Shown piece after piece: positions 1 through 64,000 of a stretch of 64,000 nt of DNA; positions within the stretch are counted from its first letter, which is position 1, and each line of letters opens with the position of its first letter. The position numbers and the translations under genes are program-made. The stretch spans positions 19,189 to 83,188 of the forward strand of contig JAFGCN010000007.1 in the NCBI GenBank assembly GCA_016932615.1. Reading direction: 5' to 3'. This stretch comes from Candidatus Aenigmatarchaeota archaeon. Its GTDB lineage: Archaea; Aenigmatarchaeota; Aenigmatarchaeia; QMZS01. The notes beneath the pieces were generated by a model. The model did not search any database, was not told where the DNA came from, and saw nothing but the letters and a program-made list of their open reading frames with translations.

Positions 1-50
1 TTAATGGAAGGACTCCGCCAGAAGAAGGAACCTTCCTGTGCGAGACCAAA

Positions 51-269
51 GTGCACTTTATGGTCCTCGTAACTAAAGGCAGCGGAAAACTATTCTGCGG
101 CAACTCCACATACCTTGTCGAGGAAGGTGACTGCCTGGATGTCCCTGCAGGAACCCTTTTTGCGGCAGAAGGCAATTTCGAGTACATAACTGCTGAAAGC
201 CCTGCCTGGTACAAAGAGCAGGCAAAAATCGTCGATATTGAGGGAAATTCAGCCGAAAGTGAAACTTAG
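51..269 (+). CDS. small cupin-like protein (possibly 5'-truncated by window edge)
   Basis: 72-aa ORF; sequence pattern reminiscent of cupin beta-barrel; weak. Confidence 0.25.
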   Translation: MHFMVLVTKGSGKLFCGNSTYLVEEGDCLDVPAGTLFAAEGNFEYITAESPAWYKEQAKIVDIEGNSAESET

Positions 270-358
270 ACTTTGGCAAAGCCACACCTTTTTTAAAAAA
301 AAGGCATTTTTATGGGCGTGTAGCTCAGCTTGGATAGAGCGCTACCCTTCTAAGTCAG

Positions 359-384
359 ACCTTCTTTCTTTAGAAAAGAAAGAA
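359..384 (+). repeat. intron hairpin (CTTCTTTCTTT / AAAGAAAGAA) 8 nt after the 5' splice site
   Basis: perfect 9-bp inverted repeat TCTTTCTTT-AGA-AAAGAAAGA. Confidence 0.6.
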
Positions 385-448
385 TGGCCGACACCTCCAA
401 GAAAGAAAACGGACGGTTGATGAAGTCAGGTAGACGTCGCAGGTAGAT

Positions 449-470
449 CCCTTTTCTTGAAAAGAAAAGG
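449..470 (+). repeat. intron hairpin (CCTTTTCTT-GAAA-AGAAAAGG)
   Basis: inverted repeat immediately downstream of the proposed T-loop splice site; same motif as 2163-2183. Confidence 0.6.
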
Positions 471-624
471 TCTCCATCCCAAAAGAAAAAGATTCAAGAA
501 AGACCGATGGAAGGCAAAGCCTCCCGTTATGTTCACCGTTTGGGGTGCAGACCTTTGGCCGAAGGCTAAAGGGTTGCTGCAATCGAATCCTGTCACGCCC
601 AAATTTTTAATTATATCTACACTT

Positions 625-1187
625 ATGTTTGACTATAAACTGGACGTTGGGGAAATGCTTGGAGAGATAAAAAGAGGTGAACGCTATGTCATCTTTCCGT
701 CAGAAATTGGAGAAAGAAAAGACCTGTTTGAAGAGCTTGGGGGGCTGGAGGTAAGCGACACCGATTTTTGGAAAATGTGTGGTCTGCATGGCACCTGGCA
801 AATTCCTGGACTTCCGGGGCTTTTTAGGGAAAAATACGGCCTAAGCGATGAGCAGGAGTTATTACTTGAGTTTCTCATAGAAAACGCCATAATTCATGGA
901 AACGAAATGACCCAGATAAGCAAATAGACATAAAAGTCCTTGTAGGAGACCACACTGCATTTAAGATAACAGACCAGGGGCTTGGATTCTACTCTCGTGA
1001 CGTCCAAGAGCGTTTTGAAAAGGGACTTCCCTATTCGGGAGGTAGTGGACTAGGCACCAGAGTAGCAGCCAAGTGCACCCAGTCGCGTCTTCGCTACCTG
1101 GAAAATGGAACTTCAGTAGAAGTGCTTTTCCTAAACCCAGAGGTTATGCCAAAGCCGTATTTTATGAAACTTTATCCAGCCCATTAG
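625..1187 (+). pseudogene. GHKL (histidine-kinase/anti-sigma-factor-like) ATPase, disrupted by a -1 frameshift near nt 904-908
   Basis: Frame 1 (625-927) ends ...EFLIENAIIHGNE, an N-box-like motif. Frame 0 continues NDPDKQIDIKVLVGDHTAFKITDQGLGF... (G1 box) and GGSGLGT (G2 box) up to the TAG at 1185-1187. The listed ORF start at 457 lies inside the tRNA; ATG 625 is the plausible start. Confidence 0.45.
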
Positions 1188-1193
1188 ACCAGT

Positions 1194-1421
1194 TCATCGC
1201 TCAACCCAGGTCCCAAGATCGTCCTTGACAAATTTTTCCTTTACCGCACTCCAGGCGACCTTGCTTGCAACCTCCTCCCTGCTCTCCTTATTTCGAATCC
1301 TCCTTGGGTCTCTGTAGGTTTCCCAGGCACTGTTAAATGCCTTCAGGTAAATTTCCTGGGCATGCTTTGGGAGCACTCTCCTGACAGAGGGAGGCAAATC
1401 GGTAAGGGATTTATGGGGCAT
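1194..1421 (-). CDS. ChaB family protein
   Basis: 75 aa; LPKHAQEIYLKAFNSAW motif typical of ChaB domain. Confidence 0.55.
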   Translation of the reverse strand: MPHKSLTDLPPSVRRVLPKHAQEIYLKAFNSAWETYRDPRRIRNKESREEVASKVAWSAVKEKFVKDDLGTWVER

Positions 1422-1486
1422 ATTTCATAAATATATGTTTTTTTCAGTATATATGCTACAGAAACTAACTCCTGTCCTGAAAGTAG

Positions 1487-1903
1487 CTAAACAGTAAGCC
1501 GGAGCTTTACTTCAGGGCAGCCGACAACCTCAACCATAACCTCAGTTATGCCTGGAAGAGTTGTCTGAAAGGAGATTGTCCGTATATCTGCCTTCTTTAT
1601 CACTTCAGCCACCTCCTTTAAAAGCTCCTGCCCCTTGTCGCTAAAGCCATAGACTGTGTAGCCCCGTATGTCTGCCCCCGAATTCTGAATCCGGATAAGC
1701 CCCTCCTGCGAGTTATTGTCATACTTGAAGTCCAGATGCTGAATGCTCACGCTCTGGCAATACGCATCCCCCTCAAGCTTTGAAATTTCACCCCGGGTGT
1801 AATTCATGGCCCAGGTGCCCACAATGGTCGCTATTGCAATGCTAAACGCGATAAGAAGAACAGAAGCAACGACAGGAGAAACCCCTTTGGGCCTATATCC
1901 CAT
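1487..1903 (-). CDS. class III signal peptide (archaeal type IV pilin-like) protein
   Basis: N-terminus RPKGVSPVVASVLLIAFSIAIATIV matches archaeal prepilin signal (KG-VSPV-hydrophobic). Confidence 0.55.
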   Translation of the reverse strand: MGYRPKGVSPVVASVLLIAFSIAIATIVGTWAMNYTRGEISKLEGDAYCQSVSIQHLDFKYDNNSQEGLIRIQNSGADIRGYTVYGFSDKGQELLKEVAEVIKKADIRTISFQTTLPGITEVMVEVVGCPEVKLRLTV

Positions 1904-1969
1904 AACTAATACCCTATTTTAAAATAACTCTGGCAATCATTTTATGCCTCTGTAGCTCAGTCGGCTGAA

Positions 1970-1990
1970 TCTTTTTCTTGCGAAGAAAAA
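1970..1990 (+). repeat. intron hairpin (CTTTTTCTT-GCG-AAGAAAAAG)
   Basis: perfect 9-bp inverted repeat 6 nt after proposed D-loop splice site. Confidence 0.6.
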
Positions 1991-2162
1991 GCTCCATGAC
2001 CAAAAAGAACCTGCGTTTTCCTTCGGGAAAACGATGCCTCATTTGCCCACGGGCAAATAGAGGGCAGTTTAGCCGCCTTGCGGCTTATAATTGACTACGG
2101 CTTGGAATTTCCGGCAAAGAGCGCGGGTTTTGTAAACCTGAGGTCGAGGGTTCAAGGTCATC

Positions 2163-2183
2163 CCTTTTCTTAAGAAGAAAAGG
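2163..2183 (+). repeat. intron hairpin (CCTTTTCTT-AAG-AAGAAAAGG)
   Basis: perfect 9-bp inverted repeat, nearly identical to 449-470. Confidence 0.6.
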
Positions 2184-2287
2184 TCTGACAACCCCAAAAG
2201 AAAGGGGGTTGTGATGAGGAGTCTCCCTCCAGGGGCTATATTTTATCAAAAACTATTTCTTTCAAACGAATTAATTCTGGAATTTTC

Positions 2288-3769
2288 TTATTTTCTGCCG
2301 CGATAAACCCTTTTCTGGTGTGTAGGCCGCCTTGCCTTTCCCCGCTTTATTTCGGGAGGGGCTCTTGCTTCGCCGCCTTGCCTGAAGGTTCTTTTTCCGC
2401 CAGTTCTTGGGCCTCCGTTTCCGGACGGCCTGAATCCAACTGGGTTTCCGCCGCTTCTGCCTGAACTAAATCCTCCTCGCGGACCGGACCTGTCTCCATA
2501 GCTGCTTCTTCCATAGCTTCCGCCACGGCTGCCACGGTCATCTCCGGGCCTGCCGCCTTCAGAACGATAACCCTGATCTTTGCCGCCGAATCTGCCTCCC
2601 CTGGAATCAAACCTCCCGCCTCGCTGGTCGCCAGTCCTTATTGACCTAATCCTTTCCACATAGGGCATCTTGGTTTCCGCTATCTCAAACTCATATTCCT
2701 TAAGAACCTGCCTGAAATTATCGGTGTCCCTACCGGAAACAAGGTTAATGACCATTCCCTCTTTGCCGGCTCTAGCGGTCCTTCCAGCCCGGTGGACATA
2801 TTCTTTTGCGTCCTTTGGGGAATCGTAATTGTAAACGTGGGACACGCCCTTAACGTCAAGCCCTCTTGCCGCAACATCTGTGCAAACCAAAACCCCGACC
2901 TTCTTTGAGTGAAATTTCTCCATCACAGTGTCGCGCTTGTTCTGAGTAAATCCGCCGTGTATCGGAAGCGCCTCTATTCCAAGCGCTTTGAGATTCTCGG
3001 AAACAAAATCGACATTCCTTCTCGTGTTGCAAAAAATCATCACAAGCCCAGGGTGCTCCTCTTTCAGAAGGTGGGCAAGAAGCGAGAACTTCAGGTTGTC
3101 AGGATAAACATCATAATAAATCTGCTTCAGTTTCTTCGGGTCAACATAATCGCCTGCAGAAATCCTGGTCGGCTCGCACAAAAACCTCTTTGAAAGCCCC
3201 TCGATTTCATAAGGCATCGTGGCCGAAAAAAGCATTGTCTGGCGGTCTTCAGGGCACTCGTAGATTATGTCCTCGACATCGGGAAGAAAGCCCATGTCAA
3301 GCATCAGGTCCGCCTCATCCAGAACAAGAATGAATACCTCCCGAAGGTCAACAGTTCCCCGGTCAATATGGTCAAGCATCCTGCCTGGAGTCGCAACTGC
3401 AATCTCAGCAGACTCAAGCGCTTTAACCTGCGGGTCAAAGGAAACGCCACCGTAAATAGAGGCGACTTTCAGTTTCTTGGCCTTTGCAAATTTCTTCAGG
3501 GTTTCCGACACCTGGTTTGCAAGCTCCCTTGTGGGAGTAAGCACAAGCCCCTGCAGGCCCTTTCCCTTCTCAATGGACTCTATCATTGGCAGGCCGAAGG
3601 CAAGAGTTTTTCCCGATCCCGTATAGGAAGCGGCAATAATATCCTGTCCCTTTAGCGCCATGGGAATTGTCTTTTCCTGAATCTCTGTAGGCACAGTGAT
3701 TTCAGCTTCCTTCAAAATAACCAGAAGATCATCGCGAATCCCCAGTTTTTTAAACTTGTCCATCACCAT
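2288..3769 (-). CDS. DEAD-box ATP-dependent RNA helicase with C-terminal RGG/Gly-Arg-rich tail
   Basis: Motifs AASYTGSGKT (Walker A), VLDEADLMLDMGF (DEAD), SAT, HRAGRTARAG. C-terminal ~130 aa RGG repeats ending in APPEIKRGKARRPTHQKRVYRGRK. Confidence 0.85.
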   Translation of the reverse strand: MVMDKFKKLGIRDDLLVILKEAEITVPTEIQEKTIPMALKGQDIIAASYTGSGKTLAFGLPMIESIEKGKGLQGLVLTPTRELANQVSETLKKFAKAKKLKVASIYGGVSFDPQVKALESAEIAVATPGRMLDHIDRGTVDLREVFILVLDEADLMLDMGFLPDVEDIIYECPEDRQTMLFSATMPYEIEGLSKRFLCEPTRISAGDYVDPKKLKQIYYDVYPDNLKFSLLAHLLKEEHPGLVMIFCNTRRNVDFVSENLKALGIEALPIHGGFTQNKRDTVMEKFHSKKVGVLVCTDVAARGLDVKGVSHVYNYDSPKDAKEYVHRAGRTARAGKEGMVINLVSGRDTDNFRQVLKEYEFEIAETKMPYVERIRSIRTGDQRGGRFDSRGGRFGGKDQGYRSEGGRPGDDRGSRGGSYGRSSYGDRSGPRGGFSSGRSGGNPVGFRPSGNGGPRTGGKRTFRQGGEARAPPEIKRGKARRPTHQKRVYRGRK

Positions 3770-3882
3770 ATATGCAGGAAAGCTTTAGTAGGGCATATAC
3801 TTGCAAGAAAATCCAATTCGATATATAACTCTAAAAAACAGGCAAAAAAACCAAAACATTCAAGCGATCTTTGGGGAAAATC

Positions 3883-4254
3883 TTATCTTCCCCGGTAAAC
3901 AGTTCTTGCAAGAGTGGTTTCTCCTCTTGCCTTCCCCCTTTTCACTTCGGGGGGCATTTTTTCCTCTTCTTCCTGTCTCCTATAACTTCTTCGTTCCCGG
4001 AACCTGTCCCGGCCTTCGCCTTCGTCCCTGTCTCTGAACCTCGGTCTTCCACGGCCTCTTTCTCCTTCAGGCCTCCGACCAAACCTATCGTCCCTTCTTT
4101 CTCCAAACCTGGAGTAACTTCTTCTTCTAAAGCCCGGCCTTTCGCTTCCCTCGGCGGGGCTTCTTTCACGGGGCATCTCGTCCCCGTAGTCTTCGTATTC
4201 TTCCATTACTGAAGTTGATTTGAAAGCTTTAGTAGTTGGTAAATCTAAATGCAA
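3883..4254 (-). CDS. Arg-rich low-complexity protein sharing the helicase C-terminal motif
   Basis: RD/RE/RG repeats ending MPPEVKRGKARGETTLARTVYRGR, cf. helicase end APPEIKRGKARRPTHQKRVYRGRK. Probable start at the internal Met (MEEYEDY...). Confidence 0.4.
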   Translation of the reverse strand: MHLDLPTTKAFKSTSVMEEYEDYGDEMPRERSPAEGSERPGFRRRSYSRFGERRDDRFGRRPEGERGRGRPRFRDRDEGEGRDRFRERRSYRRQEEEEKMPPEVKRGKARGETTLARTVYRGR

Positions 4255-4982
4255 TTCTGATTATGGTGCCACAGCATAAACCAAGTTTCAAAAATAATAC
4301 CCTTCCACGCCTCCTCCTTCTCGCCATTCTCTCAATACCCTTCATTTTCTTCTCCGAGTTCTATGCGCACTTCAGGGCATACCTGACCGGAAACATCATA
4401 ACGCAGGTCATTGTAGGAAACTGGCCAGTGGTTATTCTCAGCGCCCTTCTCTTTATTGCCTTCCTCATTCCCCTTTCTTACAGGCGGAAAGCCAACTGGG
4501 CAGAGTACGGCCTTGCAACCGCATTCTTCGTCTCGCTCTTTGTCGAGATGTACGGAATCCCCCTCACGCTACTTTTCGCCTCCCGCTTCTTCTACTCCCC
4601 CGAAATTTCGCTCCCAGGCGACTTCGCGCATGTGTCCCTTCCCGGCTTTTCATTTTCGATGGACCTTGCCATGACTTACGGGGCGGGGCTTATGGTTCTT
4701 GGCGGCACGCTCATAATCGCCGGCTGGGTGACTCTCTACAGGAGCGTCAGGAAAAACAAGCTCGTGACAGGCGGAATCTACGCCTATTCGCGCCACCCCC
4801 AGTATCTGGGCTTTATCCTGATTATTTTGGGATGGCTTTTCGGCTGGCCGACAATCCTTACCTTAATCTTCTCGCCAATACTGATTTACATGTACCTTCG
4901 GGCAAGCATCAGGGAAGAGGAGGAAATGGAAAAAATCTCTGACTACAAAAGGTATCGGGAAAGAGTGCCTTTTTTTATATAA
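4236..4982 (+). CDS. isoprenylcysteine carboxyl methyltransferase (ICMT/PEMT) family membrane protein
   Basis: multi-TM; YSRHPQYLGFILIILGW motif characteristic of ICMT family. Confidence 0.55.
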   Translation: MVNLNAILIMVPQHKPSFKNNTLPRLLLLAILSIPFIFFSEFYAHFRAYLTGNIITQVIVGNWPVVILSALLFIAFLIPLSYRRKANWAEYGLATAFFVSLFVEMYGIPLTLLFASRFFYSPEISLPGDFAHVSLPGFSFSMDLAMTYGAGLMVLGGTLIIAGWVTLYRSVRKNKLVTGGIYAYSRHPQYLGFILIILGWLFGWPTILTLIFSPILIYMYLRASIREEEEMEKISDYKRYRERVPFFI

Positions 4983-4998
4983 ATGCCCTTCAGTAATT

Positions 4999-5385
4999 AT
5001 GATTAAGTTTCGTGTTGGTCAGGCCTTTCCAAAAAACCCAAATTGTTGGGATACTCAGAAAGTAACTTCTCTCAAAGGTCCAGACCTAGGAGTTATTTCC
5101 CATTTCTTAGAGCACCTATGCTACGCATACCCGGGATTAAACATCGTAGACAAGGGGGATATTTTCTACATGGGTTCTGGCTGCATTGAGTACGACCTGC
5201 TACTAGAAGACAAACGAATAGGTCTCATCAAGACCTACTACCAAAACAACAAGTTTATGTCCGCAAGTTATGATGGGCTCTATCCTAAATGCAATGATAT
5301 GCCCGTTAACTTCATTTTCGGGAAATATGGGGGTAGAAAGGACAAATCCCCAATAGACCAAAAAGTATCCTTGCCAAATAACTAA
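4999..5385 (+). CDS. hypothetical protein
   Basis: 128-aa ORF, no recognisable motif. Confidence 0.3.
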   Translation: MIKFRVGQAFPKNPNCWDTQKVTSLKGPDLGVISHFLEHLCYAYPGLNIVDKGDIFYMGSGCIEYDLLLEDKRIGLIKTYYQNNKFMSASYDGLYPKCNDMPVNFIFGKYGGRKDKSPIDQKVSLPNN

Positions 5386-5395
5386 CGGGTTAATT

Positions 5396-5611
5396 ATGGC
5401 AGCGGACAAAAAGAAGGAAAGGTGGGTTTATGTCTGCCCAAAATGCGGCAGCAAAGATATTGCCATAAGGTCATGGGACATTGCATTTAACGAAAAAATC
5501 TGCAGCCGCTGCGGCTACACTTCCCAGTTCTTCCCGCAGGTTCCCCTGAAAGCAAGGAAAAAGCAAGCGGGCGAAATCAAGAAGCGGCCCTCTCCAAAAG
5601 GCAAGTTATAG
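5396..5611 (+). CDS. small zinc-ribbon protein
   Basis: CPKCGS...CSRCGY two CxxC pairs, basic C-terminus. Confidence 0.4.
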   Translation: MAADKKKERWVYVCPKCGSKDIAIRSWDIAFNEKICSRCGYTSQFFPQVPLKARKKQAGEIKKRPSPKGKL

Positions 5612-5621
5612 AGATATTGTT

Positions 5622-6155
5622 ATGAACGAAATAGTTGATAAGGTGATTGAGTTTGCGTCCAAGCACTACCAGAAATCTGACGGGATTCATGGAATAAGCC
5701 ACGCAAAAACCACCGCAAAATTCGCCGAGGTTCTTGCCAAAGCCGAAGGGGCAAATGTGGAAAATTGCGTGATGGCTGCCTGGCTTCACGACATTGCCCG
5801 GAAAAAGGAGTGGGTGGTTGAAACCCCGGAAGAAAACCACGGCGTCTGGGCAGCTCGCCTTTCAAGGCCTTTTCTTGAGTCTCTTGGGCTTTCAGGGGCA
5901 GATATTGGCGAAATCTGCACTGCACTAAGCGAGCACTGCCTCCCGGGAAAGCAGACAACGCTCGCCTCAAAAATCCTCTGGGACTCCGACAAATTAAACC
6001 ATTTTGACAAGGAGAGGGAAAAAGAGTACCTGAAATACCTAGCTAAAGAGCAGGGAACTCCTGAGAAAGCGCGCCAGACTGAGGAGAAAATAAGGGCGGG
6101 CTACATTAAGCATTTCCAGACAAAAACCGCCCGGGAACTTTCAGGCCAGAATTAG
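5622..6155 (+). CDS. HD-domain phosphohydrolase
   Basis: HGISHA ... WLHDIARK ... DSDKL motifs (H..HD..D). Confidence 0.6.
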   Translation: MNEIVDKVIEFASKHYQKSDGIHGISHAKTTAKFAEVLAKAEGANVENCVMAAWLHDIARKKEWVVETPEENHGVWAARLSRPFLESLGLSGADIGEICTALSEHCLPGKQTTLASKILWDSDKLNHFDKEREKEYLKYLAKEQGTPEKARQTEEKIRAGYIKHFQTKTARELSGQN

Positions 6156-6173
6156 AAATTTTTAATCCCAGTT

Positions 6174-7013
6174 ATGAGAGAAAAGCCCTATATCGAGGTT
6201 ACGGGCATAGCAACCCAGGAAGACGCAAAGCAGGTGATAAGCGGATTCAAGAGAGCCGGGATTTCAATGGAGAAAAGCCACATTCCGATGGCTGGCGTGC
6301 TCTCCTCGCACGAGCCCGAAAATACTTACACAAGTGACTGGCGCTATCCCCGGCCGGAACGGCTGAGAGGAATTTTTGAAGACCTGTCAAAACTAGGAAT
6401 TGCTGCGCTCCACTACGACAGCAAAAACCCAAAAGGATTTGCAGAAAAGCTTTACCCCATCTTAAGACCCCTTTACGAAAAGGGCCTTTGCAAAGGCCTC
6501 CAGATTAATGTGCATAGCCCCGATAAAGGCCAGGTTAAAAAGATAGCTTCAAGCTTCCCAGAACTTGAGATCATACTCCCCCTCACAAGGAATGGGCTAA
6601 AAATCGCCACAGGAAGTGAAGAATATGAGCCAATAAGAGTGGCTGACTACATAAGACCCTATTACGATTTTATCAGCTATGTCCTGGTTGACCCCTCACT
6701 TGGAAAAGGGGGGGAGTTAAATGCAAATGTCTACGCTGACATCTATGCAGTAATTGATGAACAGTTCCCTGAGGTATGCACAATACTTGCAGGAAGCTTC
6801 GACCATAATAATGTCCACTCACGCATCCGGAATCTGATGGATTACATTGGTTCTGGCTTTGGAATCGATGCCCAAAGTGGGCTAAGGTCCCAGGTCAGGC
6901 CTAAAGGAATAACCGATAGCCAATTCAACAAAAATAAGCACAAATACACCCTCTTTGCTCCCGAACGGGCAAATGAATACCTTAGAAACGCAGCCAGGGC
7001 ATTTGGGGTTTAG
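6174..7013 (+). CDS. phosphoribosylanthranilate isomerase (TrpF)-like TIM-barrel protein
   Basis: YIEVTGIATQEDAKQV (cf. KICGIT..EDA), VLVDPSLGKGGE, ILAGSFDHNNV, GIDAQSGLRS..PKGITD resemble TrpF landmarks; longer than canonical TrpF. Confidence 0.4.
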   Translation: MREKPYIEVTGIATQEDAKQVISGFKRAGISMEKSHIPMAGVLSSHEPENTYTSDWRYPRPERLRGIFEDLSKLGIAALHYDSKNPKGFAEKLYPILRPLYEKGLCKGLQINVHSPDKGQVKKIASSFPELEIILPLTRNGLKIATGSEEYEPIRVADYIRPYYDFISYVLVDPSLGKGGELNANVYADIYAVIDEQFPEVCTILAGSFDHNNVHSRIRNLMDYIGSGFGIDAQSGLRSQVRPKGITDSQFNKNKHKYTLFAPERANEYLRNAARAFGV

Positions 7014-7097
7014 AAAAGATATATAAATAACCTAATTATATTATAGAGCAGTTTTGGCTTTGACCAAATAACTGTAATTTTCCAAAGGTGACCAACC

Positions 7098-8960
7098 ATG
7101 GATTATATCAAAGTCGTTGAGCAAAATCTCCCTGACGTTAGCGACGCCAGGATACACTACGAGGGAAGCAAGATTGTCGTATACACGAGAAATCTCAATT
7201 TTTTCCTCACAGGCGAAGACAAGATAAGGGGGATTGTGGACCAGATTAAAAAAAGAATAGAGGTAAGAATAGAGCCGGACACACTCCCTTCAACTGATGA
7301 CACCATAAAGAAAATAAAGGAGATTATCCCAAAAGACGCAGGAATTGAAGACATTTCATTTGAGCCGGATTTCTCGAAAGTCATAATAAGCGTGCGCCAG
7401 CCGCAGATTGCAGTTGGCGAAAGCGGGGAGACCGTAAAGGAGATAAAAAAGGAAACGCTATGGATTCCATTTGTCCAGAGAGTCGCTTCCCCAAAGTCCG
7501 TGCCTGTCGAAGCCATAAGGAAAGTTTTGTATGAAAGCTCGAAGTTCCGGAAGAAATTCCTTAATGACGTCGGAAAGCAGATTTACAGCGCTGAAAACAA
7601 GGACACCAAATGGGGGCGCGTATCCTGCCTTGGCGGAAGCAGGGAAGTAGGAAGGTCATGCTTCCTCCTCCAGACCCCAAACTCAAAAATACTAATGGAC
7701 TGCGGTCTGTCTACTGGCGCAACAGGGGAAGACCAGTACCCCATATTTCTCAGCGGCGAGTTCGACATAAACTCGCTTGACGCAATAATCCTGAGCCACG
7801 CGCACCTTGACCACTGCGGATTTATCCCTTACCTTTACAAAATGGGCTTTAACGGGCCTCTCTACTGCACTACCCCCACAAGGGAGCTTGCAGCCCTCCT
7901 CCAGATGGACACGATAGACATAATGCAAAAGGACATGGGAAAAAGCCTGTACACTTCAACTGACATAAAGAACATGATTAAGCACACGATACCGCTCAAA
8001 TATAAGGAGATAACTGACATCACTTCCGACATCCGGCTTATTTTCGAGAACGCAGGGCACCTCCTTGGAAGCGCAATCACCCACCTCAACATTTCAAATG
8101 GAAAAAGAAACCTTATCTACACCGGTGACATCAAGTATTCTGTCTCAAACCTTCTTGACCCTGCATTCACCCAATTCATGCGCTGCGAGTGTTTGATAAT
8201 GGAAAGCACTTACGGCGGGCCTAATGACCTAACGCCTCGGCTTGAAGACGCAGAAAAGGACCTTGTTTACGCAGTCGAGGAAACCGCAAAAAGAGGCGGA
8301 AAAGTTTTGATACCAAGCTTTGCGGTTGGAAGAGGCCAGGAGATAATGATAATACTTGACAAGTATGGAATAGACCTTCCGGTTTACATCGACGGAATGA
8401 TTTGGGATGCGTCATCCATACACTCGACTTACCCCAAGTACCTGTCCTACAAGCTTCAGAGGCAGATTATAGAGGAAAACAAAAACCCATTCGAGTCGGA
8501 CAAGTTCATCCATGTTGCAAGCAGAAAGGAGCGTGACCAGGTAATCGCAGACCAAAAGCCATTTGTGGTCCTGGCAACCTCCGGCATGGTAAACGGCGGG
8601 CCGATTATGGAATACATAAAGAAATTCGGCTCCGACCCTAAAAACACGCTTGTTTTCGTCGGTTACCAGGCGGAAGGCACGATCGGGAGAAAAATACAGA
8701 GAGGCGACAAGGTCATCGAAACCCCTGACGGCGAGCAGGTCGAAATCAACCTCCAGATAAAAACTATAGACGGGCTTTCCGGCCACTCAGACAGGAAACA
8801 ATTGCTAAATTACATCGGCCACCTGAAGGAAAAGCCGCAGCGGCTTGTAGTAGCCCACGGCGAGATGAGTAAGTGCGTCAACTTCGCGGATGCTGCAGGC
8901 AAGATTTTCGGGATAGATGCAATAGCGCCGTGGAACCTTGAGACATTCAGGTTTTTGTAG
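7098..8960 (+). CDS. fttA: archaeal CPSF1 / FttA (KH-KH-MBL-beta-CASP ribonuclease, transcription termination factor)
   Basis: 620 aa; N-terminal KH-like region then metallo-beta-lactamase motif ILSHAHLDHCG and beta-CASP region; size and architecture match aCPSF1. Confidence 0.8.
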   Translation: MDYIKVVEQNLPDVSDARIHYEGSKIVVYTRNLNFFLTGEDKIRGIVDQIKKRIEVRIEPDTLPSTDDTIKKIKEIIPKDAGIEDISFEPDFSKVIISVRQPQIAVGESGETVKEIKKETLWIPFVQRVASPKSVPVEAIRKVLYESSKFRKKFLNDVGKQIYSAENKDTKWGRVSCLGGSREVGRSCFLLQTPNSKILMDCGLSTGATGEDQYPIFLSGEFDINSLDAIILSHAHLDHCGFIPYLYKMGFNGPLYCTTPTRELAALLQMDTIDIMQKDMGKSLYTSTDIKNMIKHTIPLKYKEITDITSDIRLIFENAGHLLGSAITHLNISNGKRNLIYTGDIKYSVSNLLDPAFTQFMRCECLIMESTYGGPNDLTPRLEDAEKDLVYAVEETAKRGGKVLIPSFAVGRGQEIMIILDKYGIDLPVYIDGMIWDASSIHSTYPKYLSYKLQRQIIEENKNPFESDKFIHVASRKERDQVIADQKPFVVLATSGMVNGGPIMEYIKKFGSDPKNTLVFVGYQAEGTIGRKIQRGDKVIETPDGEQVEINLQIKTIDGLSGHSDRKQLLNYIGHLKEKPQRLVVAHGEMSKCVNFADAAGKIFGIDAIAPWNLETFRFL

Positions 8961-10352
8961 CTAAAACATATCGGGGTGCTCCGTGTGGATTGGAATCAGA
9001 TTTTCCGCATTTATTTCCCCGATTAATGCCCTTATTTCATCGCCTGATGCATGCCCTGAAGCGTGGGCAAATGCTTCTCTTATTGAGAAGTGCTCAAGCC
9101 AGTTTTTCTTTCTCTCCTCATCAAGCTCCATCTCCTCACAAAACGGCTCGCAGGAAGACTTTATCCATAGCGCGCCTTTTGGCTTGATGTCAACAAGCTG
9201 GCCTATCTCCCACATGTTCATGGAGACTGCAAACTTTTCCGGGCTTTTCTGGAGTTCCCTGTAGGTTATCGAGTTTTTAAGGCCAATGAATTGCCTCTCC
9301 CATTCGCTATAATCCTGGGCAACCTGTTCGCAGCCATATCCCTCCCTGCAGATAAGCCCCCAGCTTTTTGGGGGAATAAGAATTTTCACTTCATCAAGGG
9401 AAAATGGAGCTAAATTCCCCAGGCAGCTTATCAGGTAGGCAAGCTTCAGGTTTACTACAAACTCCCGCTTGTTCTGCTTTGCCGACTGGAAAATCGAATT
9501 AACCCTGTCAGTGTCCCTTATTGGGTGCTCTATGAAAACCATTCCCTTCGAGCCCGATATTTCTTCAGAAATCCTGCTTCTTACCTCACTTTCTGAGGTT
9601 GTGTCCTCTGAGTCAATCCTTGTGCCTTCGCATAAAAGCCACCTTGGCTTTGCTTCCTTTGCTTTTCTTACAAAATCCATGGTAAGGGCCCCATTCGAGC
9701 CGTGAAACCTGATATCTCCTGTGTAAACCAGGTTTCCCTCATCCGAGCGGACAATATATGCGCAGGCGCCCGGTAAGGAATGGTCAACAGGCACCATTTC
9801 CACTTCAAGGGAGCCAATCTTTACCGGGCTGTTTTCGCCCATTATGTTAAAAACTCTCTCCTTTACAAAATCCTGATTTCTCCTTGTAACTCTTGACAAT
9901 CCGCCTTTGGTATTCCTGTAAAAAGTAAACGCCTCGCAGGCAGTGGTGTAGTCAGAGAAAGATCCTATTCCTGTGTTTTCCATCGCCTCAAGGATAATTT
10001 TTGTGGGCTTTGTCGAGTAAATTAAAATGTCAGGGCGCAGGAAATGCAGGTACTGCGTGTGGTCAGTGTGCGCGTGAGTGAGAAAGACAGCGTCTATTGC
10101 CTTGTCTTCTTTAGGCAGGCCCATGTGGCGGATATAGTCCTCCCTGTAAACCCCTTTGAGGTTTGGGAGAAGGCCAAGCTCGAAAAAGTCCTTGAGGGCG
10201 GCGCATTTTCTTGGCTGGAGGAACTCGCAATAGAATTTTCCGGCCTGGGCAAAGCTCATGCCAAAGTCAAGGAAAATCCTTGTCCCCTTGTGCTCGACCA
10301 GAATCTTGTTTCCGCCAATTTCATTTTTCCCGCCTAAAACCGAGATTTCCAT
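8961..10352 (-). CDS. beta-CASP metallo-beta-lactamase ribonuclease (archaeal RNase J-like)
   Basis: 463 aa; GGKNEIGGNK near N-terminus (RNase J-like), FLTHAHTDHTQYL MBL motif; convergent with fttA. Confidence 0.6.
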   Translation of the reverse strand: MEISVLGGKNEIGGNKILVEHKGTRIFLDFGMSFAQAGKFYCEFLQPRKCAALKDFFELGLLPNLKGVYREDYIRHMGLPKEDKAIDAVFLTHAHTDHTQYLHFLRPDILIYSTKPTKIILEAMENTGIGSFSDYTTACEAFTFYRNTKGGLSRVTRRNQDFVKERVFNIMGENSPVKIGSLEVEMVPVDHSLPGACAYIVRSDEGNLVYTGDIRFHGSNGALTMDFVRKAKEAKPRWLLCEGTRIDSEDTTSESEVRSRISEEISGSKGMVFIEHPIRDTDRVNSIFQSAKQNKREFVVNLKLAYLISCLGNLAPFSLDEVKILIPPKSWGLICREGYGCEQVAQDYSEWERQFIGLKNSITYRELQKSPEKFAVSMNMWEIGQLVDIKPKGALWIKSSCEPFCEEMELDEERKKNWLEHFSIREAFAHASGHASGDEIRALIGEINAENLIPIHTEHPDMF

Positions 10353-10522
10353 AATTAGGTCTGTGGCTGCTTAAATCATAAGTTGATTAGTCACAAGGGC
10401 GGGGCTTTCCGAGCATAGTCCCGCTCCGCCGCCTTTTAAAGCATAATCCATCTGGACTGCCATGGTACCCGCTACTCACTGCATATGAAAAGTTGATTTT
10501 AGAATTTCTGAGCAGGGCATAA

Positions 10523-10855
10523 TTAGCCCTTTCTGGCGGAACTGCTCACCAAAAAGCCCTTTTTCGAAACAAGCTTTTCAGCTTTTTTGTTTGACTTTAT
10601 GATTGTAATAATCCTGATTTGTTCCGGGCCTGCTGCGGCAACGATTATGAGATGATATTTTCCGGACATCCTGTATATGAGCTTATATGCCCCGCTTTCT
10701 TCCTGATACTGGGCGTATAGAAACTCCCTGTTGATTAGGTAATCTGCAACCTCCTCTTTTGAAACCGGCCTTTGGGACTGGCGCTTCAGGAAATGCGCCG
10801 TAAAATGCAGGTCTTCAGGTAAAATATCCCTTTTGATGACCTCCCGGAAATACAT
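10523..10855 (-). CDS. DUF4258-like small protein (putative toxin-like)
   Basis: 110 aa; FTAHFLKRQSQRPVSKEEV...YKLIY...KYHLIIV pattern resembles DUF4258. Confidence 0.4.
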   Translation of the reverse strand: MYFREVIKRDILPEDLHFTAHFLKRQSQRPVSKEEVADYLINREFLYAQYQEESGAYKLIYRMSGKYHLIIVAAAGPEQIRIITIIKSNKKAEKLVSKKGFLVSSSARKG

Positions 10856-10878
10856 AAATATACGCCGCTAAATAGATT

Positions 10879-11187
10879 ATGGTTGATTTTGGGTATAGCA
10901 TCGAGGGCGACGTCCTTGAAGTCTTCAGGGAGGGCGAAAAAGTGGATTACAGTGTGGAGCTTTTCGAGGACTACTTTATCGACATCGGCTCAAACGGAAA
11001 AATCGTGGGCCTCGAGATAATTAACGCATCCTCCGCCCTTGGAGTTGACAAAAAAGACCTCCAGAAAATCAGGAAGGCGGAGCTTCACGCTTCAGACGCA
11101 AAAGGCGGGAAAAAAATCGTGTTTATCCTCAAAGTGGATAAAGCCGAGATAAAAAGCCAGATAATGTTGCCTGCCCTTACCGCCTAA
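10879..11187 (+). CDS. DUF2283 family small protein
   Basis: 102 aa; FGYSIEGDVLEV...DIGSNGKIVGLEIINAS pattern typical of DUF2283. Confidence 0.5.
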   Translation: MVDFGYSIEGDVLEVFREGEKVDYSVELFEDYFIDIGSNGKIVGLEIINASSALGVDKKDLQKIRKAELHASDAKGGKKIVFILKVDKAEIKSQIMLPALTA

Positions 11188-11208
11188 AGCCCGGATTTTT
11201 CTAAAAAA

Positions 11209-14118
11209 CTATTTCCCCAAACTCTCCTCGACAATCCTGATTTCGTCTTCGGTTAATCCGTAGAGCTTGTAGACGAGAGAGTCGATTTCTTTATCTGTGG
11301 TTTTGATTTCCTCCTCGATTTTCTTTCTCTCGTCAGTGATTTTCTCTCCCAATTCATTTAGCCGTTTGTTGAGGGAGAGCATCTTAGTCGCTAAAGACAC
11401 AAAATCATTATGGACTTTAAGATTGTCTTGGTTATTCAAGTCAATAGTAGGAAAACAGAAGGGATTTAAAAACTCAGGAGTTAATCTATAAGCATTACCT
11501 CTCAAAGCAGTACTTGTATTGGATATAAAAAACCAGAACAATTTTGAATTTAAAATAGCCAAATATAGCAAGGGGTTTTGTCCCTTTACTCTTTCGCTAA
11601 ACACTACGCTGTGGATAGCGGGGCCATGATAAAAATTTCCTTTTTCGTCGTAAGTTATCCTGTTGCTGATCAGCATATCGGGAACCATTATCTTTGGCTT
11701 ACTATATTCTGGCAAACTGCGTGCTGCCGAATACTTGTAGAAATTAGTCGCATCCGTCTCAATCTTCCTAATTCCTAACGCTTCGCTTAAACCATTCAGG
11801 TATCGATAGCCCATGGGATATTTTACTTTCATTTCTTGGGGGGTGAATAACTGCATCTTACTATTTGTCAAGTGATATGGGAACAATAATCTTTTTTTAC
11901 TTTCCAAGGTTGCATATCTACGCACATCTTCTCCATAAACAAAAGGTTTAAGCAAAGATTTTTCAATCTCTACATTTCTATTGAGTTGCTTTGAAAAAAC
12001 AGTCGAGGTATCTTTATTTTCTTTCACAAGGTCAAACAGAAATATGTCATCATTGCCTGTTGAAGAACCCTTGAATATCTTTTCGGTAATATCCAAAAAT
12101 GAATTTTTATGAGATTTTATTTTAGATATTATCTTTTGAGTATCATCACTGCCAAAATTCCATTTGTTTTCTTTCAACAACTCAACGCTCTTTCTTTCAA
12201 ATTCGATATTCTTCAAGTCAGTAAAGTCTTCCCCTAAAGAAAATTTCTTGTATAAAAAAGTATCATTTTTCTTCTTTGATAGGAATAGTAGGCATGTATA
12301 AGTGGCTGCATCTTCGAAAACTTGATTTGTAGTAAAATCTACAATTTTATGAAGAGACTTTGTCTCATAAATATATTTCCGGATATTTTCTCCCATTTCT
12401 CCTTGAAAGAATTTATGGGGTAAAATTAGCCCGACTAACCCCTCTTCCTTTACTAAACTGAGTGCCTTTTCAATAAACAGAATGTAGATGTCATAATTCT
12501 TCGTGGGAGATTTGTAGTTGTTATTGAAGTAATCAACATCTTTCTTGTCAAGAGTCTGGATTCTGATATATGGCGGGTTCCCAATCACAACGTCAAACCC
12601 GCCTTCCTTCATAACATCCTTGAACTGCTCGCTCCACTTGAACGCCTTGTCGCCTGCAACTTTCTCGTCGTCTATAAGGGAGTTTCCGTTCCTTATGTTT
12701 TTCTGCAAAGTGGGAAGGCGCTTTCCCTTCTCGGTGATTTTGAGAAGCAGGTTTAACTGGGCGATTTCAACGGCCTGCTTGTCAAGGTCCACCCCGAAAA
12801 TATTGTTTTCAAGGATTTTGACTTTCCGGGAATAGGTCGCCTCAAGCCCGTCTGACAGGTCAAGCTTCGACTGGGCTTTTGCGGCCTGTCTTTTGGAATA
12901 GCAGCCATGCAAAACGTCATACGCCTTAATCAGAAATGATCCGGAGCCGCAGGCCGGGTCAAGAACCCTTATTTTCTCTATATCAACGTTCTTGTCTTTA
13001 AGGAGTTCGCCCAGGGTATTTTTGACAATGTAATCAACAATGTAAGTCGGGGTGTAATAAATTCCCTGCTCCTTGCGTTTCGCCTTGCTCTCGGTTAAGT
13101 TAGCCCTTTTGGCGGTTTTCTTCAGGATGTGGCCAAGATACTGCTCGTAGATATTCCCCAAAATATCCGCCTCGATTGCGGCAAAGTCGTAGGAAACAGA
13201 GCGGTCTTTCGTGGAGTAAAGCCCCTCGATAACCTCCTTCCAGGCATCGTCATCGATTTCAAGCTGGTCGCAGAGGTGCCCCTCAAAAAACCTGCTGTCA
13301 TACTGGGCGTTATAATACCCAAACAGCTCCTTGACGCTCCGGTCAAGGCCTCCCCTGCCGCTGCTTTGCCATTCCCTAAGCCGGGAAATAAGTTCCTTTC
13401 CCTCAAGCCCCCTGTCTTCAGAGCTTCGGATAAATATCATCCGGTCAAGCAATCTTTGCACCGCCTCGTCAAGCTCCTCTTCGCTCACATTAAGCTTCTG
13501 GTTTTGCTTTGTGGCATTTTTCGACAAAAGCTCTCTGAAACGGGTAAAGTCAGAAAGAAGCTGCTTGTCAATCGATATTTTCTTGGTCTTCTTTCCCCAC
13601 CTCTCAGCTTCCTTGTCCAGAAGCCCTTTCTCAAAGCTTTCCTTTGAAAGCATCCACAGCCGGCCAAAATCCTCAAGGAAGCTTTCAGAGTAGAGCTCCA
13701 TGAACTGCGAATGAAGGGGGTTTACGATTTTGACCTCGGCATTTAATATCTTTATCTCCCGGAAATTCGTCAAAACTGCCCAGGTGCAGCCCTTGTGGTA
13801 AGCGTAATTCACCGCCTGCTGGATAAACTCGGGCTTGTTTATGTCCTCCTTAAAGGACTTTGCCTCAAGGAAAAACTTCGGCACGCCCTTAATGCGAAAT
13901 CCATAGTCCGGCCTTTTTTTAGCCACCTTTTCCTCACGAGTTACTTCCTCAAAATTACGAAGGTCCCAGCCCAGATACTCGAAAAGCGGCTCTATAAAGT
14001 TTGACTTCGTGTCCTGCTCCGTAAATCTGTTGACCTTTCCCTCATTTTTGGCGTCAAGGTATTTCTGAACAAGAAGCTTTACAAGGTTTTCGCTGCCGCT
14101 CTTGGTGATGCCTTCCAT
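11209..14118 (-). CDS. Type IIG restriction-modification enzyme (fused PD-ExK endonuclease / N6-adenine DNA methyltransferase / target recognition domain)
   Basis: 969 aa; N-terminal PDYGF...FLEAK (PD-ExK), methyltransferase motif I VLDPACGSGSFL and motif IV GNPPY; MmeI/Eco57I-like size. Confidence 0.7.
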   Translation of the reverse strand: MEGITKSGSENLVKLLVQKYLDAKNEGKVNRFTEQDTKSNFIEPLFEYLGWDLRNFEEVTREEKVAKKRPDYGFRIKGVPKFFLEAKSFKEDINKPEFIQQAVNYAYHKGCTWAVLTNFREIKILNAEVKIVNPLHSQFMELYSESFLEDFGRLWMLSKESFEKGLLDKEAERWGKKTKKISIDKQLLSDFTRFRELLSKNATKQNQKLNVSEEELDEAVQRLLDRMIFIRSSEDRGLEGKELISRLREWQSSGRGGLDRSVKELFGYYNAQYDSRFFEGHLCDQLEIDDDAWKEVIEGLYSTKDRSVSYDFAAIEADILGNIYEQYLGHILKKTAKRANLTESKAKRKEQGIYYTPTYIVDYIVKNTLGELLKDKNVDIEKIRVLDPACGSGSFLIKAYDVLHGCYSKRQAAKAQSKLDLSDGLEATYSRKVKILENNIFGVDLDKQAVEIAQLNLLLKITEKGKRLPTLQKNIRNGNSLIDDEKVAGDKAFKWSEQFKDVMKEGGFDVVIGNPPYIRIQTLDKKDVDYFNNNYKSPTKNYDIYILFIEKALSLVKEEGLVGLILPHKFFQGEMGENIRKYIYETKSLHKIVDFTTNQVFEDAATYTCLLFLSKKKNDTFLYKKFSLGEDFTDLKNIEFERKSVELLKENKWNFGSDDTQKIISKIKSHKNSFLDITEKIFKGSSTGNDDIFLFDLVKENKDTSTVFSKQLNRNVEIEKSLLKPFVYGEDVRRYATLESKKRLLFPYHLTNSKMQLFTPQEMKVKYPMGYRYLNGLSEALGIRKIETDATNFYKYSAARSLPEYSKPKIMVPDMLISNRITYDEKGNFYHGPAIHSVVFSERVKGQNPLLYLAILNSKLFWFFISNTSTALRGNAYRLTPEFLNPFCFPTIDLNNQDNLKVHNDFVSLATKMLSLNKRLNELGEKITDERKKIEEEIKTTDKEIDSLVYKLYGLTEDEIRIVEESLGK

Positions 14119-14195
14119 AATAGAACACCTGAACTAATATTTCCGATTGAAAGCGCAGGATATCCTGTTTCTATCTATTAAATAGGCTTTAAATT

Positions 14196-14513
14196 ATGGC
14201 AAAGGCGGCAATAAAAGAATCGGCAGAAGTCAGGAAAATGAAGTCCGTGATAGCAAGTTACAGAGAGATAATGAGGCGAAAGTACAAGGTAAAGGAAATT
14301 GGGCTTTTCGGCTCTTATGCCCGAGGGGAACAGAAAAAGACAAGCGACATAGACCTTCTTGTCAGGTTCAGGGAAAACGCGACACTCTTTGATTTTGTAA
14401 GCCTCGGCGACTTTCTTGAAGAAAAGCTGAAGAAAAAAGTGGACTTGGTCTCTGTTGGAGGCGTGAGAAAGGAGCTTGAGAAAAACATCCAAGAAGAGCT
14501 TATCCGCCTATGA
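14196..14513 (+). CDS. mntA: minimal nucleotidyltransferase (MNT) antitoxin
   Basis: LFGSYARGEQKKTSDIDLLV nucleotidyltransferase motif (GS...DxD). Confidence 0.8.
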   Translation: MAKAAIKESAEVRKMKSVIASYREIMRRKYKVKEIGLFGSYARGEQKKTSDIDLLVRFRENATLFDFVSLGDFLEEKLKKKVDLVSVGGVRKELEKNIQEELIRL

Positions 14514-14857
14514 AACGTAACCCTGGATTGTTCTTGAATGATATCGTTTCCGCAATAGAGAGCATTGAAGAGTTTATCGGGGAGTTAACTCTTGAGGAGC
14601 TTATGAAAGATGATAAAACTTCAAGCGCAGTCATAAGAAAATTTGAGATAATCGGGGAAGCTTCAAAGCACGTTCCTGAAAGCATAAAATCTAGGCACAA
14701 AGAAATTCCATGGAAAGCTATGTCCGGCATGAGAGACCGGCTAATACACGCATATTTTGGGATTGATTATAATCTTGTATGGAAAGCGGTAAAGATCGAG
14801 ATACCCAAGCTAAATCCTAAACTTAAAAAGGCTCTGGCAAAGATGGAAAAAGAGTGA
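14510..14857 (+). CDS. hepT: HEPN-domain (DUF86/HepT) toxin
   Basis: 115 aa; R-x4-HAY HEPN motif (RDRLIHAYFGIDY); 4-nt overlap with MNT gene. Confidence 0.8.
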   Translation: MKRNPGLFLNDIVSAIESIEEFIGELTLEELMKDDKTSSAVIRKFEIIGEASKHVPESIKSRHKEIPWKAMSGMRDRLIHAYFGIDYNLVWKAVKIEIPKLNPKLKKALAKMEKE

Positions 14858-14910
14858 TGCGAATCTGCATGCAGCCAGAGGCGCTTTTATAGTAAATATT
14901 ATCTATATAA

Positions 14911-15525
14911 ATGGATATACTTATGGCAAAGGGCCAGGTTGGCCTCCTTGAGCGGCTTGGAGTATGTGGATTTTGCGATGAAATAAAAAACCTCACTTAT
15001 CTGAAGACTGGAATTTACCAGCCAAAGGCAAGATATATGGCCGAGCTTAGCGCATACTACCTTATTGCATTTATGACCCCTTTCTTTCTTTTCCAATCGC
15101 AGTTCATGCTGGGGACAATCGTAAACTCGATGCTTGTAACCGGAGCCCTATACACAAAGGGAAAGGAGATGCTCCCGGTAATTTTCCTTCCAAGCATCGC
15201 CACTTTGGCGCAGGGCGTGCTTTTCGGCTCGCTTACAAAATACCTGCTCTTCATGCTTCCGTTTATCTGGATAGGAAACGCGCTCCTTGTTTACGGAATA
15301 AAGTCGCTTCACATCAAGAAAAAGCAAAGCTTCGTCACCAGCGCCGCAATGGCAGCAACAGTCAAGGCAGGTTTCCTTCTGGTTGCCTCATACACACTTT
15401 TCACCATAGGGGTCATTCCAGCCGCATTCCTTACCGCTTTTGGAATGATTCAGCTGGGAACTGCTCTAGCCGCAATAATGGTAATCTGGCCGATTCACTC
15501 CTGGCGGCTCAAAAGGCAAAAGTAG
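14911..15525 (+). CDS. integral membrane protein, hypothetical
   Basis: 204 aa, ~6 predicted hydrophobic helices. Confidence 0.35.
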   Translation: MDILMAKGQVGLLERLGVCGFCDEIKNLTYLKTGIYQPKARYMAELSAYYLIAFMTPFFLFQSQFMLGTIVNSMLVTGALYTKGKEMLPVIFLPSIATLAQGVLFGSLTKYLLFMLPFIWIGNALLVYGIKSLHIKKKQSFVTSAAMAATVKAGFLLVASYTLFTIGVIPAAFLTAFGMIQLGTALAAIMVIWPIHSWRLKRQK

Positions 15526-15531
15526 ATTACG

Positions 15532-16872
15532 ATGAATAAGAAAAAAGTAATTTCAGAATTTAGTGAACTTGTTTCCATCCAGTCAGTTTCACCCGACCCA
15601 AAAAGATTTCGCGAATTGCTGGAAGCCGCAGAATTCCTGTCTGAAAAGTTAAAGTCACTAGGATTTTTCGTAAAAAAATATGGCGGCGAAAAGGCGCCGC
15701 CCCTGTTAGTTGCAAAGCTTGAAGCCAGCCAAAACCAAAAGAAGGCAAGAACAGTTGGAATTTACGGCCACTACGATGTCCAGCCAGAAGACCCTCTTGG
15801 AGAATGGAAAACCCCTCCCTTCAAGCTGTCAAAAAGCAAAGGCCGGTTTTGGGGGAGGGGAGTTTCAGACAACAAGGGTCCGATTATCCAGAATCTTGCG
15901 GCAGTGGAAAACCTGATTGAACGAAAAGAGCTTAACAGCAACACCATAATTGTCATTGAAGGCGAAGAGGAATCCGGAAGCGCGCATTTCGAAAAATTCC
16001 TGAAAAAAGCCCTGCCCACTGTTTCAAAAGCGGATGCCTTTTACGTGACAGATGTGGAAATGCAGCATAACTGCACGCCGCAAATTTTTTATGCCCTGAG
16101 GGGTCTTGTCTATTTTGAGCTGCAAATTAAAACCGGGAAAAAAGACCTCCACTCTGGAACTTATGGAAATGCTGTCCTCAACCCTGCGCAGGCGCTTTGC
16201 GAGATTCTCTCCCGGATGAAATGCTCTAAAACGGGCCTGATAAACATTCCGGGGTTCTACAAGGAATTAAAAAAAGTAAGCCCAAAAGAATCCCGCCTCC
16301 TCAGGAAGACCTTCCATAGAGCCAAAGAAAAAGAAGAGGCAGAGGTCTTTGAAATGTGCTACTCTGACAAAAAAGAGCCGCACCTCTCGTCAAAAGCTCG
16401 CCCCTCGATGGACATAAACGGCATCTTCTCCGGCTACACTGGAGAAGGCGCAAAGACAATAATCCCGCATTCCGCTACAGCAAAGTTCTCCTTCCGCCTT
16501 GTAGAGCGCCAAACTCCAGAACGCATGGAAAAGCTTGTAAGAAGATTCGTGGAAAAAAATGTTCCAAAAGAAGCCAGATTTAAGCTTGAATTGCTTGGCA
16601 AAGCAGCCCCATTCTACACACCACCCAATAGCCCCTTCATAAAAAGCACAGCAAGGGTTCTCAGCGAAGTTTTCGGAAAAGAAACCCTGCTTAACAGGGA
16701 CGGAGCAAGCATTCCGGCAGCGGAAATCCTGCAGCGCCTCCTCAAAAAGCCCGTAATCCTCACGGGCTTTGCAAACCCCGGGTGCAACATGCACGCCCCA
16801 AACGAGAACTTCTCAGAGATTAACTTCTGGAAGGGGATTGATGCGCTTGAGAGAATTTACTCACGGGATTAG
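15532..16872 (+). CDS. M20 family metallopeptidase / dipeptidase (ArgE/DapE/CPG2 family)
   Basis: GIYGHYDVQPEDPLGEWKTPPF ... GRGVSDNKGP motifs of M20 peptidases. Confidence 0.75.
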   Translation: MNKKKVISEFSELVSIQSVSPDPKRFRELLEAAEFLSEKLKSLGFFVKKYGGEKAPPLLVAKLEASQNQKKARTVGIYGHYDVQPEDPLGEWKTPPFKLSKSKGRFWGRGVSDNKGPIIQNLAAVENLIERKELNSNTIIVIEGEEESGSAHFEKFLKKALPTVSKADAFYVTDVEMQHNCTPQIFYALRGLVYFELQIKTGKKDLHSGTYGNAVLNPAQALCEILSRMKCSKTGLINIPGFYKELKKVSPKESRLLRKTFHRAKEKEEAEVFEMCYSDKKEPHLSSKARPSMDINGIFSGYTGEGAKTIIPHSATAKFSFRLVERQTPERMEKLVRRFVEKNVPKEARFKLELLGKAAPFYTPPNSPFIKSTARVLSEVFGKETLLNRDGASIPAAEILQRLLKKPVILTGFANPGCNMHAPNENFSEINFWKGIDALERIYSRD

Positions 16873-16875
16873 CTA

Positions 16876-17541
16876 TTATTGCTTCTGTTCCTCAGCGTCC
16901 AATATAAACTGCGCCAGGTCCACTGCCGATTGTACTGCCTCCGGCAATTTCTCTTCAGGCAAAGGATTGTAAATCCCTTCTGGAACCTTATAATTTGAAT
17001 CTTCGAGCTTTTTTCGCTCTTCTTCACTAAAATCAGAAGGCCTTAGCTCAAAAAGCTCCTGAAAAGTCCTGACTTGCCCGGTAACAGGCTTGAGCTGATA
17101 AGTGCAAACCTTTTTTTCGCTGCCTTCTCCTGAATAAAATAATGGAACAACCTGCCATTTTAAATCATGAGTCTTGTTATATGCTTCAACAATTTGCTTG
17201 AGTTTTTCTATATCCCCTTCTGCAGAAACATCTACCCAGGGATACTTTCTGCCACGGTCTGAATGCCCTTCGCACGAAGCTTGCGTGGAATATCCTGACT
17301 TCCATAATGCTCCGACAAGAGGCATGATTCCCTCGTCAACCTCCATTCCAAGCCTATCCTTAACAGCATAGAGTTTGTCAGCCACTTCCTGCCCAAGAGT
17401 TCTATTAAGGTACTCATGCATTGAAACGCTATGCCGATATGCGCCATTTGAACCGCCAGAATATCCTTTTTCAAGATTCAACTGGAGGCCAGACCAATCA
17501 GGATGACTTGTTTCAGAAACAGGGCTTGCTTCTTTCGCCAT
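16876..17541 (-). CDS. hypothetical protein
   Basis: 221-aa ORF, acidic, no recognised motif. Confidence 0.3.
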   Translation of the reverse strand: MAKEASPVSETSHPDWSGLQLNLEKGYSGGSNGAYRHSVSMHEYLNRTLGQEVADKLYAVKDRLGMEVDEGIMPLVGALWKSGYSTQASCEGHSDRGRKYPWVDVSAEGDIEKLKQIVEAYNKTHDLKWQVVPLFYSGEGSEKKVCTYQLKPVTGQVRTFQELFELRPSDFSEEERKKLEDSNYKVPEGIYNPLPEEKLPEAVQSAVDLAQFILDAEEQKQ

Positions 17542-17557
17542 AACTTATAGGGAAACC

Positions 17558-19261
17558 TCAGAAATACCTTGGCTTCCTTTTGTGGTACTTGGTATGAAGA
17601 AGCTTTTCGGCTTTTTTGCTTAGCGGCTTTCCCAGGAAGTCCTTGTAAAGCGTCTGGATGTCCGGGTTGTGGCTTGAAATTCTTATGGAAAGCCCCTTAT
17701 CTTCCTTGTAAAGCGCCTCCATTCTCTTGAGCCGAATCTCATTTGTAGTGGGCCTCGGCTGACCACCGCCCCCGATGCATCCGCCAGGGCACGCCATGAC
17801 CTCGATAAAGTGATATTTCTTCCACTGCCCGCCGTCGAAAAACTTCCTGATGTTTCCTAAGGTGTGGACAATAGCAACCTTTATGCGCTCTCCGGCAATA
17901 GAAATTTCCGCTTCCCTGATTCCATCGAGCCCGCGAACAGAAGTAAAGTCCAGCTTATTCAGGGATTTTCCGGTAAGCTCCTCATAGGCAACCCTTAGCG
18001 CCGCCTCCATCACGCCGCCAGTGACTCCAAAAAGGGCGGCCCCTCCGCTTGAAGAGCCAAGCGGCGTGTCGTAATCCCCGTCAGGCAACTTTGAAAATTC
18101 TATTCCCTTGGACTTAATGACCCGACCAAGTTCCCGGGTAGTCAGAACAAGGTCAACATCCGGCGAGCCGGTTGTCCTCATTTCGGGCCTTGCCGCTTCA
18201 AGCTTCTTTGCAACGCACGGCATTATCGACGCCACGAAGATACCTTTAGCATCTTTTCCAAGAAGCTTTGCGTAGTAATTTTTGGCTACTGCCCCGAACA
18301 TCTGCTGTGGCGACTTGCATGATGAGATATGCTTAAACAGATGCGGGTAATTCTGCTCGGCAAAAACAATCCAGGAAGGGCAGCAGGAAGTAATAAGCGG
18401 CAGGTTTTTCTTCTTTTTGTACCTCTCCAGAAATTCATTTGCTTCCTCCATTATAGTAAGGTCTGCCGCAAAGTTCGTGTCAAACACCTTGTCAAAGCCA
18501 ATTTTTTTAAGGGCGGAGACCATCTTTCCCTTTACCAAAGTGCCTGGAGCCATGCCAAACATCTCGCCTAGCGACGCCCTGACCGCAGGCGCGGTCTGCA
18601 CTACATAAAACTTTTTCTTGTGCGAGATATCCAGTGCCATCTCATCTATCGTTCTTACAAGCTTTTCGCTCAGCGCCCTTTCCCGGAGAGCGGTTGTCGG
18701 GCAGTAGAGCGCGCATTGGCCGCAGAAAGTGCATGGCGATTCGAGCATCGGCGTATTGTAAGGGGTGGTTATGGATGAGCAGACGCTCCGGTTCACAACA
18801 TCAATGTTCTCTATTCCCTGAATCCTGGAGCAGACCTGGGCGCACCTTCCGCAAAGGACGCAAAGCCGGCCTTCCCGCTCCAGAGGAACCGCCCTCTTGC
18901 AGGAAGAAATGCTTGAAGAGCCAAACATTGTCTTTTCTATTCCAAGCTCCCGAAAGACCTTGGTAATCTCCACGTCATTGTCGCTATGCGCATTTCCGTG
19001 CAAAAGCTCCGCATTCAGCTTTCTTGCATCAGTCACCCGCTTCGTATGGGTCAGAACTTCCATCCCTTCCCTTACCGGAGTATTGCAAGACGTTACAAGC
19101 TTTCCGTCTGCTTCAACGATGCATATCCTGCACCGCCCTTCCGGCTTGAGGTCGGGATGGTAGCAAAGTGTAGGTATGCTTATGCCGATTCTTTTGGCAA
19201 CCTCGAGAATTGTCTCTCCATCTTTTGCAAACACCCTTTTTCCATCGATTTTTACCTGCAT
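17558..19261 (-). CDS. hydA: [FeFe]-hydrogenase catalytic subunit HydA
   Basis: N-terminal 2Fe-2S ferredoxin fold, two 4Fe-4S motifs (CVLCGRCAQVC, CTFCGQCALYCP), H-cluster motifs L1 TSCCPSW, L2 MPCVAKKLE, L3 EVMACPGGCIGGGGQP. Confidence 0.8.
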   Translation of the reverse strand: MQVKIDGKRVFAKDGETILEVAKRIGISIPTLCYHPDLKPEGRCRICIVEADGKLVTSCNTPVREGMEVLTHTKRVTDARKLNAELLHGNAHSDNDVEITKVFRELGIEKTMFGSSSISSCKRAVPLEREGRLCVLCGRCAQVCSRIQGIENIDVVNRSVCSSITTPYNTPMLESPCTFCGQCALYCPTTALRERALSEKLVRTIDEMALDISHKKKFYVVQTAPAVRASLGEMFGMAPGTLVKGKMVSALKKIGFDKVFDTNFAADLTIMEEANEFLERYKKKKNLPLITSCCPSWIVFAEQNYPHLFKHISSCKSPQQMFGAVAKNYYAKLLGKDAKGIFVASIMPCVAKKLEAARPEMRTTGSPDVDLVLTTRELGRVIKSKGIEFSKLPDGDYDTPLGSSSGGAALFGVTGGVMEAALRVAYEELTGKSLNKLDFTSVRGLDGIREAEISIAGERIKVAIVHTLGNIRKFFDGGQWKKYHFIEVMACPGGCIGGGGQPRPTTNEIRLKRMEALYKEDKGLSIRISSHNPDIQTLYKDFLGKPLSKKAEKLLHTKYHKRKPRYF

Positions 19262-20370
19262 ACTTCAAGGAATTCTTTTTTGAAATACCTGAGCGCGCAC
19301 TCAAGGTGGGTTGTCGAAAACCGCCCAAGCGTGCAGTAAGACGTGTCACGGATATCTGGCACAAGCGCCTGTATTATTTTAAGGTCAGACCTGCACGACT
19401 TCTTGTCGCGCATTTTCCTGAGCGCTTCAAGAACGCGGAAATTTCCCTCCCTGCACGGAGTGCAATAGCCGCAGGACTCATGGACAAAAAACTCGGCAAA
19501 TATCTTGGACACTTCCGGTATGCTCCGATTCTGACCCACCACGATAAGGGCTCTTGAGCCCATCATAGCGCCGGTTCCGGAAAAGCTTTTTTCATCAAAA
19601 GGCATCTTCCTGAAATTTTTGTATGGAAGGCACCCAGCCGACGCCCCAAAATAAACTGCCTTTGGCTCCTCTTTTGGCTTTCCCATTGCGATAATCTCAC
19701 CAAGGGGAGTTCCAAGCTTGGCCTCATAAACTCCCGGGGCCTGAAGGTCTCCTGAAAGGCACACAACGGTAAGCTCTGGGTTCCACGTTCCGTCAAGTAT
19801 CAGGGGAATAGTTGCCAGGGTTTCGACATTGTTGACGCAGGTAGGCCGACCATTCAGACCTGCCTGAACAGGATAAGGGGGCTTCCTTCTTACGATGGGG
19901 CGGTTTCCCTCCATGGATTCGAGAATTGCCGACTCCTCGCCGCAGAGGTACGCCCCGGCTCCAAGCACAACCGTAATCCTAAGCCCAATCTTCTTCAGCC
20001 GTGAAGAGGATTTTTTTATCTCGGCTTCAAGCTTTGGCCGAATGTAGGAATATTCCCCCCGGAGGTAAATCCACGCCCGCCGGATTCCCATTGCGTAGGC
20101 GGCAATCGCCATTCCCTCAATAAGAAGTGAAGGATTATTTTCCATTATGAACCTGTCCTTAAACGTTCCCGGCTCGCCCTCATCCGCATTGCATACAAGG
20201 TAGCGCTCGCCTTTTCCCATCGACTCCCACTTCTGTCCCGTAGGATAATTCGAGCCGCTTCTGCCGCGAAGCCCTGACTCCTTTACCAGCCCTATAACCT
20301 TTTTCGGGCTTCTCTTGAGCGCTTTTTCATAGCCCCTCCAGCAAGTGTTAGTTAGCAGTTGCATATTCAA
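19252..20370 (-). CDS. hydB: NuoF-like NADH-binding flavoprotein subunit (HydB)
   Basis: GSNYPTG...CNADEGEPGTFKDR FMN/NADH motifs; ESCGYCTPCREG 4Fe-4S motif. Confidence 0.75.
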   Translation of the reverse strand: MNMQLLTNTCWRGYEKALKRSPKKVIGLVKESGLRGRSGSNYPTGQKWESMGKGERYLVCNADEGEPGTFKDRFIMENNPSLLIEGMAIAAYAMGIRRAWIYLRGEYSYIRPKLEAEIKKSSSRLKKIGLRITVVLGAGAYLCGEESAILESMEGNRPIVRRKPPYPVQAGLNGRPTCVNNVETLATIPLILDGTWNPELTVVCLSGDLQAPGVYEAKLGTPLGEIIAMGKPKEEPKAVYFGASAGCLPYKNFRKMPFDEKSFSGTGAMMGSRALIVVGQNRSIPEVSKIFAEFFVHESCGYCTPCREGNFRVLEALRKMRDKKSCRSDLKIIQALVPDIRDTSYCTLGRFSTTHLECALRYFKKEFLEVCR

Positions 20371-20813
20371 TCAAGCCCGGCAAGAATCTGCCGTATTTTT
20401 TCCTCAGTAAGGTTCGTGTAAACCTTGCCGTCAACCATCATTGAGGGGGCCTTGTCGCACTGCCCAAGGCATGACGCCTTCTCAAGCGTGAATTTTCCGT
20501 CGGTTGTCGTATCTCCAAGCTTCACCCCCAGCTCTTTTTTAAGAAAGTCAAGAAGCGTGAAGGACTTATTCAGGTAGCAGGAAGGGCTCCCACAAACGCG
20601 TATAATATGCTGTCCGCACTTTTTTGTCGGAAGAAAAGCATAAAAGCTGGCAACCCCATAAAGCTTTGCTAAAGGCATTCCAAGGCCACGGCTTACCTTG
20701 TCAAGCTTTTCAAAAGAAACATATCCCTCCTGCCGGACAATCTCCTCAAGAACGGTTAAAAGCTCGATTTCGCCATTCCTGCAGGATTTGATGAGCAAAT
20801 CCAGTTTCCCCAT
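20367..20813 (-). CDS. hydC: NuoE-like thioredoxin-fold [2Fe-2S] subunit (HydC)
   Basis: CGSPSCY ... CLGQCDKAPSMMVDGKVY motif of NuoE/HndA. Confidence 0.75.
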   Translation of the reverse strand: MGKLDLLIKSCRNGEIELLTVLEEIVRQEGYVSFEKLDKVSRGLGMPLAKLYGVASFYAFLPTKKCGQHIIRVCGSPSCYLNKSFTLLDFLKKELGVKLGDTTTDGKFTLEKASCLGQCDKAPSMMVDGKVYTNLTEEKIRQILAGLD

Positions 20814-20877
20814 AAATTAGTAAATTATTAAAGAGTTCCCAGGAAGTCAAAAATTACTGCTTGCCATAAAATGACTT

Positions 20878-21710
20878 GTGGTCTATATTATGCTTCCTAT
20901 AACGCTTAGGCCCTGCCCCAAAAAGCATAGCTATGATCTGGACAAAGCAGAATTGCCTGAAGTTACTCTCAAAAGAGTCACTCATGCGCTGGAAACCCTG
21001 GACTCAGAAGTCAGCCTGGAAAATCTTGAAAGCAAGGAAAAACTTTGGGTGTACCGGGCAGTCTCAAAAAAATTTCTAGATATCGACCCGCCATACATCC
21101 GCTGCGGGAGGTCACACGGAAAAGGGGTGACGCAGGTACAAGCAAAATGCAGTGCCCCGATGTAGCAGGTCGAAAGAATAAATGCAAAAAACGTCATGCA
21201 GAACCTTGTAAGAGACCCGGAAACCTTGTTTGAGGCGTATGAAGGGCTCCCTAAAGAGTCGTCTATTCCAATCAGCCAACTGCTTTCCTATGGCTACCAC
21301 CCTTCATTTTACGCTCCCAATGCAGGGCAAGTCTTTAGGAAAAAGAAAATGATGTTCATGAAGGTCCACTGCCTGACAGACAAAACTGAAAAATACCTGC
21401 CGCTTTTCTGGCATCTCTATTTTTACGGAACAAATGGGTTTGCTTCCGGGAACACTTACGAAGAAGCGGTTCTTCGGGCGCTTTGCGAAGTTATCTAAAG
21501 ACATAATAAGATAGAAACCAGAAACAGGTACTTGGAAAGAAAGGAGATTTGGCTTGATTCCCACCAGGAGATTATCTCAGGTCTTCTCAGCAACCTGAAC
21601 GCCTGGGGGTTCAAGCCCATCCTTGAAGAGTGGAGCCGCCCGATACCAGTCCCCACTATCCAATGCAGACTCGGGTACAAGGCCGGATATGGCACATACC
21701 CCAAACCAAA
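20878..21710 (+). pseudogene. degraded YcaO-domain paralog (stop and frameshifts, C-terminus missing)
   Basis: Three ORF fragments (20878-21165, 21196-21498, 21532-~21710) align in order to the intact paralogs at 21966 and 25736. Fragment 1 stops at KCSAPM*, where the paralogs read KCSALMEWVER. Confidence 0.55.
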
Positions 21711-21715
21711 CTCCA

Positions 21716-21886
21716 TCAGATCTTCAAATTTATCTCCTTTAGCTTCTCACGCACAATCGGCGCGCACTCCTGGCATACCCAGCACTCATCCTTTCCAATC
21801 GAGGTCTTCTTTATTATCTGGAGCCGGCCGTTCTTTGTGGGCTTGAACCTTTGCCCGCAAAGTTCGCATTTATGAAGCTTTAGCAT
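21716..21886 (-). CDS. small zinc-ribbon protein (56 aa)
   Basis: MLKLHKCELCGQRF...ECWVCQEC; ATG 21884-21886, TGA 21716-21718; divergent from YcaO gene at 21966; below ORF-track size cut-off. Confidence 0.35.
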   Translation of the reverse strand: MLKLHKCELCGQRFKPTKNGRLQIIKKTSIGKDECWVCQECAPIVREKLKEINLKI

Positions 21887-21965
21887 AATAGATTAAAGAG
21901 TTAACCTATAAAGTACCGGACATTTCCGGTTTGCCTAGTGACCTCCACTACACTAACTGCTTAGC

Positions 21966-23168
21966 TTGCATATATATTTTATGCAACAAATAATGCTGGA
22001 AGCTTGTCCCAAAAAATACACCTATGATCAAGACAAGGCAGAATTGCCCGAAAAAACATTGGAAAATGTACTAGGCATACTAAAAGACAGACATATAGAA
22101 GTAGAATTCAGGGAAGTCCAAAGCCTACTGGGAATCCCGTTTTACAAGTTGATGTCCACCGACCCCGAACGAAATTACTCCTCATATCTATTTTCAGGCA
22201 GCTCTTCTGGAAAAGGATCAACGCGCTTCCAGTCAAAATGCAGCGCCCTTATGGAGTGGGTCGAGCGAGTAAACGCAGGGCAAATCCCAACTAGACTACT
22301 CAACAGCGAAGAGATGGTCCATTGCAGCTATAATGAACTCTGTACAAACTCCAGAATCGCCCCGAAAGAAATGCTGTCCTACAGCTTCCACCCCTCATTT
22401 AAAAGCAATGCCTCAGAAGAGATACTGAGACATAAAAAAATGCACTACCTGAAGTTCCAGTGCCTTTCCGGACAAGAGGGGGCATACCTTCCAATATTCT
22501 GGCACCTGTATTTCAACTGCTCAAACGGACTTGCTGCAGGGAATACTTATGAGGAAGCAATCCTTCAAGCATTGTGTGAAGTCGTAGAGCGTAATAATGT
22601 CATTGAAACAAGGCTGAGAAATCTAAAATATCGAAGAGAAATAGTGCTAGATACCGATTATAAGCCCTTGAGAGATATGTCTGAGGTGCTTCACAAACAA
22701 GGAATAACCCCCATTATAGAGGACTGGAGTTGTCCGATACCAATACCTACAATGCACTGCCGATTTGGACCCAGAGCGGGCTATGGAACCAGCACTAGCC
22801 CCATAAAGTCTGCCATAAGAGCGATAACTGAAATGGTTCAGGACTATGCGATAAACGAAAAACACTGCCTTCCGCCGCAGGAAAATATAATCTATCCTCC
22901 GGCGGATAAAAAGATAGAGCTAAGCAAAATAAAAAGTCTGGAAAGGCAGGATATCCTTTCAGAGATAAAGGAAATCGTCAGCACCCTTAATTCCATGGGG
23001 TACCAGACCTATGTCAGGGACATCTCCCTACAGATACCTGTGCCTACGGTTCTGGTGGTTGTTCCTGGGCTTAAATGCTATGATTTCAGAAATCAAGAGA
23101 GGCATCTTCTGGATTTTAAGAGCAACCTTGTCCAGTATTATAACGATTACCTCATATACCTGCGCTAA
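21966..23168 (+). CDS. YcaO-domain protein
   Basis: 400 aa; SGKGSTRFQSKCSALMEWVER matches the YcaO ATP-binding signature (GKG..T...A..SAL.E..ER). Confidence 0.7.
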   Translation: MHIYFMQQIMLEACPKKYTYDQDKAELPEKTLENVLGILKDRHIEVEFREVQSLLGIPFYKLMSTDPERNYSSYLFSGSSSGKGSTRFQSKCSALMEWVERVNAGQIPTRLLNSEEMVHCSYNELCTNSRIAPKEMLSYSFHPSFKSNASEEILRHKKMHYLKFQCLSGQEGAYLPIFWHLYFNCSNGLAAGNTYEEAILQALCEVVERNNVIETRLRNLKYRREIVLDTDYKPLRDMSEVLHKQGITPIIEDWSCPIPIPTMHCRFGPRAGYGTSTSPIKSAIRAITEMVQDYAINEKHCLPPQENIIYPPADKKIELSKIKSLERQDILSEIKEIVSTLNSMGYQTYVRDISLQIPVPTVLVVVPGLKCYDFRNQERHLLDFKSNLVQYYNDYLIYLR

Positions 23169-23281
23169 CCTCAAAAATGGCCGGGTTCAAGGAGGGGACT
23201 ATTTGAATCTCCAGCATTCCGTTGCCCACCTGCACCAATTAAGCTTGCCTCTAAAACCTTCGTACAGAAAACAGAAGATCA

Positions 23282-23602
23282 TCAAGGAACAAGCCCCGGA
23301 AACTTCTGGCGGCAGTACTGCTTGCACTCGTCAGAATTAAGGGCCATGTTCTTCATGGACAGCCGGCATGCATGAAGAAGAGTGTCTGATGCGCCATCAT
23401 CATCTATGTCGCCAAGCATTAAAGCACTGGGGTCCATACCAGTTTCGGCAAATTTCCTGCAGCCGTCGTTTAAGGCGGACTCAACCGATAAACCTGACAT
23501 CTGTCCCATCGACCCGCTAAGGTAAAGCACGCTTAAGACAAGAACAATTGCTCCAAGAGCAACAATAATTATGCTGTTTACGGTAAGCTCGATGCCCTTC
23601 AT
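23282..23602 (-). CDS. small class III signal peptide (pilin-like) protein
   Basis: MKGIELTVNSIIIVALGAIVLVLSV N-terminus. Confidence 0.4.
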   Translation of the reverse strand: MKGIELTVNSIIIVALGAIVLVLSVLYLSGSMGQMSGLSVESALNDGCRKFAETGMDPSALMLGDIDDDGASDTLLHACRLSMKNMALNSDECKQYCRQKFPGLVP

Positions 23603-23632
23603 AAATATACTGTATTTCTATAGCTATTATTT

Positions 23633-23953
23633 ATGAGGCAAGGCAACCTGACCATAGAACACGTGATTCTATTGTTAATAGCACTCCTTGTTCTCGTAGT
23701 GTCCTACCTTTTCGTAAATGGCTCCATAAAAGGCCCTACAAACAGCACAACCGAGCTGACGCAAACCTACAGCGAGTGTAACAAGTGGAGGATGTTTGGC
23801 TACCTGGGAACAGATTTCTCAACACACGTTGACGGAAAGCCAAAATACCCTGCGCTGTGGCAGACCTACGTAGGTGCAATCACAAATACACCGACCCCAG
23901 AACAAATAGAGCAGGCAAAAAAATACTGCACCCTGTCGCAAAATAGCCCTTAA
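23633..23953 (+). CDS. small membrane-anchored protein, pilin-like N-terminus
   Basis: MRQGNLTIEHVILLLIALLVLVVSY N-terminus. Confidence 0.35.
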   Translation: MRQGNLTIEHVILLLIALLVLVVSYLFVNGSIKGPTNSTTELTQTYSECNKWRMFGYLGTDFSTHVDGKPKYPALWQTYVGAITNTPTPEQIEQAKKYCTLSQNSP

Positions 23954-24006
23954 AAAGCAGGCCAAAACCTCAAAATCAGAAATGAATTATTATTCCAGAT
24001 TCATTT

Positions 24007-25503
24007 ATGTTCATCGAGCATCCTCTGATTAAAAAGGGGGCTTTGCAGATAAGAGACTATCAGGTCGAGATTGCAAAAAGCGCGATAAGTAAAAATACTC
24101 TTGTTGTGATACCTACCGGAATGGGAAAGACGAACATTGCGCTTCTCGTAGTCGCCGAGCGGCTCAATAAGGTGGATGGAAAGGTCCTTTTTCTTGCCCC
24201 CACAAAGCCGCTTGTCGAGCAACACAAGAAGACCTTTGAAAAGCTGTCTGAACTTGCAGACCTGGAAGTCATAACCGGGACAATAAGGCCGGACCTTCGC
24301 GGGAAGCACTACCAGCGCTCAAGAATTATATTTGCAACGCCCCAGACTATTGAAAATGACCTGAAGAGCGGAATTCTAAATTTCGAGGATTTTGTCCTGC
24401 TGATTGTTGATGAAGCGCACCGCTCTGTCGGAAACTATGCTTACACATACATTGCAGAAAACTATATGGGGCGGGCGAAAAATCCACTTCTTATCGCGCT
24501 TACCGCCTCTCCTGGAGGGAGGGTTGCACGGGTCGAGGAAATAAAGAAAAACCTGTTCATAGAATCAGTTGAATTTCGCTCTGAAAAAGATTCTGATGTT
24601 TCCCAGTATGTAAAAGACCGGGAAATGAATACTGTTCAGGTCGAGCTTCCAGCAGAATACCTTGAGGCAAAGAAACTTCTCCAGGAGATAATTTCGTCAA
24701 AGTCCGATACTCTTTGTTCAATGGGCGCGGTTCCTACAAAAAAGTTCTCCAAGAAGATGCTTTTGGAGTTCCAGAATTTCTACGCAAAGAAGGCAAGCCA
24801 GACGAAAAATCCCCGTCTCTTCCAAGCGATGTCAAAAATAGCCGAGCTGATAAAGCTGGACTACTGTCTTGAATTGCTTGAAACTCAAGGGGCGGCGCCT
24901 CTCAGGGAATACCTCAAAAAGCTGAAAACCGAAAGCACCAAGGCCTCAGCCAGCATGCTTAATAACCCCAAGTTTATGGGATTTTTAAAGCGTGCGGAAA
25001 ACCTGCCCGACCACCCCAAAATGAATGAGCTTGAAAAAATCGTCAAAAGCGAAATCGAAAAAAAGGTCATTGTGTTCACTCAGTACCGGGCCACAGCTAG
25101 CGACATACTATTTAACCTGAAGCGCATTGAGGGTGTGAAGCCCGCACTCCTGATAGGGCAGAAATCCGGCCTGACTCAAAAAGAGCAGGTAAGCGTCATC
25201 AGGGACTTTGAGGATGGGTTCTTTAATGTATTGATTTGCACATCCATTGGCGAGGAAGGGCTCGACATAAAAGGCGTTGGAACGGCCGTCTTTTACGAGC
25301 CGGTCCCTTCAGAAATAAGGAGCATCCAGAGAAGGGGGAGGGTTGCGCGGCTTGTCGAGGGAAAGCTGTATGTTCTGGTTGCAAAAGACACCCGGGATGA
25401 AGCATACTACTGGACGGCTTACCACAAGGAAAAGAAGATGAGCCGGTCGCTTGGTGGCGAAAAAGAGCAGGCAAAGCTGGGAGACTTTGAAAGCCAGGGG
25501 TAG
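24007..25503 (+). CDS. Hef/ERCC4-type superfamily 2 helicase (helicase domain only)
   Basis: VVIPTGMGKT Walker A, LIVDEAHRSVGNYAY (DEAH), QRRGRVAR motif VI; inserted helical region between RecA-like lobes typical of Hef/FANCM family. Confidence 0.6.
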   Translation: MFIEHPLIKKGALQIRDYQVEIAKSAISKNTLVVIPTGMGKTNIALLVVAERLNKVDGKVLFLAPTKPLVEQHKKTFEKLSELADLEVITGTIRPDLRGKHYQRSRIIFATPQTIENDLKSGILNFEDFVLLIVDEAHRSVGNYAYTYIAENYMGRAKNPLLIALTASPGGRVARVEEIKKNLFIESVEFRSEKDSDVSQYVKDREMNTVQVELPAEYLEAKKLLQEIISSKSDTLCSMGAVPTKKFSKKMLLEFQNFYAKKASQTKNPRLFQAMSKIAELIKLDYCLELLETQGAAPLREYLKKLKTESTKASASMLNNPKFMGFLKRAENLPDHPKMNELEKIVKSEIEKKVIVFTQYRATASDILFNLKRIEGVKPALLIGQKSGLTQKEQVSVIRDFEDGFFNVLICTSIGEEGLDIKGVGTAVFYEPVPSEIRSIQRRGRVARLVEGKLYVLVAKDTRDEAYYWTAYHKEKKMSRSLGGEKEQAKLGDFESQG

Positions 25504-25548
25504 GGCAAGCAAAAAAAGACACACAAAAAAGCAATTTGGCTAAGTGGC

Positions 25549-25695
25549 TTATTCATCAGTTTTCTTTGGCTTCCTTACCGCAACTGGCCCAATATAGCCG
25601 CAATCGAGGCAGTCGTACTGGTTGTCCTGGCCTCCCAGGTAAGGGCTAAGCTCTGTAGAGCCGCACTTCGGGCACTTGAGAGGCGATTTGTTCAT
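25549..25695 (-). CDS. small zinc-ribbon protein (48 aa)
   Basis: MNKSPLKCPKCGS...YDCLDCGY; divergent from YcaO gene at 25736; below ORF-track size cut-off. Confidence 0.35.
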   Translation of the reverse strand: MNKSPLKCPKCGSTELSPYLGGQDNQYDCLDCGYIGPVAVRKPKKTDE

Positions 25696-25735
25696 AATAT
25701 TCCAAAACTTATAAGAGTTCAAAACTATTGGATTT

Positions 25736-26932
25736 ATGAAGCCAATCGTCCTGAAAAAATGCCTAAAGAAATATACCTACGACACCGACAAGGCAGAAAC
25801 GCCCAAAGACACTATCGGAAGAGTGACTCGGGTCCTAAAGGGGCAAGGACTAAATATCGTCTTCGAAAAGCTGGAAAACAGGGCAAATATTCCCGTCTAC
25901 CGCGTAGTTTCTGCCGATCCTTCCAAGGATTATTCTTCCCTAGTCTTTAGCGGAAAGGCGCACGGAAAAGGTGCGACTGAAAGCCAGGCGAAGTGCAGCG
26001 CTCTTATGGAGTGGGTGGAACGAGTAAATGCTGGAAACGCAATACGCCTGCTTGCAAAAGACAAGGAAACAATCTTCAGGGCTCATGAAACTATCCCTTC
26101 AGAATCCACTATAGATATCAAATATATGCTGTCTTACAGCCATAACCCTAGCTTTTATGGGAAAAGTGCAGAAAGGATTATCAAACGCAAAAAAATGCAT
26201 TTTATGAAAGCTTACTGCCTTACCGATAAACGGGAGAGATATCTACCATTTTTATGGCACCTGTACTTCAATGGGTCAAATGGGCTTGCCTCAGGAAACA
26301 CTTACGAGGAAGCTGTTCTTCAGGCGCTTTGTGAAGTTATCGAAAGACACAATATTGTGGAGATAAAGACATTAAATTCAAAAGTAAACGCTATCGAGCT
26401 AGGCTTTCCCTGCAAGCCCCTCGCAGAAATGCTTTCAAAAATCCAGGAAGTTACTGCAAGACCAATCATACAAAAGTGGAGCCGCCCGATACCAGTCCCC
26501 ACTGTCGCCTGCAGGCTACACGATAGCACTGGATACGGAACTGCTCCAAGCCCAGCAAAAGCAGCCATGAGAGCCATAACAGAAGCCATACAAGAAGATA
26601 CCGCTACGAGACGGTATGGACAAGATAGTGCCACAATCAAGATTGAGTCACAAGAGCCAATACCTCTCAGCAGTATGGAAAGCCTGGAGAGGGAAGATCT
26701 GTATGATGAGATTAATGAAATCTCAAGGATTCTTGAGTCCATGGGGCATATGATATATGTTATGGATTTCTCCTCAATCGTCCCCATACCCACTGTCGAG
26801 GTGATTGTGCCTGGACTCAGGTCTGTCGACTACACTGGAAGAGATCGCCACCTACGGGAATTTCAGTCTTGCCTTATTGAGTATTTTAACCTCGTAGCAA
26901 GCTTACCTCAGTGGAATATTTTAACCGCTTAG
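25736..26932 (+). CDS. YcaO-domain protein
   Basis: 398 aa; SGKAHGKGATESQAKCSALMEWVERVNAG signature; paralog of 21966-23168 (shared CxKKYTYDxDKAExP N-terminus). Confidence 0.7.
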   Translation: MKPIVLKKCLKKYTYDTDKAETPKDTIGRVTRVLKGQGLNIVFEKLENRANIPVYRVVSADPSKDYSSLVFSGKAHGKGATESQAKCSALMEWVERVNAGNAIRLLAKDKETIFRAHETIPSESTIDIKYMLSYSHNPSFYGKSAERIIKRKKMHFMKAYCLTDKRERYLPFLWHLYFNGSNGLASGNTYEEAVLQALCEVIERHNIVEIKTLNSKVNAIELGFPCKPLAEMLSKIQEVTARPIIQKWSRPIPVPTVACRLHDSTGYGTAPSPAKAAMRAITEAIQEDTATRRYGQDSATIKIESQEPIPLSSMESLEREDLYDEINEISRILESMGHMIYVMDFSSIVPIPTVEVIVPGLRSVDYTGRDRHLREFQSCLIEYFNLVASLPQWNILTA

Positions 26933-26992
26933 CCACTCTGCAGAATCACCTTCAGAAGAAGACTTCCATAGATACTTAACCGATAAAAATAA

Positions 26993-27183
26993 CGCTGGGG
27001 GCAAGATTTGAAATCGCGGAAAACCTCATAGCCAATTTAGCAGTAATATTCCTGCTTTGCAGGAATCTGCTTCTTTTGACGTTGAGGCATTATTCTTCCT
27101 CGGGAAGAATAAAGCTTCACTCGCGCCTCCTTGCGGAGACCAGCTTTCCAGGCTGGCGCCTTAGACCACTCGGCCACCCCAGC
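26993..27183 (-). tRNA. tRNA-Ser(GGA) with a ~107-nt intron between T-stem and T-loop (53/54)
   Basis: Minus-strand exon 1 (27183-27120): GCTGGGG-TG-GCC-GAGTGGTCTAA-GGC-G-CCAGC-CTGGAAA-GCTGG-long variable arm-GCGAG. Exon 2 (27012-26993): TTCAAAT-CTTGC-CCCCAGC-G. Acceptor arms pair perfectly; the T-stem GCGAG/CTTGC pairs with one G-U. Confidence 0.65.
27089..27112 (-). repeat. intron hairpin (TTTATTCTTCC-CGAG-GAAGAATAA) 6 nt after 5' splice site
   Basis: inverted repeat in tRNA-Ser intron, same pyrimidine-arm/purine-arm design as the other four intron hairpins. Confidence 0.55.
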
Positions 27184-27317
27184 ATAACATTAGTAGAATA
27201 GTTTCTTAAAGGGCTGAATCCGCCCCACAGGAAGCTTTGCAGAAAACCCCTTCTTTACGGCGCAGGTCCAGATTTATAGGTACGCCATTTCCCAGATAAC
27301 GCCTCCGCAAAATTTGG

Positions 27318-27962
27318 CTAATCTTGGCCGTGCTTTTGACGCTCTTTTTTCTCAAGCTCCTCGCGGATTGATTCATACTGCCCAAAATTCTTGTGAACTG
27401 TTTTTTGTAGTGGCTCTGGTTTTGGCTCTATATCGGCCTTTATCGGATTTTTTTCATAATGCCTGTATTCAAGCCGTGGGACTTTATGCTTTTTGCCTTT
27501 TACTTCCTTTTTGATTTTTGCCAATTCATTTAGGATTATCAAAAGCCCCGGAATGAATATGAAAAGCGCAAAGCCCATTGGAGTCCTTACGAAATTTCCA
27601 AGATGACCCAGGTAAGGAATACAAAATATTACTATTCCTTCAACACTGCCGGGCCGTGTTACTTCCATGTCAGGGTCCTCATTTGCATCACCCTTCGTCA
27701 AAAAGCCATCCGGCGTAACGTTTATAATCCTGTGGGTAGTGTAGGTTCCGGCGCTTCCAAAAGTAATAATGTCGCCGATTTTGAGGTCTGACGCATTTAC
27801 CCTCGCTATGGCAACAACATCCCCTACGTTAATGGCTGGAGACATCGAGCCGGAAACAACAGTCCTGAACTGAATGCCCTGGGATTGCAGGCCAAATGCA
27901 ATGAATGCTGCAAGAGCAAGAACAGCTACTGCTGCGCCAAATTTAAGTATATTGCTTGCCAT
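27318..27962 (-). CDS. signal peptidase I (archaeal/ER-type S26B; SipW-like)
   Basis: N-terminal TM, VVSGSMSP (SGSMxP catalytic Ser box), TKGDAN(E)D box; placed directly upstream of four SipW-cognate substrates. Confidence 0.8.
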   Translation of the reverse strand: MASNILKFGAAVAVLALAAFIAFGLQSQGIQFRTVVSGSMSPAINVGDVVAIARVNASDLKIGDIITFGSAGTYTTHRIINVTPDGFLTKGDANEDPDMEVTRPGSVEGIVIFCIPYLGHLGNFVRTPMGFALFIFIPGLLIILNELAKIKKEVKGKKHKVPRLEYRHYEKNPIKADIEPKPEPLQKTVHKNFGQYESIREELEKKERQKHGQD

Positions 27963-28011
27963 AATATAATATACCTCAAGTTACCCTTTCCTTTATCAGG
28001 CCTATTCAAAA

Positions 28012-29205
28012 CTACTTCTCATTTAGCGAGCTGCACTTAAAGTTAAAGTTATTGAGTCTCTGCTCAGCATAAAAAGACAAGTCTGCAATGAGCGAATCCG
28101 TCTGGGCGACATTGTTCTGGTGAGACGTTCCGTCGCACTCAGCGCTGTAGCCGCTGACGGTTATATGCCCAAAGCACCAGAGAAGGCCTACCCTCTTTGG
28201 AACATTGCTTCTAAGAACCATGTTGTTTGTCGGGTCCGCTATTGGAAAGGAGGTAACCTTGTTGCTTATTGGCCCAATGAAAAGCTTTGTGTCGCCCAGG
28301 CCGTATTTTCCATCCTTAACTGTGTCAATCCACCCAAAAAGCTCTATGAAACCGGAAAGCTCGCCCTGGTCTTCGCCCGAAGTCGTGTCGCCTGCCTCTT
28401 CTTCGGGGTCAATGAGGCCGTTTTCAAGGTCCTGTTTGTTCCTGACAACAAGGCAAGCCCATGCCTCCTGGCCACTGACTGAAATCGAAAAAAGCCCCTC
28501 ACCAGTGTCTCCCGGCTTAACGTCTTCCACTATGAAGGTCGGCTTTCCTTCGATGTCGATGCCGTACCCCCCGCATGACTCCTCAGTCAGATTAATCCGG
28601 TACAAAAGCCCTGCCGTATTCCTGGTCGGGTCGGGAAACCCAGCCCGGTTTTTAACCTTTATCTCAATTGTATTTTCTCCTGCTTTCATCCTTCCAAGAA
28701 GGTTGTAAGTGCGAACCGACCCGTAATTTGTGTTTAAAACGCTTGCGCCTACCAAAAGCCCATTGACCCTAAGCTCATAAGTGTTGTCCGCGGCGAGTTC
28801 AATCATCGCGTATTTCGGCGGAACCGTAAGAGTAACCTTTCTTACAAAAGTATAAGTCTCGTCCCGGCTGGGATTTTCAACATAATAGCTTTTCCATATC
28901 CATTTCGCTCCGGGGATGCTGGTCCAGGCGGGATTTCCGGAGTATGCCTCAACTGCGTTTTCTCCGGTTTCCTTTACGGTGTCCTCCTCACTGCTTGTGA
29001 TAATCTGGTAGCAGGCCTCCGGGTTGGGCGAAGGAAGCAGATTCACGTTAAGAGTAAATGGCTGGGATGAAAATCCACTCCCAGACATTATCGAGTCAAC
29101 TGAAAAAGCGCCGGTAACATTCTCCATGCTCCCAAAAGCCAGGGCAAGAATTCCCACTGCAAGAATGCCTGCAAAAACGACGAGATACTGGGAAGAGAGT
29201 CTCAT
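28012..29205 (-). CDS. secreted protein with SipW-cognate (TasA/camelysin-type) signal peptide
   Basis: N-terminus ...ILALAFGSMENVTGAFSVDSIMSGSG carries the TGAFxxD core of the SipW-cognate signal. Confidence 0.55.
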   Translation of the reverse strand: MRLSSQYLVVFAGILAVGILALAFGSMENVTGAFSVDSIMSGSGFSSQPFTLNVNLLPSPNPEACYQIITSSEEDTVKETGENAVEAYSGNPAWTSIPGAKWIWKSYYVENPSRDETYTFVRKVTLTVPPKYAMIELAADNTYELRVNGLLVGASVLNTNYGSVRTYNLLGRMKAGENTIEIKVKNRAGFPDPTRNTAGLLYRINLTEESCGGYGIDIEGKPTFIVEDVKPGDTGEGLFSISVSGQEAWACLVVRNKQDLENGLIDPEEEAGDTTSGEDQGELSGFIELFGWIDTVKDGKYGLGDTKLFIGPISNKVTSFPIADPTNNMVLRSNVPKRVGLLWCFGHITVSGYSAECDGTSHQNNVAQTDSLIADLSFYAEQRLNNFNFKCSSLNEK

Positions 29206-29323
29206 AAACTATCTTGAAAAACCGCCAATATATACTTTACCTCTCGTAAGTGTCCTGTAATGCTTCTGCACGCCGTCCGTTGTTTCATTCATGCAGAAAA
29301 AACAAATGGCAGAGCCGACTTGA

Positions 29324-30280
29324 TTAAGGCGATTGGCAATGCGCAATGCCCCAAAGAATTGCTTCAAGCCCGCTGTAATCCGACGCACTGAAGAAATAGG
29401 TCGTGTCGGTGGGTATGTTTGTCCTGTACCAGTCTATCCACCCGGCATTTGTCCCGACGAATACGACATATATCTTTATTCCTGCGGCCTTTGCGGCATC
29501 GGCCTGGGCTATTGCGGCGGCCTCACCCGTTCCAGGGTTGCCTGGCTTGTTGGGCATCTTGTCGGCGATAAGTATCATGTAATCCGGCGACCCGGCATCA
29601 TTTCGGTCGTTAGGTCCTGTAAGCTCAGTTGTCGCGTTCAGAAGGCCTCCGTAAAGGTTTGTGTTGCTGCCTGTGTCAAGCAGCTCTATTGCCGCGTCGA
29701 TTGCCGCCCTGTCGCCGGTTAAAATCTGGTCCAGGGTTCCCTCATCAGCATAACTTGCCTGGCCTATGTGCGGCCCATCCAGCTCTGGAGTCAGGTTATC
29801 AACAAAGGAATGAGCTGCTGCCTTTAAGGTGTCCATATCGCCGGACGTGCCTCCAGACCTTTGAAACACAAGCATCACGTCAGGCCTTGCCGAGCACATG
29901 CTTGGAAGAGTGCAGTCCGACAGGCAATTCACGCCATTATTGACGCCGTCATCGCACTCCTCAGGCCCGTTTACTGTTCCGTCGCCGCAGTATTCATCGG
30001 TTATGCATTCATCCCAAAGGCAGCTTTCTGTGCAACCCCTCATTCCGGAGTATCCTAACAGAGTTGTGCAAGAGCCCAGGTTTCCGTCGCACTCTTCGCC
30101 TTCTTCGACCTCCCCGTTTCCGCAAGAAGAAGGAAAAACTGCCGCCACCGAAAATGAATTCCCCGCAGAGCTTTCCGTGTCAGTTATAAAAGCGCCTGTC
30201 GGCTTTTCGGCCGTGCCTGAAAGGATAAGTAAAGCTAGACCAACAAACATTACACCGGCTAAAACTCTTGAACTCACCAT
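29324..30280 (-). CDS. SipW-cognate secreted protein with Myxococcus-type Cys-rich repeats and vWA domain
   Basis: PTGAFITDTESSAGNSFSVA signal; CGNGEVEEGEECD and CGDGTVNGPEECDDG repeats; vWA-like LVFQRSGGTSGD ... LIADKMPN ... IYVVFVG. Confidence 0.6.
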   Translation of the reverse strand: MVSSRVLAGVMFVGLALLILSGTAEKPTGAFITDTESSAGNSFSVAAVFPSSCGNGEVEEGEECDGNLGSCTTLLGYSGMRGCTESCLWDECITDEYCGDGTVNGPEECDDGVNNGVNCLSDCTLPSMCSARPDVMLVFQRSGGTSGDMDTLKAAAHSFVDNLTPELDGPHIGQASYADEGTLDQILTGDRAAIDAAIELLDTGSNTNLYGGLLNATTELTGPNDRNDAGSPDYMILIADKMPNKPGNPGTGEAAAIAQADAAKAAGIKIYVVFVGTNAGWIDWYRTNIPTDTTYFFSASDYSGLEAILWGIAHCQSP

Positions 30281-30409
30281 GCTTAAATATATTTAGCCGG
30301 GGATGCTATATATGCAAAGTGGTTTGTAGTGCTATTGTAATGGTTTTTGCAGACGTTCCTGCCACAGGGGGAAAACAAAAAAGCTGAAAAGTGAAAAGAA
30401 AATGTTGGA

Positions 30410-31189
30410 CTAATCTACTGGGTTGCAAAGGAATTTGCCGTTGTTTCTTGCCTGGACTACCTCAAAGGAGATGTCTGCTGTGTAGCTGTCTGTCTGGACG
30501 CTGTTGTCTATAGGCAGGCCATTGCAGTATCCATCACCTTCGATGGTTCCAAGGCACCATGCTGCGCCTATAAAGTATGTCTTGGTTGGGTCCAATGGCT
30601 CGCCATCAATTCCGCCCACGTTGTTCTCTGCTGCGTCTGCAAGAGTCCACTTGACTGTTGAAATTGCGTCTGCCGTGCCTGCTGTCAAAAGCTCATCGCA
30701 CTCCACCTGATAGATGTTGTCTCCAGGGACTGCATCGTCTTCATCATCGCAAATGTCTGCCCAAATCATGAAGTTGAGGTTTGCTCCAAGCTCTCCATCT
30801 GTATCAGACTCGCAAGTTGGCTCATCATCGATTTCTGGCTCGTTGCATCCGTTTTCATCATCGCTTGTCTTTGTAAGAACCACGCATCCCCATGCAGGGT
30901 TTGTGTCAACGTGGATGCTTATCGTGTTCTCACCATAGTCGCCGGGCTTAAGGTCTGCGTAGTTGAAAAACTTCTGTGCCTCAAGGTCAGTGAGTTCCCA
31001 GCTGCATTCCTCCTTAGGATCTCCATTGTAAGTACAGGTGCTGTCAATCAACAGGTCAATTTCTCCGGCAGTAAATGTGTTGCCCTGTGATGTCTCAGTG
31101 TCAGAGAAGAATGCTCCTGTCATGCTTCCGCCAATAGCTGCTGCTGTTAGTCCGATAACTAGTAAACTGACTAGTATTTTTGTATTCAT
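30410..31189 (-). CDS. SipW-cognate (TasA/camelysin-like) secreted protein
   Basis: MNTKILVSLLVIGLTAAAIGGSMTGAFFSDTETSQGNTFTAGEIDL matches SipW-cognate signal consensus (GAFFSD.E.S..N.F.AG.LDL). Confidence 0.65.
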   Translation of the reverse strand: MNTKILVSLLVIGLTAAAIGGSMTGAFFSDTETSQGNTFTAGEIDLLIDSTCTYNGDPKEECSWELTDLEAQKFFNYADLKPGDYGENTISIHVDTNPAWGCVVLTKTSDDENGCNEPEIDDEPTCESDTDGELGANLNFMIWADICDDEDDAVPGDNIYQVECDELLTAGTADAISTVKWTLADAAENNVGGIDGEPLDPTKTYFIGAAWCLGTIEGDGYCNGLPIDNSVQTDSYTADISFEVVQARNNGKFLCNPVD

Positions 31190-31375
31190 ATAAATAGATT
31201 GTCCTCTACAATATTTAAGGAAAAAATAATTCCATTACGCTCGTAATTGTTGGATACTTCTTGGAAGTCTTATCTGGCAGTAATTTCAAAAAATCGGGCT
31301 TAATGAATTTTATCCGGGAGTAATCAAACTGAACAGAATGAGTAAGAAAAATTAAGAGAAAAAATAAAACAAAAC

Positions 31376-32815
31376 TTAGTCGCCGTTGCTGCAGTTTGCA
31401 AGATCTTCAAGTATCTCCAGCAAGTCGTTGAAATTCCCTGCGTCAAAGTAGTATGTAGAGTCGGTTGCAATATTTGCCTTGAGCCAGTCGGCATTGTCGG
31501 TGCTAACTCCAACCCCTACGACATATATCTTTGTGCCTCTGCTATCAGCAACATCTGCCTGCGCCTTTGCCATGTTTCTTGGCGTGTCTGGGCTTGTTGG
31601 AAGGTTTGGCTCTCCATCAGTTATTATGACCATGTAGTCCGGGGAGTCTGCGTCATCCCTGTCGTAAGAGGCATCTTCAAGCTCTTGGTTTGCAAGCAAG
31701 ATTCCCTCATAAAGGTTTGTGCTTCCGCCAGGAGATACTGCATCTATTGCCGCGTCGATTGCTGTTTTGTCGCTGGTTAAGTGCAGATCAAGTGTTCCGC
31801 TTGTTGAGAAACTTGTCTGGCCCATATGCGCTCCGTCTGTTTTTGGGTCAAGGGCTGTGACAAATGCGTGGGCTGCGTTCTTCATGGTGTTCATCTCAGT
31901 TGTGTCAATGCTTGCTGATCTGTCGAGAACGGTCATCACGTCAGGCGCTGCCGCGCAGATTCCCGGAAGGGTGCAGTCATTTCGGCATTCGTCATCATTT
32001 ACGTCATTTCCGTCGTCGCATTCCTCGCCCTGTTCAAGAATTCCATTTCCGCACACCGGCTCAGTGCCTGGCACGCAAAGGAAGTTCTCATTATGCCTCT
32101 GCTGGATTGCTTCAAAGGATATGTCTGCCATTACGCTGTCTGTCTGGATGATGTTTCCTGTTTCACTGGGAACGCTCCATGCAACCGCTATGCAGTAGTT
32201 GACTCCGGGTTGGACTGGTTCTCCCGTCAGGGCATCGGCAATTGGCCAGACAAGGTCTGTTGCCTTTGCTCCCTGGACAAGGTACTCATCTATTTCTACA
32301 TCGAAGTCGTTTTCGCAGTCATAATCCCTCCAGATGTCAAAAGACAAAACATCCTGCAGTTCGCCTTCGCCTAATCCTTGGTCGCCGCAGGTGCCATCTG
32401 CCTCATCTTCCGGCTCTGTGCAGCCGTTTTCAGCGTTTGAGAGGCCGGATATTTTTGCGCAAACCCAGGCCGGGTTTGAGGTAACGTGGATGCTTATTGT
32501 GCTCTCGCCATAGTCGCCGGGCTTGACATCACCAAAATTTAGGATTGGCTGTCCGTTCAGGTCCTGGGCAAGCCATGTGCATTCGCATTCTGTTCCAGGA
32601 ACAGGGTAATCATTTCCTCCCTGCCAGGTTCCGTCAACGCACTCGTTTCCATTGTAGTGGCATTCGCTGTCTACAGTAAGGTCAATTTCTCCGGCAGTAA
32701 ATGTGTTGCCAGTTGATGTTTCCGTGTCTGAGAAGAATGCTCCAGTCATTGTGCCGCCAATAGCTATCGCTGTCAGTCCGATAACTAGTAAACTGACTAG
32801 TATTTTTGTATTCAT
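31376..32815 (-). CDS. SipW-cognate secreted protein with Myxococcus-type Cys-rich repeat and C-terminal vWA domain
   Basis: N-terminus nearly identical to 30410-31189 product; CGNGILEQGEECDDGNDVNDDEC repeat; vWA MIDAS VLDRSASI ... ITDGEPN ... IYVVGVG. Confidence 0.65.
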   Translation of the reverse strand: MNTKILVSLLVIGLTAIAIGGTMTGAFFSDTETSTGNTFTAGEIDLTVDSECHYNGNECVDGTWQGGNDYPVPGTECECTWLAQDLNGQPILNFGDVKPGDYGESTISIHVTSNPAWVCAKISGLSNAENGCTEPEDEADGTCGDQGLGEGELQDVLSFDIWRDYDCENDFDVEIDEYLVQGAKATDLVWPIADALTGEPVQPGVNYCIAVAWSVPSETGNIIQTDSVMADISFEAIQQRHNENFLCVPGTEPVCGNGILEQGEECDDGNDVNDDECRNDCTLPGICAAAPDVMTVLDRSASIDTTEMNTMKNAAHAFVTALDPKTDGAHMGQTSFSTSGTLDLHLTSDKTAIDAAIDAVSPGGSTNLYEGILLANQELEDASYDRDDADSPDYMVIITDGEPNLPTSPDTPRNMAKAQADVADSRGTKIYVVGVGVSTDNADWLKANIATDSTYYFDAGNFNDLLEILEDLANCSNGD

Positions 32816-32901
32816 ATAAATAGCTTAACTTCGGGATTATAAACATAAAACAGTTTCAATTACATGTGTAATTGATAGATACTGCCCAAAGATTAGCGGT
32901 T

Positions 32902-33465
32902 TTATCCCTTTATCAGAATCTTATTCTGTGTTGTATCGTATTTTATCCTGATGAGCGTCTGGTTTTCGATAACGCCTCCGTAGATTTCCCAGCCAATCTG
33001 GTCCTGGTCTCCGCAGTCCCCGTCATACTCGTACTCGCCCCCCAATTCATCAACGAGCAGGTAGTTTTGAAGGACTTCGCATCCGCCCTGCGTTTCCATG
33101 ACCTTGGTAAAATCGTACTCGGTCAGCCGGCCAGGGTGAGTCTTCAGAAAAACTTCGCTGCAAACAACGTCTTTTTTCTGGGCGGGTTTTATTGCATCCT
33201 GCCAGCAGATTATCGCGCGCGATGCAAGGTCAATTGCAAGCTGCTGGGTTGTCCTCGGCTCGATTTCTTCAGTCAGTCTTGAAAATCCGCTCGGCTTGCA
33301 CCAGTTCGGCTTGACGCCAATTTTTTCGGTCAGGTAGCAAAAACCGTCACTCATTGCCTGTTGGATTGTATTATTGGTAAAGGCAAGAAGAAGCGCTATT
33401 CCGACAAGCGCGATAATCATTGTCCCAACCAGGTCAAGCTCAAGGCCTTTTGCCATAATAGTCAC
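32902..33465 (-). CDS. class III signal peptide (pilin-like) protein
   Basis: MAKGLELDLVGTMIIALVGIALLLAF N-terminus. Confidence 0.4.
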   Translation of the reverse strand: MTIMAKGLELDLVGTMIIALVGIALLLAFTNNTIQQAMSDGFCYLTEKIGVKPNWCKPSGFSRLTEEIEPRTTQQLAIDLASRAIICWQDAIKPAQKKDVVCSEVFLKTHPGRLTEYDFTKVMETQGGCEVLQNYLLVDELGGEYEYDGDCGDQDQIGWEIYGGVIENQTLIRIKYDTTQNKILIKG

Positions 33466-33487
33466 TAATAATATTCAATAAGCAAAG

Positions 33488-34405
33488 TTATCGCTTGGAG
33501 TCCAGGGACTGGTGAACTAGTATCGGCTCTTCCTTCTCCAGGACATATGTGTATGAAGTCGTGATTTTGAGCGTAAGCTCTACGTCCTGGCCGGAGCTAA
33601 GGTGTGGCGGAGAAATCTTGACAATGCAGTCTCCGGTCTTTCCTCCGCGGAGCCGAGCATTCCTGCACTCGCTGGTGTCAACGCTCCCGACAAGGTTTTG
33701 CCCAAGTGACTCGACTTTGACAGAATCTATCGTAAACTCCCTTGGGTCAGAAGTGTCTCCCTGCGGGTATCCATTATCGATATTTGTAAACTTAAGCGTA
33801 ACTGGAATCTTGTCGTTCGAGCCGCCCACAATGAAAACGTTATCCATCAAGACATCCACGACAATCGGCGCCCTGGAGTTTGAAATTGTCTTTGCCGTAT
33901 CCGGCATAACGCCACGCTCGCGCATCCCCTTGTAGGCATCTTCAGTAAGCGCGTAAACCTTGGCGGTTGTTATGGTTGCATAATCGTAATATATCCTAAC
34001 TCCAGCAGTATAGGTCTCAGTTTCCCCAATCTCCGGAACCCGGACGTTTTTCCAGGTAATTGTGCACGGGTCGCCAATCCGGTTAAGCTCCTCGTTAGGG
34101 GGGTAAAGCTGCGGCTGATTGCACCTCTGCTCGCTTGAGTAGCCAACCCAGGAAAGCCGATAGGGCTTTGCAACAACATTTTCTATGGTCGTGTCACCCA
34201 GGTTCTGAACCTTCAGGACAATGTCTATGGTATCACCGGAACTCACATAGTCATACCCTGAGCCAAAGTCAATAATAGAAAGGCCGCTTCCGTAAGTAAT
34301 GGGCTCATTGTTTGAGCCACCAAAAGACGTGCAGCCGCTTGTTGCCACAACCAGGAGCATCATGAATCCAGCAAAAAAGATATTTTTCATGCTACTATTC
34401 ATCAT
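33488..34405 (-). CDS. secreted protein, paralog of 34395-35282 (possible lipoprotein, SGCT after signal peptide)
   Basis: Signal peptide plus SGCT; shares VVAKP..L.W.G...E..C / YYDY / PVTLKFTN blocks with the adjacent gene. Confidence 0.4.
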   Translation of the reverse strand: MMNSSMKNIFFAGFMMLLVVATSGCTSFGGSNNEPITYGSGLSIIDFGSGYDYVSSGDTIDIVLKVQNLGDTTIENVVAKPYRLSWVGYSSEQRCNQPQLYPPNEELNRIGDPCTITWKNVRVPEIGETETYTAGVRIYYDYATITTAKVYALTEDAYKGMRERGVMPDTAKTISNSRAPIVVDVLMDNVFIVGGSNDKIPVTLKFTNIDNGYPQGDTSDPREFTIDSVKVESLGQNLVGSVDTSECRNARLRGGKTGDCIVKISPPHLSSGQDVELTLKITTSYTYVLEKEEPILVHQSLDSKR

Positions 34406-35282
34406 CCTCCAAGCTGGGGTTTACGGTAATCGTCTGCTTCTCTTCTATCGCATAGCTGTACTTAGAGACAATCCTTATGTCCGCCACTATTTCGTCTGTT
34501 GTACTCGAAGGCACCTCAAGCCAGAAAATGCAGTCTCCTGACGCTCCCCCCCTCATAGGTATTTCGCTTCCGCAGTTTCCTAAGTCATCAATTCTCATGC
34601 CGCCGCTTCTTTCAAGGTTCACCTCTACAGAATCAATCTGGTAGCTTCTTGCGTCCCCATCAAATGACTGAGGGTAGCCGCTAGCAGCGTTTGTAAACTT
34701 AAGGTTAACCGGAACTCTCTTTGTTCCGGAGGTTGGAATAATTATTACGCTGTCTATTGAAACGCTCACCTGAATAGGCCCATTAGTGTTCGAAATTGTC
34801 TTTGCCATTGGCACTTCGCCTCTCTCCTTAAGCCCTGCAAATTGCCTTGCGCTTATTGCAAACACTTGGGCACTTGTTTCAGTGGAATAATCATAATAGA
34901 ATCGAACGCCCACAGGGAAAGTCTCCTGGGTCTGTACCTTTGGAACTCTTATGCCCCTCCAGCTTACATAGCACGGCTGGCCTTGCCTTTCAAGGTCGGA
35001 TTTTGGGGGGTAAAGCTCGTCGCAGGTTCTCTCCTGGTTAAAGCCATCCCATGGAAGGTAGATTGGCTTTGCTACTACATGGTCTATTTTCCGGTCGCCC
35101 AGGTTTGTCGCCTGGGCCTCAATTGAAATGCTGTCGCCCGACATAACATAATTGTAGCTTGGGCGCACATAATCAATAGAAAGCCCCGTGCCGCCGCCAG
35201 CCCCGCCATCAGAATCAGAATTCGTACATCCGCTTAATGACACCACCAGCAGAAGAGAAAATATCAGCCAGGTGTTCTTCAT
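34395..35282 (-). CDS. secreted protein, paralog of 33488-34405
   Basis: signal peptide + SGCT; tandem paralog, 11-nt overlap. Confidence 0.4.
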   Translation of the reverse strand: MKNTWLIFSLLLVVSLSGCTNSDSDGGAGGGTGLSIDYVRPSYNYVMSGDSISIEAQATNLGDRKIDHVVAKPIYLPWDGFNQERTCDELYPPKSDLERQGQPCYVSWRGIRVPKVQTQETFPVGVRFYYDYSTETSAQVFAISARQFAGLKERGEVPMAKTISNTNGPIQVSVSIDSVIIIPTSGTKRVPVNLKFTNAASGYPQSFDGDARSYQIDSVEVNLERSGGMRIDDLGNCGSEIPMRGGASGDCIFWLEVPSSTTDEIVADIRIVSKYSYAIEEKQTITVNPSLEDDE

Positions 35283-35336
35283 AATATAACCATATCTATA
35301 TATAAAAGATAAAACAATTCAAAATATCAAAATCAA

Positions 35337-36350
35337 CTAAGGCGTGTCTACTGGCGCGCATTCCGGCTCATCGAGCGTGAAGGTCATCTTTATGTTCCAC
35401 TCCATTGGCTTTCCGTCTTCACCGCCCAAAGGAATAAACTTGTGGTCTGCAAGGTAGATATTTATCGAATGAGGGTCGCCTCCCTGAAGTAAAAGAGGGC
35501 TCATGCACATCTCCTCCTGTTTCTTCCTGATGCAATCGGTGTGTGGCGATGAAAGCTCGGTTATCTTGCATTCTACGTATTCGGGGTTGTCCGGGTCAAG
35601 CTTCTTCTTGAGGTCCTCGCAGAGGTCGTCGTAAGCGATCTTAAGCTTGGTAAGCTCGTCCTCTGGGCAGTTTCCCGCCATGGAAGCAGACATTATCCTT
35701 ATTGGGTTGTTCTTCTCGAACTCTTTACTGAGCACGTTGTAGAAGTGGGTGGACCTTATTGGGCCGATGTCATTAACGTTGAGGGCTCCGTTATAATTGG
35801 TCCTTACAGGGTCTGTTACCTCTATAAGCTCATCCGGAAGGCCCGAGCCAAAGTAGTTGCAGTTGAGGTGATTGCATCCCGAAAGCTCTGGAAGAGTGAC
35901 TCCTACGCACTCCGGGTCCGAAACAGAGATGCCTTTTTCTGCCAATACCGGCTGCTTGTTTAGCGCCTCTACATAGGCAGTCATATACTGAAGCGAATTT
36001 GTGCCTATTGCCGCTTTAAACTCATTTGGAGTAACCGGCTGAGCGACATTGTTGCAGCACCAGTAGGTGTCGGGGTTTGTCGTGCCGCCGTTCTTCGTTA
36101 TGTCCATTACCCCATTCAATGTGCTAAACCTTAAGTCCTGAAGGACCATTGATTTTGTTATCTCAAGCTTCTCCGTAGCCCTGTCCTGGTCAATCTTCTG
36201 AGAGCTGCTTTCCGCAAGCCCGGAGCCCATGGAAGACTGGTAGCTAAGAGCTCCAAGAACTCCAAGAACTCCGACCAATGCAATTATCGCAACCACTGAG
36301 TATGCCACGCCTTTCCTGTGTTTCATTAAGCTAGACATAATAGTATTCAC
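35337..36350 (-). CDS. class III signal peptide (pilin-like) protein
   Basis: MKHRKGVAYSVVAIIALVGVLGVLGA N-terminus. Confidence 0.4.
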   Translation of the reverse strand: MNTIMSSLMKHRKGVAYSVVAIIALVGVLGVLGALSYQSSMGSGLAESSSQKIDQDRATEKLEITKSMVLQDLRFSTLNGVMDITKNGGTTNPDTYWCCNNVAQPVTPNEFKAAIGTNSLQYMTAYVEALNKQPVLAEKGISVSDPECVGVTLPELSGCNHLNCNYFGSGLPDELIEVTDPVRTNYNGALNVNDIGPIRSTHFYNVLSKEFEKNNPIRIMSASMAGNCPEDELTKLKIAYDDLCEDLKKKLDPDNPEYVECKITELSSPHTDCIRKKQEEMCMSPLLLQGGDPHSINIYLADHKFIPLGGEDGKPMEWNIKMTFTLDEPECAPVDTP

Positions 36351-36402
36351 AAGAGAATATATATAGGTAATGCCTAATGACTCTACTCTGGAACTTTAAG
36401 CG

Positions 36403-37626
36403 CTACTTGTTCCAGTGGTAAACATATAGCTCGACATACTTTCCAAGAACCGTGACGGGAAGTATGTTTGTCGAAGACCTTATATTCTTGCCTTTGGGAG
36501 GCACCGTTCCCGCCTCAAGGTAAGGCACTCTGTTTGGCTGGATTTCCTTGATTATCTTCTCTATTGTTTCGGCAGAATCAGAAACATCAGACAGGTCGTA
36601 CATCTGCCCTTTGGTGGTATTGGACATCTCGTCCATCCACTGGGAAAGTGTTCCTCTGCTGCACGAACAGTAATTGTCGGGCACAACTACGCTCTGGCAG
36701 CCCGCCCCAGTCTTTATTGTCCCACAGGCATCGCCTCTGAATGCAAATATGTAGACGTCATCCTGAGTCGCCCTCTTAAGCCCCCTGTCAAAAAGTGTTC
36801 TTGAGCCGCCAGAAGGGCAGCCGCACTCGGTTCCGCCAGGAAGCTCATCAGAAATAGGTATCGCGACTTTTATGACATTTTCTCTCCAGCCAAATTGCCC
36901 GGGTCCCTTGTAAGGCCCCATGGCAATTGCGCACTCGAGGCCTGCGCCCCAGTCCTCATCATTTGAGCCCTGTCCTCCGCAGGGGTTTCTGCATACCATA
37001 TTTTCATAATTCAAAGGCATGGCAACAACATGAAAATAATCGGTTTCCTTTGTTTCCTTTCTCACATCAAATGGAATCCAAGCGCCATTTTTCTGGATGC
37101 AGCAGCTTGGAGTCCCCAAAAGGAAAATGGTCATTTCGGCTTTCTTTCCATTAGCTCTAAGGTCATCAATGACCTGCGGCACATCGGTCACAAGGGCATA
37201 TATCTGCTCGCACATCGAGGCAGACGTGTCTACAACAGCAACAATCTGGACATCCGCAGAAACATTTGGGAATGGAATTCTAAGGTACCAGTTGCCTTTT
37301 CCGTATATGGCATCAAACTTCCACTCAAGCTCTTTTTTGACATCGATTTCCCCAACGCCAGGCCCAAAGTAAATTGTGGTGTTTCCAGACTTTGCTGCTA
37401 TTCCCAAAAGCTCTATCATAGTCTTTCCTGTTCGTGATTCCGTGGTGTAGAGTATAGAGTTTACTCCTGCCTTGAAGCTTTCAAGCTGCTGGCGTTCTGT
37501 CAGGTCTTTTGCGGTGTTCGTATAGTCCTTCATGGAAAAGACCCCTAAAAAGAAAAGAAGCCCAATAATAGCAACTCCAAGAACTACCATGCCAAGTATC
37601 TCAAACGTCTGTCCTTTTGCTTTCAT
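36403..37626 (-). CDS. pilin-like protein with vWA domain
   Basis: MKAKGQTFEILGMVVLGVAIIGLLFF (KG|Q...E prepilin signal); MIDAS VAVVDTSASM. Confidence 0.5.
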   Translation of the reverse strand: MKAKGQTFEILGMVVLGVAIIGLLFFLGVFSMKDYTNTAKDLTERQQLESFKAGVNSILYTTESRTGKTMIELLGIAAKSGNTTIYFGPGVGEIDVKKELEWKFDAIYGKGNWYLRIPFPNVSADVQIVAVVDTSASMCEQIYALVTDVPQVIDDLRANGKKAEMTIFLLGTPSCCIQKNGAWIPFDVRKETKETDYFHVVAMPLNYENMVCRNPCGGQGSNDEDWGAGLECAIAMGPYKGPGQFGWRENVIKVAIPISDELPGGTECGCPSGGSRTLFDRGLKRATQDDVYIFAFRGDACGTIKTGAGCQSVVVPDNYCSCSRGTLSQWMDEMSNTTKGQMYDLSDVSDSAETIEKIIKEIQPNRVPYLEAGTVPPKGKNIRSSTNILPVTVLGKYVELYVYHWNK

Positions 37627-38408
37627 ACTCTCACAATCAGCCGGTTAGGATACTCAAAAGAGGTTGCCAGCCGGTATGTCCCCTTTGATTTTATGTCTTT
37701 CATGTCAAGTTCGCACAGGAGCTTCCTGCAGTCCTTGTTCTTTAGCCCTATGCAAAGCTCGCCCTCTGAGTAGCTTAATGGATAATCAAGCGAGATTTTG
37801 GCTGAGGACTGATTCTTGCAGGAAGACTTTCCCATCATGCAGGCCCGGTCAAGAAAGCCCGCAATCCGGTCAAGCTGGCCGTCGACAACCGTAAGGTTCA
37901 GCCGCCCAAGCCCCACCTCCTTTTCGGAATATTTTATCGCAATGGGCATAATGTAGCTCATCTTGTTATCATAATATTCCCTGGAAAAGTTTCCCCTCCC
38001 AAAGGTCCAAGTCTTCCCAACCCTTGAGCCAAGGTCAGTCATCACAATCTCGCTTACTTCCACCCGAAAGCCAAAGTCATAGTTCCTTGCGCACATCGGC
38101 TCTATTCCCTGATACTCCAATGAAAAGCTGTCAAGCTTCTTTACGTCAACTATGTTTGCATAGGCGCTTTCGCCTGTCGGAAGCTGGTAAGCCAGGCAAT
38201 CCTCAGAGTTGGCAAGAATCAAGAGAACATCCGTTGCCGCGCTTCTAAGCTCCAGGTCCCGCTGGGCTTTCTCTTTCTTTACTTCCGACGAGTTCAGGAA
38301 CATTAGCAAAAAGAGAAGCAGAACAATCATCATCAGCATCGTAAACGGCTTTACGGTAAAACTCATCTGGCCCTTTATTCTCGTCATCCTATCAATCTTC
38401 GCCATCAT
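37623..38408 (-). CDS. class III signal peptide (pilin-like) protein
   Basis: RIKGQMSFTVKPFTMLMMIVLLLFLLMF N-terminus; 4-nt overlap with upstream gene. Confidence 0.45.
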   Translation of the reverse strand: MMAKIDRMTRIKGQMSFTVKPFTMLMMIVLLLFLLMFLNSSEVKKEKAQRDLELRSAATDVLLILANSEDCLAYQLPTGESAYANIVDVKKLDSFSLEYQGIEPMCARNYDFGFRVEVSEIVMTDLGSRVGKTWTFGRGNFSREYYDNKMSYIMPIAIKYSEKEVGLGRLNLTVVDGQLDRIAGFLDRACMMGKSSCKNQSSAKISLDYPLSYSEGELCIGLKNKDCRKLLCELDMKDIKSKGTYRLATSFEYPNRLIVRV

Positions 38409-38409
38409 G

Positions 38410-40905
38410 CTAATATACGCACTTCTCTACCCCTATCATCTGGCACATTCCTTTCGGGTTTTCACGGTTAAGTATGCAGGAAGGGTCAACCTTGCAATTA
38501 AGCTTCCTTATTCCACTTTGAGGGAATGCGTAGCCCGTATCATCATCAACTTTTCCTCCAAAGCCATATATCGAAGGGTCAATCTGCGGGTATGCCCCAT
38601 AGTCATTGTAGGCGATGCACATGTGGTCGCACCATTGGGTTCCTTCAAACGGCTTTATCTCATGCCAGGTAGCATCAAACCAAAGCCACTTCTTTTCGTT
38701 TCCTTTGCATGCAGAAAGAGTCAGGTGGTCGGGAAGGTCCGGGTCACAGAAGTATATGACATAAGCGTGCCTGAACTGCGGGTTTACCGAGCTTGAAAGA
38801 GTTGCATAAACATCATAGGGTGGGACGCCAAGAGTCCTTAAAATGGAAAGCATTGCAACTGCGTGGTCTCCGCAAAAGCCAATCCCATCGCAAAGCGGAC
38901 CTACATAGTCAACGCTTCCGCACCTGCCACAGGAGTCAGCGCAGCAGGTCGAATCGGTAAGGTTGTATTGCTCATTTGCCTCTATGGTCTTGCTTGCATT
39001 TTGGACGAAGCTTCCGTCCTCTGCAGGGGTGCATTTTCCTTGTGAGTTCCTTATTGTCGAGTACCTTGAGCCATCAAATGCAAAGCCAAGAGGATGCGGG
39101 GAGAGCAGGTCTTTTTCGACCTGCTTTATGTCCCATCCCCTCCGGTCAAGATACCGGATGACCGATTCAGAACAAATCTCAATTGCGCCATCTGTCCAGT
39201 AGACCTTATCATTCTGCCAGTTGGTTGGGTCTGTGTCGTAAAAGGCAGGAGACTTATCAAAATTATCGCTCTTATTCACCCTCACAGGGCAATAGCATCC
39301 GGGGGAACTGGCGCATGGGCCAGCCGAGTTGAATTGGCAACAGTCGGGGTCGCAAATCTCGGTATTGCCCTTGCAGTCGGGGTCGCAGTTTCCAGCAGCA
39401 AGAAGCTCCAGAGCGAGGTTCTCTGAAGTGTTATCTGGAGGGACGGCAAAGCTAGGCACATCTTTTACCGGAAGGCAGATGCCATCTCCTTCCCGAGTTT
39501 GCTTCCGGTCATTGACATAAGGGCAACCCGGGTGAAGCGAGCAGTCGGGGTCACAGTAATAATAATCGTCACTGGCTCCGGCATTGGACCAGCCGCCCGT
39601 CGTGTATCCGGTTCTCCAAAGGCAGTCAACCTGGTCGCAGATTCCGTCAACAGTCCTGTCGCATACAAGGTCAGAGGTCCTTATCAGCTGGGTTTCCTTA
39701 TTTTTTATCTGCGAAGCTGTGCAGTCAAGCGGGCAGGTATATGAATTCTCCCAATTCAGGGAGCTATCAACAGCAGAAAAGGCGGGAAGTGTGAATCCTA
39801 CCCCCTGAACTCCCTCAAGAGTCAGCAGGTCTTTTACTAACGGCGAAACCTCGCACTCGCCGTTGCCGCAACAGGCGGGCTTCGTGATGTCGCTTGCGTC
39901 AGCGCAGGTTTTTGTCCCTGGGCAGCAGACTTCAGGAATGTCCTTTGTGCAGCAGGAGAGGGCTATGCAGCTTTCCCCCACAAGGGCGCACTTGTCCTCG
40001 CAGTCCTCGTCAAGGTTGCAGTCGGGGTCGCATACGTTATTCGTGGCATTGCAGTCAAGGTCGCAGATTCCGTCAGAAGTCATTCTCAACGCCTCCCCAA
40101 CCATCTTTTCATAGCAGCCACTGTAGCAAATTCCATCTGCTTCGTCCTCGAACTTATCGCCATCGGAGTCCTTCGGCTTGCAGGCGGGGTCGCATACCCC
40201 TTCAAACCCTGCGGTCCCATTATACCTCTTGAAGCAATCCAGGTCACAGGCGGTTTTGTTCACATTCGCGCAGTCAGGATCGCAGATTCCATCCTCCACC
40301 CCGTCCTGTATGCAGTCCGTGTCGCATATCAGGTCATTTTCATTTGAATAGCAGTCGGGGTCGCATGAGCTATCCCCGCTTTTGGCGCAGTACTTGCTGC
40401 AAAAGTAGTCGGGTTCCTCCGTTTTGCAGTCGGGGTCGCACTTGAAGTCAAGAAGGCAGGCAGGGTCGCACACACCATCATTGAACCGGCAGATGCATTC
40501 TCTTGGGACGATGGTAATCTTCCGGTCATCCCTGTTCTTGACAAAGCACAATCCTTTTGGGTTCTCAAAAAAATATGGGCCCGAATGAATCAGCCCGGAA
40601 AAAGTCTTGCTTGCGGTTCCCTTGTCGTAAATGACCGTCACAATCTTGTTGTCAACCGTCAGGTTTACATTGACGCCTTCAGGAAGCTGGTAATAAGTCT
40701 GCTGGGAACCGGCAAGAGCTGCCGTCCGGTCTATTGCGTAAACAACATCACGTGCTATCGGCTCGATAGAGGAGGCATATGTATTTTCAGAAGACTGGGC
40801 AAAAATTCCCCTTACAACCAGAACTATGAGCACAAAGGACAGCAGCAGGGCAATAACATTTATCATGCTTTCTGAAAGTGCTGCATCGCCCTTCTTAAGC
40901 CCCAT
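38410..40905 (-). CDS. large Cys-rich DGICDPDC-repeat surface protein with C-terminal transglutaminase-like (papain-fold) domain
   Basis: 831 aa; pilin-like N-terminus KKGDAALSESMINVIALLLSFVLIVLVV; >12 copies of CDPDC/CDPAC/CDLDC motif; C-terminal GFCGDHAVAMLSILRTLGVP...H...D resembles transglutaminase-like core. Confidence 0.5.
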   Translation of the reverse strand: MGLKKGDAALSESMINVIALLLSFVLIVLVVRGIFAQSSENTYASSIEPIARDVVYAIDRTAALAGSQQTYYQLPEGVNVNLTVDNKIVTVIYDKGTASKTFSGLIHSGPYFFENPKGLCFVKNRDDRKITIVPRECICRFNDGVCDPACLLDFKCDPDCKTEEPDYFCSKYCAKSGDSSCDPDCYSNENDLICDTDCIQDGVEDGICDPDCANVNKTACDLDCFKRYNGTAGFEGVCDPACKPKDSDGDKFEDEADGICYSGCYEKMVGEALRMTSDGICDLDCNATNNVCDPDCNLDEDCEDKCALVGESCIALSCCTKDIPEVCCPGTKTCADASDITKPACCGNGECEVSPLVKDLLTLEGVQGVGFTLPAFSAVDSSLNWENSYTCPLDCTASQIKNKETQLIRTSDLVCDRTVDGICDQVDCLWRTGYTTGGWSNAGASDDYYYCDPDCSLHPGCPYVNDRKQTREGDGICLPVKDVPSFAVPPDNTSENLALELLAAGNCDPDCKGNTEICDPDCCQFNSAGPCASSPGCYCPVRVNKSDNFDKSPAFYDTDPTNWQNDKVYWTDGAIEICSESVIRYLDRRGWDIKQVEKDLLSPHPLGFAFDGSRYSTIRNSQGKCTPAEDGSFVQNASKTIEANEQYNLTDSTCCADSCGRCGSVDYVGPLCDGIGFCGDHAVAMLSILRTLGVPPYDVYATLSSSVNPQFRHAYVIYFCDPDLPDHLTLSACKGNEKKWLWFDATWHEIKPFEGTQWCDHMCIAYNDYGAYPQIDPSIYGFGGKVDDDTGYAFPQSGIRKLNCKVDPSCILNRENPKGMCQMIGVEKCVY

Positions 40906-40943
40906 AAATACAGTAATATAACTATTTGTAAAGAATCTGTATT

Positions 40944-43900
40944 ATGGAGTTGACATATTCTCCGGGCCAGAAAAACCGGAGCTTTCCCACTATCATGATA
41001 CTTGCACTGCAAGCCATTATTGCCGGCTTGCTGTTTTCACTGCCCGCATACGCAACAAATATAAGCTCCTGCTCAATCATAAGCGCCCCAGGAAACTACA
41101 CTCTTGTAGACAACATAACGCTCACGACAGGCCAAAACTGCATCGAGGTAAATATACGAGATGTAGTAATTGACTGCGCCGGAAACGCAATTGCAGGAAG
41201 CGGTAGCTCGGGCACTTCAGGAGTTTACGCAAGCAAGGACGGATTCATCCTGAGAAACTGCACAATTACAAATTTCCATAACGGCCTCCGCATGGAGGGG
41301 TCAAACAATGGCCTTGTCGAAAATTCCAGGATAATTGGAAACTACCGCGGAATTACCCTTTCGTATTCGGAAAACAATGCTATCTCCAACACGCTGCTTA
41401 TCCAGAACAACATCGGGGTGCAAATTTCCTTTTCCGAGAGAAACCGCTTCTACAACAATCTCCTGAATAACACCAACAACACGGTCTTTATTGGAACAAA
41501 CGAGAACACCTGGTATTCCAGCAAGGAAAAAGGCAAGAGGATATACTCTCCCGGAACTTATATTGGCGGAAACTACTGGTCAAACCCCGGTGGCGGACCC
41601 TCAGATTCCTGTAATGATGCAAACCGCGATGGGTTCTGCGATGAGCCGTACGAAATGGACCCTCAGAATAGGGACTCATTTCCACTAAGCAACAGGTACC
41701 TTTCCGACACCGTGCCTCCAACGATTATAATTAATTCCCCGAAAACAAACCAGATTGTAGACAATACCACAATAACCATATCGATTACCGCAAATGATGC
41801 CGTTTATGCTTATACCAACCTCTCGATAATGCAGGGAAACGAAACCGTAAAGAGTGCAGTCAGCACCAAGAACGGCACCTTTGAGGAAGACTTAAAAGTA
41901 AATAAGGGCGGCTATTACAACATAACCGCAACCGCCTACGACATGGACGGAAACAGCGCATCAAGCACTGTCTACAACATCCTTACCCCTCTGGAAGTCA
42001 CCTCCTGCTCAGACTTGAATGTTGCAGGGGAAAAATACACCGTCGAAAATACTATAACCCACACGAGCGGAAGCATATGCCTCAACATCCAGGCAGACAA
42101 CATCATTCTCGACTGCAAAAACCGGGCAATAACCGGAAAGGAAGCCGCATATAAGACCTACGGCATTTCGCTTAACGGCAGGAAAAACGTCACCATAAAA
42201 AACTGCATTGTTTCTGAGTGGGACTACGGAATATTTTCACAGTTCTCTACAGGCAACCACATCAACAACAACCTTGTCCTCAAAAACAGAAATACCGGGA
42301 TATACCTTTATTCCTCTGGCGGAAACGAAATCCAGGGAAATGTCATTGGCAATAATACCATGGGCATACGGCTCTATTCTTCTTCCGACAACAGGATATA
42401 CAACAATGTATTTAGCAACGAAAAAGAAGCTGGGTTTGAAGGGGAAACGCTGAAAAATTATTGGAACGTCGAAAAGAAAGAAGGCCTCAGAGTAACTTCA
42501 AAGGGCAGCAAAATTGGAGGAAACTTCTGGTCGGGAAAAGGAAACGATTACTCCATAGCATGCACTGACAAAGACACTGACGGGTTCTGCGATGAGCCCT
42601 ATGATGTCGGGTATGGAAGCCAAAATTCCGGCACTGGGTTCTTCCTGAAAGATATTATAACAGGCCTGTTTTTGACGCTCAGTGTTTTTGGCCCGCCTCC
42701 CGAAAGCAATAACATAGATTATCTTCCCCTGAGCGATGAGTTTGCGCCAGATGTTACGCCGCCTGCCACAAATATCACAATAACGCTTCCAAATGGGAAA
42801 GCTTATAACTCAAGCCAGTGGATAAGCGAAAATTATGTAAATGTAACCGCCTACTGCTCAGACGGGTACGGCTCAGGATGCAAGAGAATTCTCTACTGCA
42901 TAGACCGTTATGGAAACTGCACTCCTGAAACAACCTACAAGGAACCGTTCAAGATAGAGCCGGACAAAAACCTGACCGAGCAAATATACCTCAGGTACTA
43001 TAGCGTGGATAAGGAAGACAACAACGAAACAATAAAGATTGCAATGATAAGAAGCTTGTCATCCAGCCAGAAAGTCGTGATATCAAGCCCGCTTGAAGGC
43101 GACCAGTTCAACTCAACAAACATAACCCTGTCGGGAACTGTCCTGAGGGAAAACGAGCACAACACAACCCAGATTAACATATACAATTCAAGCGGAAACG
43201 TTACGCGCACAGTAACCATAACTGCAAACGGCACATTTGAACGTAACCTGACGCTACCCGGAGAAGGCACATACCTTGCAGAGGTAATTTTCAGAAGCAT
43301 CTATGGCTTTAACACCACAGAAAGTGAATTCAGCATAATTGTAGACCTGACCCCTCCGACAATCAGCTTCAAGCTAAACAAGGAGAAGGTATTTGAAGGC
43401 GAAACAATAATCGGAACGTGCAATGCGCAGGACAATTTTAAGGGGTCATTTCAGGGAACAATTACCGGGATAAATACCTCATCAGAAGGCGCAAAAAGCG
43501 CAACCTGCATAGCAATCGATGATGCCGGAAACATAGCACGGGAAACGCTGGATTATCTGGTAGAAGAGAAAGTATGCACCAAGGGCGAGAAAAAATGCGC
43601 GTCAAATGTCCTCTACCTATGCGAAGATAATGCCTGGACCGAAAAAGAAACCTGCGAGTACGGCTGCGATGCCAAGAACAAAGTATGCATCAGTGCTCCA
43701 AAGAATAATTCAAAAAATGGAACCATTGACCCCAGAGATGATGACCCAAATCAGGATGATGGCGATAAAGAACTAAACCCCACCGTAGTTGCAACAAGCG
43801 CATTCCTTCTGCTGTTCATTGTCGGAGTTATGGCATTCCTTTACTTCAAGATTTTCCAAAAGCCGACCTATGACTTTGACAAGAAGCTTGCATTCCTTGA

Positions 43901-44054
43901 AGCAAGGGTGAGAGAAGCCGAAAGCAAGGGAAAAGACACAACAAATGTAAGAAGCGAACTAGAGATGGCCGAGCAGGAAGTCAGCATGGGGCTTTTCGAA
44001 ATGGCAGGCCCAAGAATAAAAGCCCTTGAAAAAGACCTTAAACGGCTGAAGTAA
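40944..44054 (+). CDS. right-handed parallel beta-helix repeat surface protein with C-terminal TM anchor and coiled coil
   Basis: 1036 aa; signal peptide; two blocks of PbH1-like repeats (NCTITNFHNGLRMEGSNNGLVENSRIIGNYRGITL...); C-terminal VVATSAFLLLFIVGVMAFLYF TM. Confidence 0.5.
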   Translation: MELTYSPGQKNRSFPTIMILALQAIIAGLLFSLPAYATNISSCSIISAPGNYTLVDNITLTTGQNCIEVNIRDVVIDCAGNAIAGSGSSGTSGVYASKDGFILRNCTITNFHNGLRMEGSNNGLVENSRIIGNYRGITLSYSENNAISNTLLIQNNIGVQISFSERNRFYNNLLNNTNNTVFIGTNENTWYSSKEKGKRIYSPGTYIGGNYWSNPGGGPSDSCNDANRDGFCDEPYEMDPQNRDSFPLSNRYLSDTVPPTIIINSPKTNQIVDNTTITISITANDAVYAYTNLSIMQGNETVKSAVSTKNGTFEEDLKVNKGGYYNITATAYDMDGNSASSTVYNILTPLEVTSCSDLNVAGEKYTVENTITHTSGSICLNIQADNIILDCKNRAITGKEAAYKTYGISLNGRKNVTIKNCIVSEWDYGIFSQFSTGNHINNNLVLKNRNTGIYLYSSGGNEIQGNVIGNNTMGIRLYSSSDNRIYNNVFSNEKEAGFEGETLKNYWNVEKKEGLRVTSKGSKIGGNFWSGKGNDYSIACTDKDTDGFCDEPYDVGYGSQNSGTGFFLKDIITGLFLTLSVFGPPPESNNIDYLPLSDEFAPDVTPPATNITITLPNGKAYNSSQWISENYVNVTAYCSDGYGSGCKRILYCIDRYGNCTPETTYKEPFKIEPDKNLTEQIYLRYYSVDKEDNNETIKIAMIRSLSSSQKVVISSPLEGDQFNSTNITLSGTVLRENEHNTTQINIYNSSGNVTRTVTITANGTFERNLTLPGEGTYLAEVIFRSIYGFNTTESEFSIIVDLTPPTISFKLNKEKVFEGETIIGTCNAQDNFKGSFQGTITGINTSSEGAKSATCIAIDDAGNIARETLDYLVEEKVCTKGEKKCASNVLYLCEDNAWTEKETCEYGCDAKNKVCISAPKNNSKNGTIDPRDDDPNQDDGDKELNPTVVATSAFLLLFIVGVMAFLYFKIFQKPTYDFDKKLAFLEARVREAESKGKDTTNVRSELEMAEQEVSMGLFEMAGPRIKALEKDLKRLK

Positions 44055-44087
44055 GCGCACCCTAAACAGACAAGCATTTCTCAGCTA

Positions 44088-44657
44088 TCACTTTATTAGT
44101 GTTTCTGCTGTAACAAGCACTGAATGCTCACCGGTCTTGTTTATCGAAAGACGATAATTATATGTGGGATTGCTTCCCATTATGCGGGCAATCCTGCTGG
44201 AAAGAGTAGTCTTCATCGAGGGTGTCCCTATATACGTAAAGTTAAGGTCGCACCGCGATTCCCAACATTTCTTTGGAAGGTTTGTATCTGTATAAGCAAG
44301 TTGGTAGCAAAAAAAGTTTCCAATCGCGGACTTATTTTCCGAAATCATAACAGAAACTTTGTCTGGAGCAGGAATCATATCCGCCTTTGCGACATAAACC
44401 GCCTTGATATTTTCTGGAAGGGAGATATCGTATATCTCATAAGCGCCAGTTCCTTTACTAACACACATAGACCGGAGGCTATTCTGTAGGTTAGTGACCT
44501 CATCAAGAATGAGCCGGTCGGAAACACTCTGAATCTGGCCGCTTATGAGAACATATCCTGCAAAAAAAATCATCAGCCCGAACAAGACGCTCCCAACAAC
44601 CCATATCCACGAAGCCATTCCTTTGGCAATGCCTTTCATGATGCTAGTAGCCACCAT
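44088..44657 (-). CDS. class III signal peptide (pilin-like) protein
   Basis: MKGIAKGMASWIWVVGSVLFGLMIFFAGY N-terminus. Confidence 0.4.
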   Translation of the reverse strand: MVATSIMKGIAKGMASWIWVVGSVLFGLMIFFAGYVLISGQIQSVSDRLILDEVTNLQNSLRSMCVSKGTGAYEIYDISLPENIKAVYVAKADMIPAPDKVSVMISENKSAIGNFFCYQLAYTDTNLPKKCWESRCDLNFTYIGTPSMKTTLSSRIARIMGSNPTYNYRLSINKTGEHSVLVTAETLIK

Positions 44658-45321
44658 ACTCGGGTGGGCTCGGTCCGGAAAAACTCTCTGCAGAAGGAGC
44701 AGAATCCTTTCTGCGCTTTAATCGCCACATTAGTAAAATAGCCAGGATTATTACTAGGAAGATTATTCCAATCACCCAATAATTGGTTTCCTGTGTTTCG
44801 CCATTCTCTATGTCTGGAGCGTCTTCACCACTCTCTGGACCGATCTCTAAAGATGACCCGGGGTTTTCAGAAACTATGCAGGCAGGAGAGTACATTGAAA
44901 CGTCAAGATTCGCCAGAGTACTATTCTGCTCATCATAAATTTTTATCATGGAAGCGTCCCTAAAATAGGGCACAATAAGGGTCTTGTTGAAGCTTTCGAC
45001 GAAATAAGGGCTTCCCGGGTCTTCGCCTTCCCTTGGCGGAGGCGGGAATATGATCTGATTAGTGCCATACCTGAAGGAATAAAGCACTTCCCCCGAGCAG
45101 GAGATGACTTCACAGGTGTGCCCCGACTCCGGCTGAATAAGCCGTTCCGGGAAATACCCTCTGCCAAGCTTAACCGCTGAATAATCCAGCTCGCCCTGGC
45201 TGTAGTGAATATCCACGACATAAATCGTCCCAAAAGCCCCCTGTACAGGGGCAAAACACACCAAAAAAGCAAATAAAGCCCCAAATATCCACGACCCCAT
45301 AACCTTAAACTCAATTTCCAT
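44644..45321 (-). CDS. secreted protein with C-terminal TM anchor
   Basis: signal peptide, C-terminal WVIGIIFLVIILAILLMWRLKRRK anchor. Confidence 0.35.
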   Translation of the reverse strand: MEIEFKVMGSWIFGALFAFLVCFAPVQGAFGTIYVVDIHYSQGELDYSAVKLGRGYFPERLIQPESGHTCEVISCSGEVLYSFRYGTNQIIFPPPPREGEDPGSPYFVESFNKTLIVPYFRDASMIKIYDEQNSTLANLDVSMYSPACIVSENPGSSLEIGPESGEDAPDIENGETQETNYWVIGIIFLVIILAILLMWRLKRRKDSAPSAESFSGPSPPEYGGY

Positions 45322-46759
45322 AGTAATCTAGCTGGCTCTCTATCTGAGCCAGGCAAACCGAACAAAAGCCATACCCTAGGTCCTTCATTATGCAGGAGTC
45401 GCTTGGCCGGTACCAGTTCGTATAGGAACATTCCCTGATGCAATCCATGCCCTGCCCCTCCCAGTCAGTGCAGGAAGGGCTCTCGTCGCAGTTGGGCGCC
45501 TCTTCAGGCATGCTTGTCGGCTGCCCATAGGAGTACTCGTCATAAAGCTTTCCAAAAGCGTGCCCAAACTCATGCACTGCTGCTTTTGTCTCGCTTCTCG
45601 CGACCACAGAAATTCCTTCCGTAATATATCCTCCCCCACCATAGGTCTCGCTGTCAAAGAGAACAATAATCTGGTCAGACGGACACCTCATGGCAAAAGT
45701 CTTTGTTTTTGGAACGTCACAGCAGATGAGCCGTGCAATGCCGGCGCAATTATAGTAGCACCCCAGGTCCCCGGAAAGATTGACCATATAGACATTTATC
45801 TTATTCACATTTTCCTTAAACGGGGAATATGAGAGCAGGGACTCAGTGTGGTTTTGGACATCGCTTCTGAATTTAGACAGGTCTACATAGCCATGCCCGA
45901 CAAAAACCACATTCAGGTTGCTTGATGAAGGACCTGTATGAATAAGGGGGATGCAATATTCCCCAACGGTTTCATTGCCTGCAGAATCTGCAACCCTGAA
46001 CTCCACCCTTGCCTCAGAAGACCTGCCGAAAGCATCATCTACCTTCAAAGTTGCTGTGTGAATTCCCAGGTCCATGCTGGATACCTCAATGACCGATTTG
46101 TTTCCCAGGTGCTTTCCGTCCAGTTCCCAGCCATAATTGTAAGGTGCTTTTCCGCCAGAAATCCACGCCTTAAACGTAATCGTTTCGTCCATTCCATATT
46201 GCGTCCCATTCACGGGAAGAGATATGAGGGCGGTCACATTTCCGGCACTGGAGGTATTTCCTCCGGTATTGCCGTTATCTGAAGAGAATACATTAAGGTC
46301 CCTTACCGATATATACCTTCCATCTGCAACGTAGGAGATTTCCACAAGCGCATCCTTCGCGCCTACAGACCACTTGAGCTTGTCCTGGTCATCATACGAT
46401 TCTGATGTGCAAAAGCTGCAGTTGCCTGTGGAGCAGATATTATTCGGAATCTGCTTGCAATCAAGCTGCTGAGTAACAGTCCTTTCGGTGAAATTCCCTG
46501 TCGCATTGACGATTATTTCTGCGCAAATGTCTGAGGAAGGGTCAAGCCCGCCGCGATGGTTTTCCCAGCAAAGCTCTATCTCTTCAGCAAGCCGTTTTGA
46601 GACATGGCTTGTGTCTCCAAACAAAACATCATCCGCACTCGTGTCAAAAACCCCGGAATACCTTGCGATGAAATAAAACATAATCGCCCCAATTACAAGC
46701 GCTATTATAAGGTACATATAATCCGTAAGCGTGTCCAGTGCGCCCTTCATCTTAGCCAA
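45311..46759 (-). CDS. M64 (IgA-peptidase-like) zinc metallopeptidase with pilin-like N-terminus
   Basis: VHEFGHAFGKLYDEY matches M64 HExxH...DEY signature; N-terminus MKGALDTLTDYMYLIIALVIGAIMFYF. Confidence 0.55.
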   Translation of the reverse strand: MAKMKGALDTLTDYMYLIIALVIGAIMFYFIARYSGVFDTSADDVLFGDTSHVSKRLAEEIELCWENHRGGLDPSSDICAEIIVNATGNFTERTVTQQLDCKQIPNNICSTGNCSFCTSESYDDQDKLKWSVGAKDALVEISYVADGRYISVRDLNVFSSDNGNTGGNTSSAGNVTALISLPVNGTQYGMDETITFKAWISGGKAPYNYGWELDGKHLGNKSVIEVSSMDLGIHTATLKVDDAFGRSSEARVEFRVADSAGNETVGEYCIPLIHTGPSSSNLNVVFVGHGYVDLSKFRSDVQNHTESLLSYSPFKENVNKINVYMVNLSGDLGCYYNCAGIARLICCDVPKTKTFAMRCPSDQIIVLFDSETYGGGGYITEGISVVARSETKAAVHEFGHAFGKLYDEYSYGQPTSMPEEAPNCDESPSCTDWEGQGMDCIRECSYTNWYRPSDSCIMKDLGYGFCSVCLAQIESQLDYYGN

Positions 46760-47639
46760 TAAGGACTATCTCAGTCACGCTTTCGTCTTCAGCAACGCCA
46801 ACGTGCCGGGCAACCCCATCTCCAACAACTGTGACCTTAACAAGCTTAATCAGCTTTCCGTACGAAGATTTTACCCCCTCCACTTCGGTTGCTTCAATGT
46901 CAATGCCCTGGTCGACTATATACTGGCTTGCAAGCTCAATTGCCCGCTCATCCGACAAAGCCATTTCCGCATACTCACATGCGTGGCTTTCCTCATCGCA
47001 TACCTCACCAGGCATGAAGCACTCACAGTCAAGGCAGCAGTTGTCAGGCCCCTCATAAAGCTCACACTTGCCGTTTCCGCAAACAGAGATCACGCAGTCC
47101 TTTTCCACATCAGAGCAGTAAGCTCCTTCGCTGCAGGTGCAGTCCCCCGGAGTATTTACGCAGTTTTCGCCAAAGGATTTCTCACAGATTCCGTTTACGG
47201 CTGCCTTCTTGGTCTCTGTGGCATTGGTCTGGACAACGGTATCGTTCTTCACAGGTTCCTGGGTCTGAGTGGATTCGTCCACGCAAAGCTTTTGCGCCTC
47301 AGAGCATATCTTGCTGCCTGTGCATTTACAGTCCTCAGAAGTAACGCAGTTTTCCCCATATTCTTTCTGGCAAATCCCATCACCCTCATGGCTTTCAGGA
47401 GAATCAGACCCGCCCGAGAAAAATATGAAATAAATCATGACCAGCACCACAAGGCCAATGACTACATAGATGACCTTGGTATAATCTTTCGAGCCGCTTT
47501 GGGCTTGACTAGATGCCTCTGGAGTTGGCATTGAAGGATAATCTTCGTATTGATTTATCAAAGTACCCATAATAGAGACCAAGGAATATATATTATATCT
47601 GACACTGCAGAAGTATATGGTAGCTCGTGCTCCAAGCAA
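46752..47639 (-). CDS. membrane-anchored Cys-rich repeat protein
   Basis: TM helix VIYVVIGLVVLVMIYFIFF then two DGIC.K.FGENCV...DC.C repeats. Confidence 0.35.
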   Translation of the reverse strand: MLGARATIYFCSVRYNIYSLVSIMGTLINQYEDYPSMPTPEASSQAQSGSKDYTKVIYVVIGLVVLVMIYFIFFSGGSDSPESHEGDGICQKEYGENCVTSEDCKCTGSKICSEAQKLCVDESTQTQEPVKNDTVVQTNATETKKAAVNGICEKSFGENCVNTPGDCTCSEGAYCSDVEKDCVISVCGNGKCELYEGPDNCCLDCECFMPGEVCDEESHACEYAEMALSDERAIELASQYIVDQGIDIEATEVEGVKSSYGKLIKLVKVTVVGDGVARHVGVAEDESVTEIVLIG

Positions 47640-47681
47640 GCACTATCTATAGCGCAAGTGCCAAAAACAGAAGCCGCCAGA

Positions 47682-50087
47682 TTATGCGCTAAACCCCTTC
47701 TTTATCTTCAGCGTTGGGTCTCCAAGCAGGCAGTTGATGTGGTAGTGGTACATCTGGCCATAAGGACAGTTATACTTTGGGAAATATGCGTTTTTGCCTT
47801 CCCTGTAGGCATCCCCAATCCGGACGCCCTCCTTAAAGCGTAATGCAATCTCAACATACAAAGAGCCAATGGAATTGTCTCCACCCAAGACATAGCAACT
47901 TCCGAGGGAGCCCAGATTGTTATCTGTGCTTCCGAAAAAAACCGCGCCTCCATTCTTAAGGAAAGTCATTGCAATCGAGTCTGAAGTTGTTTGCTTCAGC
48001 GCAAGGTGCGCCCCGCCACAGGCCATAGTCATCCAGACTGTATTCTTGACACTTATGCCATTGACAAAGCTTGGGCCTACATTAAAGCCCCCTCCATAAT
48101 AAAGATCCTCTCTCGCCGGGCCAGGACCATGTGCAAGAATCATGACAAAGCCCTTGTTGCTTGTGCTTGATGGGCCAAGATTTCCACAGCATCCGCTGCA
48201 GGCCTGGCATGAGGAGCCATAAACGGCCGAGCAAAAACACTTGCCGGAGTTCCATTGTCGATTGTCGAGACCACCACAACCCATAATCGGCGAAACCTTA
48301 TTGGATAAGGATACGCCGCCAGACTTGTGAAGCCCTATTGCAGTATCAAGGGCATTCAGGATTACGTCCATATCTCCCTTCGCTGGATCAGGGAACCTTC
48401 CAACAGAAATATCCATCAAGTACTTTCCGCCATCCCCATTGTCGCTTATGTCACCATATGGGGCGTCAGAGCCGGTCGAGGCAACTGAAGTCTGAGGGAA
48501 CCTTGCATGGCCTCCAATAATTATCAGGTACTTCGAATCAAGCTGCTTTATCAGGGGAACCGTCGTCGCCCGGATGTTTCTCCAGTCCTTGGGGCTAGTG
48601 ACTTTCTTTCCGCAGATATCTTCAACTTCATCGCTGTCAAGGTATAAAAACATTGAGCCGAGGCCATCTGAAGAAAGGGCGGACCGGAAGTCCTCAATCT
48701 TGTCCTCAAGCCGGCTTATGTCCCCTTCAGAATAAACCCCCATATTGGCCTTGATTGCGACAATCAGGACGTCCGCTCTGTCAACACATTCTCCCTCATC
48801 CTCGCTCCACATGTAGCCCAATGGACAGCAGTGGCCTCCCGTACAGGAAAGACCTGAGGAATTATCACACTGGCTGGAGCAGGCGCACTTTTCTCCCTCC
48901 TTCAGCCCCATTTCCGTAGAGCATCCATAGGAATTTCCAAGTGAGGCATATGAAGGGCAGCATACCATCCCTAAGTTTTCGCAGGTCACTCCTTGTGCAG
49001 GGCAATCCTTGCTGCAGGTTTTGCAGTCCTCCATCGCTTCCACAGAACACTTTCCATTGCCGCAGCATTCCGTAAGGTTATTGAAGCCCTGAAAGCCCTT
49101 GGGGCAGTCGGAGTCATTGTCTTCCCTCTCACAACTCATAGAGCAAAATCCGTTGCACGTCTTGTCGCAGACATAGCAGGCACTCGACAAAAGGCCGCCG
49201 GGGTTTCCATCAGACTCGACGCCATCGCAGTCAGGGTCGCACATAGTCAGGTTCTCCGCGCAGTCCGGATCACAGACTCCGTCCACAACACCCATGCTGT
49301 CCGGGTCACAAATCCCGTCAGGCGAATTCACGTTCTGCCAGGCGCAGTCCGGGTCGTATGCCCTCTGCGGGTCAAAAAAGTTATTGTAGCAGTCAAGGTC
49401 ACAGATTCCGTCCATGTCGACGCCCGATATATTTCCATTCCCATCCGAGTCAACGCAGTCGATGTCACAGGGTGTGCCATCACCGGTGCCCTCCTGGTAG
49501 CAAAGGGGGTCGCATACCCCCTCCATATAAGAGCACATAACTTCACAATTGTCATCATAAGGGTCGCATCCTTCTTCAGTAACCGTAATTATAATATCAC
49601 CCTGCGGCGCTCCCTCAAACTTAAGCTCAAGCTTGTCCCACATTTTTATCGGGTAATTTCCCGGATTGCCCCGGATTATTACTGCCCCAATTCCAATCGG
49701 CTCAAGGTCACGCCGGTAGAATATCTGGCTGGCATTTCGCCCAAGCTCCATGCTCTTCATAAGGACAGCTATATCCTCTTTGGTAAGCGAAAAGCTGGTC
49801 TGGACACTTGTCTGGTTTGATGAGCATTTTCCGTCATACATTGCCTGAAGAATCGCTTCCATATCCTTTTGCGCTACCAGTTTACCATTGTATTCCTGGC
49901 AAATATCATAGCTTTTCCCGAATGCTATCGAGCCAGCTGCCTCCCTAAAAACAGAAGCAAACTTTTCGATAGGGGATCCGATTGCTTCGGAGCCAACAGA
50001 AGTAAGAAATCCGATTGAAACCGCAATAGAAACAAGGACTATGAGCATCAAAGCAACAGACTCAAGCTCCATAATATATCGAACCAA
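47682..50087 (-). CDS. large Cys-rich DGICDPDC-repeat surface protein with C-terminal clan-CD (clostripain/gingipain-like) cysteine peptidase-like domain
   Basis: 801 aa; hydrophobic N-terminus; CDPLC/CDIDC/CDLDC/CDPDC repeats; C-terminal ...MILAHGPGP...WMTMACGGAH suggests His-Gly / Ala-Cys catalytic dyad. Confidence 0.4.
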   Translation of the reverse strand: MVRYIMELESVALMLIVLVSIAVSIGFLTSVGSEAIGSPIEKFASVFREAAGSIAFGKSYDICQEYNGKLVAQKDMEAILQAMYDGKCSSNQTSVQTSFSLTKEDIAVLMKSMELGRNASQIFYRRDLEPIGIGAVIIRGNPGNYPIKMWDKLELKFEGAPQGDIIITVTEEGCDPYDDNCEVMCSYMEGVCDPLCYQEGTGDGTPCDIDCVDSDGNGNISGVDMDGICDLDCYNNFFDPQRAYDPDCAWQNVNSPDGICDPDSMGVVDGVCDPDCAENLTMCDPDCDGVESDGNPGGLLSSACYVCDKTCNGFCSMSCEREDNDSDCPKGFQGFNNLTECCGNGKCSVEAMEDCKTCSKDCPAQGVTCENLGMVCCPSYASLGNSYGCSTEMGLKEGEKCACSSQCDNSSGLSCTGGHCCPLGYMWSEDEGECVDRADVLIVAIKANMGVYSEGDISRLEDKIEDFRSALSSDGLGSMFLYLDSDEVEDICGKKVTSPKDWRNIRATTVPLIKQLDSKYLIIIGGHARFPQTSVASTGSDAPYGDISDNGDGGKYLMDISVGRFPDPAKGDMDVILNALDTAIGLHKSGGVSLSNKVSPIMGCGGLDNRQWNSGKCFCSAVYGSSCQACSGCCGNLGPSSTSNKGFVMILAHGPGPAREDLYYGGGFNVGPSFVNGISVKNTVWMTMACGGAHLALKQTTSDSIAMTFLKNGGAVFFGSTDNNLGSLGSCYVLGGDNSIGSLYVEIALRFKEGVRIGDAYREGKNAYFPKYNCPYGQMYHYHINCLLGDPTLKIKKGFSA

Positions 50088-50125
50088 TATCCAAATATAA
50101 GTACTAGCAAGACCTTAAGCCGGAC

Positions 50126-50671
50126 CTAAATAATCTCCAGGCGATGGTCAAATGCATTGTACTTGACAATTATTGTTACCTCTTCACCGGAAATGTCGCC
50201 AATCTTCCACAGGAGGCGATTTGAAGCTCCACAGTCCGTTCCCGACTTCTCCACATCCAAGAAATTGTTTGGGATTGTATCGCAAAGCCCCCTTTCCTCG
50301 AGAAGTGAAGTAAACGTTTCTTCCGTTATAGTTCCGCTTACCTCCCAGACAAAAAGCTCATAGCAGGTGTAAGTCATTCCGCCCATCCCCTCGTCATTAT
50401 TTTCCCAGCACTCCTCTGCATACTGCAGGAGCGTGGCATCGTCAAGAGGGTACTGGAGTTCCTGCCTTGCCGAAGTGTGCTTAAGTCCGCACTGGTCAAG
50501 TGATGGCTTCAGGTGGTGAGGAATTGGAAGGGCTGAAATTGCATTGCCTATGCCGCAAAAAGTGTTTCCGGTTGCGCCCGGGAGCATGCCCTCTATTATC
50601 AGCAAAAAGAAAGCAACGGCAAACAGGGCAACGATAAGCTCAGCTATTGTTTTAAATGCAAGCTCCACCAT
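50126..50671 (-). CDS. class III signal peptide (pilin-like) protein
   Basis: MVELAFKTIAELIVALFAVAFFLLIIEG N-terminus. Confidence 0.4.
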   Translation of the reverse strand: MVELAFKTIAELIVALFAVAFFLLIIEGMLPGATGNTFCGIGNAISALPIPHHLKPSLDQCGLKHTSARQELQYPLDDATLLQYAEECWENNDEGMGGMTYTCYELFVWEVSGTITEETFTSLLEERGLCDTIPNNFLDVEKSGTDCGASNRLLWKIGDISGEEVTIIVKYNAFDHRLEII

Positions 50672-50707
50672 AACTTAACAGCATTTTATTAGTCTCTAGA
50701 TTATCTG

Positions 50708-51142
50708 TCAGCTAACAAAAACCTGCCTTCCGGTGTTGAGATACTCTATCCTTAGGTGGTCTCTTGACAGGTTGGAAGGAAGGTAGACCTTCTCTTGGAG
50801 CTCAATCCGCAAGAGCTGCCTTATCTCAAGAGGGCTTGCAGAAAGTCCTATTTCAGAGCCAGATGTCAGAAGGTAGCAAACTGTATCCTCCCGCTGGCTT
50901 TCCGGAACCTTCAAAATAGCATCATAGCAGTTTTCAACATACCCTGCAATATCCCCGCTCGAAAAAGATTTCTCCTGAATAATTTTTGGAAATTCCTGGA
51001 CTCTGCCAGAAGGGTTTAAAAGATTCTGAATGCGGCCCTTGAGGTCGTTATGCCCTACTATGAAATATGCATTCACTATACCTGCAACAGCAACAAGAAC
51101 TAAAAAAAGAATCACCGTTTCCCGGGTAAGTTCACACTTCAT
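50708..51142 (-). CDS. pilin-like small protein, paralog of 51146-51586
   Basis: N-terminal TM; shared C-terminal block CYDA...DTVCY.L. Confidence 0.4.
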   Translation of the reverse strand: MKCELTRETVILFLVLVAVAGIVNAYFIVGHNDLKGRIQNLLNPSGRVQEFPKIIQEKSFSSGDIAGYVENCYDAILKVPESQREDTVCYLLTSGSEIGLSASPLEIRQLLRIELQEKVYLPSNLSRDHLRIEYLNTGRQVFVS

Positions 51143-51145
51143 AGT

Positions 51146-51586
51146 TTAGCTTACAATTATTTCATCCCCCAATTCCTTGAACTCTATCTTAAGGTGTGTT
51201 TGCGTCAGGTCTGTTTTGAAGTGCAAGTCTTGCCTAATCTTTGCCGAAACTGCACTCCTTATCGCATCGACACTTGTAAAGCCGGAAAAATCGGAATCTG
51301 CCAGAAGGACATAGCAAACAGTATCCTTTTGCTCAACCTCTTCTACCTCTGTCAGGGCATCATAGCAGCTTTCTATATACTGGGCGATGCCTCCTGGAGA
51401 AAAAGTGCTTTGCTCATATGTTTTTGGAAAGTCTGTCTGCAGCTTTTTCTTGTCGGGTCCAAAAAGGTCTTTTACCGCGTTTTTCGAGTCGCCAGAAAAC
51501 CTCATGAAAAGCCCTATTACGATTGCCGCAACAACAAGTATTATCAGAAATTTGACAACCATGTCCAGCGCCAATTCGCCTTTCAT
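51146..51586 (-). CDS. pilin-like small protein, paralog of 50708-51142
   Basis: MKGELALDMVVKFLIILVVAAIVIGLFMRF classic prepilin-like N-terminus. Confidence 0.45.
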   Translation of the reverse strand: MKGELALDMVVKFLIILVVAAIVIGLFMRFSGDSKNAVKDLFGPDKKKLQTDFPKTYEQSTFSPGGIAQYIESCYDALTEVEEVEQKDTVCYVLLADSDFSGFTSVDAIRSAVSAKIRQDLHFKTDLTQTHLKIEFKELGDEIIVS

Positions 51587-51620
51587 AATCTAAAGGCCTT
51601 TTTTAAAATTAGTTTAGACA

Positions 51621-52973
51621 TCATTTGCCTGCAATGGCCTGGTTCGAGTAAACCGCCTTCCTGACGCCGCCTGCGTGATAAGTCACTTTAGCAATGTTAA
51701 ACTGGTAAGTGCCGCCAAGCCCGACTTTTGGAACTATCGTGTAGGTAAATACTCTGGCTTCCCTCGGCTGGATGCTTGGAATCTTCCAGACAATCTTGAT
51801 ATCGTCGCCTTTCCTGTAAAAACCCACCGGCTCGACTCCCGAAAAGCGGCGCTTTATCCTGAAAATCGGCTGGACGAAGTCCTCAATGGTAAGGTCCCGG
51901 ATTTCGCGCCAGGAACGGTTTGTAACCTCAAGGCAGATTCTTATCTCAGTGTCACTTTTTATGTGTACGATTTTTCCCATGACGCTTTTTTTGACCTCCA
52001 CTTCAGTCCTGAGTATCATGGCAAGCAGCACAACTAGGCAGATAGCCACGAAAAAGCCGATAAAGATGAGGTGGTAATTGTACTGGTGGGTAAATGTCCT
52101 GGTCTGCCCTCCTGAGACGGAAAGTTCCCAGATATATTTTGTAACTCCGCCCTCCCGCACCTTTGTAAACGGCTCTGAAGAGCTTATAAGCGGCTCAAGG
52201 TAGCTTTCTGTCTCCAGCTCGTAAATTTTGGTTTCAGTGCCCCTTCCGTTGTTGACCAGTGTCACGGTTGTAACAGATGCGAGCAGGGAATCTTTGGTTT
52301 CCTCGTAGACCTGAAGCTTCGAGCCATATTGCCAGTAGTATGATTCCTGGCCAGAAAAAAGTGCAGTTTCATCCTTGCGGACAGCATAGCTCATCGAGTA
52401 GGTTCCTGTCCCCAGCCCCTCAAAATCCGGAAGGTTGCTAAAGGAATCCCTTCCCGGGCCAATAAGTTCAGTAAACTCTTCAATTGGGGTGTTATTCAGG
52501 GAAAGAACCGCTTCAAGGGCAAGCCCCTCTGTGGTGTAAACGTCCAGCTTAAAGCCATTCTGGTCAAACTTTGCCCCCAGAAGCTCGCTTTTCGGCTCTT
52601 CCGGGACATTAAGCTTAGTCACTTCCAAAAGAATATGGCGGCTCAAGTTGTCCAGCCGGGAAGTTGCCATGATATCGAGGGCATATATGTCAGGCGCCAC
52701 ACTAAGGTCGGGGGCAGCCACAATGCTAACCTCCCTCATTTCGCCCGGCTCAAGGACAACCTGGGAATCGGTTATAAATACCCATACAAACCAGCCCTTT
52801 ACGAAAAGCGAGTAAACAACCGGAGAATCGGACGGATTTGCCAGAGTAACCTTGAAAGAGGTGCTCTTTAGAGGATCCACCTTTACCCAGCTTTCACTAT
52901 CCTCAGCAATGCAAGGGACTATCAGGATGAAAGAAACCGCCAGCAAAAGTATAAGGTAAGCCCTAAACTCCAT
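51621..52973 (-). CDS. secreted/membrane-anchored surface protein, hypothetical
   Basis: 450 aa; signal peptide, central TM LIFIGFFVAICLVVLLAMIL. Confidence 0.35.
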   Translation of the reverse strand: MEFRAYLILLLAVSFILIVPCIAEDSESWVKVDPLKSTSFKVTLANPSDSPVVYSLFVKGWFVWVFITDSQVVLEPGEMREVSIVAAPDLSVAPDIYALDIMATSRLDNLSRHILLEVTKLNVPEEPKSELLGAKFDQNGFKLDVYTTEGLALEAVLSLNNTPIEEFTELIGPGRDSFSNLPDFEGLGTGTYSMSYAVRKDETALFSGQESYYWQYGSKLQVYEETKDSLLASVTTVTLVNNGRGTETKIYELETESYLEPLISSSEPFTKVREGGVTKYIWELSVSGGQTRTFTHQYNYHLIFIGFFVAICLVVLLAMILRTEVEVKKSVMGKIVHIKSDTEIRICLEVTNRSWREIRDLTIEDFVQPIFRIKRRFSGVEPVGFYRKGDDIKIVWKIPSIQPREARVFTYTIVPKVGLGGTYQFNIAKVTYHAGGVRKAVYSNQAIAGK

Positions 52974-53133
52974 TAATAATTATAGGCAAACGATATATAT
53001 TTGGCAATCTGGCGCATTTTTCCGGCAACTTCCCGGAAAAAGGTAATAATGCCTTATTAATTTTTGAATGCCCTATAATTTAATGAGAGCTTGAGTAACC
53101 TAACTCAAGCAATGAAGTAGCTAGAGTAAAATC

Positions 53134-53149
53134 AGCTATGGAACAGGAG
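53134..53149 (+). other. 5' strand of 16S rRNA processing stem
   Basis: AGCTATGGAACAGGAG is the perfect reverse complement of 54680-54695. Confidence 0.7.
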
Positions 53150-53180
53150 GAGCAAAACGAGGAGCGATTAAACCCCGCAG

Positions 53181-54636
<1,456 letters not shown>

Positions 54637-54679
54637 TTTAAGTACAATGTGGTCACACAACAAGTGTGCACAGCTTAAA

Positions 54680-54695
54680 CTCCTGTTCCATAGCT
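54680..54695 (+). other. 3' strand of 16S rRNA processing stem
   Basis: CTCCTGTTCCATAGCT pairs with 53134-53149. Confidence 0.7.
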
Positions 54696-54744
54696 TTCTA
54701 GACTAATTGGCTTACTCGTAAGTATCTGCCGCTGGAAGTATATT

Positions 54745-55383
54745 ATGCCAACCTGGAATTCAATATTCAAAACCCAAAAAGACATCTTGAACGACCCAAT
54801 TCCGGAAATGAAGAACGTTATTGAAATTCTGAAGAAAATGAATGCCAGAAAAGTCCTGGACCTTGGGTGTGGCTCAGGAAGGCACACCATCCTGCTGGCA
54901 AAGAAAGGCTTTGAGGTGTACGGGCTGGATAATGCTAAAGAAGGTCTGGCGCTTACCAGAAAGAAGCTAAAGGCGCTTGGCTTAAAGGCAAAGCTCAAAA
55001 ATTGGGATTGCTACAAACCCTTCCCCTACAGGGACGGATTCTTTGATGCAGTGGTTTCAACGCAAACGATAAACCACAACTACCGCAAAAAGGTGCAGGG
55101 CTGCATCTCTGAAATGAAGAGGGTCCTCAGTCCCGGAGGGCTTATCTTCGTGACAGTTGCCTCACGGCGCCGGCTATCTCCAAGGGCGGGCCTGCCTGGA
55201 AAGTTCAAGACCGTGGCGCCTAACACCTACATTCCGCTGGACGGCCACGAAAAGGGAATTCCCCACTTAATCTACACAAAGGCGCTTTTAAGGCAGGACT
55301 TTAAGGGCTTTGAAATACTTGAGGCCTGCAAAGACCTGGAAAGGAGAAAGTACTGCCTTTTTGGAAGAAAACCAAAGGAGTAA
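54745..55383 (+). CDS. class I SAM-dependent methyltransferase
   Basis: VLDLGCGSGRHT motif I; 212 aa. Confidence 0.7.
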   Translation: MPTWNSIFKTQKDILNDPIPEMKNVIEILKKMNARKVLDLGCGSGRHTILLAKKGFEVYGLDNAKEGLALTRKKLKALGLKAKLKNWDCYKPFPYRDGFFDAVVSTQTINHNYRKKVQGCISEMKRVLSPGGLIFVTVASRRRLSPRAGLPGKFKTVAPNTYIPLDGHEKGIPHLIYTKALLRQDFKGFEILEACKDLERRKYCLFGRKPKE

Positions 55384-55445
55384 GCGCATTACATATGTAA
55401 CCGCCAGCCCTTTTAAAAAGTATATATCTATAAAGTTATAAAAAT

Positions 55446-55979
55446 ATGGCGAAAAAATACCTTGGCGGGCGTAAGGATATTCGTGGATTCCAGCCACATA
55501 AATGTGAAGATAAAAGCAGAGCTGGAAACCCAGAAGCAGGCGCGCCTCAGTGGAAAAAGAGGCCTGCCGGAAGGCCTGAACATGGAAGGATATGTTCCCA
55601 AATTATTGATGGAACCAACACTCTAGTATATGGTGTAACCTTGGATCGCCCATATAATGCCTCCAATGATCTTAGGAGAATCGCCACAGGCCCACTGAGA
55701 GCCAGCGTAATGCTTGCAAGACCTGCTAAAACCGATGAGGAAATGGTTTCTTATGCCCAGGTCTTGAAACCTGAATCAAAAACCCCTTACTGGACTCGGG
55801 CAGCTGTCGACTTTACTGGACGAGGTGCTAATGAAAAGGTTAGCATAAGACCGGATTACACCCAAGCGTTAGTATTGGAGGGGCCAAGAATCTATCTGGG
55901 AGACCTAGGTTCAGTTAACGTAGAGGGAGGCTCTTACAAACTCAATCCAAATGCAGGAGTTTGGGTAAGAACCATATAA
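55446..55979 (+). CDS. hypothetical protein with basic N-terminal arm
   Basis: 177 aa; Lys/Arg-rich first ~50 aa followed by beta-rich-looking domain. Confidence 0.3.
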   Translation: MAKKYLGGRKDIRGFQPHKCEDKSRAGNPEAGAPQWKKRPAGRPEHGRICSQIIDGTNTLVYGVTLDRPYNASNDLRRIATGPLRASVMLARPAKTDEEMVSYAQVLKPESKTPYWTRAAVDFTGRGANEKVSIRPDYTQALVLEGPRIYLGDLGSVNVEGGSYKLNPNAGVWVRTI

Positions 55980-56023
55980 GATAGCACTATAACGCCAAAA
56001 ATAACCAAAAACCAAAATAGCAA

Positions 56024-56308
56024 TTACTCCTCCTTTATCTCCTCGAATTCCTTTCTTCCTTCCTCAAGCTCCTTTTCCTGCTCCTTGTCTTTCTCGAGAA
56101 GAAGTGCCTGGAATTCGCCTACATGCGTTTTTTCCTCCTTTGCGATGTCCAGGAGAAGCTTCTTCAATAGGGCGTCTTCAGCCATTGCCGCCATCTGCTC
56201 GTAAAGGTTTATTGCATCGAGCTCGGCGATAACGCCTGCCCTGAGGATTTCCTTGTCAATTTCACTTCTCTTCGCCTTTGCCAAATCAATCGGGATTTGC
56301 GATAGCAT
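56024..56308 (-). CDS. small ferritin-like/rubrerythrin-like protein (EncFtn-like)
   Basis: 94 aa; single E...ExxH half-site (LYEQMA...EEKTH), acidic coiled-coil C-terminus. Confidence 0.35.
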   Translation of the reverse strand: MLSQIPIDLAKAKRSEIDKEILRAGVIAELDAINLYEQMAAMAEDALLKKLLLDIAKEEKTHVGEFQALLLEKDKEQEKELEEGRKEFEEIKEE

Positions 56309-56498
56309 AACCTATTTTCTACTAGGAATATTAAGCAACACTGAAGAAAAGAAGAGTTTCAGATAATTTCATGATACCCCAAAGCAGAAGTAATCGTAAA
56401 AGGAGGCATACTCTTAAAAATCAAGGGCTCCCTTTTATGCACCTCAAAGCTTAAAAGAACTATCTTCCAGGTAACCGCTTGTGCCGATTTACCTCAAA

Positions 56499-56837
56499 TT
56501 ACTTTCCTGTCGCCTTGAATGCGAAAAGAAGGCCAACGAGGACAATTCCCATCACAATCAGCGTGGAAAAGTAGTTCTGCGGGTTGTCTATCGTTATCGC
56601 GGCGATTGGCTGCACAGGGTACGTCACATAGAACAAAAGCGCAAAAATAAGCACGGTAAAGCCCATCACAGCGAAGTTATCCTTAGTTGTTATTGCAAGG
56701 AATGCTAGCCCACCGACAAGAAGGAATATTGCAAGAGTGAGCGGCTCTGTGCCGACAATTGCGCCCAAAATGAATATAGAAAATAGTATCGCAAGAACGC
56801 CCATAAGCTGATAGTTTGTTCCCTTCATAGTTGTCAC
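56499..56837 (-). CDS. small integral membrane protein
   Basis: 112 aa, three hydrophobic helices. Confidence 0.35.
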   Translation of the reverse strand: MTTMKGTNYQLMGVLAILFSIFILGAIVGTEPLTLAIFLLVGGLAFLAITTKDNFAVMGFTVLIFALLFYVTYPVQPIAAITIDNPQNYFSTLIVMGIVLVGLLFAFKATGK

Positions 56838-56908
56838 CTAATTGTAATATCAATTAAAAGTATAAATAGTTTTATTCAAAATTACACCCAAAGCAAGGAT
56901 AACCTCAA

Positions 56909-57313
56909 TTAGGGCCTTTCCAAGCCAACTTTTGCAATCATGTCTGCGCCCTTCTTGGTTAGAATCCTGCCCATCCTCTTTGTCTTGGACTTCTCGACAA
57001 GACCGCTGTTTTCGAGCTGTATCAGGATTGTCCTTATAAGCTTTCTTGAGCCGCGGAAAAATTTGTCTGTCCTCGAACCCCGGTTCTTCCTTCCGCCATA
57101 GTGGTTGGCCAGCCGCTCTGTCCCGATAGGGCCGTTTATGTAAACTTTCCTCAATATGGAGGCAGACCTTATGTACCACCAGCCGTCATCCTGGGGCACC
57201 CTTTCCCGGGAAACTCCTGTCCTTATGAATCTTGCCCACTCTGGCATCTCGACAATCTTCTCACTCTTCAGTTTTTTCGACAATTCCGCCAGTTTCAGGT
57301 TCATTTCTTCCAT
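56909..57313 (-). CDS. rps19e: ribosomal protein S19e
   Basis: WARFIRTGVSRERVPQDDGWWYIRSASILRKVYINGPIGTERL...GSRKLIRTILIQLE matches eS19 family. Confidence 0.8.
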   Translation of the reverse strand: MEEMNLKLAELSKKLKSEKIVEMPEWARFIRTGVSRERVPQDDGWWYIRSASILRKVYINGPIGTERLANHYGGRKNRGSRTDKFFRGSRKLIRTILIQLENSGLVEKSKTKRMGRILTKKGADMIAKVGLERP

Positions 57314-57611
57314 ATTTCTTATAAGGGTAACGCTTAATATTATTACACCTAAAACATTTTATAGCCATCATCCCGGTCTGGCTGGTTAACCTTATGCTGC
57401 TCGTAAGCCCGGGGATAAGGATGGAGTCACACTTCTTGCAGAATTTGCGCTTTAGGTCCCTTGGAATCGGCTCCTGGACCTTCATCGAGATTTTCCTTGC
57501 AATCCCTATATACCGCCTGGAACGCTCAGGGTTTCCCCTCTTTGCCTCCTCTTCAGCCAAGCAAAAGAGGGTTTTTATCCTGGCAAGCGCGATTTCTTTT
57601 TTCGAGAGCAT
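57261..57611 (-). CDS. rnp4: RNase P protein subunit Rpp21 (Rpr2/RNP4)
   Basis: CKKCDSILIPG...IKCFRCNN zinc-ribbon of Rpr2 family preceded by basic helix; apparent 53-nt overlap with rps19e suggests S19e starts at a downstream ATG. Confidence 0.65.
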   Translation of the reverse strand: MLSKKEIALARIKTLFCLAEEEAKRGNPERSRRYIGIARKISMKVQEPIPRDLKRKFCKKCDSILIPGLTSSIRLTSQTGMMAIKCFRCNNIKRYPYKKYGRNEPETGGIVEKTEE

Positions 57612-57659
57612 AATTTAGTAAATCTCTAGCCATTAAGCATGGCCCGTTCTCCGTAAAGA

Positions 57660-58241
57660 TTAGCTCCAGGGACTGAACAACTGCTGATTCATCTCTCTAT
57701 CAACAGCTTTTCGAACTGACGCATCTAGCACCTTAAGTTCGCTTATGAGGGGCTCTAGAGGTTTGACTATCCTTTGCTTATAGCCCATTCTTATTAATGC
57801 TTCCTCAGCAGAAAGCCCTTTTCCTCTTAATTCATAGTACTCGGGAAATCTTGAATACATAATCTCAGTCACAATTTCCCTGGAAACTGAATCTTTAGTG
57901 GGTAGAATCTTCCACGGTTCGGGCACACGGGTCTCACAAAGACAGCACCCCCCTCCATTAGAAACCATTCCCCGTGCAAGTTCAGCCGCAGTCCCTCTTA
58001 TCAGCGGGTGATGTACCTGCAATGCCTCGGTATGGCTCTCAAGACCATGATAGTGTTTTGCAGAGCAGGTTCCTCCTGCATTCTTGATTTCACCCGCCCT
58101 CAAGCCAGTGATTGCTTCATAGATACTGGTTTTATAGGTCATCCTGCAGAGGGAAGGTCTATCTCCCCCATCACAGAGTTCCGTATATTTCGGAACATAT
58201 ACCCCCCGTTTAGCTGCCCAGCACCCAAGAGACATCTTCAA
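57660..58241 (-). CDS. hypothetical Cys/His-rich protein
   Basis: 193 aa; CSAKHYHGLESHTEALQVHH ... GGGCCLCE putative metal ligands. Confidence 0.3.
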   Translation of the reverse strand: MKMSLGCWAAKRGVYVPKYTELCDGGDRPSLCRMTYKTSIYEAITGLRAGEIKNAGGTCSAKHYHGLESHTEALQVHHPLIRGTAAELARGMVSNGGGCCLCETRVPEPWKILPTKDSVSREIVTEIMYSRFPEYYELRGKGLSAEEALIRMGYKQRIVKPLEPLISELKVLDASVRKAVDREMNQQLFSPWS

Positions 58242-58253
58242 CTCACCCCTAAG

Positions 58254-58637
58254 TCATACAGGAACACCCGACAGGGCTGCGACTTCAGGAACTATTGGAA
58301 GGGCTGCTAGGTCCGAAGAATATGGCCTTGGGCCTGCGGATTTAGGCGCTATGTTAAAGCCCTCAAGCCCCTCCCTTTTCCAGTGCCGGTACAGTATATA
58401 AATCATGCAGATGTTTGTCAGCGCAAGAACCGGATCGTAGTAAGGAAGAGTTGAAGTTCCGGTCAATGCCACATCGGAAAGCCCCATAAATGAATAAGGA
58501 GCCCCGACAAGGGCTGTAGCTGCCGCTGCGTATTCTGCCTTGCCTCCGGGGGTTTCATTTCTAAAGCCCCTAGCGACATCGCCAATAAGCGATTTCGCGT
58601 CCGATACTAAGTTTTCTGCTTCCACCATAGTTACCAC
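58254..58637 (-). CDS. hypothetical protein
   Basis: 127-aa ORF with hydrophobic segments. Confidence 0.25.
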   Translation of the reverse strand: MVTMVEAENLVSDAKSLIGDVARGFRNETPGGKAEYAAAATALVGAPYSFMGLSDVALTGTSTLPYYDPVLALTNICMIYILYRHWKREGLEGFNIAPKSAGPRPYSSDLAALPIVPEVAALSGVPV

Positions 58638-58719
58638 CTAAATATAGTAGGTTATATGCCTATATATGCTTTTCTATTGTTAAGGATATATTGGAAACAA
58701 TACCCTTTGGAGGGAAACC

Positions 58720-59295
58720 TTAGCGAATCGACTCCTTTAGCCCTTTTTCGAACTTCAAGCGAAAGTCCTTGTTTTTCTGGAGCTTCTCGTCAGCAAGCTT
58801 CAGGAGGTAAACCAGGTATTCCTTTGGCACAAGAGGCCTGCCGCCCTCCATTACCGGAACCGCCATGGAGGGTGTCCCGTTAAGCTCAAGGACGTACCTT
58901 TCCGGCTTGAAGACAAACACACCCGAGTGTTTCAGCCCACACTTTATGCCAAGGTCCAGCATCCTTGTCGCCTCGGTCAGGGTCCTTGATGCGATGTGTA
59001 TTATGAAGGGCTCCTGCTTAAGCCACACCCTGCCGCCAAGGCCCTCCGGGCTTGCATTCAGGAAGTCGTCAGGGTTTACCTTCTCGTGCTCCTTTACTAT
59101 AAACTCATTGTCCACCTTCCTCTTTCCAAACTCATGAAGGAAAATAACTCTTCCTGAGCAGCTTGAAGTCGTATAGTAGTCAGTGAGGGAATTTATGTAG
59201 TTAATCATCTCGATAATGGGTCTATCCACCTTGCCCTCTTCAAGCGCCAGGGAATATTTTTTCATCGCCTTTAGCTTATCATTTCTAAATCCCAT
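58720..59295 (-). CDS. taw3: tRNA wybutosine-synthesizing protein 3 (Taw3/TYW3)
   Basis: YYTTSSCSGRVIFL motif of TYW3 family; 191 aa. Confidence 0.75.
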   Translation of the reverse strand: MGFRNDKLKAMKKYSLALEEGKVDRPIIEMINYINSLTDYYTTSSCSGRVIFLHEFGKRKVDNEFIVKEHEKVNPDDFLNASPEGLGGRVWLKQEPFIIHIASRTLTEATRMLDLGIKCGLKHSGVFVFKPERYVLELNGTPSMAVPVMEGGRPLVPKEYLVYLLKLADEKLQKNKDFRLKFEKGLKESIR

Positions 59296-59299
59296 AATT

Positions 59300-59782
59300 A
59301 TGGGAAAGGTTGCAAATATTATTTCAGTTTTGAACCTTTCTCTTGGCGTTCTCGCGATAAGGTTTGCCTTTTTTGGTGAACTCTACACCTCTGCAGTCCT
59401 GCTTCTCCTGGCCGTTGTTGCTGACGTTCTTGACGGAAAGGTCGCAAGAGGCGAAAAAAAGACGGAACTGGGAAAGCAGCTTGACTCTCTTTCCGATATG
59501 ATATCGTTTGGTGCAGCCCCCGCAGTAATCCTCATGGCCTACCTTCCTTTCGAGCTGTTCTTTATCCCGCTTCTTATAGCAATTGCAGGAGAACTTCGGC
59601 TTGCAAGATACAATGTGACAAACCAGAGCAAGGCCTTCATCGGCCTTCCGATTACCTTCAACGGGCTTTTTGTGCCCATCCTGATTTTTGGAGGGCTTAC
59701 CAGCCCCCTTGCGGTAATCGCATACTCGCTAATTGTTTCTATACTGATGGTTTCGACGGTCAGGATTAAAAGGATAATTTAG
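59300..59782 (+). CDS. CDP-alcohol phosphatidyltransferase (archaetidylserine synthase-like)
   Basis: DVLDGKVARGEKKTELGKQLDSLSD = D-x2-DG-x2-AR...G-x3-D-x3-D signature. Start placed at the internal ATG 59300 to avoid overlap with taw3; the ORF track begins at 59216. Confidence 0.7.
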   Translation: MGKVANIISVLNLSLGVLAIRFAFFGELYTSAVLLLLAVVADVLDGKVARGEKKTELGKQLDSLSDMISFGAAPAVILMAYLPFELFFIPLLIAIAGELRLARYNVTNQSKAFIGLPITFNGLFVPILIFGGLTSPLAVIAYSLIVSILMVSTVRIKRII

Positions 59783-59820
59783 CCGAAAAAACTGGTTCTC
59801 AAAATACAATCAAAGCTGAA

Positions 59821-60639
59821 CTATTTGCAGCCGCTAATCAAACCCGATATGCTTGAATTCCCGGTGAGGTTTATTGTCAGGTGGTCTCCCTTCAGGCAGT
59901 AAGTGTCTTCTATCCTTGCAAAGCAGTTCTTGTTCGGAGTAAGGGCCTCAAGAGAAGCGCAGGCAGTGCCTGTTCCGCTCCAGTATGCGATAGTTTTGGG
60001 AGAGCCGGCAACAGAGTACCTTATTGCGCTGAGGTTTAAGTCCCGCTTGTTCGAAACCGGGGTCTTTATCTGGAAGCATATGCCTGAGCCGCACTGGTAA
60101 ACTGACGGTATTGCCAAATCAATCCCTGCATTTTCCTCTCCCGGTGCCACGCTTGTAGAAGTCCCTGTTGTTTGGGTCTGGTTGGTTTTGTTTTGCACAG
60201 TTTCCCCGTCACCGGACGAAATTTCTCCACTTGCCCCAACATCCCTTAGGCAGTCAGACCTGAGCTGAGGCAGGAAGATCTTTTCACATAAAGCAGCGCT
60301 CTTCTTGTAAATGCCTACCCGGAAATAACAGGCATCCTTTTTGGAAGAATCCGTCAATTGTTCGCAAACCGACTCCTCCATCAAAACCTTCGAAACCTCC
60401 TCATAGCAGGTTTCTGTATAAAAGTCTCCAGGAATCCGGTCACAGATTGAAGTGTCCTTATTCTTGACTGCAAGGTCTGTGTAACATCCCACTACAAAGG
60501 AAGTCTGCTGAAAGCTGTCGCACCGGCTGAAGTCTCCGCAGTCATGAAGGAAGTATCCAATAACAGCCCCAATCACCAGACATGCAACTGATGCTGCAAT
60601 TATTGTTCCCCTGGACGAGTTTGGTGCCGATTTTGCCAT
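59821..60639 (-). CDS. membrane-anchored Cys-rich protein, hypothetical
   Basis: N-terminal TM IIAASVACLVIGAVIGYFL; 14 Cys. Confidence 0.3.
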   Translation of the reverse strand: MAKSAPNSSRGTIIAASVACLVIGAVIGYFLHDCGDFSRCDSFQQTSFVVGCYTDLAVKNKDTSICDRIPGDFYTETCYEEVSKVLMEESVCEQLTDSSKKDACYFRVGIYKKSAALCEKIFLPQLRSDCLRDVGASGEISSGDGETVQNKTNQTQTTGTSTSVAPGEENAGIDLAIPSVYQCGSGICFQIKTPVSNKRDLNLSAIRYSVAGSPKTIAYWSGTGTACASLEALTPNKNCFARIEDTYCLKGDHLTINLTGNSSISGLISGCK

Positions 60640-60724
60640 AATTAAAAGAGCAATGGTATTTAAGCGACTATTTTCCCCAAAAGCAGCTTTTTCTGAGAAA
60701 CTTCAAGTCCGGATTGGATATATG

Positions 60725-61519
60725 CTACCTGAATTTAAAATCCACGCAATACCTTGAGATTTTGGCAGAGTATGTGCCGCACTCGACAACATCCAGCACT
60801 TCAACATCCTCCTTAACCTTGCTTAATGCATCTTCCCTGGACTCCGCGAAAACATAGAGATGTATCACTGCGCCGTCTTGGGAAGCGCCCCTTGCCACAT
60901 CGAGAAAAGTTTCTGCATCCTTTGGAAGAGGCATTATTATGCGGTCGAACCTCTCTTCAAGCTTTGGCACGACTTCCCGGACGTCACCGCAGAAAAAACG
61001 TACCCTCCGCCCGACCTTGTTAAGCCGCACGTTTTCTTCCATGTAGCGCACGGCCTCGGGATTTATTTCGACGGCATAGACCATTTCCGGCTTTGCGCGC
61101 TTTGCAATCTGGATTGCGTATGGGCCGATTCCGGCAAACATAACCAGAACCTTTTCGCCTTCCTGCACAAGTCCCACAATCCGCTCCCGCTCGTTTCCAA
61201 GGCGAGGGGAAAAATAGGCCTTAGTGACATCAACCTTGTAGCGGCTTCCATACTCAACATATATCGTCTCTCTCTTGTCCTCCCCCGCAAGAAGAGAGTA
61301 CCGCCTTACCCGGAACTCATCTTCAACAGCGCTCTCACGCTTCAGGACAGTCTTTAGGTTCTTGAAGGACAATAGCTTCTCCCCAATTTCCCTTTCCTTG
61401 CTTTTTAACTCATCCGGAATCCAGATTATTGCAATGTCGCCGACCATGTCAAAGGCAGAAGGGGCAAACTTCATCTCCTCTTCAGTAAGCACACCAGCCA
61501 GCAGTTCTTTTAGTTTCAT
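60725..61519 (-). CDS. Trm5/Taw2 family tRNA methyltransferase (Met-10+ like)
   Basis: FDMVGDIAII, YFSPRLGNER, MFAGIGPYAI motifs. Confidence 0.75.
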   Translation of the reverse strand: MKLKELLAGVLTEEEMKFAPSAFDMVGDIAIIWIPDELKSKEREIGEKLLSFKNLKTVLKRESAVEDEFRVRRYSLLAGEDKRETIYVEYGSRYKVDVTKAYFSPRLGNERERIVGLVQEGEKVLVMFAGIGPYAIQIAKRAKPEMVYAVEINPEAVRYMEENVRLNKVGRRVRFFCGDVREVVPKLEERFDRIIMPLPKDAETFLDVARGASQDGAVIHLYVFAESREDALSKVKEDVEVLDVVECGTYSAKISRYCVDFKFR

Positions 61520-61575
61520 AAATGTTTATCTGAAAAAAACCAAAACTAAGAAGCCAGAAAAAGCAAACCTTACGG

Positions 61576-62169
61576 CTAGCACCCAGAGATGAACCTATAG
61601 TTTTCCATGCCCCAGGAAAGGGATATCTTCAATATGTTTCCGTCAGAGCAGTCTGCGTTGAGGCTTCCATAGCAGCTTTCTCCCGGCGAAAGAACGGGAT
61701 TATCTGCGCAGTCGGGGCCGTCTATTTCTGGGCCATACCAAACTCTTGGCTCCATAGGGACATTGGACAAGTAGTAGCCCGCACCTTCCATAGGCAGGTC
61801 ATAGTCATTTGTGCCAATTGCCTTTACCTCAAAACAAATCCTGGAGCCGCAAATATACGCAGTTGGAATACTGAATTTCTGGCTCATCATTTCGTTTTTA
61901 GCCATCTGCCTGTCAGTCCCTGCCTGAGCAGTCGTTATAAATTCCCTCAGGTAATCATTGACAAAAAAGACCAGAAAGACAGTTACCATCACCATGAGGA
62001 TTGTAGCAATAACCGGCGAAACACCTTTACGAAATCTTTTCGGCCTGACAAAAAGATTCTTTTCAAAAGAAGCCATAATATAAGTAGCTATTTGATATAA
62101 AAACAGCCCATAACTCAGAAAAATCGTTAGCTGCAATTGGATATGCTCTTTGAGTCTTCTGCGCCCCAT
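61576..62169 (-). CDS. class III signal peptide (pilin-like) protein
   Basis: RFRKGVSPVIATILMVMVTVFLVFFV N-terminus; paralog of next gene. Confidence 0.5.
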   Translation of the reverse strand: MGRRRLKEHIQLQLTIFLSYGLFLYQIATYIMASFEKNLFVRPKRFRKGVSPVIATILMVMVTVFLVFFVNDYLREFITTAQAGTDRQMAKNEMMSQKFSIPTAYICGSRICFEVKAIGTNDYDLPMEGAGYYLSNVPMEPRVWYGPEIDGPDCADNPVLSPGESCYGSLNADCSDGNILKISLSWGMENYRFISGC

Positions 62170-62624
62170 GCGATCGAAACCTTGAACACATCCCCAATTC
62201 CACAGTCCTCGTCAAGCATACCATAGCATTTCGCGCCTGGAGCCAGCATCAGGCCAGGGTCCATACAGGAAACACCGCCACTTATGCCCCCCGTCCAATC
62301 TTCCGGACCCTTTGGAACACCATTTATATAGTAGCTTGTTCCCGTCATGTTTACGCTATAAGAATTCGTGGTAAGCGCCTTAAGCTCAAAATAAATTGCC
62401 CCTCCATCCTGATAAACCGTGGTGATTGCGACCTTCTGGTTCAGCTTTTCTGTGTTGGATATTACTTCACTGGTCCTTTGCTGGGAACCCTCCATTGTGC
62501 CCTGAAGCCAGGTATAGCTGAAGGCAATAAGAACAACGGTTATCATGACCATAAGAATTGTGGCCACTACTGGTGAAACACCCTTCCTAAAAGCGTTATT
62601 GCTATTTGAAGCTAAAAGGCCCAT
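62127..62624 (-). CDS. class III signal peptide (pilin-like) protein
   Basis: AFRKGVSPVVATILMVMITVVLIAFSY N-terminus; shared C-terminal C.G.L..DC..G...K block with 61576-62169. Confidence 0.5.
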   Translation of the reverse strand: MGLLASNSNNAFRKGVSPVVATILMVMITVVLIAFSYTWLQGTMEGSQQRTSEVISNTEKLNQKVAITTVYQDGGAIYFELKALTTNSYSVNMTGTSYYINGVPKGPEDWTGGISGGVSCMDPGLMLAPGAKCYGMLDEDCGIGDVFKVSIAWGAEDSKSISNCS

Positions 62625-62672
62625 ATATACTTATATTAAAGTATATATAAATCCGCTTAGGAAAGAAATACT

Positions 62673-64000
62673 ATGAAACCTGTAAATCCAAGTGGGCACA
62701 CCAGTACTTTTTTCTACATACAAACCCATGGCTGTTCCGCAAACCAGTCCGACAGTGAAATTATTGCGGGAATACTTCAGGAATCCGGATTTAAGATTTC
62801 AGAAAACATCGAGAATGCAAAGCTCATCATCATAAACACCTGCTACGTAAAGCAAACAACAGAGAACAGGATACTTGGCCGGTTGAAATATCTCTCGAAG
62901 AAATACCCCTCCAAAAAAATCCTGGTCTGCGGGTGCATGCCTGACGCAATCCGGGACAAACTGGCTAAGGCATCACCAAATGCAGGTCTTTTATCCACAA
63001 ACCGCATCGGGGAGATAAAGAAAGCAGCATTGGCTTTGCTGGACGGAGGCCGACCCGAGCTTCTCGGAAGTTGCAGAAAAGAAAAAGCGGGTCTTCCAAG
63101 AAAGAGAAAAAATCCTCTTGTAGGAATTGTCCAGATTTCATCGGGCTGCCTTGGAAACTGCTCTTACTGCGGGACAAAAATAGCAAAAGGGTCTATTCTG
63201 TCATACTGCCCTGAAAGCATTGTCCATGACGTAAAGGATGCCGTATCTTCCGGATGCACTGAGATATGGCTTACAAGCCAGGATAATGCCTGCTACGGAT
63301 TTGACCTAGGAACTGACCTTTCAGATCTTCTCAAAAACATCCTTCGGGCAAATGGAAAATACTATATCCGTATTGGAATGTTAAACCCTAACCAGCTTAA
63401 AAAAATAATAGGCCCTCTTCTTGAAGTCTGCTCTGATAAGCGGGTCTTTAAGTTCTTCCACATGCCGGTCCAGTCTGGCTCAGCCAAAGTCCTAAGTGAC
63501 ATGAATAGGCCTTACAAGCCAGAGGCGTTTGAAGAGCTTGTGCGGAAAATCAGAAAGAGTTTTCCGCTTTCCACGATAGGCACAGACCTTATCGTTGGCT
63601 ACCCGACAGAAACCAAGGAAGACTTTGAGATGACCCTTGAGCTCATGAGAAAAACCCGACCCGACTGGATAAATATCTCCAGGTATTCCGAAAGGCATGG
63701 AACTCCTGCAGAAAAGCTTAAGCCGCTGGATTCTTCAGTATTGAAAAAAAGAAGCGAAATTGCCCACATGCTTGCAAAAGAAATCGCCGAAGTGGAAACA
63801 AAAAAATGGATTGGCTGGACTGGCGAAGCGCTTATCACAGAAAAGCGAATTGGAAAAAACTTTGCCCATAGGGAGATTATTCTTGACAAGGTTTGCCCTC
63901 CAGGAAAATTTGTAATAGTCAGGGTAGAAAAAACCGAAGGGACAAAAATCTTTGGAAAAATTGATTTGCATAAAACTGCCGAAGAATATTATAATTATAT
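62673..64000 (+). CDS. MiaB-like radical SAM methylthiotransferase (archaeal MtaB/e-MtaB), 3'-truncated by window edge
   Basis: MTTase N-domain (FYIQTHGCSANQSD), radical SAM CLGNCSYCG, TRAM-like C-terminus; ORF open to end of window. Confidence 0.8.
   Translation, partial: MKPVNPSGHTSTFFYIQTHGCSANQSDSEIIAGILQESGFKISENIENAKLIIINTCYVKQTTENRILGRLKYLSKKYPSKKILVCGCMPDAIRDKLAKASPNAGLLSTNRIGEIKKAALALLDGGRPELLGSCRKEKAGLPRKRKNPLVGIVQISSGCLGNCSYCGTKIAKGSILSYCPESIVHDVKDAVSSGCTEIWLTSQDNACYGFDLGTDLSDLLKNILRANGKYYIRIGMLNPNQLKKIIGPLLEVCSDKRVFKFFHMPVQSGSAKVLSDMNRPYKPEAFEELVRKIRKSFPLSTIGTDLIVGYPTETKEDFEMTLELMRKTRPDWINISRYSERHGTPAEKLKPLDSSVLKKRSEIAHMLAKEIAEVETKKWIGWTGEALITEKRIGKNFAHREIILDKVCPPGKFVIVRVEKTEGTKIFGKIDLHKTAEEYYNY

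Follow-up and report, generated by a model that had tools for sequence, protein, structure and literature searches.

What do stand-alone YcaO proteins do in a non-methanogenic archaeon? The question is raised by a cluster at positions 20878-26932 of a 64-kb stretch of DNA (64,000 nt, hereafter the window) from a metagenome-assembled genome of Candidatus Aenigmarchaeota (DPANN), which consists of two intact single-domain YcaO genes and one broken third copy (Table 1). The initial annotation had described three YcaO paralogs, one of them degraded, in a non-methanogen context, with a Hef-type helicase between the intact copies and a tiny Cys4 gene upstream of each of these on the opposite strand. 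PF02624 matches, a reading-frame check and the source of the DNA bear out this layout, and the clade is indeed uncharacterised. A [FeFe]-hydrogenase is encoded close to the locus, and the host, a tiny archaeon of the symbiotic type, is an anaerobe.

Table 1. Features of the YcaO cluster and the genes interspersed with it (window coordinates)
Feature	Position	Strand	Basis
YcaO copy 1, pseudogene	20878..21715	+	Middle piece PF02624 4.5e-13; reading-frame inspection
ZR1, 56-aa CxxC...CxxCxxC zinc-ribbon protein, MBN2094637.1	21716..21886	-	GenBank-annotated; synteny
YcaO-2, intact, 395 aa, MBN2094638.1	21981..23168	+	PF02624
Type IV pilin-like small protein, class III signal-peptide-like N-terminus	23282..23602	-	Orthologs in L016/L017
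Second pilin-like small protein	23633..23953	+	Orthologs in L016/L017
Hef-type helicase	24007..25503	+	PRK13766, 593 bits
ZR2, 48-aa CPKCGS...CxxCGY zinc-ribbon protein, MBN2094642.1	25549..25695	-	GenBank-annotated; homologs near Hef
YcaO-3, intact, 398 aa, MBN2094643.1	25736..26932	+	PF02624; AF2 model

Both intact copies score far above the PF02624 cutoff of 25.7 bits, YcaO-2 with 159 bits (E = 1.8e-46 for 21966-23168) and YcaO-3 with 170 bits (E = 1.1e-49), and are thus members of the YcaO superfamily; TIGR00702 (cutoff 75.65) gives 96 bits for YcaO-3 and, slightly under the cutoff, 70.7 bits for YcaO-2. The reading frame of the latter opens with a TTG at 21966 (400 aa), and NCBI picks the ATG at 21981 (395 aa). 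The ATP-binding signature previously noticed in the copies, GKG[SA]T..Q[SA]KCSALMEWVER, is common to them, and its GKG motif is present in both intact copies and invariant among 35 diverse homologs. The other shared stretch, C[PL]KKYTYD.DKAE.P, had been described as a conserved N-terminus; the motif is real and clade-specific, but it adds no extra domain, being an ordinary N-terminal segment of the YcaO domain. In alignments of 8 and 35 sequences, E92, E95, R96, E200, E203, R204, R279 and E283 (numbered as in YcaO-3) show no or almost no variation, and the ATP/Mg motifs S..E..ER, E..ER and R...E align with their equivalents in the Methanocaldococcus jannaschii enzyme (MjYcaO) and LynD. Judged from these alignments, YcaO-2 and YcaO-3 are shown to retain all residues defining the YcaO ATP/Mg site. 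The AF2 model of YcaO-3 (pLDDT 87, pTM 0.90) returned 41 significant matches from the PDB, all of them YcaO-domain entries, headed by M. jannaschii YcaO (6pe3/6peu, TM 0.68/0.73) and followed by LynD, E. coli YcaO (EcYcaO) and M. kandleri YcaO (MkYcaO).

An alignment of the three copies, proposed earlier as a measure of their divergence, gave pairwise amino-acid identities of 44-49% (46% for YcaO-2 and YcaO-3), with third-codon positions near saturation, which together imply that the paralogy is old. Since the ~400-codon reading frames of YcaO-2 and YcaO-3 have stayed intact despite this divergence, and each keeps 54 of 54 clade-invariant residues, both must have been under long-term purifying selection; that two diverged paralogs persist in a streamlined genome likewise suggests a selected function. 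Copy 1 took a different course. Its three pieces lie in a single frame and are split by a TAG (21163-21165) and a TAA (21496-21498), each created by a G-to-T change at a Glu codon within an ExxER Mg/ATP motif, and its 3' third (~120 codons) is missing, the deletion reaching the ZR1 stop codon. A frameshift as the cause of the loss was rejected, because the pieces share one frame and the damage consists of the two in-frame stops and the 3' deletion. As 43 of 47 clade-invariant residues are still in place, the death of copy 1 is recent.

A freshly dead copy could also mean that the whole set is a decaying relic of a lost pathway, with copies 2 and 3 already non-functional in vivo and heading the way of copy 1. 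Genome reduction is typical of DPANN archaea, and this explanation would fit the lack of partners or substrate nearby, of orthologs in other sampled genomes and of YcaO genes at these positions in related ones. It is, however, hard to reconcile with reading frames and invariant residues that have outlasted the saturation of synonymous sites, or with a copy 1 that held most of its invariants until very recently, and we consider it improbable.

The two small CxxC...CxxC genes lie head-to-head with the intact YcaO genes (ZR1 with YcaO-2, ZR2 with YcaO-3), and it had been suggested that they might encode regulators or substrates of the neighbouring enzymes. The pattern itself stands above background, occurring in 4 of the 571 small ORFs of the window, and two of the three stand-alone small genes that carry it adjoin intact YcaOs. 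Such an arrangement could represent a module in which the ribbon serves as substrate, regulator or sulfur/metal-handling partner, and a divergent Cys-rich gene (DUF2769) is likewise present at L019, a canonical YcaO-TfuA locus. The check in related genomes that had been suggested gave the opposite result, revealing no co-conservation. The block composed of a ZR2-like gene, Hef, the two pilin-like genes and ZR1 is kept in two related contigs (L016 and L017), with Hef 74-79% identical, the first pilin-like protein 46-49% and the second ~38% identical, and there ZR1 (86-95% identical) and the ZR2-like homologs (47-53% identical) hold their places beside the pilin-like genes and Hef, whereas no YcaO occurs at any of the three positions (tblastn E > 0.5). 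Moreover, at the 17 loci where YcaO relatives occur, a zinc-ribbon ORF adjoins the YcaO gene in no case, ZR1 and ZR2 share no homology, and ZR1 falls into a cluster of at least 90% identity with seven members from other metagenomes, in contrast to the YcaOs, which are singletons. ZR2 belongs to a small multi-copy family with a paralog at 5396-5611 of the window. These observations largely refute the module already, leaving it very improbable: ZR1 and ZR2 are bystanders, long-standing residents of the Hef block and not YcaO partners. The pairing is a coincidence of synteny with a simple cause, as both genes sit at the borders of the conserved block and it is there that rearrangements and insertions build up; we see no module worth following.

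The YcaO genes have their places within and next to this conserved housekeeping block. The Hef protein of this block corresponds to the helicase half only, matching positions 4-508 of the 781 in PRK13766 (NCBIfam), and its XPF nuclease domain is absent. Hef and ZR1 have close orthologs, unlike the YcaOs between which they lie: no ortholog of the latter at 50% identity or more was found among 1.84e9 representatives, and of the 1.84 billion clusters at 50% identity, their clade accounts for about six. By sequence comparison, the YcaO set thus appears to be lineage-specific, and the extreme rarity of the clade affords little comparative leverage.

Within the window, which covers 64 kb of a 163-kb contig, the YcaOs stand alone, as the initial annotation held, without TfuA, E1, dehydrogenase or obvious precursor. 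Pfam scans of ~45 of its proteins detected no TfuA (including no match to PF07812 among the proteins scanned), E1/ThiF, nitroreductase/dehydrogenase or radical-SAM (rSAM) protein, and a six-frame tblastn search of the 64 kb for TfuA, in which the positive control worked, gave a best E of 0.08; the locus therefore lacks the nearby tfuA gene that defines TfuA-associated thioamide-forming YcaOs. Queries with rSAM, HxsD, U32 and A24 proteins found no match in the window, and it contains no mcr gene. The intact YcaOs are single-domain proteins with no E1/RRE domain, and the final 25 residues contain no P.P.P in any member of the clade, so a C-terminal PxPxP is lacking as well. The gaps flanking the two genes (113 and 60 nt downstream; 40-94 nt upstream, to the ZR genes) leave no room for a precursor ORF beside either.

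Among characterised proteins, sequence and structure comparisons point to the TfuA-independent, thioamide-forming YcaO of M. jannaschii as the closest relative, with the cyanobactin heterocyclases almost equally near. MJ1094 is the best PDB sequence match (2e-11 for a single-sequence query, 1.5e-35 when the clade profile is used), and the clade profile scores 126 bits on MjYcaO and 110-113 bits (1e-31) on the YcaO domains of LynD, TruD and MusD. Like the window YcaOs, which have a single domain of ~380-400 aa and no partner nearby, the enzymes of M. jannaschii (6PE3/6PEU) and M. kandleri (6CI7/6CIB) are archaeal single-domain proteins of this length with no TfuA and the same three ATP/Mg motif blocks; they share only ~21% identity with the window YcaOs, however, and have neither the N-terminal CxKKYxYDxDKA motif nor multiple paralogs at one locus. 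The best NCBIfam model, TIGR03266 (McrA-Gly thioamidation, methanogenesis marker 1), gives 96.5 and 106.5 bits against an equivalog cutoff of 365. To our knowledge, MCR is not anticipated in DPANN archaea. With scores so far under the cutoff, the window YcaOs are thus unlikely to be orthologs of the methanogen enzyme, and in a DPANN host with no MCR in view its McrA substrate is presumably absent. As for the heterocyclases, the YcaO domains of LynD, TruD and MusD align over their whole length to the clade profile (fold TMq ~0.67), but in these proteins an E1-like/RRE domain (~320 aa) is fused at the N-terminus and a PxPxP motif lies at the C-terminus, neither of which the window YcaOs have, and TIGR03604 (SagD-type cyclodehydratase) gives only 53 and 67 bits against a cutoff of 219.

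EcYcaO, the uL16 Met82 thioamidase (PDB 4Q84-4Q86), shares with the window YcaOs a partner-less, TfuA-less setting outside RiPP clusters; it thioamidates protein uL16 without TfuA, and further protein substrates have been predicted (PMC13063428). The archaeal proteins might accordingly be its functional equivalents, acting in uL16 thioamidation or RimO assistance, and JGI automatic names of some homologs read 'S12 methylthiotransferase accessory factor'. Yet EcYcaO is the weakest YcaO among the PDB sequence matches, and the score with NF040716 (E. coli-type YcaO) is 41-49 bits, where the cutoff lies at 700. Furthermore, the window YcaOs (~400 aa) have no TPR and a pI of 6.8 (YcaO-2) and 8.6 (YcaO-3), whereas the EcYcaO/Desulfobulbales type (~590 aa) has a C-terminal TPR-type extension and a pI of 4.4-5.6 (4.4 in EcYcaO itself), an acidic surface being a stated hallmark of uL16-modifying enzymes. 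Equivalence to EcYcaO is accordingly the most improbable of the explanations that we weighed.

The nearest uncharacterised relatives form a sister clade on low-GC metagenomic contigs (P0003-P0008, P0101), 30-35% identical to the window YcaOs and alike in length, invariant residues, N-terminal CxKKYxYDxDKA motif and neutral to basic pI. Its closest members (P0004, P0006 and P0007) lie in radical-SAM-rich, RiPP-like clusters, a context that hints at a role in RiPP biosynthesis over protein modification. Such clusters, which house the closest relatives (32-35% identity), combine 3-5 rSAM/SPASM genes with genes for HxsD-like proteins, two U32 peptidases and one A24 peptidase. YcaO-2 and YcaO-3 might then be RiPP maturases parted from their cluster, which would introduce an azoline, amidine or thioamide into a small precursor together with rSAM or other tailoring enzymes encoded elsewhere; the good match of the clade profile to LynD, TruD and MusD points the same way. 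RiPP genes are normally clustered, however, and none of the partner genes of the sister clusters has a counterpart in the window, nor do the absent precursor, E1/RRE domain and PxPxP fit this explanation. The sister clade, in turn, shows neither the triplication of paralogs nor zinc-ribbon neighbours. Taken together, a detached RiPP pathway seems unlikely, though less so than the other alternatives to the reading that we prefer.

We tentatively favour, with confidence just short of even, active partner-independent YcaOs that would act on an unlinked, ribosomally made substrate and form a backbone thioamide with free sulfide. Each intact enzyme would bind ATP and O-phosphorylate a backbone amide of this substrate, whose gene would sit elsewhere in the genome; free sulfide would then attack, leaving a backbone thioamide on the protein or peptide. 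The two diverged paralogs, 46% identical and different in pI, probably act on different substrates or sites. A thioamide appears the most likely product given that E1/RRE, dehydrogenase, TfuA and PxPxP are all missing, that the methanogen relatives are TfuA-independent (M. jannaschii and M. kandleri make thioglycine without TfuA; PMC5589413) and that the host is anaerobic. Counting against thioamide chemistry, the clade profile does nearly as well on the azoline-forming LynD, TruD and MusD.

More specifically, YcaO-2 and YcaO-3 could be protein-directed backbone modifiers, a third case of protein thioamidation by YcaO after McrA and uL16, in which the paralogs would be specialised for different proteins of the cell or its surface and would draw on environmental sulfide with no TfuA/ThiS relay; this we think doubtful as it stands. 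If the favoured reading of partner-independent thioamidation holds, such YcaO chemistry reaches DPANN archaea and a new substrate class, backing the proposal that more YcaO protein substrates await discovery (PMC13063428). In either case, the locus encodes uncharacterised YcaOs of a known enzyme kind and no new system. The N-terminal motif, finally, extends beyond the archaeal proteins: acidic YcaO-TPR proteins occur in Desulfobulbales and cable bacteria (L007-L015), and those of Desulfobulbales have KKYTYDQDKA in common with the window clade.

Two intact YcaO genes of ~400 codons each were identified by six-frame ORF listing on the forward strand of the window, together with three short pieces of a third copy (copy 1) lying 5′ of both. 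Pfam model PF02624 (YcaO) matches both intact proteins (E 1.8e-46 and 1.1e-49) as well as the middle piece of copy 1 (E 4.5e-13), and the product of the downstream intact gene, YcaO-3, is identical to MBN2094643.1, encoded on a 163-kb contig of a Candidatus Aenigmarchaeota MAG. GenBank lists the proteins of this region as MBN2094637-MBN2094643 (locus tags JW727_01180-01210). The initial annotation had taken copy 1 for a degraded paralog, and this was borne out. A frameshifted pseudogene is ruled out because the three pieces share one reading frame, which is interrupted by two nonsense codons (TAG at 21163-21165 and TAA at 21496-21498), and because the homology ends at ~21715, ~120 codons before full length, with the 3′ third gone. 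Recoding of these stops is equally ruled out by the use of two different stop codons combined with the missing 3′ third. A single G→T substitution accounts for each nonsense codon, and together they strike Glu codons in both ExxER Mg/ATP motifs (CSALMEWVER to CSAPM*QVER, and LCEVIERHN to LCEVI*RHN), with an L→P change beside the first. Since a single substitution would turn any of ~95 codons of the gene into a stop, the chance of both events falling on a motif Glu is ~1e-3, a post hoc estimate. A Logan contig matches the window over 15.3 kb with 100% identity, but it may stem from the same reads and is not independent support for the stops.

Coordinates of the features discussed (positions refer to the window unless a contig is named)
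Feature	Location	Strand	Remarks
Eco57I/MmeI-type fused restriction-modification enzyme, then nucleotidyltransferase/HepT (MNT-HEPN) toxin-antitoxin pair	11209-14857		enzyme 969 aa
NuoE-like/NuoF-like/[FeFe]-hydrogenase large-subunit operon	17558-20813	-	HydABC-type
YcaO copy 1	20878-21165; 21196-21498; 21532-21846	+	degraded
ZR1	21716-21886	-	zinc ribbon, 56 aa, annotated gene
YcaO-2	21966-23168	+	intact ORF
Hef homolog	24007-25503	+	PRK13766, 593 bits, profile positions 4-508 of 781
ZR2	25549-25695	-	zinc ribbon, 48 aa, annotated gene
ZR2 paralog	5396-5611
YcaO-3	25736-26932	+	intact ORF
tRNA match	26993-27183	-	Rfam, 37.9 bits
Secreted/surface protein array	27318-32815, further large ORFs to ~52973	-
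Signal-peptidase-I-like protein	27318-27962	-	motif only
NosD/beta-helix protein	40944-44054	+	1036 aa
16S rRNA gene, archaeal	53182-54636	+	full-length, 1327 bits
Hef homologs in relatives	L016 4636-6129; L017 1611-3125		helicase-only
Sister-clade YcaO clusters	L002 2844-17106; L006 99-9521; L021-L023
YcaO-TPR proteins	L007-L015, e.g. L008 9995-11749		L008, Desulfogranum marinum; L011 and L012, Candidatus Electrothrix
DUF2769 protein	L019 7537-7857	-	106 aa

Alignment of the three copies, as the initial annotation had proposed, gave pairwise protein identities of 44-49%, with third-codon positions near saturation (37-42% identity), while copy 1 retains 43 of the 47 clade-invariant residues that it covers. 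Judged from these sequences, the YcaO duplications are old and the death of copy 1 is recent. Long repeats around the genes reflect only YcaO paralogy, and a mobile cassette was rejected, there being no flanking terminal direct or inverted repeats and the GC content being unremarkable.

The intact proteins are single-domain YcaOs of ~400 aa. Their conserved N-terminus, to which the initial annotation had drawn attention, does carry a shared, clade-specific motif, but it lines up with the beginning of TIGR00702, MjYcaO (MJ1094) and LynD, and is the ordinary N-terminal part of the YcaO domain. When 1.84 billion representatives clustered at 50% identity were searched exhaustively with a profile, only ~6 tight-clade representatives scored above 340 bits, two of them being the window's own genes; beneath these, scores fall to YcaOs of 480-590 aa with C-terminal extensions. 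Two additional tight-clade representatives (P0101 and P0102) were considered as orthologs, but both belong to the sister group, and the window YcaOs are therefore without sampled orthologs. They are rare, previously undescribed clade members, present in a DPANN genome as diverged paralogs.

The sister group (P0003-P0008) shares 30-35% identity with the window YcaOs and resides on low-GC contigs (~32% GC). Besides two U32 'peptidases' and an A24 prepilin-type peptidase, its clusters, which have no counterpart in the window, contain 3-5 radical-SAM/SPASM genes along with proteins that either carry an HxsD domain or are small and HxsD-like, and apparently represent an undescribed RiPP-like cluster; no paper containing both YcaO and HxsD was found in the literature searched. 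A scan of the GTDB-representative collection returned only bacterial YcaO-TPR proteins, more distant relatives of ~590 aa from Desulfobulbales, cable bacteria and an Elusimicrobia MAG, which share the motif KKYTYDQDKA. No TfuA gene adjoins those in L007-L015, and heptosyltransferase and GmhB-like genes lie beside or after several of them. The YcaO-TPR proteins of Desulfobulbales and cable bacteria may be protein-modifying enzymes, because their acidity (pI 4.8-5.6) resembles that of the uL16-modifying E. coli enzyme EcYcaO (pI 4.4; PMC13063428). The two intact window YcaOs have pI values of 6.8 and 8.6.

The absence of partner genes from the window, as originally described, holds. Among ~45 window proteins scanned with Pfam, none matched TfuA, ThiF/E1, nitroreductase, radical SAM or another RiPP enzyme; a six-frame search of all 64 kb with the TfuA of a canonical YcaO-TfuA locus (L019), for which the positive control worked, found nothing (best E 0.08); and radical-SAM, HxsD-like, U32 and A24 queries from the sister clusters gave no match.

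The initial annotation had further regarded the zinc-ribbon genes divergent from the two intact YcaOs as possible regulators or substrates, or else as unrelated proteins. Since only 4 of the 571 small ORFs in the window contain CxxC...CxxC, one of them encoding an Rpr2-like protein, their pairing with both intact YcaOs looked non-random. This link did not survive comparison with related genomes, a lack of joint conservation that the initial annotation had itself set against it. In two related contigs (L016 and L017), the order ZR2-like gene, (one gene), Hef, two pilin-like genes and ZR1 is retained, with orientations as in the window and sequence identities to it that are highest for ZR1 (86-95%), followed by Hef (74-79%), the ZR2-like gene (47-53%) and the pilin-like genes (38-49%), and YcaO is absent from both (tblastn E>0.5). 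Conversely, a search within 600 nt of the YcaO gene at 17 loci of YcaO relatives turned up no small zinc-ribbon ORF. The Hef homolog of this block, which is conserved in at least three Aenigmarchaeota-like genomes, comprises ~500 aa without the XPF nuclease domain, and it and two 106-aa pilin-like genes lie between the intact YcaOs. YcaO-2 is flanked by the first pilin-like gene and ZR1, YcaO-3 lies just past ZR2, and copy 1 just past ZR1, the point where synteny stops in all three genomes. A unit duplicated together with the YcaOs is unsupported, as the sequences of ZR1 and ZR2 are not significantly similar. ZR1 falls into a cluster at ≥90% identity with seven members from other metagenomes, while ZR2 belongs to a multi-copy family (CPKCGS...CxxCGY) with a further paralog in the window; its homolog search gave a single match (61% identical), on a 984-nt contig that offers no gene context. 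From gene order, the zinc ribbons are residents of the conserved Hef block that mark its edges by chance, and the YcaO/zinc-ribbon pairing, the feature that resembled a new system, is a coincidence of synteny. The canonical YcaO-TfuA locus has a Cys-rich DUF2769 gene divergent from ycaO, the only small Cys-rich neighbour among 18 YcaO loci examined.

YcaO enzymes generally act by ATP-dependent O-phosphorylation of the substrate backbone amide. The ATP/Mg ligands are invariant in the alignments, and an AF2 model (pLDDT 87, pTM 0.90) best matches MjYcaO (TM 0.68/0.73), with LynD, EcYcaO and the M. kandleri enzyme MkYcaO close behind; the window proteins thus have the YcaO fold and an intact active site, and would be expected to phosphorylate the amide in the same way. 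Their best NCBIfam model is TIGR03266 (McrA-Gly thioamidation; 96-106 bits, cutoff 365), compared with 53-67 bits for SagD-type TIGR03604 (cutoff 219) and 41-49 bits for E. coli-type NF040716 (cutoff 700). We favour thioamidation, in which free sulfide would yield a thioamide on a protein or peptide that is not genetically linked, because the nearest characterised enzymes are methanogen YcaOs without TfuA (PMC5589413), because EcYcaO shows that partner-less YcaOs can act on folded proteins, and because the hallmarks of azoline formation (an E1/RRE partner, a dehydrogenase and the C-terminal PxPxP motif) are absent. A RiPP role resembling that of the sister clade, with its other genes located elsewhere in the genome, is the main rival. 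It gains from the nearly equal similarity to heterocyclases, since LynD, TruD and MusD score 110-113 bits against the clade profile and MjYcaO 126 (MkYcaO, 66; EcYcaO, 41). Amidines, too, can be formed by stand-alone YcaOs (PMC8442711). Partner-independent YcaOs are a known kind, stand-alone members being mostly uncharacterised, and we consider it unlikely that the window enzymes add a third type to the protein-directed YcaO modifications.

The hydrogenase operon, here in a DPANN genome, lies 5′ of YcaO copy 1 and is divergent from it, with a 64-nt spacer. No 23S or 5S rRNA gene was detected in the 64-kb window alongside the 16S rRNA gene, and the rRNA genes therefore appear unlinked. About 60 nt 3′ of YcaO-3, a full-length Rfam tRNA match spread over 191 nt, together with ARAGORN reporting no tRNA in the window, points to a tRNA gene interrupted by ~115 nt, which is probably an intron; visual inspection suggests a class II tRNA-Ser(GGA). 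The surface array encodes proteins with TasA/camelysin (Peptidase_M73)-like N-termini, VWA-domain proteins, an M64 peptidase and a C25-like peptidase, along with many ORFs lacking a Pfam match, and is reminiscent of TasA/SipW-type fibre loci.

Follow-up and report, generated by a model that had tools for sequence, protein, structure and literature searches.

Positions 26993-27183 of the window, by which we mean the whole 64,000-nucleotide stretch of archaeal DNA that was analysed, pose the question of whether a tRNA gene whose T-arm is interrupted by 107 nt is functional and, if so, how the interruption could be removed. An earlier note had described the locus as a type-II tRNA-Ser(GGA) gene in which an intron of 107 nt at position 53/54 separates the T-stem from the T-loop. 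This description was backed by a BHB motif at the junctions, by splicing in silico and by four orthologues, and the locus is very probably a genuine, functional tRNA-Ser(GGA) gene with a non-canonical BHB intron. Its interest derives mainly from the wider pattern that was reached via this gene.

The genome belongs to Archaea; Nanobdellati (DPANN); Candidatus Aenigmatarchaeota. The nearest named relatives of its aCPSF1/FttA protein are 70-74% identical and labelled Candidatus Aenigmarchaeota, as are most sequences of the ~50% tier. The clade of the window forms a distinct group with FttA identities of 67-84%, below which identity drops to ~52%.

The tRNA-Ser(GGA) gene lies on the minus strand with its 5' end at 27183, and the limits 26993-27183 are exact. 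The Rfam tRNA model RF00005 covered 27183 to 26993 end to end (37.9 bits, gathering score 29), and its alignment contained a single long insertion, located before the T-loop. ARAGORN did not detect any tRNA in the unspliced 64-kb window. When the 107 nt at 27013-27119 were excised in silico, the program called a tRNA-Ser(gga) of 84 nt, the cloverleaf of which has a 7-nt T-loop and the G53-C61 pair. The gene consists of the following parts:

27120-27183, minus strand: exon 1, positions 1-53, from the acceptor 5' strand to the T-stem 5' strand, including D-arm, anticodon arm and variable arm (Rfam alignment; ARAGORN after splicing)
27013-27119, minus strand: BHB intron of 107 nt at position 53/54 (BHB register, fold, orthologous introns at the same site)
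26993-27012, minus strand: exon 2, positions 54-73, with T-loop UUCAAAU, T-stem 3' strand, acceptor 3' strand and G73 (Rfam; ARAGORN)

The D-stem, anticodon, variable arm, T-stem, T-loop and paired acceptor that had been read from the sequence were all recovered with Rfam and ARAGORN. The acceptor stem is GCUGGGG/CCCCAGC, the D-stem GCC/GGC and the T-stem GCGAG/CUUGC; the variable arm has a 4-bp stem, and the discriminator is G73. Hence the cloverleaf and the sequence contain what distinguishes a type-II tRNA-Ser, namely (i) a long variable arm, (ii) a 3-bp D-stem, (iii) a serine anticodon, here GGA, and (iv) G73. Exon 2 does not encode CCA, is present as a single copy in the window and is identical in all five orthologous genes described below.

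Position 53/54 is non-canonical, as had been claimed, but it is an already documented intron position in archaea; non-canonical BHB introns, those at 53/54 included, are textbook knowledge for some archaea (PMC4090602). Since GCGA is found at both ends of the intron, the sequence by itself does not define the splice junction. Every junction pair was therefore scored for a BHB motif, that is, for a 4-bp helix H between two 3-nt bulges, each cut after its second nucleotide. In the register that cuts after G53 and after intron nucleotide 107 and joins G53 to U54, H is CGCG/CGCG, the bulges are AGU and AUU, helix h' has 4+3 bp, and helix h has 2 bp:

27122-27125, minus strand: exon strand of the central helix H (C48 G49 C50 G51), paired with intron nucleotides 102-105
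27015-27018, minus strand: intron strand of the central helix H, CGCG
27115-27118, minus strand: 5' strand of helix h', GAAG (intron nucleotides 2-5), paired with CUUU at 27019-27022

Both splice sites thus lie inside 3-nt bulges with a 4-bp helix between them, as in archaeal BHB motifs, and excision restores a canonical tRNA (ARAGORN). Of all registers, only 53/54 and 54/55 retain the conserved pair G53-C61, and 54/55 disrupts H. By simple arithmetic, the chance of finding ten specified pairs at the one junction pair that restores the tRNA is about 0.375^10, or roughly 5e-5. In ten related introns, 73 of the 80 cells representing H and the first 4 bp of h' were paired in the proposed register, as compared to 20-44 when one junction was slid; H comprises 3-4 bp in all ten. 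The GCGA repeat at the two junctions of the Ser intron follows from the palindromic central helix CGCG. Its interpretation as the target-site duplication of a MITE was rejected since the repeat is the product of this helix, and other introns are devoid of it.

The Ser intron alone is predicted to form two stable hairpin domains with a minimum free energy (MFE) of -38.9 kcal/mol (z = -5.15; none of 200 shuffled sequences folded as well), and its unpaired ends are exactly the segments that h' and H need. With the tRNA body, H and h' enforced, the precursor folded at -77.1 kcal/mol vs an unconstrained MFE of -82.4 kcal/mol, i.e., the splicing-competent BHB fold lies ~5 kcal/mol above the MFE, and the hairpins of the intron were retained. 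Helix h of the Ser intron is minimal, consisting of a G-U pair and one G-C pair, the latter of which competes with the variable-arm stem. As h has only 2 bp while h' is good, the motif is relaxed, and a splicing endonuclease of broad specificity is to be expected; one of strict specificity might cut the Ser precursor poorly. Broad-specificity EndA has been reported in DPANN (PMC5829648).

By analogy to established archaeal tRNA splicing, which provides the enzymes and the order of events, a tRNA-Ser(GGA) precursor of ~191 nt would be transcribed from its own TATA-type promoter. In this precursor, the 5' strand of the T-stem (positions 48-51) would pair with the 3' end of the intron instead of its mature partner, resulting in the 4-bp BHB helix with the splice sites in two 3-nt bulges and its prolongation by h' between the intron ends. 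The archaeal tRNA splicing endonuclease (EndA) would then cut both bulges, after G53 and after intron nucleotide 107, and an RtcB-type ligase would join GGCGCGAG of exon 1 to UUCAAAUC of exon 2 and probably circularise the intron. The T-arm would form only after splicing because positions 48-51 are sequestered in H of the precursor; finally, CCA would be added. Neither an EndA gene nor an RtcB gene was present among the ORFs of the 64-kb window.

Several searches for related genes were performed. An exact 32-mer of the tRNA had no match in species-representative genomes, and a degenerate pattern comprising D-arm and anticodon loop matched at least 120 loci therein, all of them bacterial among the matches listed. 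The D-arm GCCGAGYGGTYTAAGGCG together with the anticodon loop CUGGAAA occurs in exact form in tRNA-Ser(GGA) genes of many bacteria, which among the matches listed (L003-L122) include Gemmatimonadota, Alphaproteobacteria, Nostoc and Bacteroidota. Being common to many bacteria, this combination is useless as a lineage marker. A synteny search via the adjoining YcaO gene did not reveal a close orthologue outside this genome (the next best match was a paralogue with 47% identity), and the contig of the window recurs once in public assemblies, as an 18-kb Logan contig. A metagenome scan with the lineage-specific anticodon arm yielded 23 loci, four of which (L133, L136, L141 and L134) contain the same tRNA-Ser(GGA).

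In all four orthologues an intron is located at exactly 53/54, with a length of 163 nt in L133, 140 nt in L136, 149 nt in L141 and 46 nt in L134. The exon ends are identical; the exons of L133, L136 and L141 differ from those of the window at two nucleotides only, both in the D-loop, and L134 has a further difference in the loop of the variable arm. The BHB motif is retained in all four, and the first pair of h' in the five Ser(GGA) genes compared is G-C, G-C, C-G, C-G and G-U, that is, it has undergone compensatory change. L133 is syntenic with the window in that the peptidase adjoining the tRNA gene is 50% identical and camelysin/VWA genes are present; in L134, another gene of the same neighbourhood is 48% identical. 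Site and motif are thus kept in the five orthologues while the intron sequence drifts. Near-invariant exons and splice motif despite ~50% identity of the neighbouring proteins therefore indicate purifying selection and not decay, with drift confined to the interior of the intron. No tRNA-Ser was found on the contigs of four peptidase orthologues (L146-L149). On L146, the slot downstream of the peptidase orthologue, which tRNA-Ser occupies in the window, lacks recognisable tRNA exons and contains a 180-aa ORF with a faint LAGLIDADG_3 match (2743-3285, minus strand).

Two further tRNA genes, which are absent from the earlier note, were found in the window via an intron module described below. 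Both had been missed in unspliced form by ARAGORN and by Rfam, even at E<=1:

314-601, plus strand: tRNA-Arg(UCU) gene with two introns (found via the intron module; BHB at both junctions)
353-427, plus strand: intron of tRNA-Arg(UCU), 75 nt, canonical position 37/38, perfect hBHBh'
445-582, plus strand: intron of tRNA-Arg(UCU), 138 nt, position 54/55
1946-2237, plus strand: tRNA-Thr(UGU) gene with two introns (found via the intron module)
1966-2117, plus strand: intron of tRNA-Thr(UGU), 152 nt, D-loop position 20/21
2157-2223, plus strand: intron of tRNA-Thr(UGU), 67 nt, T-loop position 59/60

After splicing in silico, ARAGORN called a tRNA-Arg(tct) of 75 nt and a tRNA-Thr(tgt) of 73 nt. All three tRNA genes found in the window are accordingly disrupted, by five introns in total, and more genes are possible. 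A similar organisation was observed in relatives. L150, whose FttA is 80% identical, contains a tRNA-Ser(UGA) gene (21211-21535, minus strand) that was not detected by standard tools and is split at three sites, by a D-loop intron of 32 nt, a 37/38 intron of 106 nt and a 53/54 intron of 103 nt; the module is present in two of these three introns. Read along the tRNA strand, the Ser(GGA) gene of L134 starts ~124 nt before the pattern match. It has a second intron of 101 nt in the D-loop that carries the module, and its 46-nt intron at 53/54 is devoid of it. Judged from the sequences, this looks like the copying of the module to a new site combined with an internal deletion at the old one.

ARAGORN did not call a tRNA in ~130 kb from relatives, nor did Rfam at the gathering score. 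For the window (~64 kb) and the relatives (~130 kb) together, ARAGORN thus reported no tRNA and Rfam one, where at least four to eight genes are present. Every tRNA gene seen in the lineage is split by introns. Ser(GGA) genes are likewise disrupted in other uncultivated lineages that share the anticodon arm (L135, L123, L125, L131, L140). The gene of L135 has D-loop and variable-arm introns of an unrelated intron family, and high-GC loci sharing the anticodon arm have introns of ~29-50 nt inside the T-loop, around 59/60.

Putative transcription signals flank the Ser gene:

27202-27211, minus strand: TATA-like box CTTTAAGAAA, ending 18 nt upstream of the tRNA +1 (putative promoter element)
26983-26992, minus strand: T-rich trailer TTATTTTTAT, likely transcription stop (read from the sequence)

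The upstream regions compared were 27184-27211 (minus strand), 269-313 (plus strand) and 1901-1945 (plus strand) of the window and those of L133, L134, L136 and L141. The CTTTAAGAAA box was located 18-19 nt upstream of +1 in all five Ser(GGA) orthologues. A TATA-like box at this distance was present in six of the seven genes, the exception being the Arg gene with a box ~5 nt closer. TTAT directly precedes +1 in 7/7 genes and TTTAT in 6/7. A T-rich trailer follows six of the seven and is weak in L134, and CCA is not encoded in any of the five Ser(GGA) genes. With the TATA-like box at a fixed distance, the start of transcription may coincide with the mature 5' end or lie very close to it, in which case the tRNAs would be leaderless. 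Such tRNAs have been reported for Nanoarchaeum.

The introns themselves turned out to be related. Ser introns share a 5' module, which is composed of a pyrimidine-rich/purine-rich hairpin and an A-rich motif of the form CAAAAGAAAG. In the Ser intron of the window it was found with covariance model R1:

27060-27113, minus strand: shared module, pyrimidine/purine hairpin followed by the A-rich motif CAAAAGAAG (R1, 45.5 bits)

An nhmmer profile made from Ser introns alone detected the Arg introns (E = 6e-4) and the Thr introns (E = 2e-4). When R1 was applied to the 64 kb, the five introns of the window scored 34.7-58.1 bits and nothing else exceeded 18 bits, i.e., there were no copies outside the three tRNA genes. 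In L150, R1 revealed two new copies (38-42 bits), both inside tRNA-Ser(UGA). Pairwise identities far above those of shuffled sequences were obtained for the Arg intron at 54/55 with the Thr intron at 59/60 (38/42) and with the 53/54 introns of L133 (90/106) and L136 (95/123), and for the 53/54 intron of L141 with the first ~45 nt of the L134 D-loop intron (41/44). Significantly similar introns thus reside in different tRNA species and at different positions, as expected of one intron family. The hairpin and a long-range helix of 13 bp are common to the long introns, and compensatory changes have occurred at some of the pairs, four of eight in the case of the hairpin. What the introns retain across genes, positions and genomes is the module; the remainder of each diverges. 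Taken together, the introns of the lineage are long, strongly structured and related in sequence, measure 46-163 nt in the Ser 53/54 orthologues and occupy positions 20/21, 37/38, 53/54, 54/55 and 59/60. The simplest explanation of this pattern would be that one ancestral intron was duplicated or transposed to several genes and sites.

The persistence of the module raises the possibility, a rather unlikely one, that the Ser intron is spliced as proposed and that the hairpin and A-rich motif, in their rod-like fold, have a function of their own, be it as a stable and possibly circular RNA, as a scaffold for protein binding or folding that presents the BHB motif, or as a mobility element. Its maintenance across genes, positions and genomes while other parts of the introns diverge, the compensatory changes in the hairpin, the long-range helix of the long introns, the superior folding of the Ser intron relative to shuffles (z = -5.15) and the absence of the module from the other 63 kb of the window are all consistent with such a role. 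However, the module corresponds to no Rfam family, has neither a C/D-box arrangement nor coding capacity, and had no copies in viral contigs (0 matches with two patterns); recent common ancestry alone could explain the similarity. The tRNA model apart, no Rfam family touched the tRNA-Ser(GGA) region at E<=1, which excludes recognisable group I and group II introns and known small RNAs at this locus. A reading of the introns as box C/D guide RNAs was discarded, as the Ser intron lacks C (RUGAUGA) and D (CUGA) boxes and had no Rfam match; UGAUGA and CUGA look-alikes in the Arg intron at 37/38 and the Thr intron at 59/60 are strands of h' and H.

Rather doubtful, too, is the further-reaching idea of a BHB-intron family that is still active and mobile at the RNA level, or of a module that gives the excised RNA a cellular role. 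The functional core would be the pyrimidine/purine hairpin with its GNRA-like loop and the A-rich motif in a rod-like fold, and would allow the excised circular intron to enter conserved loops of tRNAs again; one conceivable route is reverse splicing with subsequent reverse transcription or recombination. In one genome the module resides at 53/54, and another genome has it in the D-loop of the orthologous gene. If true, the family would offer the first tractable natural before-and-after series for the spread of protein-spliced introns.

It is very improbable that the tRNA-Ser gene was inactivated by 107 nt of unrelated or mobile DNA and is never spliced. The failure of standard finders and the modest Rfam score could be taken as signs of a pseudogene, but the exons are near-invariant in five genomes whose neighbouring proteins are ~50% identical, the BHB motif is in exact register in all five and shows compensatory changes, and the promoter and terminator signals are conserved. 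In addition, all tRNA genes seen in the lineage are organised alike and therefore cannot all be pseudogenes. This explanation is thus already largely refuted, and we retain a functional gene with a spliced BHB intron.

Genes for tRNAs are common targets of integration. The earlier note had placed the Ser gene at an integration hotspot, so that the adjoining 'surface island' would be an element integrated at a tRNA attachment site. Apart from the general preference for tRNA genes, the genes without Pfam match at 32902-40905 speak in favour of this idea. However, the hallmarks of a tRNA-targeted element, an integrase and a direct repeat of the tRNA 3' end, were both missing: no copy of the 3' exon was present in the window, even when three mismatches were allowed, repeats of >=13 nt from the tRNA gene or its flanks were not found, and a scan of 49 larger ORFs from all parts of the window revealed no integrase. 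The G+C content is flat with no shift in composition, and the only local direct repeats are those of YcaO and VWA/camelysin paralogues. Moreover, the island is located beyond the 5' end of the tRNA gene and not beyond its 3' end, and has counterparts in relatives at ~50% identity: the peptidase and camelysin/VWA genes are syntenic with tRNA-Ser in L133, as is another island gene in L134. The hotspot claim was therefore abandoned; an integrated element has very little probability.

The island itself is a same-strand run (27318-40905, minus strand) that encodes a SipW-like signal peptidase, proteins with camelysin/TasA-like N-termini and VWA proteins, followed by seven proteins of 187-831 aa without Pfam match. 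Synteny with L133 and L134 extends over part of this run, which is probably a secreted-filament or surface gene cluster. On the other side of the tRNA gene are three YcaO paralogues (20878-21846, 21966-23168 and 25736-26932) with common repeated segments (families D1, D3, D4 and D7). The first of them may be a decaying copy because it appears broken into ORFs of ~100 aa. A [FeFe]-hydrogenase large subunit and NuoF-like and NuoE-like partners are encoded at 17558-20813 (minus strand) in this DPANN-labelled genome, and the same trio occurs in L150. A complete archaeal 16S rRNA gene is located at 53182-54636 (plus strand); neither a 23S rRNA gene nor a tRNA gene accompanies it anywhere in the window, and the rRNA genes are therefore unlinked. 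Other ORFs of the window code for ribosomal protein S19e, TYW3 and Trm5/TYW2. In L150, positions 1-5631, upstream of the FttA neighbourhood, contain the type I CRISPR-Cas genes Cas3, Cas5, Cas7/DevR and Cas6 and an Rfam match to DUF3800-X RNA (47.4 bits); the corresponding part of the window has none of them.

Group I introns occur in bacterial tRNA genes. Although they have also been described in archaea according to one account (PMC6125680), a self-splicing group I or group II intron is hardly conceivable here, as a catalytic core would not fit into 107 nt, none of the intron families of Rfam matched at E<=1, and the junctions fit a BHB motif instead.

For the spliced tRNA-Ser(GGA) gene and its counterparts, a practical consequence arises from the failure of standard finders on split tRNA genes: genomes of this clade will look poor in tRNAs and will not pass quality criteria based on tRNAs, unless intron-aware models are trained on the clade. 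The training sets of published BHB models came from Crenarchaeota, Euryarchaeota and Thaumarchaeota (PMC8450103). With these genes, a DPANN phylum joins the short list of groups with a heavy tRNA intron load (Thermoproteales, some Asgard archaea). Homologous long introns at differing sites, with orthologous genes that do not agree in the location of the module, provide material for studies on the gain and movement of BHB introns. A literature search for tRNA introns of Aenigmatarchaeota did not yield any report.

[quoted passage not shown] The Ser intron resembles it in length, in its BHB junctions and in the structured RNA of its interior but is located off 37/38 and has no C/D arrangement. 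In other DPANN, EndA of the epsilon2 type (ARMAN-2/Micrarchaeota) and of the alpha4 type with L3 loop (other DPANN) as well as the split tRNAs of Nanoarchaeum have been described (PMC5829648, PMC3239211). Those archaea and the present lineage have in common that tRNA genes are disrupted to an increased extent, that BHB motifs are relaxed and that standard prediction gives incomplete tRNA sets, whereas the genes studied here are cis-spliced and not split, and Aenigmatarchaeota are outside the scope of these two studies. Nearly all tRNA genes of the Asgard archaea Atabeyarchaeia and Freyarchaeia contain introns (PMC11291895); like the genes reported here, they belong to uncultivated archaea and are intron-laden, frequently with more than one intron in a gene and at sites other than the canonical one, but in a different lineage.

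The closest parallel in intron relationships is found in Thermoproteales, where related introns in different tRNAs underlie the transposition model and multi-intron genes were described (PMC4033280); the model of 'large-scale intron transposition' goes back to Sugahara 2008 and Fujishima 2010 as summarised in PMC4033280 and PMC4090602. In both groups, BHB introns reside at many positions including 53/54, a single gene may contain as many as three, detection of the genes is difficult, and similar introns occur in different tRNA species and positions. Archaeal tRNA introns are mostly <100 nt according to a review (PMC4033280). Unlike those of Thermoproteales, the introns described here belong to the phylum Aenigmatarchaeota (DPANN), are much longer (46-163 nt) and share a defined structured module rather than just short similarity. 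What is less usual in the present lineage is thus the intron length, up to 163 nt at non-canonical sites, together with the shared structured module.

Follow-up and report, generated by a model that had tools for sequence, protein, structure and literature searches.

A five-gene operon encoding a signal peptidase and putative TasA-type fibre proteins in an uncultured DPANN archaeon

The 64-kb stretch of DNA that we analysed (the window) comes from an uncultured DPANN archaeon, Candidatus Aenigmarchaeota, and contains a five-gene minus-strand operon. This operon, P5-P4-P3-P2-peptidase, probably builds a Sec-exported, peptidase-processed extracellular fibre of the TasA donor-strand type that carries adhesin modules (vWA and lectin-like); its likely role is adhesion to surfaces or to host cells, or the formation of a matrix. 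The family matches reported below lie far beyond chance. Our results support the core of the original prediction, in which a dedicated S26B-type peptidase and its cognate TasA/camelysin-type substrates form an archaeal fibre or adhesin module. The kind of system is not new, as a comparable module is already annotated in haloarchaea and in hundreds of ultra-small bacteria.

All five ORFs (named P1 to P5) are present at the coordinates given, and the N-termini quoted for them are correct, every ORF lying on the minus strand (32815→27318). The peptidase had been placed immediately upstream of its substrates, which is wrong: the order on the coding strand is P5, P4, P3, P2 and then the peptidase P1 at the 3' end. 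The features are as follows.

P5, 31376..32815, minus strand: 479 aa; first gene of the operon; Sec signal, donor-strand motif, TasA-like jelly roll, Cys-rich acidic repeat, vWA domain
P5 signal peptide (residues 1-26), 32738..32815, minus strand: predicted cleavage TGA26/F27, by hhalign to TasA
P5 predicted donor strand and linker (residues 27-46, FFSDTETSTGNTFTAGEIDL), 32678..32737, minus strand: aligns with TasA residues 28-46
P5 vWA domain (residues 292-469), 31409..31942, minus strand: PF00092, 7.9e-20
P4, 30410..31189, minus strand: 259 aa; signal, donor strand, bare TasA-like jelly roll
P4 signal peptide (residues 1-26), 31112..31189, minus strand
P4 predicted donor strand and linker (residues 27-46), 31052..31111, minus strand: by alignment to TasA
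P3, 29324..30280, minus strand: 318 aa; signal (1-30), donor-strand-like segment FITDTESSAGNSFSVA, two Cys-rich repeats, vWA; no jelly roll
P2, 28012..29205, minus strand: 397 aa; signal (1-33, TGA/F), degenerate donor segment, galactose-binding-like jelly roll, TasA-like C-terminal domain
P1, 27318..27962, minus strand: 214 aa; ER/archaeal-type (S26B, SipW-like) signal peptidase I; two transmembrane segments; last gene

N-terminal motifs of the four substrates

Each of the four substrates has a classical n-region and h-region with no twin arginine, and T-G-A/F is kept in all of them, including the TGAF core that had been noted in the P3 and P2 products. P4 begins with MNTKILVSLLVIGLTAAAIGGSMTGAFFSDTETSQGNTFTAGEIDL, from which P5 differs at 3 positions within the first 46 residues; the two proteins are 49% identical over residues 1-257. 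Both give a significant match to the SipW-cognate signal model TIGR04088 (cognate_SipW; P4 22.4 bits, P5 22.2 bits, cutoff 19). PF12389 matches P5 with 24.4 bits; on the window proteins this model reaches no further than the N-terminal ~40 residues, and its score is at the gathering threshold. All 61 aligned homologues match it (best E 5.7e-11).

We built a family HMM from the N-termini of these 61 homologues and ran it on all 560 stop-to-stop ORFs in the window. Only P4 (85 bits, E 7e-26), P5 (84 bits) and P3 (19.3 bits, E 2e-5) were matched. P3, with the motif PTGAFITDTESSAGNSF, passes this family-specific HMM only, and the degenerate motif of P2 (VTGAFSVDS) fails both it and TIGR04088. The SipW-cognate signal ascribed to all four substrates therefore holds by TIGR04088 for P4 and P5, by the family HMM alone for P3, and by neither HMM for P2. 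We include P2 because of the family alignment and its TasA-like C-terminal domain, which shares 31% identity with residues 59-259 of P4 (E 5e-21), rather than because of the N-terminal HMMs. Distant members of the P2 family carry the canonical motif (alignment A2).

Alignment of the family profile with TasA by hhalign (93% probability, E 3e-7) places TasA TWA27/A28 on family TGA26/F27, and the donor-strand residues F29 and F39 of TasA on family F28 and F39. The start of mature TasA was checked against PDB chain 8aur_A, to which TasA residues 28-261 are identical, and residues 28-38 form the TasA donor strand (PMC9674648). Conservation within the family is highest in the donor region: F28, D30, E32, S34, N37, A41 and G42 are invariant in the 61 sequences. 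By this alignment, the segment FFSDTETSxGNTFTAGxIDL would be more than a signal peptide, namely the donor strand that follows the predicted TGA/F cleavage. What had been read as one SipW-cognate signal is thus a signal peptide in its first half, and its second half, predicted to lie after the cleavage site, aligns with the TasA donor strand.

Peptidase P1 and conserved gene order

P1 scores 97.4 bits against TIGR02228 (sigpep_I_arch; cutoff 51.85) and contains an SGSMSP box, in agreement with its assignment as an ER/archaeal-type signal peptidase I with an SGSMxP box. Its alignment with human SEC11A/C spans the SGSM, HR and GDxN boxes, and the catalytic Ser39, His77 and Asp92/98 show conservation of 95% or more across 72 peptidases encoded in such clusters. 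P1 falls below the cutoff of the Bacillus SipW equivalog NF046067 (93 vs 190 bits).

Of 78 related loci, almost all of which come from Patescibacteria, 69 show one to five TasA-like genes followed by a same-strand peptidase downstream. The other nine lack the peptidase, and a contig end cuts eight of these. Tandem paralogues are the rule. RefSeq annotates an equivalent cluster of "TasA family protein" and "signal peptidase I" in Haloferax and Natronorubrum, whose proteins match the family N-terminal HMM (E 2e-16 to 5e-7, with one weaker at 2e-4) and mostly also the core HMM (up to 2e-17).

P1 could instead be the general housekeeping Sec11-type signal peptidase of this archaeon, its adjacency having no meaning for specificity, because every archaeal type I signal peptidase is of the same S26B type. 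Its best score, to the general archaeal TIGR02228 rather than the SipW equivalog, would fit, as would the ability of reduced DPANN genomes to retain one copy and the absence of a second copy within the 64-kb window. We nevertheless consider a housekeeping role unlikely. The order of TasA-like genes and then peptidase is kept in the 69 loci, Patescibacteria included, where the housekeeping signal peptidase is expected to be LepB-type, and the arrangement recurs on haloarchaeal plasmids. In the analogous haloarchaeal cluster, moreover, TafA processing specifically needs the cluster peptidase TafD (PMC11821415).

Domain content and proposed assembly

The predicted structure of mature P4 (pLDDT 84.5) is a jelly roll, as the original prediction would have it, and among known structures it is most like the TasA fibre subunit, although the match is only moderate. 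The donor region is disordered in the monomer model. P4 is the candidate major fibre subunit. In P2 (AF2 model, pLDDT 78.7), a galactose-binding-like jelly roll (~50-210) precedes the TasA-like C-terminal domain (~215-397); this N-domain structurally resembles the sugar-binding domains of GH2 and rhamnosidase proteins and has a weak Bac_rhamnosid_N match.

Of the vWA domains and Cys-rich repeats described for two substrates, the vWA domain is present in both P5 (PF00092, 72 bits) and P3 (34 bits). The P5 domain has an intact DRSAS MIDAS (DxSxS at residue 298), and that of P3 is degenerate (QRSGGTS). The single Cys-rich acidic repeat of P5 is above cutoff (DUF4215 27.2 bits, TIGR02232 29.1 bits), whereas the match in P3 is below it (TIGR02232 18.3 bits, cutoff 20.8). 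A donor strand with Cys repeats and vWA and no jelly roll makes P3 unique among the 224 motif-bearing ORFs of the related loci; no relatives covering its N-terminus were found. P3 may be a cap, initiator or tip adhesin. None of the substrates has a visible cell anchor in the form of a C-terminal transmembrane segment or a sortase or archaeosortase signal.

These features suggest a pathway. The signal peptides show that the four substrates are exported by Sec. The S26B Ser/His peptidase of the cluster would then cut after T-G-A, as the aligned TasA cleavage site suggests, giving a mature N-terminus that starts with Phe (FFSDTETSxGNTF...). From homology alone, we infer polymerisation by donor strand: as in TasA, the freed N-terminus may act as a donor beta-strand that enters the jelly roll of the next subunit. 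Judging from domain content, the plain subunit P4 would form the shaft, P5 could enter it and show its vWA domain on a disulfide-rich stalk, and P2 would bear a lectin-like domain. In the most speculative step, P3 might be a TapA/TafC-like initiator or tip adhesin; it has a donor strand and lacks an acceptor domain, and therefore only the free groove at one fibre end would be open to it.

A fibre is not the only product that could be envisaged. P2-P5 might be adhesins and lectins, secreted or on the cell surface, that do not polymerise and only have in common a specialised signal peptide for the neighbouring peptidase, given that 49 of the 224 motif-bearing ORFs lack a recognisable TasA core, P3 lacks a jelly roll, vWA and galactose-binding-like domains could act as monomers, and the fold resemblance to TasA is only moderate. 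This seems quite doubtful to us: conservation peaks beyond the predicted cleavage site, where the sequence aligns with the TasA donor strand, which is unexpected for a mere signal peptide. A TasA-like acceptor domain is also present in three of the four proteins, and the tandem paralogues typical of related loci recall known heteropolymeric systems (PMC11580942, PMC11821415).

Still less probable is that the module is cargo of an adjacent prepilin-like gene cluster (32902-52973) and is exported or assembled by a type IV pilus-like machine. Directly upstream, the cluster does contain at least 10 co-directional ORFs with class-III-like N-termini ([KR]G plus a hydrophobic helix) and is only 86 nt away from P5, and secretion of BsaC (vWA) in C. 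perfringens needs a type IV pilin (PMC11580942). However, these upstream genes are conserved beside the module in none of the 78 related loci, searches of the window turned up neither a pilus ATPase nor a platform protein nor a prepilin peptidase, and the cleavage motifs of the four substrates are of type I rather than class III. That the TasA-like proteins are camelysin-type metalloproteases rather than structural, as the Pfam name Peptidase_M73 ("Camelysin metallo-endopeptidase") would have it, is scarcely credible, since a sequence scan found no HExxH motif in P2, P3, P4 or P5, P4 contains a single histidine, and the protease assignment of CalY is held to be a probable misidentification (PMC11580942).

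Comparison with known systems

As in the B. subtilis tapA-sipW-tasA operon, an ER/archaeal-type signal peptidase is encoded together with its substrates, a T-x-A/ cleavage motif precedes a conserved donor strand at the N-terminus whose hydrophobic residues occupy equivalent positions, and the subunit is a jelly roll with TasA as its closest structural match. P3 resembles TapA as an accessory protein with a donor strand only. In contrast to B. subtilis, the archaeal operon ends with the peptidase, has four paralogous substrates rather than two and no TapA homologue, and encodes disulfide-rich subunits fused to vWA or lectin-like domains; its host is an archaeon. Like NF046067 for P1, the Bacillus equivalog model NF046066 is far from reached (12.9 vs 450).

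The characterised C. perfringens sipW-bsaA-bsaB-bsaC operon likewise combines SipW, two TasA-like paralogues (BsaA/BsaB, a proposed heteropolymer) and a vWA protein, BsaC, and dependence of BsaC and BsaA on a type IV pilus-like machine is reported (PMC11580942). There, sipW is the first gene and the vWA protein is separate, unfused to a TasA-like domain or donor strand. No counterpart of the BsaA N-E-K isopeptide triad was mapped in the archaeal proteins.

The characterised Tat-fimbriae cluster of Haloarcula hispanica (tafi, TafA-G) is likewise archaeal and encodes a signal peptidase I of its own, TafD, whose deletion stops TafA processing (PMC11821415). Mature TafA begins at Phe30 by mass spectrometry, and a Phe start is also what we predict for the window substrates; donor-strand assembly is predicted there, with TafC as a lectin-domain tip adhesin giving the first donor strand (PMC11821415). 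The haloarchaeal cluster proteins differ in using Tat export (RR motif) instead of Sec, and TafD is a two-domain, four-transmembrane peptidase with a DUF5305 partner, TafG, whereas P1 is a simple two-transmembrane enzyme and the window yielded no DUF5305 protein. The archaeal bundling pili of Pyrobaculum are far more divergent: the AbpA locus has no dedicated peptidase and the protein no SipW-cognate motif (PMC9245690).

The nearest sequence relatives (40-50% identity) are the annotated, uncharacterised "TasA family" / "SipW-dependent-type signal peptide-containing protein" operons of Patescibacteria (CPR), which follow the identical grammar of one to five tandem paralogues and then the peptidase. 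Their hosts are bacterial, and the P3 architecture is not seen there. The combination of TasA-type and vWA domains had been considered unfamiliar, but it is common in Patescibacteria, and a vWA protein occurs in the C. perfringens operon as well (PMC11580942). The 224 motif-bearing ORFs of the related loci include 14 such TasA+vWA fusions, as in P5, and 9 P2-like insertions.

Gene order and the module peptidase

The window encodes a module of tandem TasA-like genes followed by a SipW-type signal peptidase. The module is of a known, already annotated kind; it stands out here by its occurrence in a DPANN archaeon, by its adhesin fusions, and by one subunit, P3, of unique architecture. The five genes are listed in the order of transcription.

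P5: 32815 to 31376, minus strand, 479 aa, first transcribed
P4: 31189 to 30410, minus strand, 259 aa, second
P3: 30280 to 29324, minus strand, 318 aa, third
P2: 29205 to 28012, minus strand, 397 aa, fourth
P1: 27962 to 27318, minus strand, 214 aa, the peptidase, last transcribed

The gaps between the genes are, in the same order, 186, 129, 118, and 49 nt. When the five ORFs were re-read, the coordinates and N-termini quoted in the original prediction proved exact. The peptidase gene, which had been placed immediately upstream of its substrates, is in fact the last gene of the series, beginning 49 nt after the end of P2 on the shared strand. Promoter and terminator scans gave counts equal to those of shuffled controls and are uninformative here because the consensus sequences are bacterial and the host is archaeal. 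A search for tRNA genes in the window was negative. Database proteins identical to those of the window carry locus tags JW727_01225-01235 on a 163-kb contig (‘Candidatus Aenigmarchaeota archaeon’ MAG). Other window genes are consistent with an archaeon, including those for aCPSF1/FttA, TYW3, Trm5/TYW2, a Hef-like helicase, and proteins with archaeal pilin N-terminal domains; a further archaeal-looking gene, for ribosomal protein S19e, was assigned by eye.

The 5′ ends of P4 and P5 are unusually similar. Their first 135 nt (window 31052-31200 and 32678-32826) are 90% identical in DNA sequence, 35 of 42 codons are identical among the identical residues, and the 12 nt preceding the ATG are also identical. 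The two proteins share just 49% identity over the aligned ~257 residues, and the orthologous N-terminus in another Aenigmatarchaeota MAG (locus L001, 2407-2541) has only about 50% identical codons. The near-identity of the 5′ DNA, set against 49% overall protein identity, points to an event within this genome, either gene conversion or a recent 5′ duplication.

P1 scores 97.4 bits against TIGR02228 (archaeal signal peptidase I; cutoff 51.85), above the cutoff, and 93.2 bits against the Bacillus SipW equivalog NF046067 (cutoff 190), below it. P1 is the same type of enzyme as Bacillus SipW and not its orthologue. It can be aligned to human SEC11A/C over the SGSM, HR, and GDxN boxes, and across 72 cluster-encoded peptidases its catalytic residues S39 (SGSM), H77 (THR), and D92/D98 show at least 95% conservation; P1 is therefore an S26B Ser/His enzyme rather than a Ser/Lys enzyme. 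Peptidase distances from the window to CPR sequences (about 0.60) and to haloarchaeal sequences (0.63-0.72) do not discriminate, and we therefore make no claim on horizontal transfer of the peptidase.

Predicted cleavage site and donor strand

All four substrates had originally been assigned a SipW-cognate signal. The corresponding model, TIGR04088 (curated cutoff 19 bits), matches P4 (22.4 bits) and P5 (22.2 bits), both above the cutoff, and gives no match to P2 or P3 at E ≤ 1; by this model the assignment holds for half of the substrates. A second HMM, made from the first 50 residues of the family and searched against all 560 window ORFs matches only P4, P5, and P3 (19.3 bits, E 2e-5 for P3). 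P2, which is not matched in this search, keeps TGA↓F (the arrow marks the predicted cleavage). In an alignment of the small P2 family, it is the more distant sequences that have the canonical T.AFF.DTETS.GN.F.AG..DL motif, and the C-terminal half of P2 shares 31% identity with the core of P4 (E 5e-21).

Matches to Pfam PF12389 (Peptidase_M73, the TasA/camelysin family; gathering score 22.5 bits) are marginal for P4 (22.5 bits) and P5 (24.4 bits) and cover N-terminal residues 11-52 only; this family is matched by 61/61 aligned P4 homologues, with a best E-value of 5.7e-11. Homologues of PF12389 have been reported to occur widely across archaea and Patescibacteria, their function being untested (Wang et al. 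2022, PMC9245690). Against the B. subtilis TasA equivalog NF046066, the score of 12.9 bits lies below the cutoff of 450, and the window protein is a distant member of the family, not an orthologue. A reading as camelysin-type proteases was rejected because the HExxH motif is absent.

A sequence-profile search of the PDB with alignment A1 returned nothing, even at E ≤ 10; the link to TasA required hhalign and a fold search. In hhalign, the family profile aligns to TasA with 93% probability (E 3e-7), pairing GGS-MTGA↓FFSDTETSQGNTFTAGEIDL with GGG-TWA↓AFNDIK-SKDATFASGTLDL and also DLKPGD with NLKPGD. Residues 28-261 of the TasA sequence used were checked and are identical to PDB chain 8aur_A. The first residue of that chain is A28. 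On the basis of the hhalign pairing and this mature start, cleavage is predicted after T-G-A in every substrate, between A26 and F27 in P4 and P5, A30 and F31 in P3, and A33 and F34 in P2.

Residues F28 and F39 of P4 correspond to TasA F29 and F39 in the hhalign result. In the cryo-EM structure of TasA, these two residues are hydrophobic contacts of the donor strand, the N-terminal strand (residues 28-38) that inserts into the neighboring subunit (PMC9674648). The segment that follows the predicted cleavage site is the most conserved part of the family, with F28, D30, E32, S34, N37, A41, and G42 invariant. A putative N-terminal donor strand with conserved hydrophobic residues lies directly after the predicted site. 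The segment that annotation calls a ‘SipW-cognate signal peptide’ would in reality combine a cleavage site with a donor strand, and its extreme conservation would be explained by this.

Folds, adhesin domains, and related loci

The AlphaFold2 model of P4, computed from a 61-sequence alignment, has a mean pLDDT of 84.5, with disorder limited to residues 13-39. It adopts a jelly-roll fold like that of TasA, as had been anticipated for the mature domain. A Foldseek search of the PDB retrieved the TasA fiber 8aur_A (E 9e-6) and the TasA monomer structures 5of2 and 5of1, with TM values of 0.40-0.47; TasA structures were the only matches below 1e-3 for this model. The P2 model (pLDDT 78.7) has two domains, the N-terminal one being similar to sugar-binding domains found in GH2 enzymes and rhamnosidases.

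Two of the substrates had been predicted to combine vWA domains with Cys-rich repeats. We examined vWA (PF00092) by a domain HMM match and by an intact MIDAS (DxSxS...T...D). P5 matches at 72 bits with an intact MIDAS (DRSAS at residue 298), and P3 matches at 34 bits with a degenerate one (QRSGGTS). The Cys-rich acidic repeat of P5 scores 29.1 bits against TIGR02232 (cutoff 20.8) and 27.2 against DUF4215 (cutoff 27), and that of P3 scores 18.3 bits against TIGR02232, below the cutoff. The vWA assignment is therefore borne out for both P5 and P3, and the repeat exceeds its cutoff in P5 only. The public annotation of P3 is a 308-aa protein starting at Met11; with the upstream ATG at 30280 (window 30251-30280) as the start, P3 gains an n-region of positive charge (MVSSR), and its signal peptide becomes more typical.

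One genome per species was scanned, which gave 457 relatives, and 77 loci were fetched, 76 from Patescibacteria-type MAGs and 1 from the other Aenigmatarchaeota MAG. With a close metagenomic relative (L078) added, the peptidase gene lies on the same strand as, and downstream of, 1-5 tandem TasA-like genes in 69 of 78 loci; eight of the nine loci without that arrangement end at a contig edge. A census of 224 motif-bearing ORFs counted 52 bare subunits, 99 with C-terminal extensions, 14 TasA+vWA fusions, 9 P2-like insertions, and 49 without a recognizable core. The motif is fused directly to vWA in a single ORF of the 224, the window's P3. No protein in the full library matches the N-terminus of P3, which appears to be derived from a P5-like gene and specific to its lineage. 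The prepilin-like genes upstream of the series were considered as part of the module and rejected, as none is conserved beside it elsewhere.

At L001, small genes lie between the TasA-like genes (3913-4281 and 5568-6270); calling them toxin-antitoxin-like is a guess from their translations. One TasA-like paralogue at this locus has a C-terminal extension that we take, judging by sequence alone, to be LamG-like.

Known systems, proposed assembly, and other genes in the window

Similar gene sets are annotated in haloarchaea. In RefSeq, Haloferax lucentense has two genes for a ‘TasA family protein’ followed by ‘signal peptidase I’, and Natronorubrum aibiense has four for a ‘SipW-dependent-type signal peptide-containing protein’ with ‘signal peptidase I’; these proteins match the family N-terminal HMM, and most also match the core HMM. 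In the Haloarcula hispanica Tat-fimbriae (tafi), the cluster peptidase TafD is needed for processing of TafA, mature TafA begins at Phe30, and the tip subunit TafC, which has a lectin domain, provides the first donor strand (PMC11821415). Haloarchaeal cluster proteins carry Tat RR motifs (RRR), and a twin-arginine signal is a feature of the tafi subunits, whereas the n-regions of the window's proteins (MNTK, MVSSR, and MR) contain no RR motif. TafD is a two-domain, four-TM protein with a DUF5305 partner, TafG; in contrast, P1 has 214 aa and two hydrophobic segments, and DUF5305 matched none of the window ORFs scanned. The window's proteins may work like tafi but are not members of that system.

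The sipW-bsaA-bsaB-bsaC operon of Clostridium perfringens encodes SipW, two TasA-like proteins, and a vWA protein, and its description already mentions archaeal members as well as operons with multiple paralogues (PMC11580942). ‘Exchange-and-lock’ of the BsaA type uses an N-E-K isopeptide triad, with Asn in the donor strand and Glu and Lys in the acceptor. In the present family, N37 (two residues before F39, like N35 and F37 of BsaA), K81, and E87/E119 are invariant or nearly so; BsaA E56 and K74, placed by rough numbering, do not map onto a conserved E or K.

The analysis establishes the motif, the domains present, the catalytic residues, the fold, and the synteny; cleavage, polymerization, and the part played by each subunit are inferred. 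Assembly would most likely run in three steps. The substrates would be exported by Sec, P1 would cleave at TGA↓F, and the TasA-like jelly rolls would polymerize through donor-strand exchange. P4 would form the shaft, P5 (vWA) and P2 (lectin-like domain) would be adhesin-bearing subunits, and P3, with a donor strand only, would serve as a cap or initiator comparable to TapA and TafC.

TasA/SipW donor-strand fiber systems are already recognized in Firmicutes and haloarchaea and, by annotation, in Patescibacteria; to these the window adds a DPANN (Aenigmarchaeota) example. A literature search found no papers linking TasA or SipW to DPANN. The cassette is joined to many different adhesin domains in ultra-small, host-dependent lineages, which suggests a modular adhesive fiber, possibly of relevance to host attachment. 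Neither the donor-strand point nor the modular-fiber point overturns current views. A broader reading, which we consider unlikely when taken as a whole, would make the module a major attachment organelle of ultra-small episymbionts, common to Patescibacteria and DPANN archaea. The cleavage-site-plus-donor-strand cassette would then be a portable ‘plug’ that lets a TasA-type shaft carry interchangeable adhesin heads (vWA, lectin, LamG, and others). P3 would show this design at its most extreme, as a vWA cap with the plug alone, derived by jelly-roll deletion in a P5-like gene.

Other surface-protein genes lie nearby. At least 10 consecutive minus-strand ORFs at 32902-52973 have archaeal class-III N-termini (prepilin-like, [KR]G plus a hydrophobic helix), most with no Pfam match. 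This set includes an ORF at 36403-37626 (MKAKGQTFEILG...) whose product has a MIDAS-like motif (DTSAS), two proteins of 831 and 801 aa that contain Cys repeats of the CDPDC type, an M64 peptidase (45311-46759), and a protein whose C-terminus is C25-like (47682-50087). Genes for a pilus ATPase or a platform protein were not seen in the window. Inside this long minus-strand surface-protein cluster, a single gene (40944-44054) lies on the plus strand; its 1036-aa product is a surface protein of the NosD/right-handed beta-helix type that has Ig-like domains and, at the C-terminus, a TM helix. Two small minus-strand genes at 61576-62624 encode archaeal type IV pilin N-terminal domains (Pilin_N). 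Elsewhere, the minus strand of this archaeal contig carries at 17558-20813 genes for the large subunit of an [FeFe]-hydrogenase (Fe_hyd_lg_C, 321 bits) and for partners resembling NuoF and NuoE, and two plus-strand YcaO-family genes (21966-23168 and 25736-26932) lie on either side of the Hef-like helicase gene. A minus-strand gene at 11209-14118 encodes a 969-aa type IIG (Eco57I/MmeI-like) restriction-modification fusion protein.

Follow-up and report, generated by a model that had tools for sequence, protein, structure and literature searches.

Two surface modules side by side in an Aenigmatarchaeota genome: a probable type IV filament subunit operon and a TasA-like cassette

Type IV pilins share a universal alpha-1 helix, and in bacteria it has been found that modular pilins are built into true pili (PMC8179133). 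In archaea, pilin loci located apart from the ATPase/TadC loci are common (PMC4858521), and FlaI, FlaJ and FlaG have been reported in most Aenigmarchaeota MAGs (PMC8407114). The genes described here lie in a window of 64,000 nucleotides (the whole stretch of DNA analysed) and fall into two independent surface modules. One of them, module B (32.9-53.0 kb, g22-g06), is probably an operon for the subunits of a type IV filament specific to Aenigmatarchaeota; the other, module A (g01-g05, 27.3-32.8 kb), is a cassette similar to tapA-sipW-tasA. Module B is a vertically conserved gene cluster of Aenigmatarchaeota, and module A is a self-contained SipW-type signal peptidase/TasA-like cassette unrelated to it.

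The organism is a tiny, symbiotic-type archaeon, a Candidatus Aenigmarchaeota MAG (DPANN), as the sequence-only reading had supposed in proposing a small-genome archaeon. In the ORF listing, 22 ORFs of 144-1036 aa tile positions 27318-52973, with gaps of -14 to 186 nt between them. All except g13 (40944-44054) are on the minus strand (21 of 22; binomial p = 1.1e-5, as expected for operons). The single-strand bias noted earlier therefore stands, whereas the figure of 23 of 24 genes was a slight over-count, because the intergenic gaps are all too small for a further gene. Related to this, the NCBI locus tags JW727_01265 and JW727_01320 correspond to g10 and g21; if the tags rise in steps of five, g10-g21 comprise 12 genes, as many as were counted there. 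The gene content that had been listed (a signal peptidase, four SipW-cognate proteins, a vWA-pilin, two Cys-repeat proteins of ~800 aa with enzyme-like C-termini, a beta-helix protein of 1036 aa and an M64 metallopeptidase with a pilin-like N-terminus) has been found item by item. An archaeal 16S rRNA gene (53182-54636) adjoins g22, and an intron-containing tRNA (26993-27183) lies directly beside g01. The features are the following:

27318..27962, minus strand: g01, SipW-like signal peptidase I of the archaeal/ER type, closing the SipW cassette
28012..29205, minus strand: g02, secreted protein with a SipW-cognate-like N-terminus (…TGAFSVDS)
29324..30280, minus strand: g03, SipW-cognate-type signal, Cys-rich acidic repeats and vWA domain
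30410..31189, minus strand: g04, TasA/camelysin-type signal protein, candidate fibre subunit
31376..32815, minus strand: g05, g04-like domain, DUF4215 Cys repeat and vWA
32902..33465, minus strand: g06, small class III-type pilin-like protein of the g06/g19/g16-N family
33488..34405, minus strand: g07, lipobox-type (…SGC) secreted protein, from its N-terminus
34395..35282, minus strand: g08, lipobox-type secreted protein, from its N-terminus and paralogy to g07
35337..36350, minus strand: g09, class III-type protein, 337 aa, 11 Cys
36403..37626, minus strand: g10, modular pilin (class III N-terminus, alpha-1 helix, vWA)
37623..38408, minus strand: g11, class III-type protein, most conserved partner of g10
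38410..40905, minus strand: g12, transglutaminase-like C-terminal core behind a class III N-terminus, a conserved N-domain and Cys repeats of the CDPDC type
40944..44054, plus strand: g13, Sec-signal protein of 1036 aa with NosD/right-handed beta-helix and Ig-like domains and a C-terminal TM anchor
44088..44657, minus strand: g14, small class III-type pilin-like protein
44644..45321, minus strand: g15, Sec-signal protein with C-terminal TM anchor, from N- and C-terminal hydrophobic segments
45311..46759, minus strand: g16, modular pilin in which an Ig/PKD-like linker joins a class III N-terminus and a g19/g06-like pilin domain to an M64 zinc peptidase
46752..47639, minus strand: g17, signal-anchor protein with Cys-rich ectodomain, lacking a [KR][GA] site
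47682..50087, minus strand: g18, N-terminal hydrophobic helix, conserved N-domain, CDPDC Cys repeats and C25-like clan CD cysteine peptidase
50126..50671, minus strand: g19, small pilin-like protein of the g06 family
50708..51142, minus strand: g20, paralog of g21 with K-C in place of K-G
51146..51586, minus strand: g21, class III protein of 146 aa, candidate major subunit
51621..52973, minus strand: g22, Sec-signal protein, internal TM at ~300-322, first gene of the block

Module A resembles tapA-sipW-tasA in that a dedicated ER/archaeal-type signal peptidase is found beside four proteins with SipW-cognate signals, two of them ending in vWA. The peptidase, g01, has an SGSMSP motif and scores 97.4 bits against TIGR02228 (cut-off 51.85) and 93 bits against the Bacillus SipW model, under the cut-off of 190; its Pfam S26 match is weak. 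Among the four proteins with such signals, g04 and g05 are above the TIGR04088 cut-off of 19 (22.4 and 22.2 bits), the Peptidase_M73 match of g04 being confined to the N-terminus. g04 is 49% identical to residues 1-249 of g05, which also contains DUF4215 and VWA (7.9e-20). g03 (Pfam VWA 3.4e-8; N-terminus TGAFITDTESSAGNSF) shares with both a TGAFxTDTE motif, as judged by eye, and is 48% identical to the C-terminus of g05. The assignment of g02 is weaker: it has no match in Pfam or NCBIfam, and resembles its paralogs g04 and g05 over the C-terminal ~200 aa (blastp, 4e-21 and 1e-19). This cassette, whose export route would be Sec plus signal peptidase I, is independent of the pilin cluster, and g02-g05 would presumably serve as the subunits or the decoration of a TasA-like donor-strand fibre. 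The unit recurs by itself in unrelated metagenome contigs: homologs of g01, 41% identical, come after TasA-like paralogs in L028 and L029, and homologs of g02 are present in the latter. The region had been described as one island; the strand-biased surface-gene content holds, but the single unit does not, since two unrelated modules are present and the cassette occurs alone elsewhere.

The class III reading of the N-termini in module B is borne out by a [KR][GA] site conserved across orthologs. In nine families (g06, g09, g10, g11, g12, g14, g16, g19 and g21) the site sits directly before a hydrophobic stretch of ~20 residues and is kept in orthologs merely 25-50% identical; G, A and also S interchange at position -1, the leader is often just 'MKG', and an acidic residue is conserved at +4 to +6 in g10, g12 and g21. 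A crude class-III-like rule ([KR][GA], then a hydrophobic stretch) picks out 8 of the island's 22 ORFs and 5 of the 44 in the rest of the window (Fisher p = 0.023); among the eight, g22 is counted wrongly, its signal being of Sec type, and g21 falls short of the threshold and is not included. No island N-terminus matched Class_IIIsignal or Pilin_N (Pfam/NCBIfam) even at E <= 10, and the strict FlaFind hexamer rule would presumably pass only a few of these proteins. A Gly/Ala cleavage site is missing from g18 (in all orthologs with a readable N-terminus), from the window copy of g19 and from g20. AF2 predicts an uninterrupted helix of 56 residues in g10 (4-59; pLDDT 82.5) and one of ~40 residues in g21 (3-42; pLDDT 77.8), the latter with a small alpha/beta head; these predicted helices match the alpha-1 of type IV pilins, unlike a Sec signal peptide. 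Among solved pilins and archaellins, the head of g21 had no structural neighbour beyond helix-driven noise. Elsewhere the window encodes canonical archaeal pilins (Pilin_N over the gathering score at 62127-62624; weaker matches at 1487-1903 and 61576-62169), so the genome must process class III signals.

Among the small proteins, g21 begins with MKG/ELALD (the slash marks the site), conserved among 14 homologs; no other small class III gene precedes it in the cluster of the window or of L020, and in L010, L023 and L031 it lies near the cluster head. Its paralog g20 (34% identical, 8e-31) is absent from L020, which has a single copy. The paralogs g06 and g19 (1.8e-13) differ at the N-terminus: g06 shows KG/LELDL and a hydrophobic stretch, with orthologs starting MKGLA…, whereas the window copy of g19 (MVELAF…) has no K-G site, its orthologs having MKG[IF]A in L005, L010 and L016 and MVSISL in L023. 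g09 (RKG/VAYSVV; orthologs KKG[VI][AS][YF]SV) keeps its place straight after g10 in ten related loci, with the strand reversed in L004/L005. g14 (KG/MASWIW; orthologs MKG[IT]…W[IV]W) keeps its position before the g12 ortholog or its replacement gene, with the exception of L031. g11 (KGQMSFTVKP; orthologs MK[GAS]Q[LMI]S[YF]) is upstream of g10 in every related locus reaching that far, and its family has merely 129 representatives among 1.84 billion proteins.

The larger proteins carry an adhesion domain or enzyme domains. In g10 the residues G5, Q6, E9, D133, S135 and S137 are invariant in 16 homologs; Pfam does not detect the vWA domain, which is recognised by the MIDAS motif DxSxS and by the fold, the best Foldseek matches being the integrin beta I-like domain, BatB and vWF-A1 (E ~1e-6). 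The two Cys-repeat proteins are g12 (831 aa, 69 Cys) and g18 (801 aa, 52 Cys). In g12 the N-terminal KG[DES]xxLSE is conserved and GFCGDH…RH…DAT (Cys-His-Asp) is invariant in 6 orthologs; Transglut_core is matched above GA by the L023 ortholog (28.2 bits) and at E 0.015 by the corresponding region of the window protein, and the profile match to LapG (4u65) reaches E 0.07 only. g18 matches Peptidase_C25 (9.2e-9; motifs ILAHG and MACGG) and starts ME… without K-G, as do the four of four orthologs with a readable N-terminus (MEI…). The C-terminal module of its orthologs is C25 in L005 (2.5e-11), S8 in L023 (33 bits, above GA) and weakly metzincin-like in L020 and L010. g16 combines an N-domain homologous to g19 (6.8e-6) with Peptidase_M64 (9.7e-24; HEFGH intact at residue 396); its orthologs have 153-216 aa, too short for the M64 module, and 712 aa in L031.

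The remaining genes of module B code for other surface proteins. g07 and g08 are paralogs (41% identical), orthologs of g07 with FFSGC being present in L006. g13 (NosD 9e-42, Beta_helix 4e-27; TM at 944-974) is kept in L006/L020, position and orientation unchanged. Slots similar to that of g15 in L018, L020, L023 and L031 hold Sec-signal proteins of 187-228 aa without sequence similarity. g17 (TM at 51-81) likely starts at Met24, its orthologs in L005 and L006 beginning near MAVLSDQYREYP, and g22, with no family match, has an ortholog (36% identical) at the corresponding place in L020. L010, L023 and L031 repeat the order g21-g19-g18-g16-g14-g12-g11-g10(-g09), and subsets or variants of it occur in L005, L006/L020, L016/L018 and L022.

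As had been claimed, no assembly machinery was found in the window: Pfam scans of the larger ORFs, a Walker-A regular expression and platform-protein tblastn gave neither a secretion ATPase with Walker-A nor a T2SSF protein or an A24 peptidase, so the machinery would be encoded elsewhere. In seven related loci a divergent platform gene of the T2SSF (FlaJ/TadC) family stands at the head of the cluster; in L010, L016, L018, L022, L023 and L031 it is placed directly before the cluster on the same strand and codes for a polytopic protein of ~700 aa. The g06 ortholog is the first gene after it in L010, L023 and L031. All source-named members of this family of 114 homologs are from Aenigmatarchaeota, and Pfam T2SSF is matched by 9 of 30 members (best E 4.5e-9; L010 copy 0.0018). 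An ATPase adjoins the homologous cluster in none of 20 related loci. The sole ATPase link is a distant platform paralog in L032, 30% identical, whose neighbours are a T2SSE ATPase and other ORFs of the KKAQ/KKG type.

Module B is best read as coding for a T4P-like pilus or pseudopilus that shows an adhesin and proteases, with its machinery elsewhere; the operon codes for about 11-12 proteins that resemble pilus subunits, and several of these carry a fused adhesion domain or protein-cutting enzyme. The conserved [KR][GA] N-termini, the AF2 helices, the synteny, the T2SSF linkage and the Pilin_N pilins of the window point to a type IV filament, and the lack of a pilin profile match, of a neighbour for the g21 head and of an adjoining ATPase weakens this reading. 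The proteins would be inserted by Sec, and a prepilin peptidase would cut the very short leader (often M-K-G) after the conserved [KR][GA]; the leftover hydrophobic helix would hold each protein in the membrane before polymerisation by a T2SSF-family platform and a FlaI/T2SSE-type ATPase, both encoded outside the window. g21/g20 would be the likely major subunit and g06, g19, g14, g11 and g09 minor subunits, whereas g10, g12, g18 and g16 would act as modular pilins through which the filament bears an adhesin together with enzymes for hydrolysis or cross-linking. g13, g15, g17, g22 and the putative lipoproteins g07/g08 may be accessory Sec-dependent surface proteins of the lineage. A role in host-cell attachment or attack is plausible.

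A type IV machinery could also organise the class III proteins into a short, envelope-embedded structure that displays the adhesin and enzymes, either bindosome-like, a display suggested for those sugar-binding proteins of Sulfolobus that have class III signals, or working like the T2SS pseudopilus. This possibility is rather unlikely, although four of the ~11 pilin-like proteins are bulky fusions (400-830 aa), distinct 'minor' subunits are many beside just one small duplicated candidate major subunit, the cluster has no dedicated ATPase, and the separate canonical pilins could make the real pili of this genome. Long and short filaments are not separated at the level of sequence; a 146-aa subunit near the operon head looks like a major pilin, and the modular pilins of bacteria enter true pili. 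Much less credible is that these are ordinary ectoproteins with uncleaved type II anchors, i.e. membrane-tethered adhesins and proteases unrelated to filament machinery. The missing profile matches, the four proteins without a cleavable K-G/A (g17, g18, g20 and the window copy of g19) and the missing machinery would suit such anchors, but they leave aside a [KR][GA] kept right where the hydrophobic segment begins, in nine families and over deep divergence, the conserved acidic residue and the repeated same-strand linkage to a platform gene.

An even smaller chance is given to a genomic island acquired horizontally, by a mobile element or recent transfer, beside the tRNA gene. The position of that gene, the absence of the SipW cassette at this place in the closest relative and the similarly organised homologs of the cassette in unrelated contigs speak for it. 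On the other hand, in a relative ~50% identical the order of g22-g07 and the flanks (16S rRNA, Rpr2, S19e) are unchanged, and taxon-named homologs are nearly all from Aenigmatarchaeota. The GC content of the region is similar to that of the remaining window (0.479 vs 0.464), and neither an integrase or transposase (Pfam scans) nor a tRNA-derived, att-like direct repeat of at least 13 nt was found. The word island does not apply in its mobile or accessory sense to these syntenic, vertically inherited genes. The comparison with syntenic regions that had been called for gives a locus conserved in related genomes, but one that is pilin-like and not an S-layer locus, and the g01-g05 cassette could be at most a local gain.

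The region between 27318 and 52973 is tiled by 22 open reading frames, g01 to g22 in plus-strand order, of which 21 lie on the minus strand, so that the 23 minus-strand genes out of 24 counted in the sequence-only reading were a slight over-count of a real strand bias. The NCBI locus tags of g10 and g21 fit 12 genes from g10 to g21, if the tags step by five. Intergenic gaps range from -14 to 54 nt inside the two sub-blocks and from 49 to 186 nt among g01-g06. The protein encoded at 36403-37626 (g10, 407 aa) is 100% identical to NCBI JW727_01265, which is located on a 163-kb contig of a Candidatus Aenigmarchaeota (DPANN) metagenome-assembled genome (MAG). The components previously listed for this stretch are all real, as profile matches and motifs indicate:

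Main features of the region and its flank
27.3-32.8 kb (-): SipW cassette, g01-g05
g01 (-): archaeal-type signal peptidase I (TIGR02228 at 97 bits, cut-off 52)
g02 (-): weaker SipW-cognate N-terminus, paralog of g04 and g05
g03 (-): SipW-cognate-type signal (TGAFxTDTE motif, the same as in g04 and g05), C-terminal vWA domain
g04 (-): SipW-cognate signal (TIGR04088, above cut-off)
g05 (-): SipW-cognate signal (TIGR04088, above cut-off), C-terminal vWA domain
32.9-53.0 kb: pilin-like cluster, g22-g06
g13 (+): NosD/beta-helix protein
g16 (-): M64 peptidase domain with HEFGH
47682-50087 (-), g18: partial C25 peptidase match with His and Cys motifs
53182-54636 (+): archaeal 16S rRNA gene

These genes had been taken as one island. 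Internal paralogy and the comparison with related loci separate them into two modules instead, the SipW cassette and the pilin-like cluster. The paralog groups are g02/g04/g05 (joined by g03 via its vWA domain), g06/g19 (with the N-terminal domain of g16), g07/g08, g12/g18 and g20/g21. In the closest available relative (contigs L006 and L020), whose proteins are 36-67% identical to those of the window, the gene order is Rpr2, S19e, 16S rRNA, g22, g21, g19, g18, a gene for a 228-aa protein, g17, g16, g14, g13 (on the opposite strand), g12, g11, g10, g09, g08 and g07, directly followed by housekeeping genes (GatE-like, PHP and IleRS by sequence); g06 and g01-g05 are absent from that position. 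Because order and flanks are the same in both, the block g22-g07 next to the 16S gene has been inherited vertically.

Two other explanations of the region were considered. Mobile elements leave marks in composition, recombinase genes and repeats, and nothing of the kind is present here: the GC content is 0.479 in the island and 0.464 in the rest of the window, Pfam detects no recombinase domain in the island, and no repeat of 13 nt or longer derives from the tRNA. An integrative element inserted at the neighbouring tRNA was consequently rejected, with both repeats and recombinase missing. An S-layer locus was rejected as well, as no S-layer-like family was found and the proteins are pilin-like. 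The tRNA itself, at 26993-27183 (-), is recognised by Rfam only (37.9 bits), and its span of 191 nt implies a long intron; ARAGORN reports no tRNA anywhere in the window. As for the rRNA gene, it stands alone, the open reading frames inside it being spurious; since the gene that comes next downstream encodes a SAM methyltransferase (54745-55383), the 16S and 23S genes are apparently unlinked.

The pilin-like cluster recurs in other genomes. A scan of the genome collection with the g10 family retrieved 16 loci, ten of them from Aenigmatarchaeota/Aenigmarchaeota, four from 'uncultured archaeon' MAGs and two from short contigs binned as Nanohalarchaeota and Methanosarcinales; named homologs of the subunit families are nearly all from Aenigmatarchaeota. 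The recurrent order in the related loci is g06, g21, g19, g18, g16, g14, g12, g11, g10 and g09, which is the minus-strand order of the window, and the g12-g11-g10 trio is found wherever the extent of the contig permits. In the most distant loci (L016 and L018) a dissimilar class III protein occupies the slot of g12, and in L005 a gene for an LRR lipoprotein is inserted into the cluster. In L002 and L003, which are Aenigmatarchaeota loci from hot springs, phmmer searches with the island proteins matched g10-g12 and g18 only, and the six small 'MKG' genes present there are analogous to those of the island, not detectably homologous. Between the trio and these small genes there is a gene for a rhomboid intramembrane protease (L002 11534-12208, L003 11939-12586); a second, weak rhomboid match is located at 15792-16730 in L003. 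The contigs labelled Nanohalarchaeota (L011) and Methanosarcinales (L012) are short, agree in gene order and encode proteins whose N-termini are almost identical. At least one of the two is probably a mis-binned DPANN contig, and the Methanosarcinales label could be a hint of host association.

The class III (prepilin-like) N-termini proposed from the sequence hold up under comparison: a short charged leader that ends in Gly or Ala and leads straight into about 20 hydrophobic residues is conserved in nine families. These families (g06, g09, g10, g11, g12, g14, g16, g19 and g21) keep the [KR][GA] site in orthologs that are just 25-50% identical. The N-terminal consensus is KGQxFE in g10 (KAQ in some orthologs), MK[GAS]Q[LM]S[YF] in g11, KG[DES]xxLSE in g12, MKG[LIF]A in the g06 and g19 families, KKG[VI][AS][YF]SV in g09 and MKG[EDM][LM]ALD in g21, and Met-Lys-Gly is often the complete leader. 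Both the exchange of Gly and Ala at position -1 and the acidic residue found at +4 to +6 are typical of prepilin-peptidase substrates (PMC8179133). The site is missing in the g18 family (which starts with 'ME(I/L)…'), in the g19 copy of the window ('MVELAF') and in g20 (K-C). Curated pilin profiles (Pfam Class_IIIsignal and Pilin_N) gave no match at E <= 10 with the N-terminal 80 residues of ten proteins, no pilin model of Pfam or NCBIfam matched the full-length island proteins, and none of g06-g21 has any NCBIfam match; outside the island, by contrast, the open reading frame at 62127-62624 does match Pilin_N. Two small open reading frames of the window, at 23282-23602 (-, 106 aa) and 56499-56837 (-, 112 aa), also have 'MKG' plus hydrophobic N-termini and no family match, and are possible stand-alone pilin-like genes; a homolog of the second adjoins the 16S gene in L020.

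Structural predictions are available for two of these proteins. The AF2 model of g10 (pLDDT 82.5) has an unbroken helix from residue 4 to 59 followed by an alpha/beta domain, for which the nearest solved structures in Foldseek are the integrin beta I-like domain, BatB and vWF-A1 (E 7e-7 to 1e-4). The residues D133-x-S135-x-S137, which form the DxSxS motif of a MIDAS, are invariant in 16 homologs, and the distant ortholog in L022 matches Pfam VWA (4e-12), a model that misses the g10 of the window. From its class III N-terminus, predicted fold, Foldseek matches and invariant MIDAS, g10 is therefore a modular pilin carrying a vWA domain, as the sequence-only reading had anticipated. The AF2 model of g21 (pLDDT 77.8) predicts a 40-residue helix (residues 3-42) with a small alpha/beta head, for which no homolog was found.

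Several members of the cluster carry enzyme-like domains. In the C-terminus of g12 (38410-40905) the motifs GFCGDH…RH…DAT are invariant in six orthologs. The L023 ortholog matches Transglut_core of Pfam with 28.2 bits, over a gathering score (GA) of 23, and the same segment of the window protein gives 16 bits (E 0.015), below GA; against the PDB the nearest entry is the transglutaminase-like protease LapG, at sub-threshold level (E 0.33 by sequence and 0.07 by profile). This segment is thus a probable transglutaminase-like (Cys-His-Asp) core. The C25 match of g18 reaches 35.4 bits (threshold 23) over profile positions 263-373 only, with ILAHG and MACGG present, so g18 is a putative C25/clan CD peptidase; no match was found among PDB sequences. 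The M64 domain of g16 scores 84.5 bits (threshold 26), with HEFGH at residue 396. Both g12, with 69 cysteines, and g18, with 52, contain acidic 'DG(I/V)CDPDC'-type repeats. The form common to the two is DG(I/V)CDP(D/A)C, with 12 and 4 C[DN]x[DEA]C units, respectively; no Pfam family matches these repeats, which might bind calcium or form disulfide-knotted stalks.

The catalytic modules vary between lineages. The g18 family retains its N-terminal domain, and its Cys repeats are retained at least in the window, L005 and L020. Its catalytic module is C25 in the window (E 9e-9) and in L005 (E 2.5e-11), an S8 subtilase in L023 (33 bits, above the gathering score) and of metzincin type, by weak matches, in L020 and L010. 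Orthologs of g16 consist of the pilin-like domain alone (153-216 aa), the exceptions being the window copy, to which an Ig-like linker and the M64 domain have been added, and that of L031 (712 aa). The variation of the g18 module, the additions to g16 and the LRR insertion in L005 indicate that functional modules are added to, and exchanged on, a conserved scaffold.

No secretion ATPase, T2SSF platform or A24 prepilin peptidase is detectable within the window, in agreement with the original observation, and this includes any homolog of the platform candidate found in related loci. In L010, L016, L018, L022, L023 and L031 the gene directly before the cluster, on the same strand, encodes a membrane protein that is polytopic and about 700 aa long. 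Its family has 114 homologs, every named one from Aenigmatarchaeota, and Pfam T2SSF matches 9 of 30 members (best E 4.5e-9; L010 copy E 0.0018). On these matches the family is a divergent FlaJ/TadC/PilC-type platform; its profile matched no PDB sequence, and no JW727 locus tag appears among the family members listed. In L032 a platform paralog of 30% identity lies beside a T2SSE ATPase and further KKAQ/KKG-type open reading frames. This ATPase is the only one encountered as a neighbour: the 10 kb upstream of the platform gene contain none in L022, L023 and L031, and none occurs in the other related loci retrieved. A prepilin peptidase was not seen in the window or in any related locus examined. 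The L032 ATPase (5268-9077, 1269 aa) contains an intein with a LAGLIDADG endonuclease, and a free-standing LAGLIDADG gene is found near the platform gene of L018 (1448-2245).

Canonical Pilin_N pilins with 'KGVSPVVA' N-termini are encoded outside the island, at 62127-62624 (-), above the gathering score, and more weakly at 1487-1903 (-) and 61576-62169 (-), which means that the class III-signal proteins of the genome form two or more unrelated sets. FlaG, FlaI and FlaJ have been reported in most Aenigmarchaeota MAGs (PMC8407114), and archaeal pilin operons are often apart from the ATPase/TadC loci (PMC4858521). Given these pilins and both reports, machinery encoded elsewhere is the normal expectation and not an anomaly.

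The mechanism judged most likely is one in which the cluster proteins would be inserted by Sec, their M-K-G-type leaders would be cut off by a prepilin peptidase and their alpha-1 helices would be polymerised by a T2SSF platform together with a FlaI-type ATPase, both encoded outside the window. The major subunit would be g21/g20, with g06, g19, g14, g11 and g09 as candidate minor subunits and g10, g12, g16 and g18 as the putative displayed adhesin and enzymes; g18, having no cleavage site, may act as an uncleaved anchor or a terminator. The sequence is compatible with a long pilus as well as with a short structure resembling a bindosome or pseudopilus. In the Sulfolobus bindosome, sugar-binding proteins bearing class III signals are assembled by BasEF. 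There, as would be the case here, functional class III proteins that are not of filament type need a T4P-like ATPase/platform pair for their surface organisation; unlike in the bindosome, the cargo would be an adhesin and peptidases rather than solute-binding proteins.

To our knowledge, the way in which DPANN archaea attach to and gain access to their hosts is largely unknown, and Aenigmarchaeota have no cultured system. Host attachment or envelope degradation by the cluster would fit DPANN biology. In its fullest form, which we put forward as a speculation more apt to fail than to hold, Aenigmatarchaeota and a few neighbouring DPANN lineages would possess an undescribed type IV filament, a 'protease-armed pilus' for attaching to the host envelope and locally degrading or remodelling it. 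Under this same doubtful proposal, conserved subunits would carry the vWA adhesin, the transglutaminase-like enzyme and the protease, and the protease module (C25, S8 or metzincin-like, with M64 added here) would have been swapped by lineage, reflecting different hosts. The cluster offers a concrete, conserved set of candidate attachment or attack proteins, and it makes a prediction that can be tested, namely that the proteins are cleaved at K-G/A and then assembled by the divergent T2SSF platform. The exchange of protease modules at a fixed operon slot is the kind of pattern expected under host-driven selection at an interface.

Compared with archaeal T4P and type IV filament loci (PMC4858521, PMC6393860), the cluster shares N-termini of class III type, a platform gene of the T2SSF (TadC/FlaJ) kind heading it in related genomes, a pilin operon separable from the ATPase/platform locus and fast-evolving pilins that escape known profiles, the last having been explicitly noted for DPANN (Makarova, Koonin & Albers 2016, PMC4858521; Makarova et al. 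2019, PMC6393860). It differs in that the g06/g19, g21, g14, g11, g09, g12 and g18 families match no Pfam or NCBIfam pilin family, no ATPase adjoins the cluster and several subunits are enzyme fusions. Among bacterial modular pilins, PilB of Streptococcus sanguinis, a pilin module with a vWA domain (Raynaud et al. 2021, PMC8179133), resembles g10 in its Gly-ending leader, hydrophobic alpha-1, acidic residue near +5 and vWA module with a MIDAS. In PilB a small separate pilin module lies between the helix and the vWA domain; in the AF2 model of g10 the long helix is followed by the alpha/beta vWA region. A functional module grafted onto a pilin is also what g12, g16 and g18 have in common with those proteins. 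On the other hand, the archaeal proteins belong to another domain of life, have no sequence relation to IPR012902 pilins and differ in their grafts, which are for the most part peptidases (C25 and M64, with S8 or metzincin-like modules in orthologs) together with a transglutaminase-like core. The 2021 survey of modular pilins covered bacteria only (PMC8179133), and the cluster would be an archaeal counterpart with enzymes as grafts.

The SipW cassette is a case apart. The signal peptidase reported beside SipW-cognate proteins was recovered as g01 with g02-g05 (TIGR02228, TIGR04088 and the shared motif). Two contigs from metagenomes, L028 and L029, have two to three paralogs whose N-termini read 'MNKK…FSDTETS..GN.F.AG.IDL' and, behind these, a g01 homolog of 41% identity (181 aa in L028, contig-truncated in L029); judged by this similarity, the cassette has independent counterparts elsewhere. 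The cassette is closest to the Bacillus tapA-sipW-tasA operon and to the TasA-like bundling pili of archaea (Wang et al. 2022, PMC9245690), its SipW-type (ER/archaeal) peptidase adjoining several TIGR04088-signal proteins, and the layout of the L028/L029 unit is that of the Bacillus operon (PMC9245690). Unlike TasA systems, two of the four substrates have C-terminal vWA domains and Cys-rich repeats, and the Peptidase_M73 and TasA models match residues 4-52 only, which is the N-terminal signal region and not the TasA jelly-roll; g04 matched no PDB sequence. In contrast to the cassette with its g01, the Pyrobaculum ABP operon yielded no dedicated peptidase (PMC9245690). The product of the cassette is presumably a second fibre or matrix, TasA-like and with components tipped by vWA domains.

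'Dark-matter' pilin islands of DPANN had been flagged in general terms (PMC6393860), and no description of this cluster, its divergent platform family or the swapping of protease modules was found in the literature. The kind of system is thus known, and the novelty, which is not a categorical surprise, lies in the particular cluster, the platform family and the module swapping. With the profiles built of g10, g11, g12, g21 and of the platform family, more than 100 proteins in each family could be annotated in public MAGs, where all members with a source name now carry the label 'hypothetical protein'.

Other features of the window deserve mention. Just upstream of the tRNA and the SipW cassette, two paralogs with YcaO domains (21966-23168, + and 25736-26932, +) flank a helicase gene. 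At 17558-20813 (-) there is a HydABC-like cluster composed of a [FeFe]-hydrogenase large subunit (Fe_hyd_lg_C, 5e-96) and NuoF-like and NuoE-like subunits, which is notable in an archaeon. Finally, the gene at 11209-14118 (-) encodes a single-chain restriction-modification enzyme of 969 aa of the Eco57I/MmeI type (type IIG-like).
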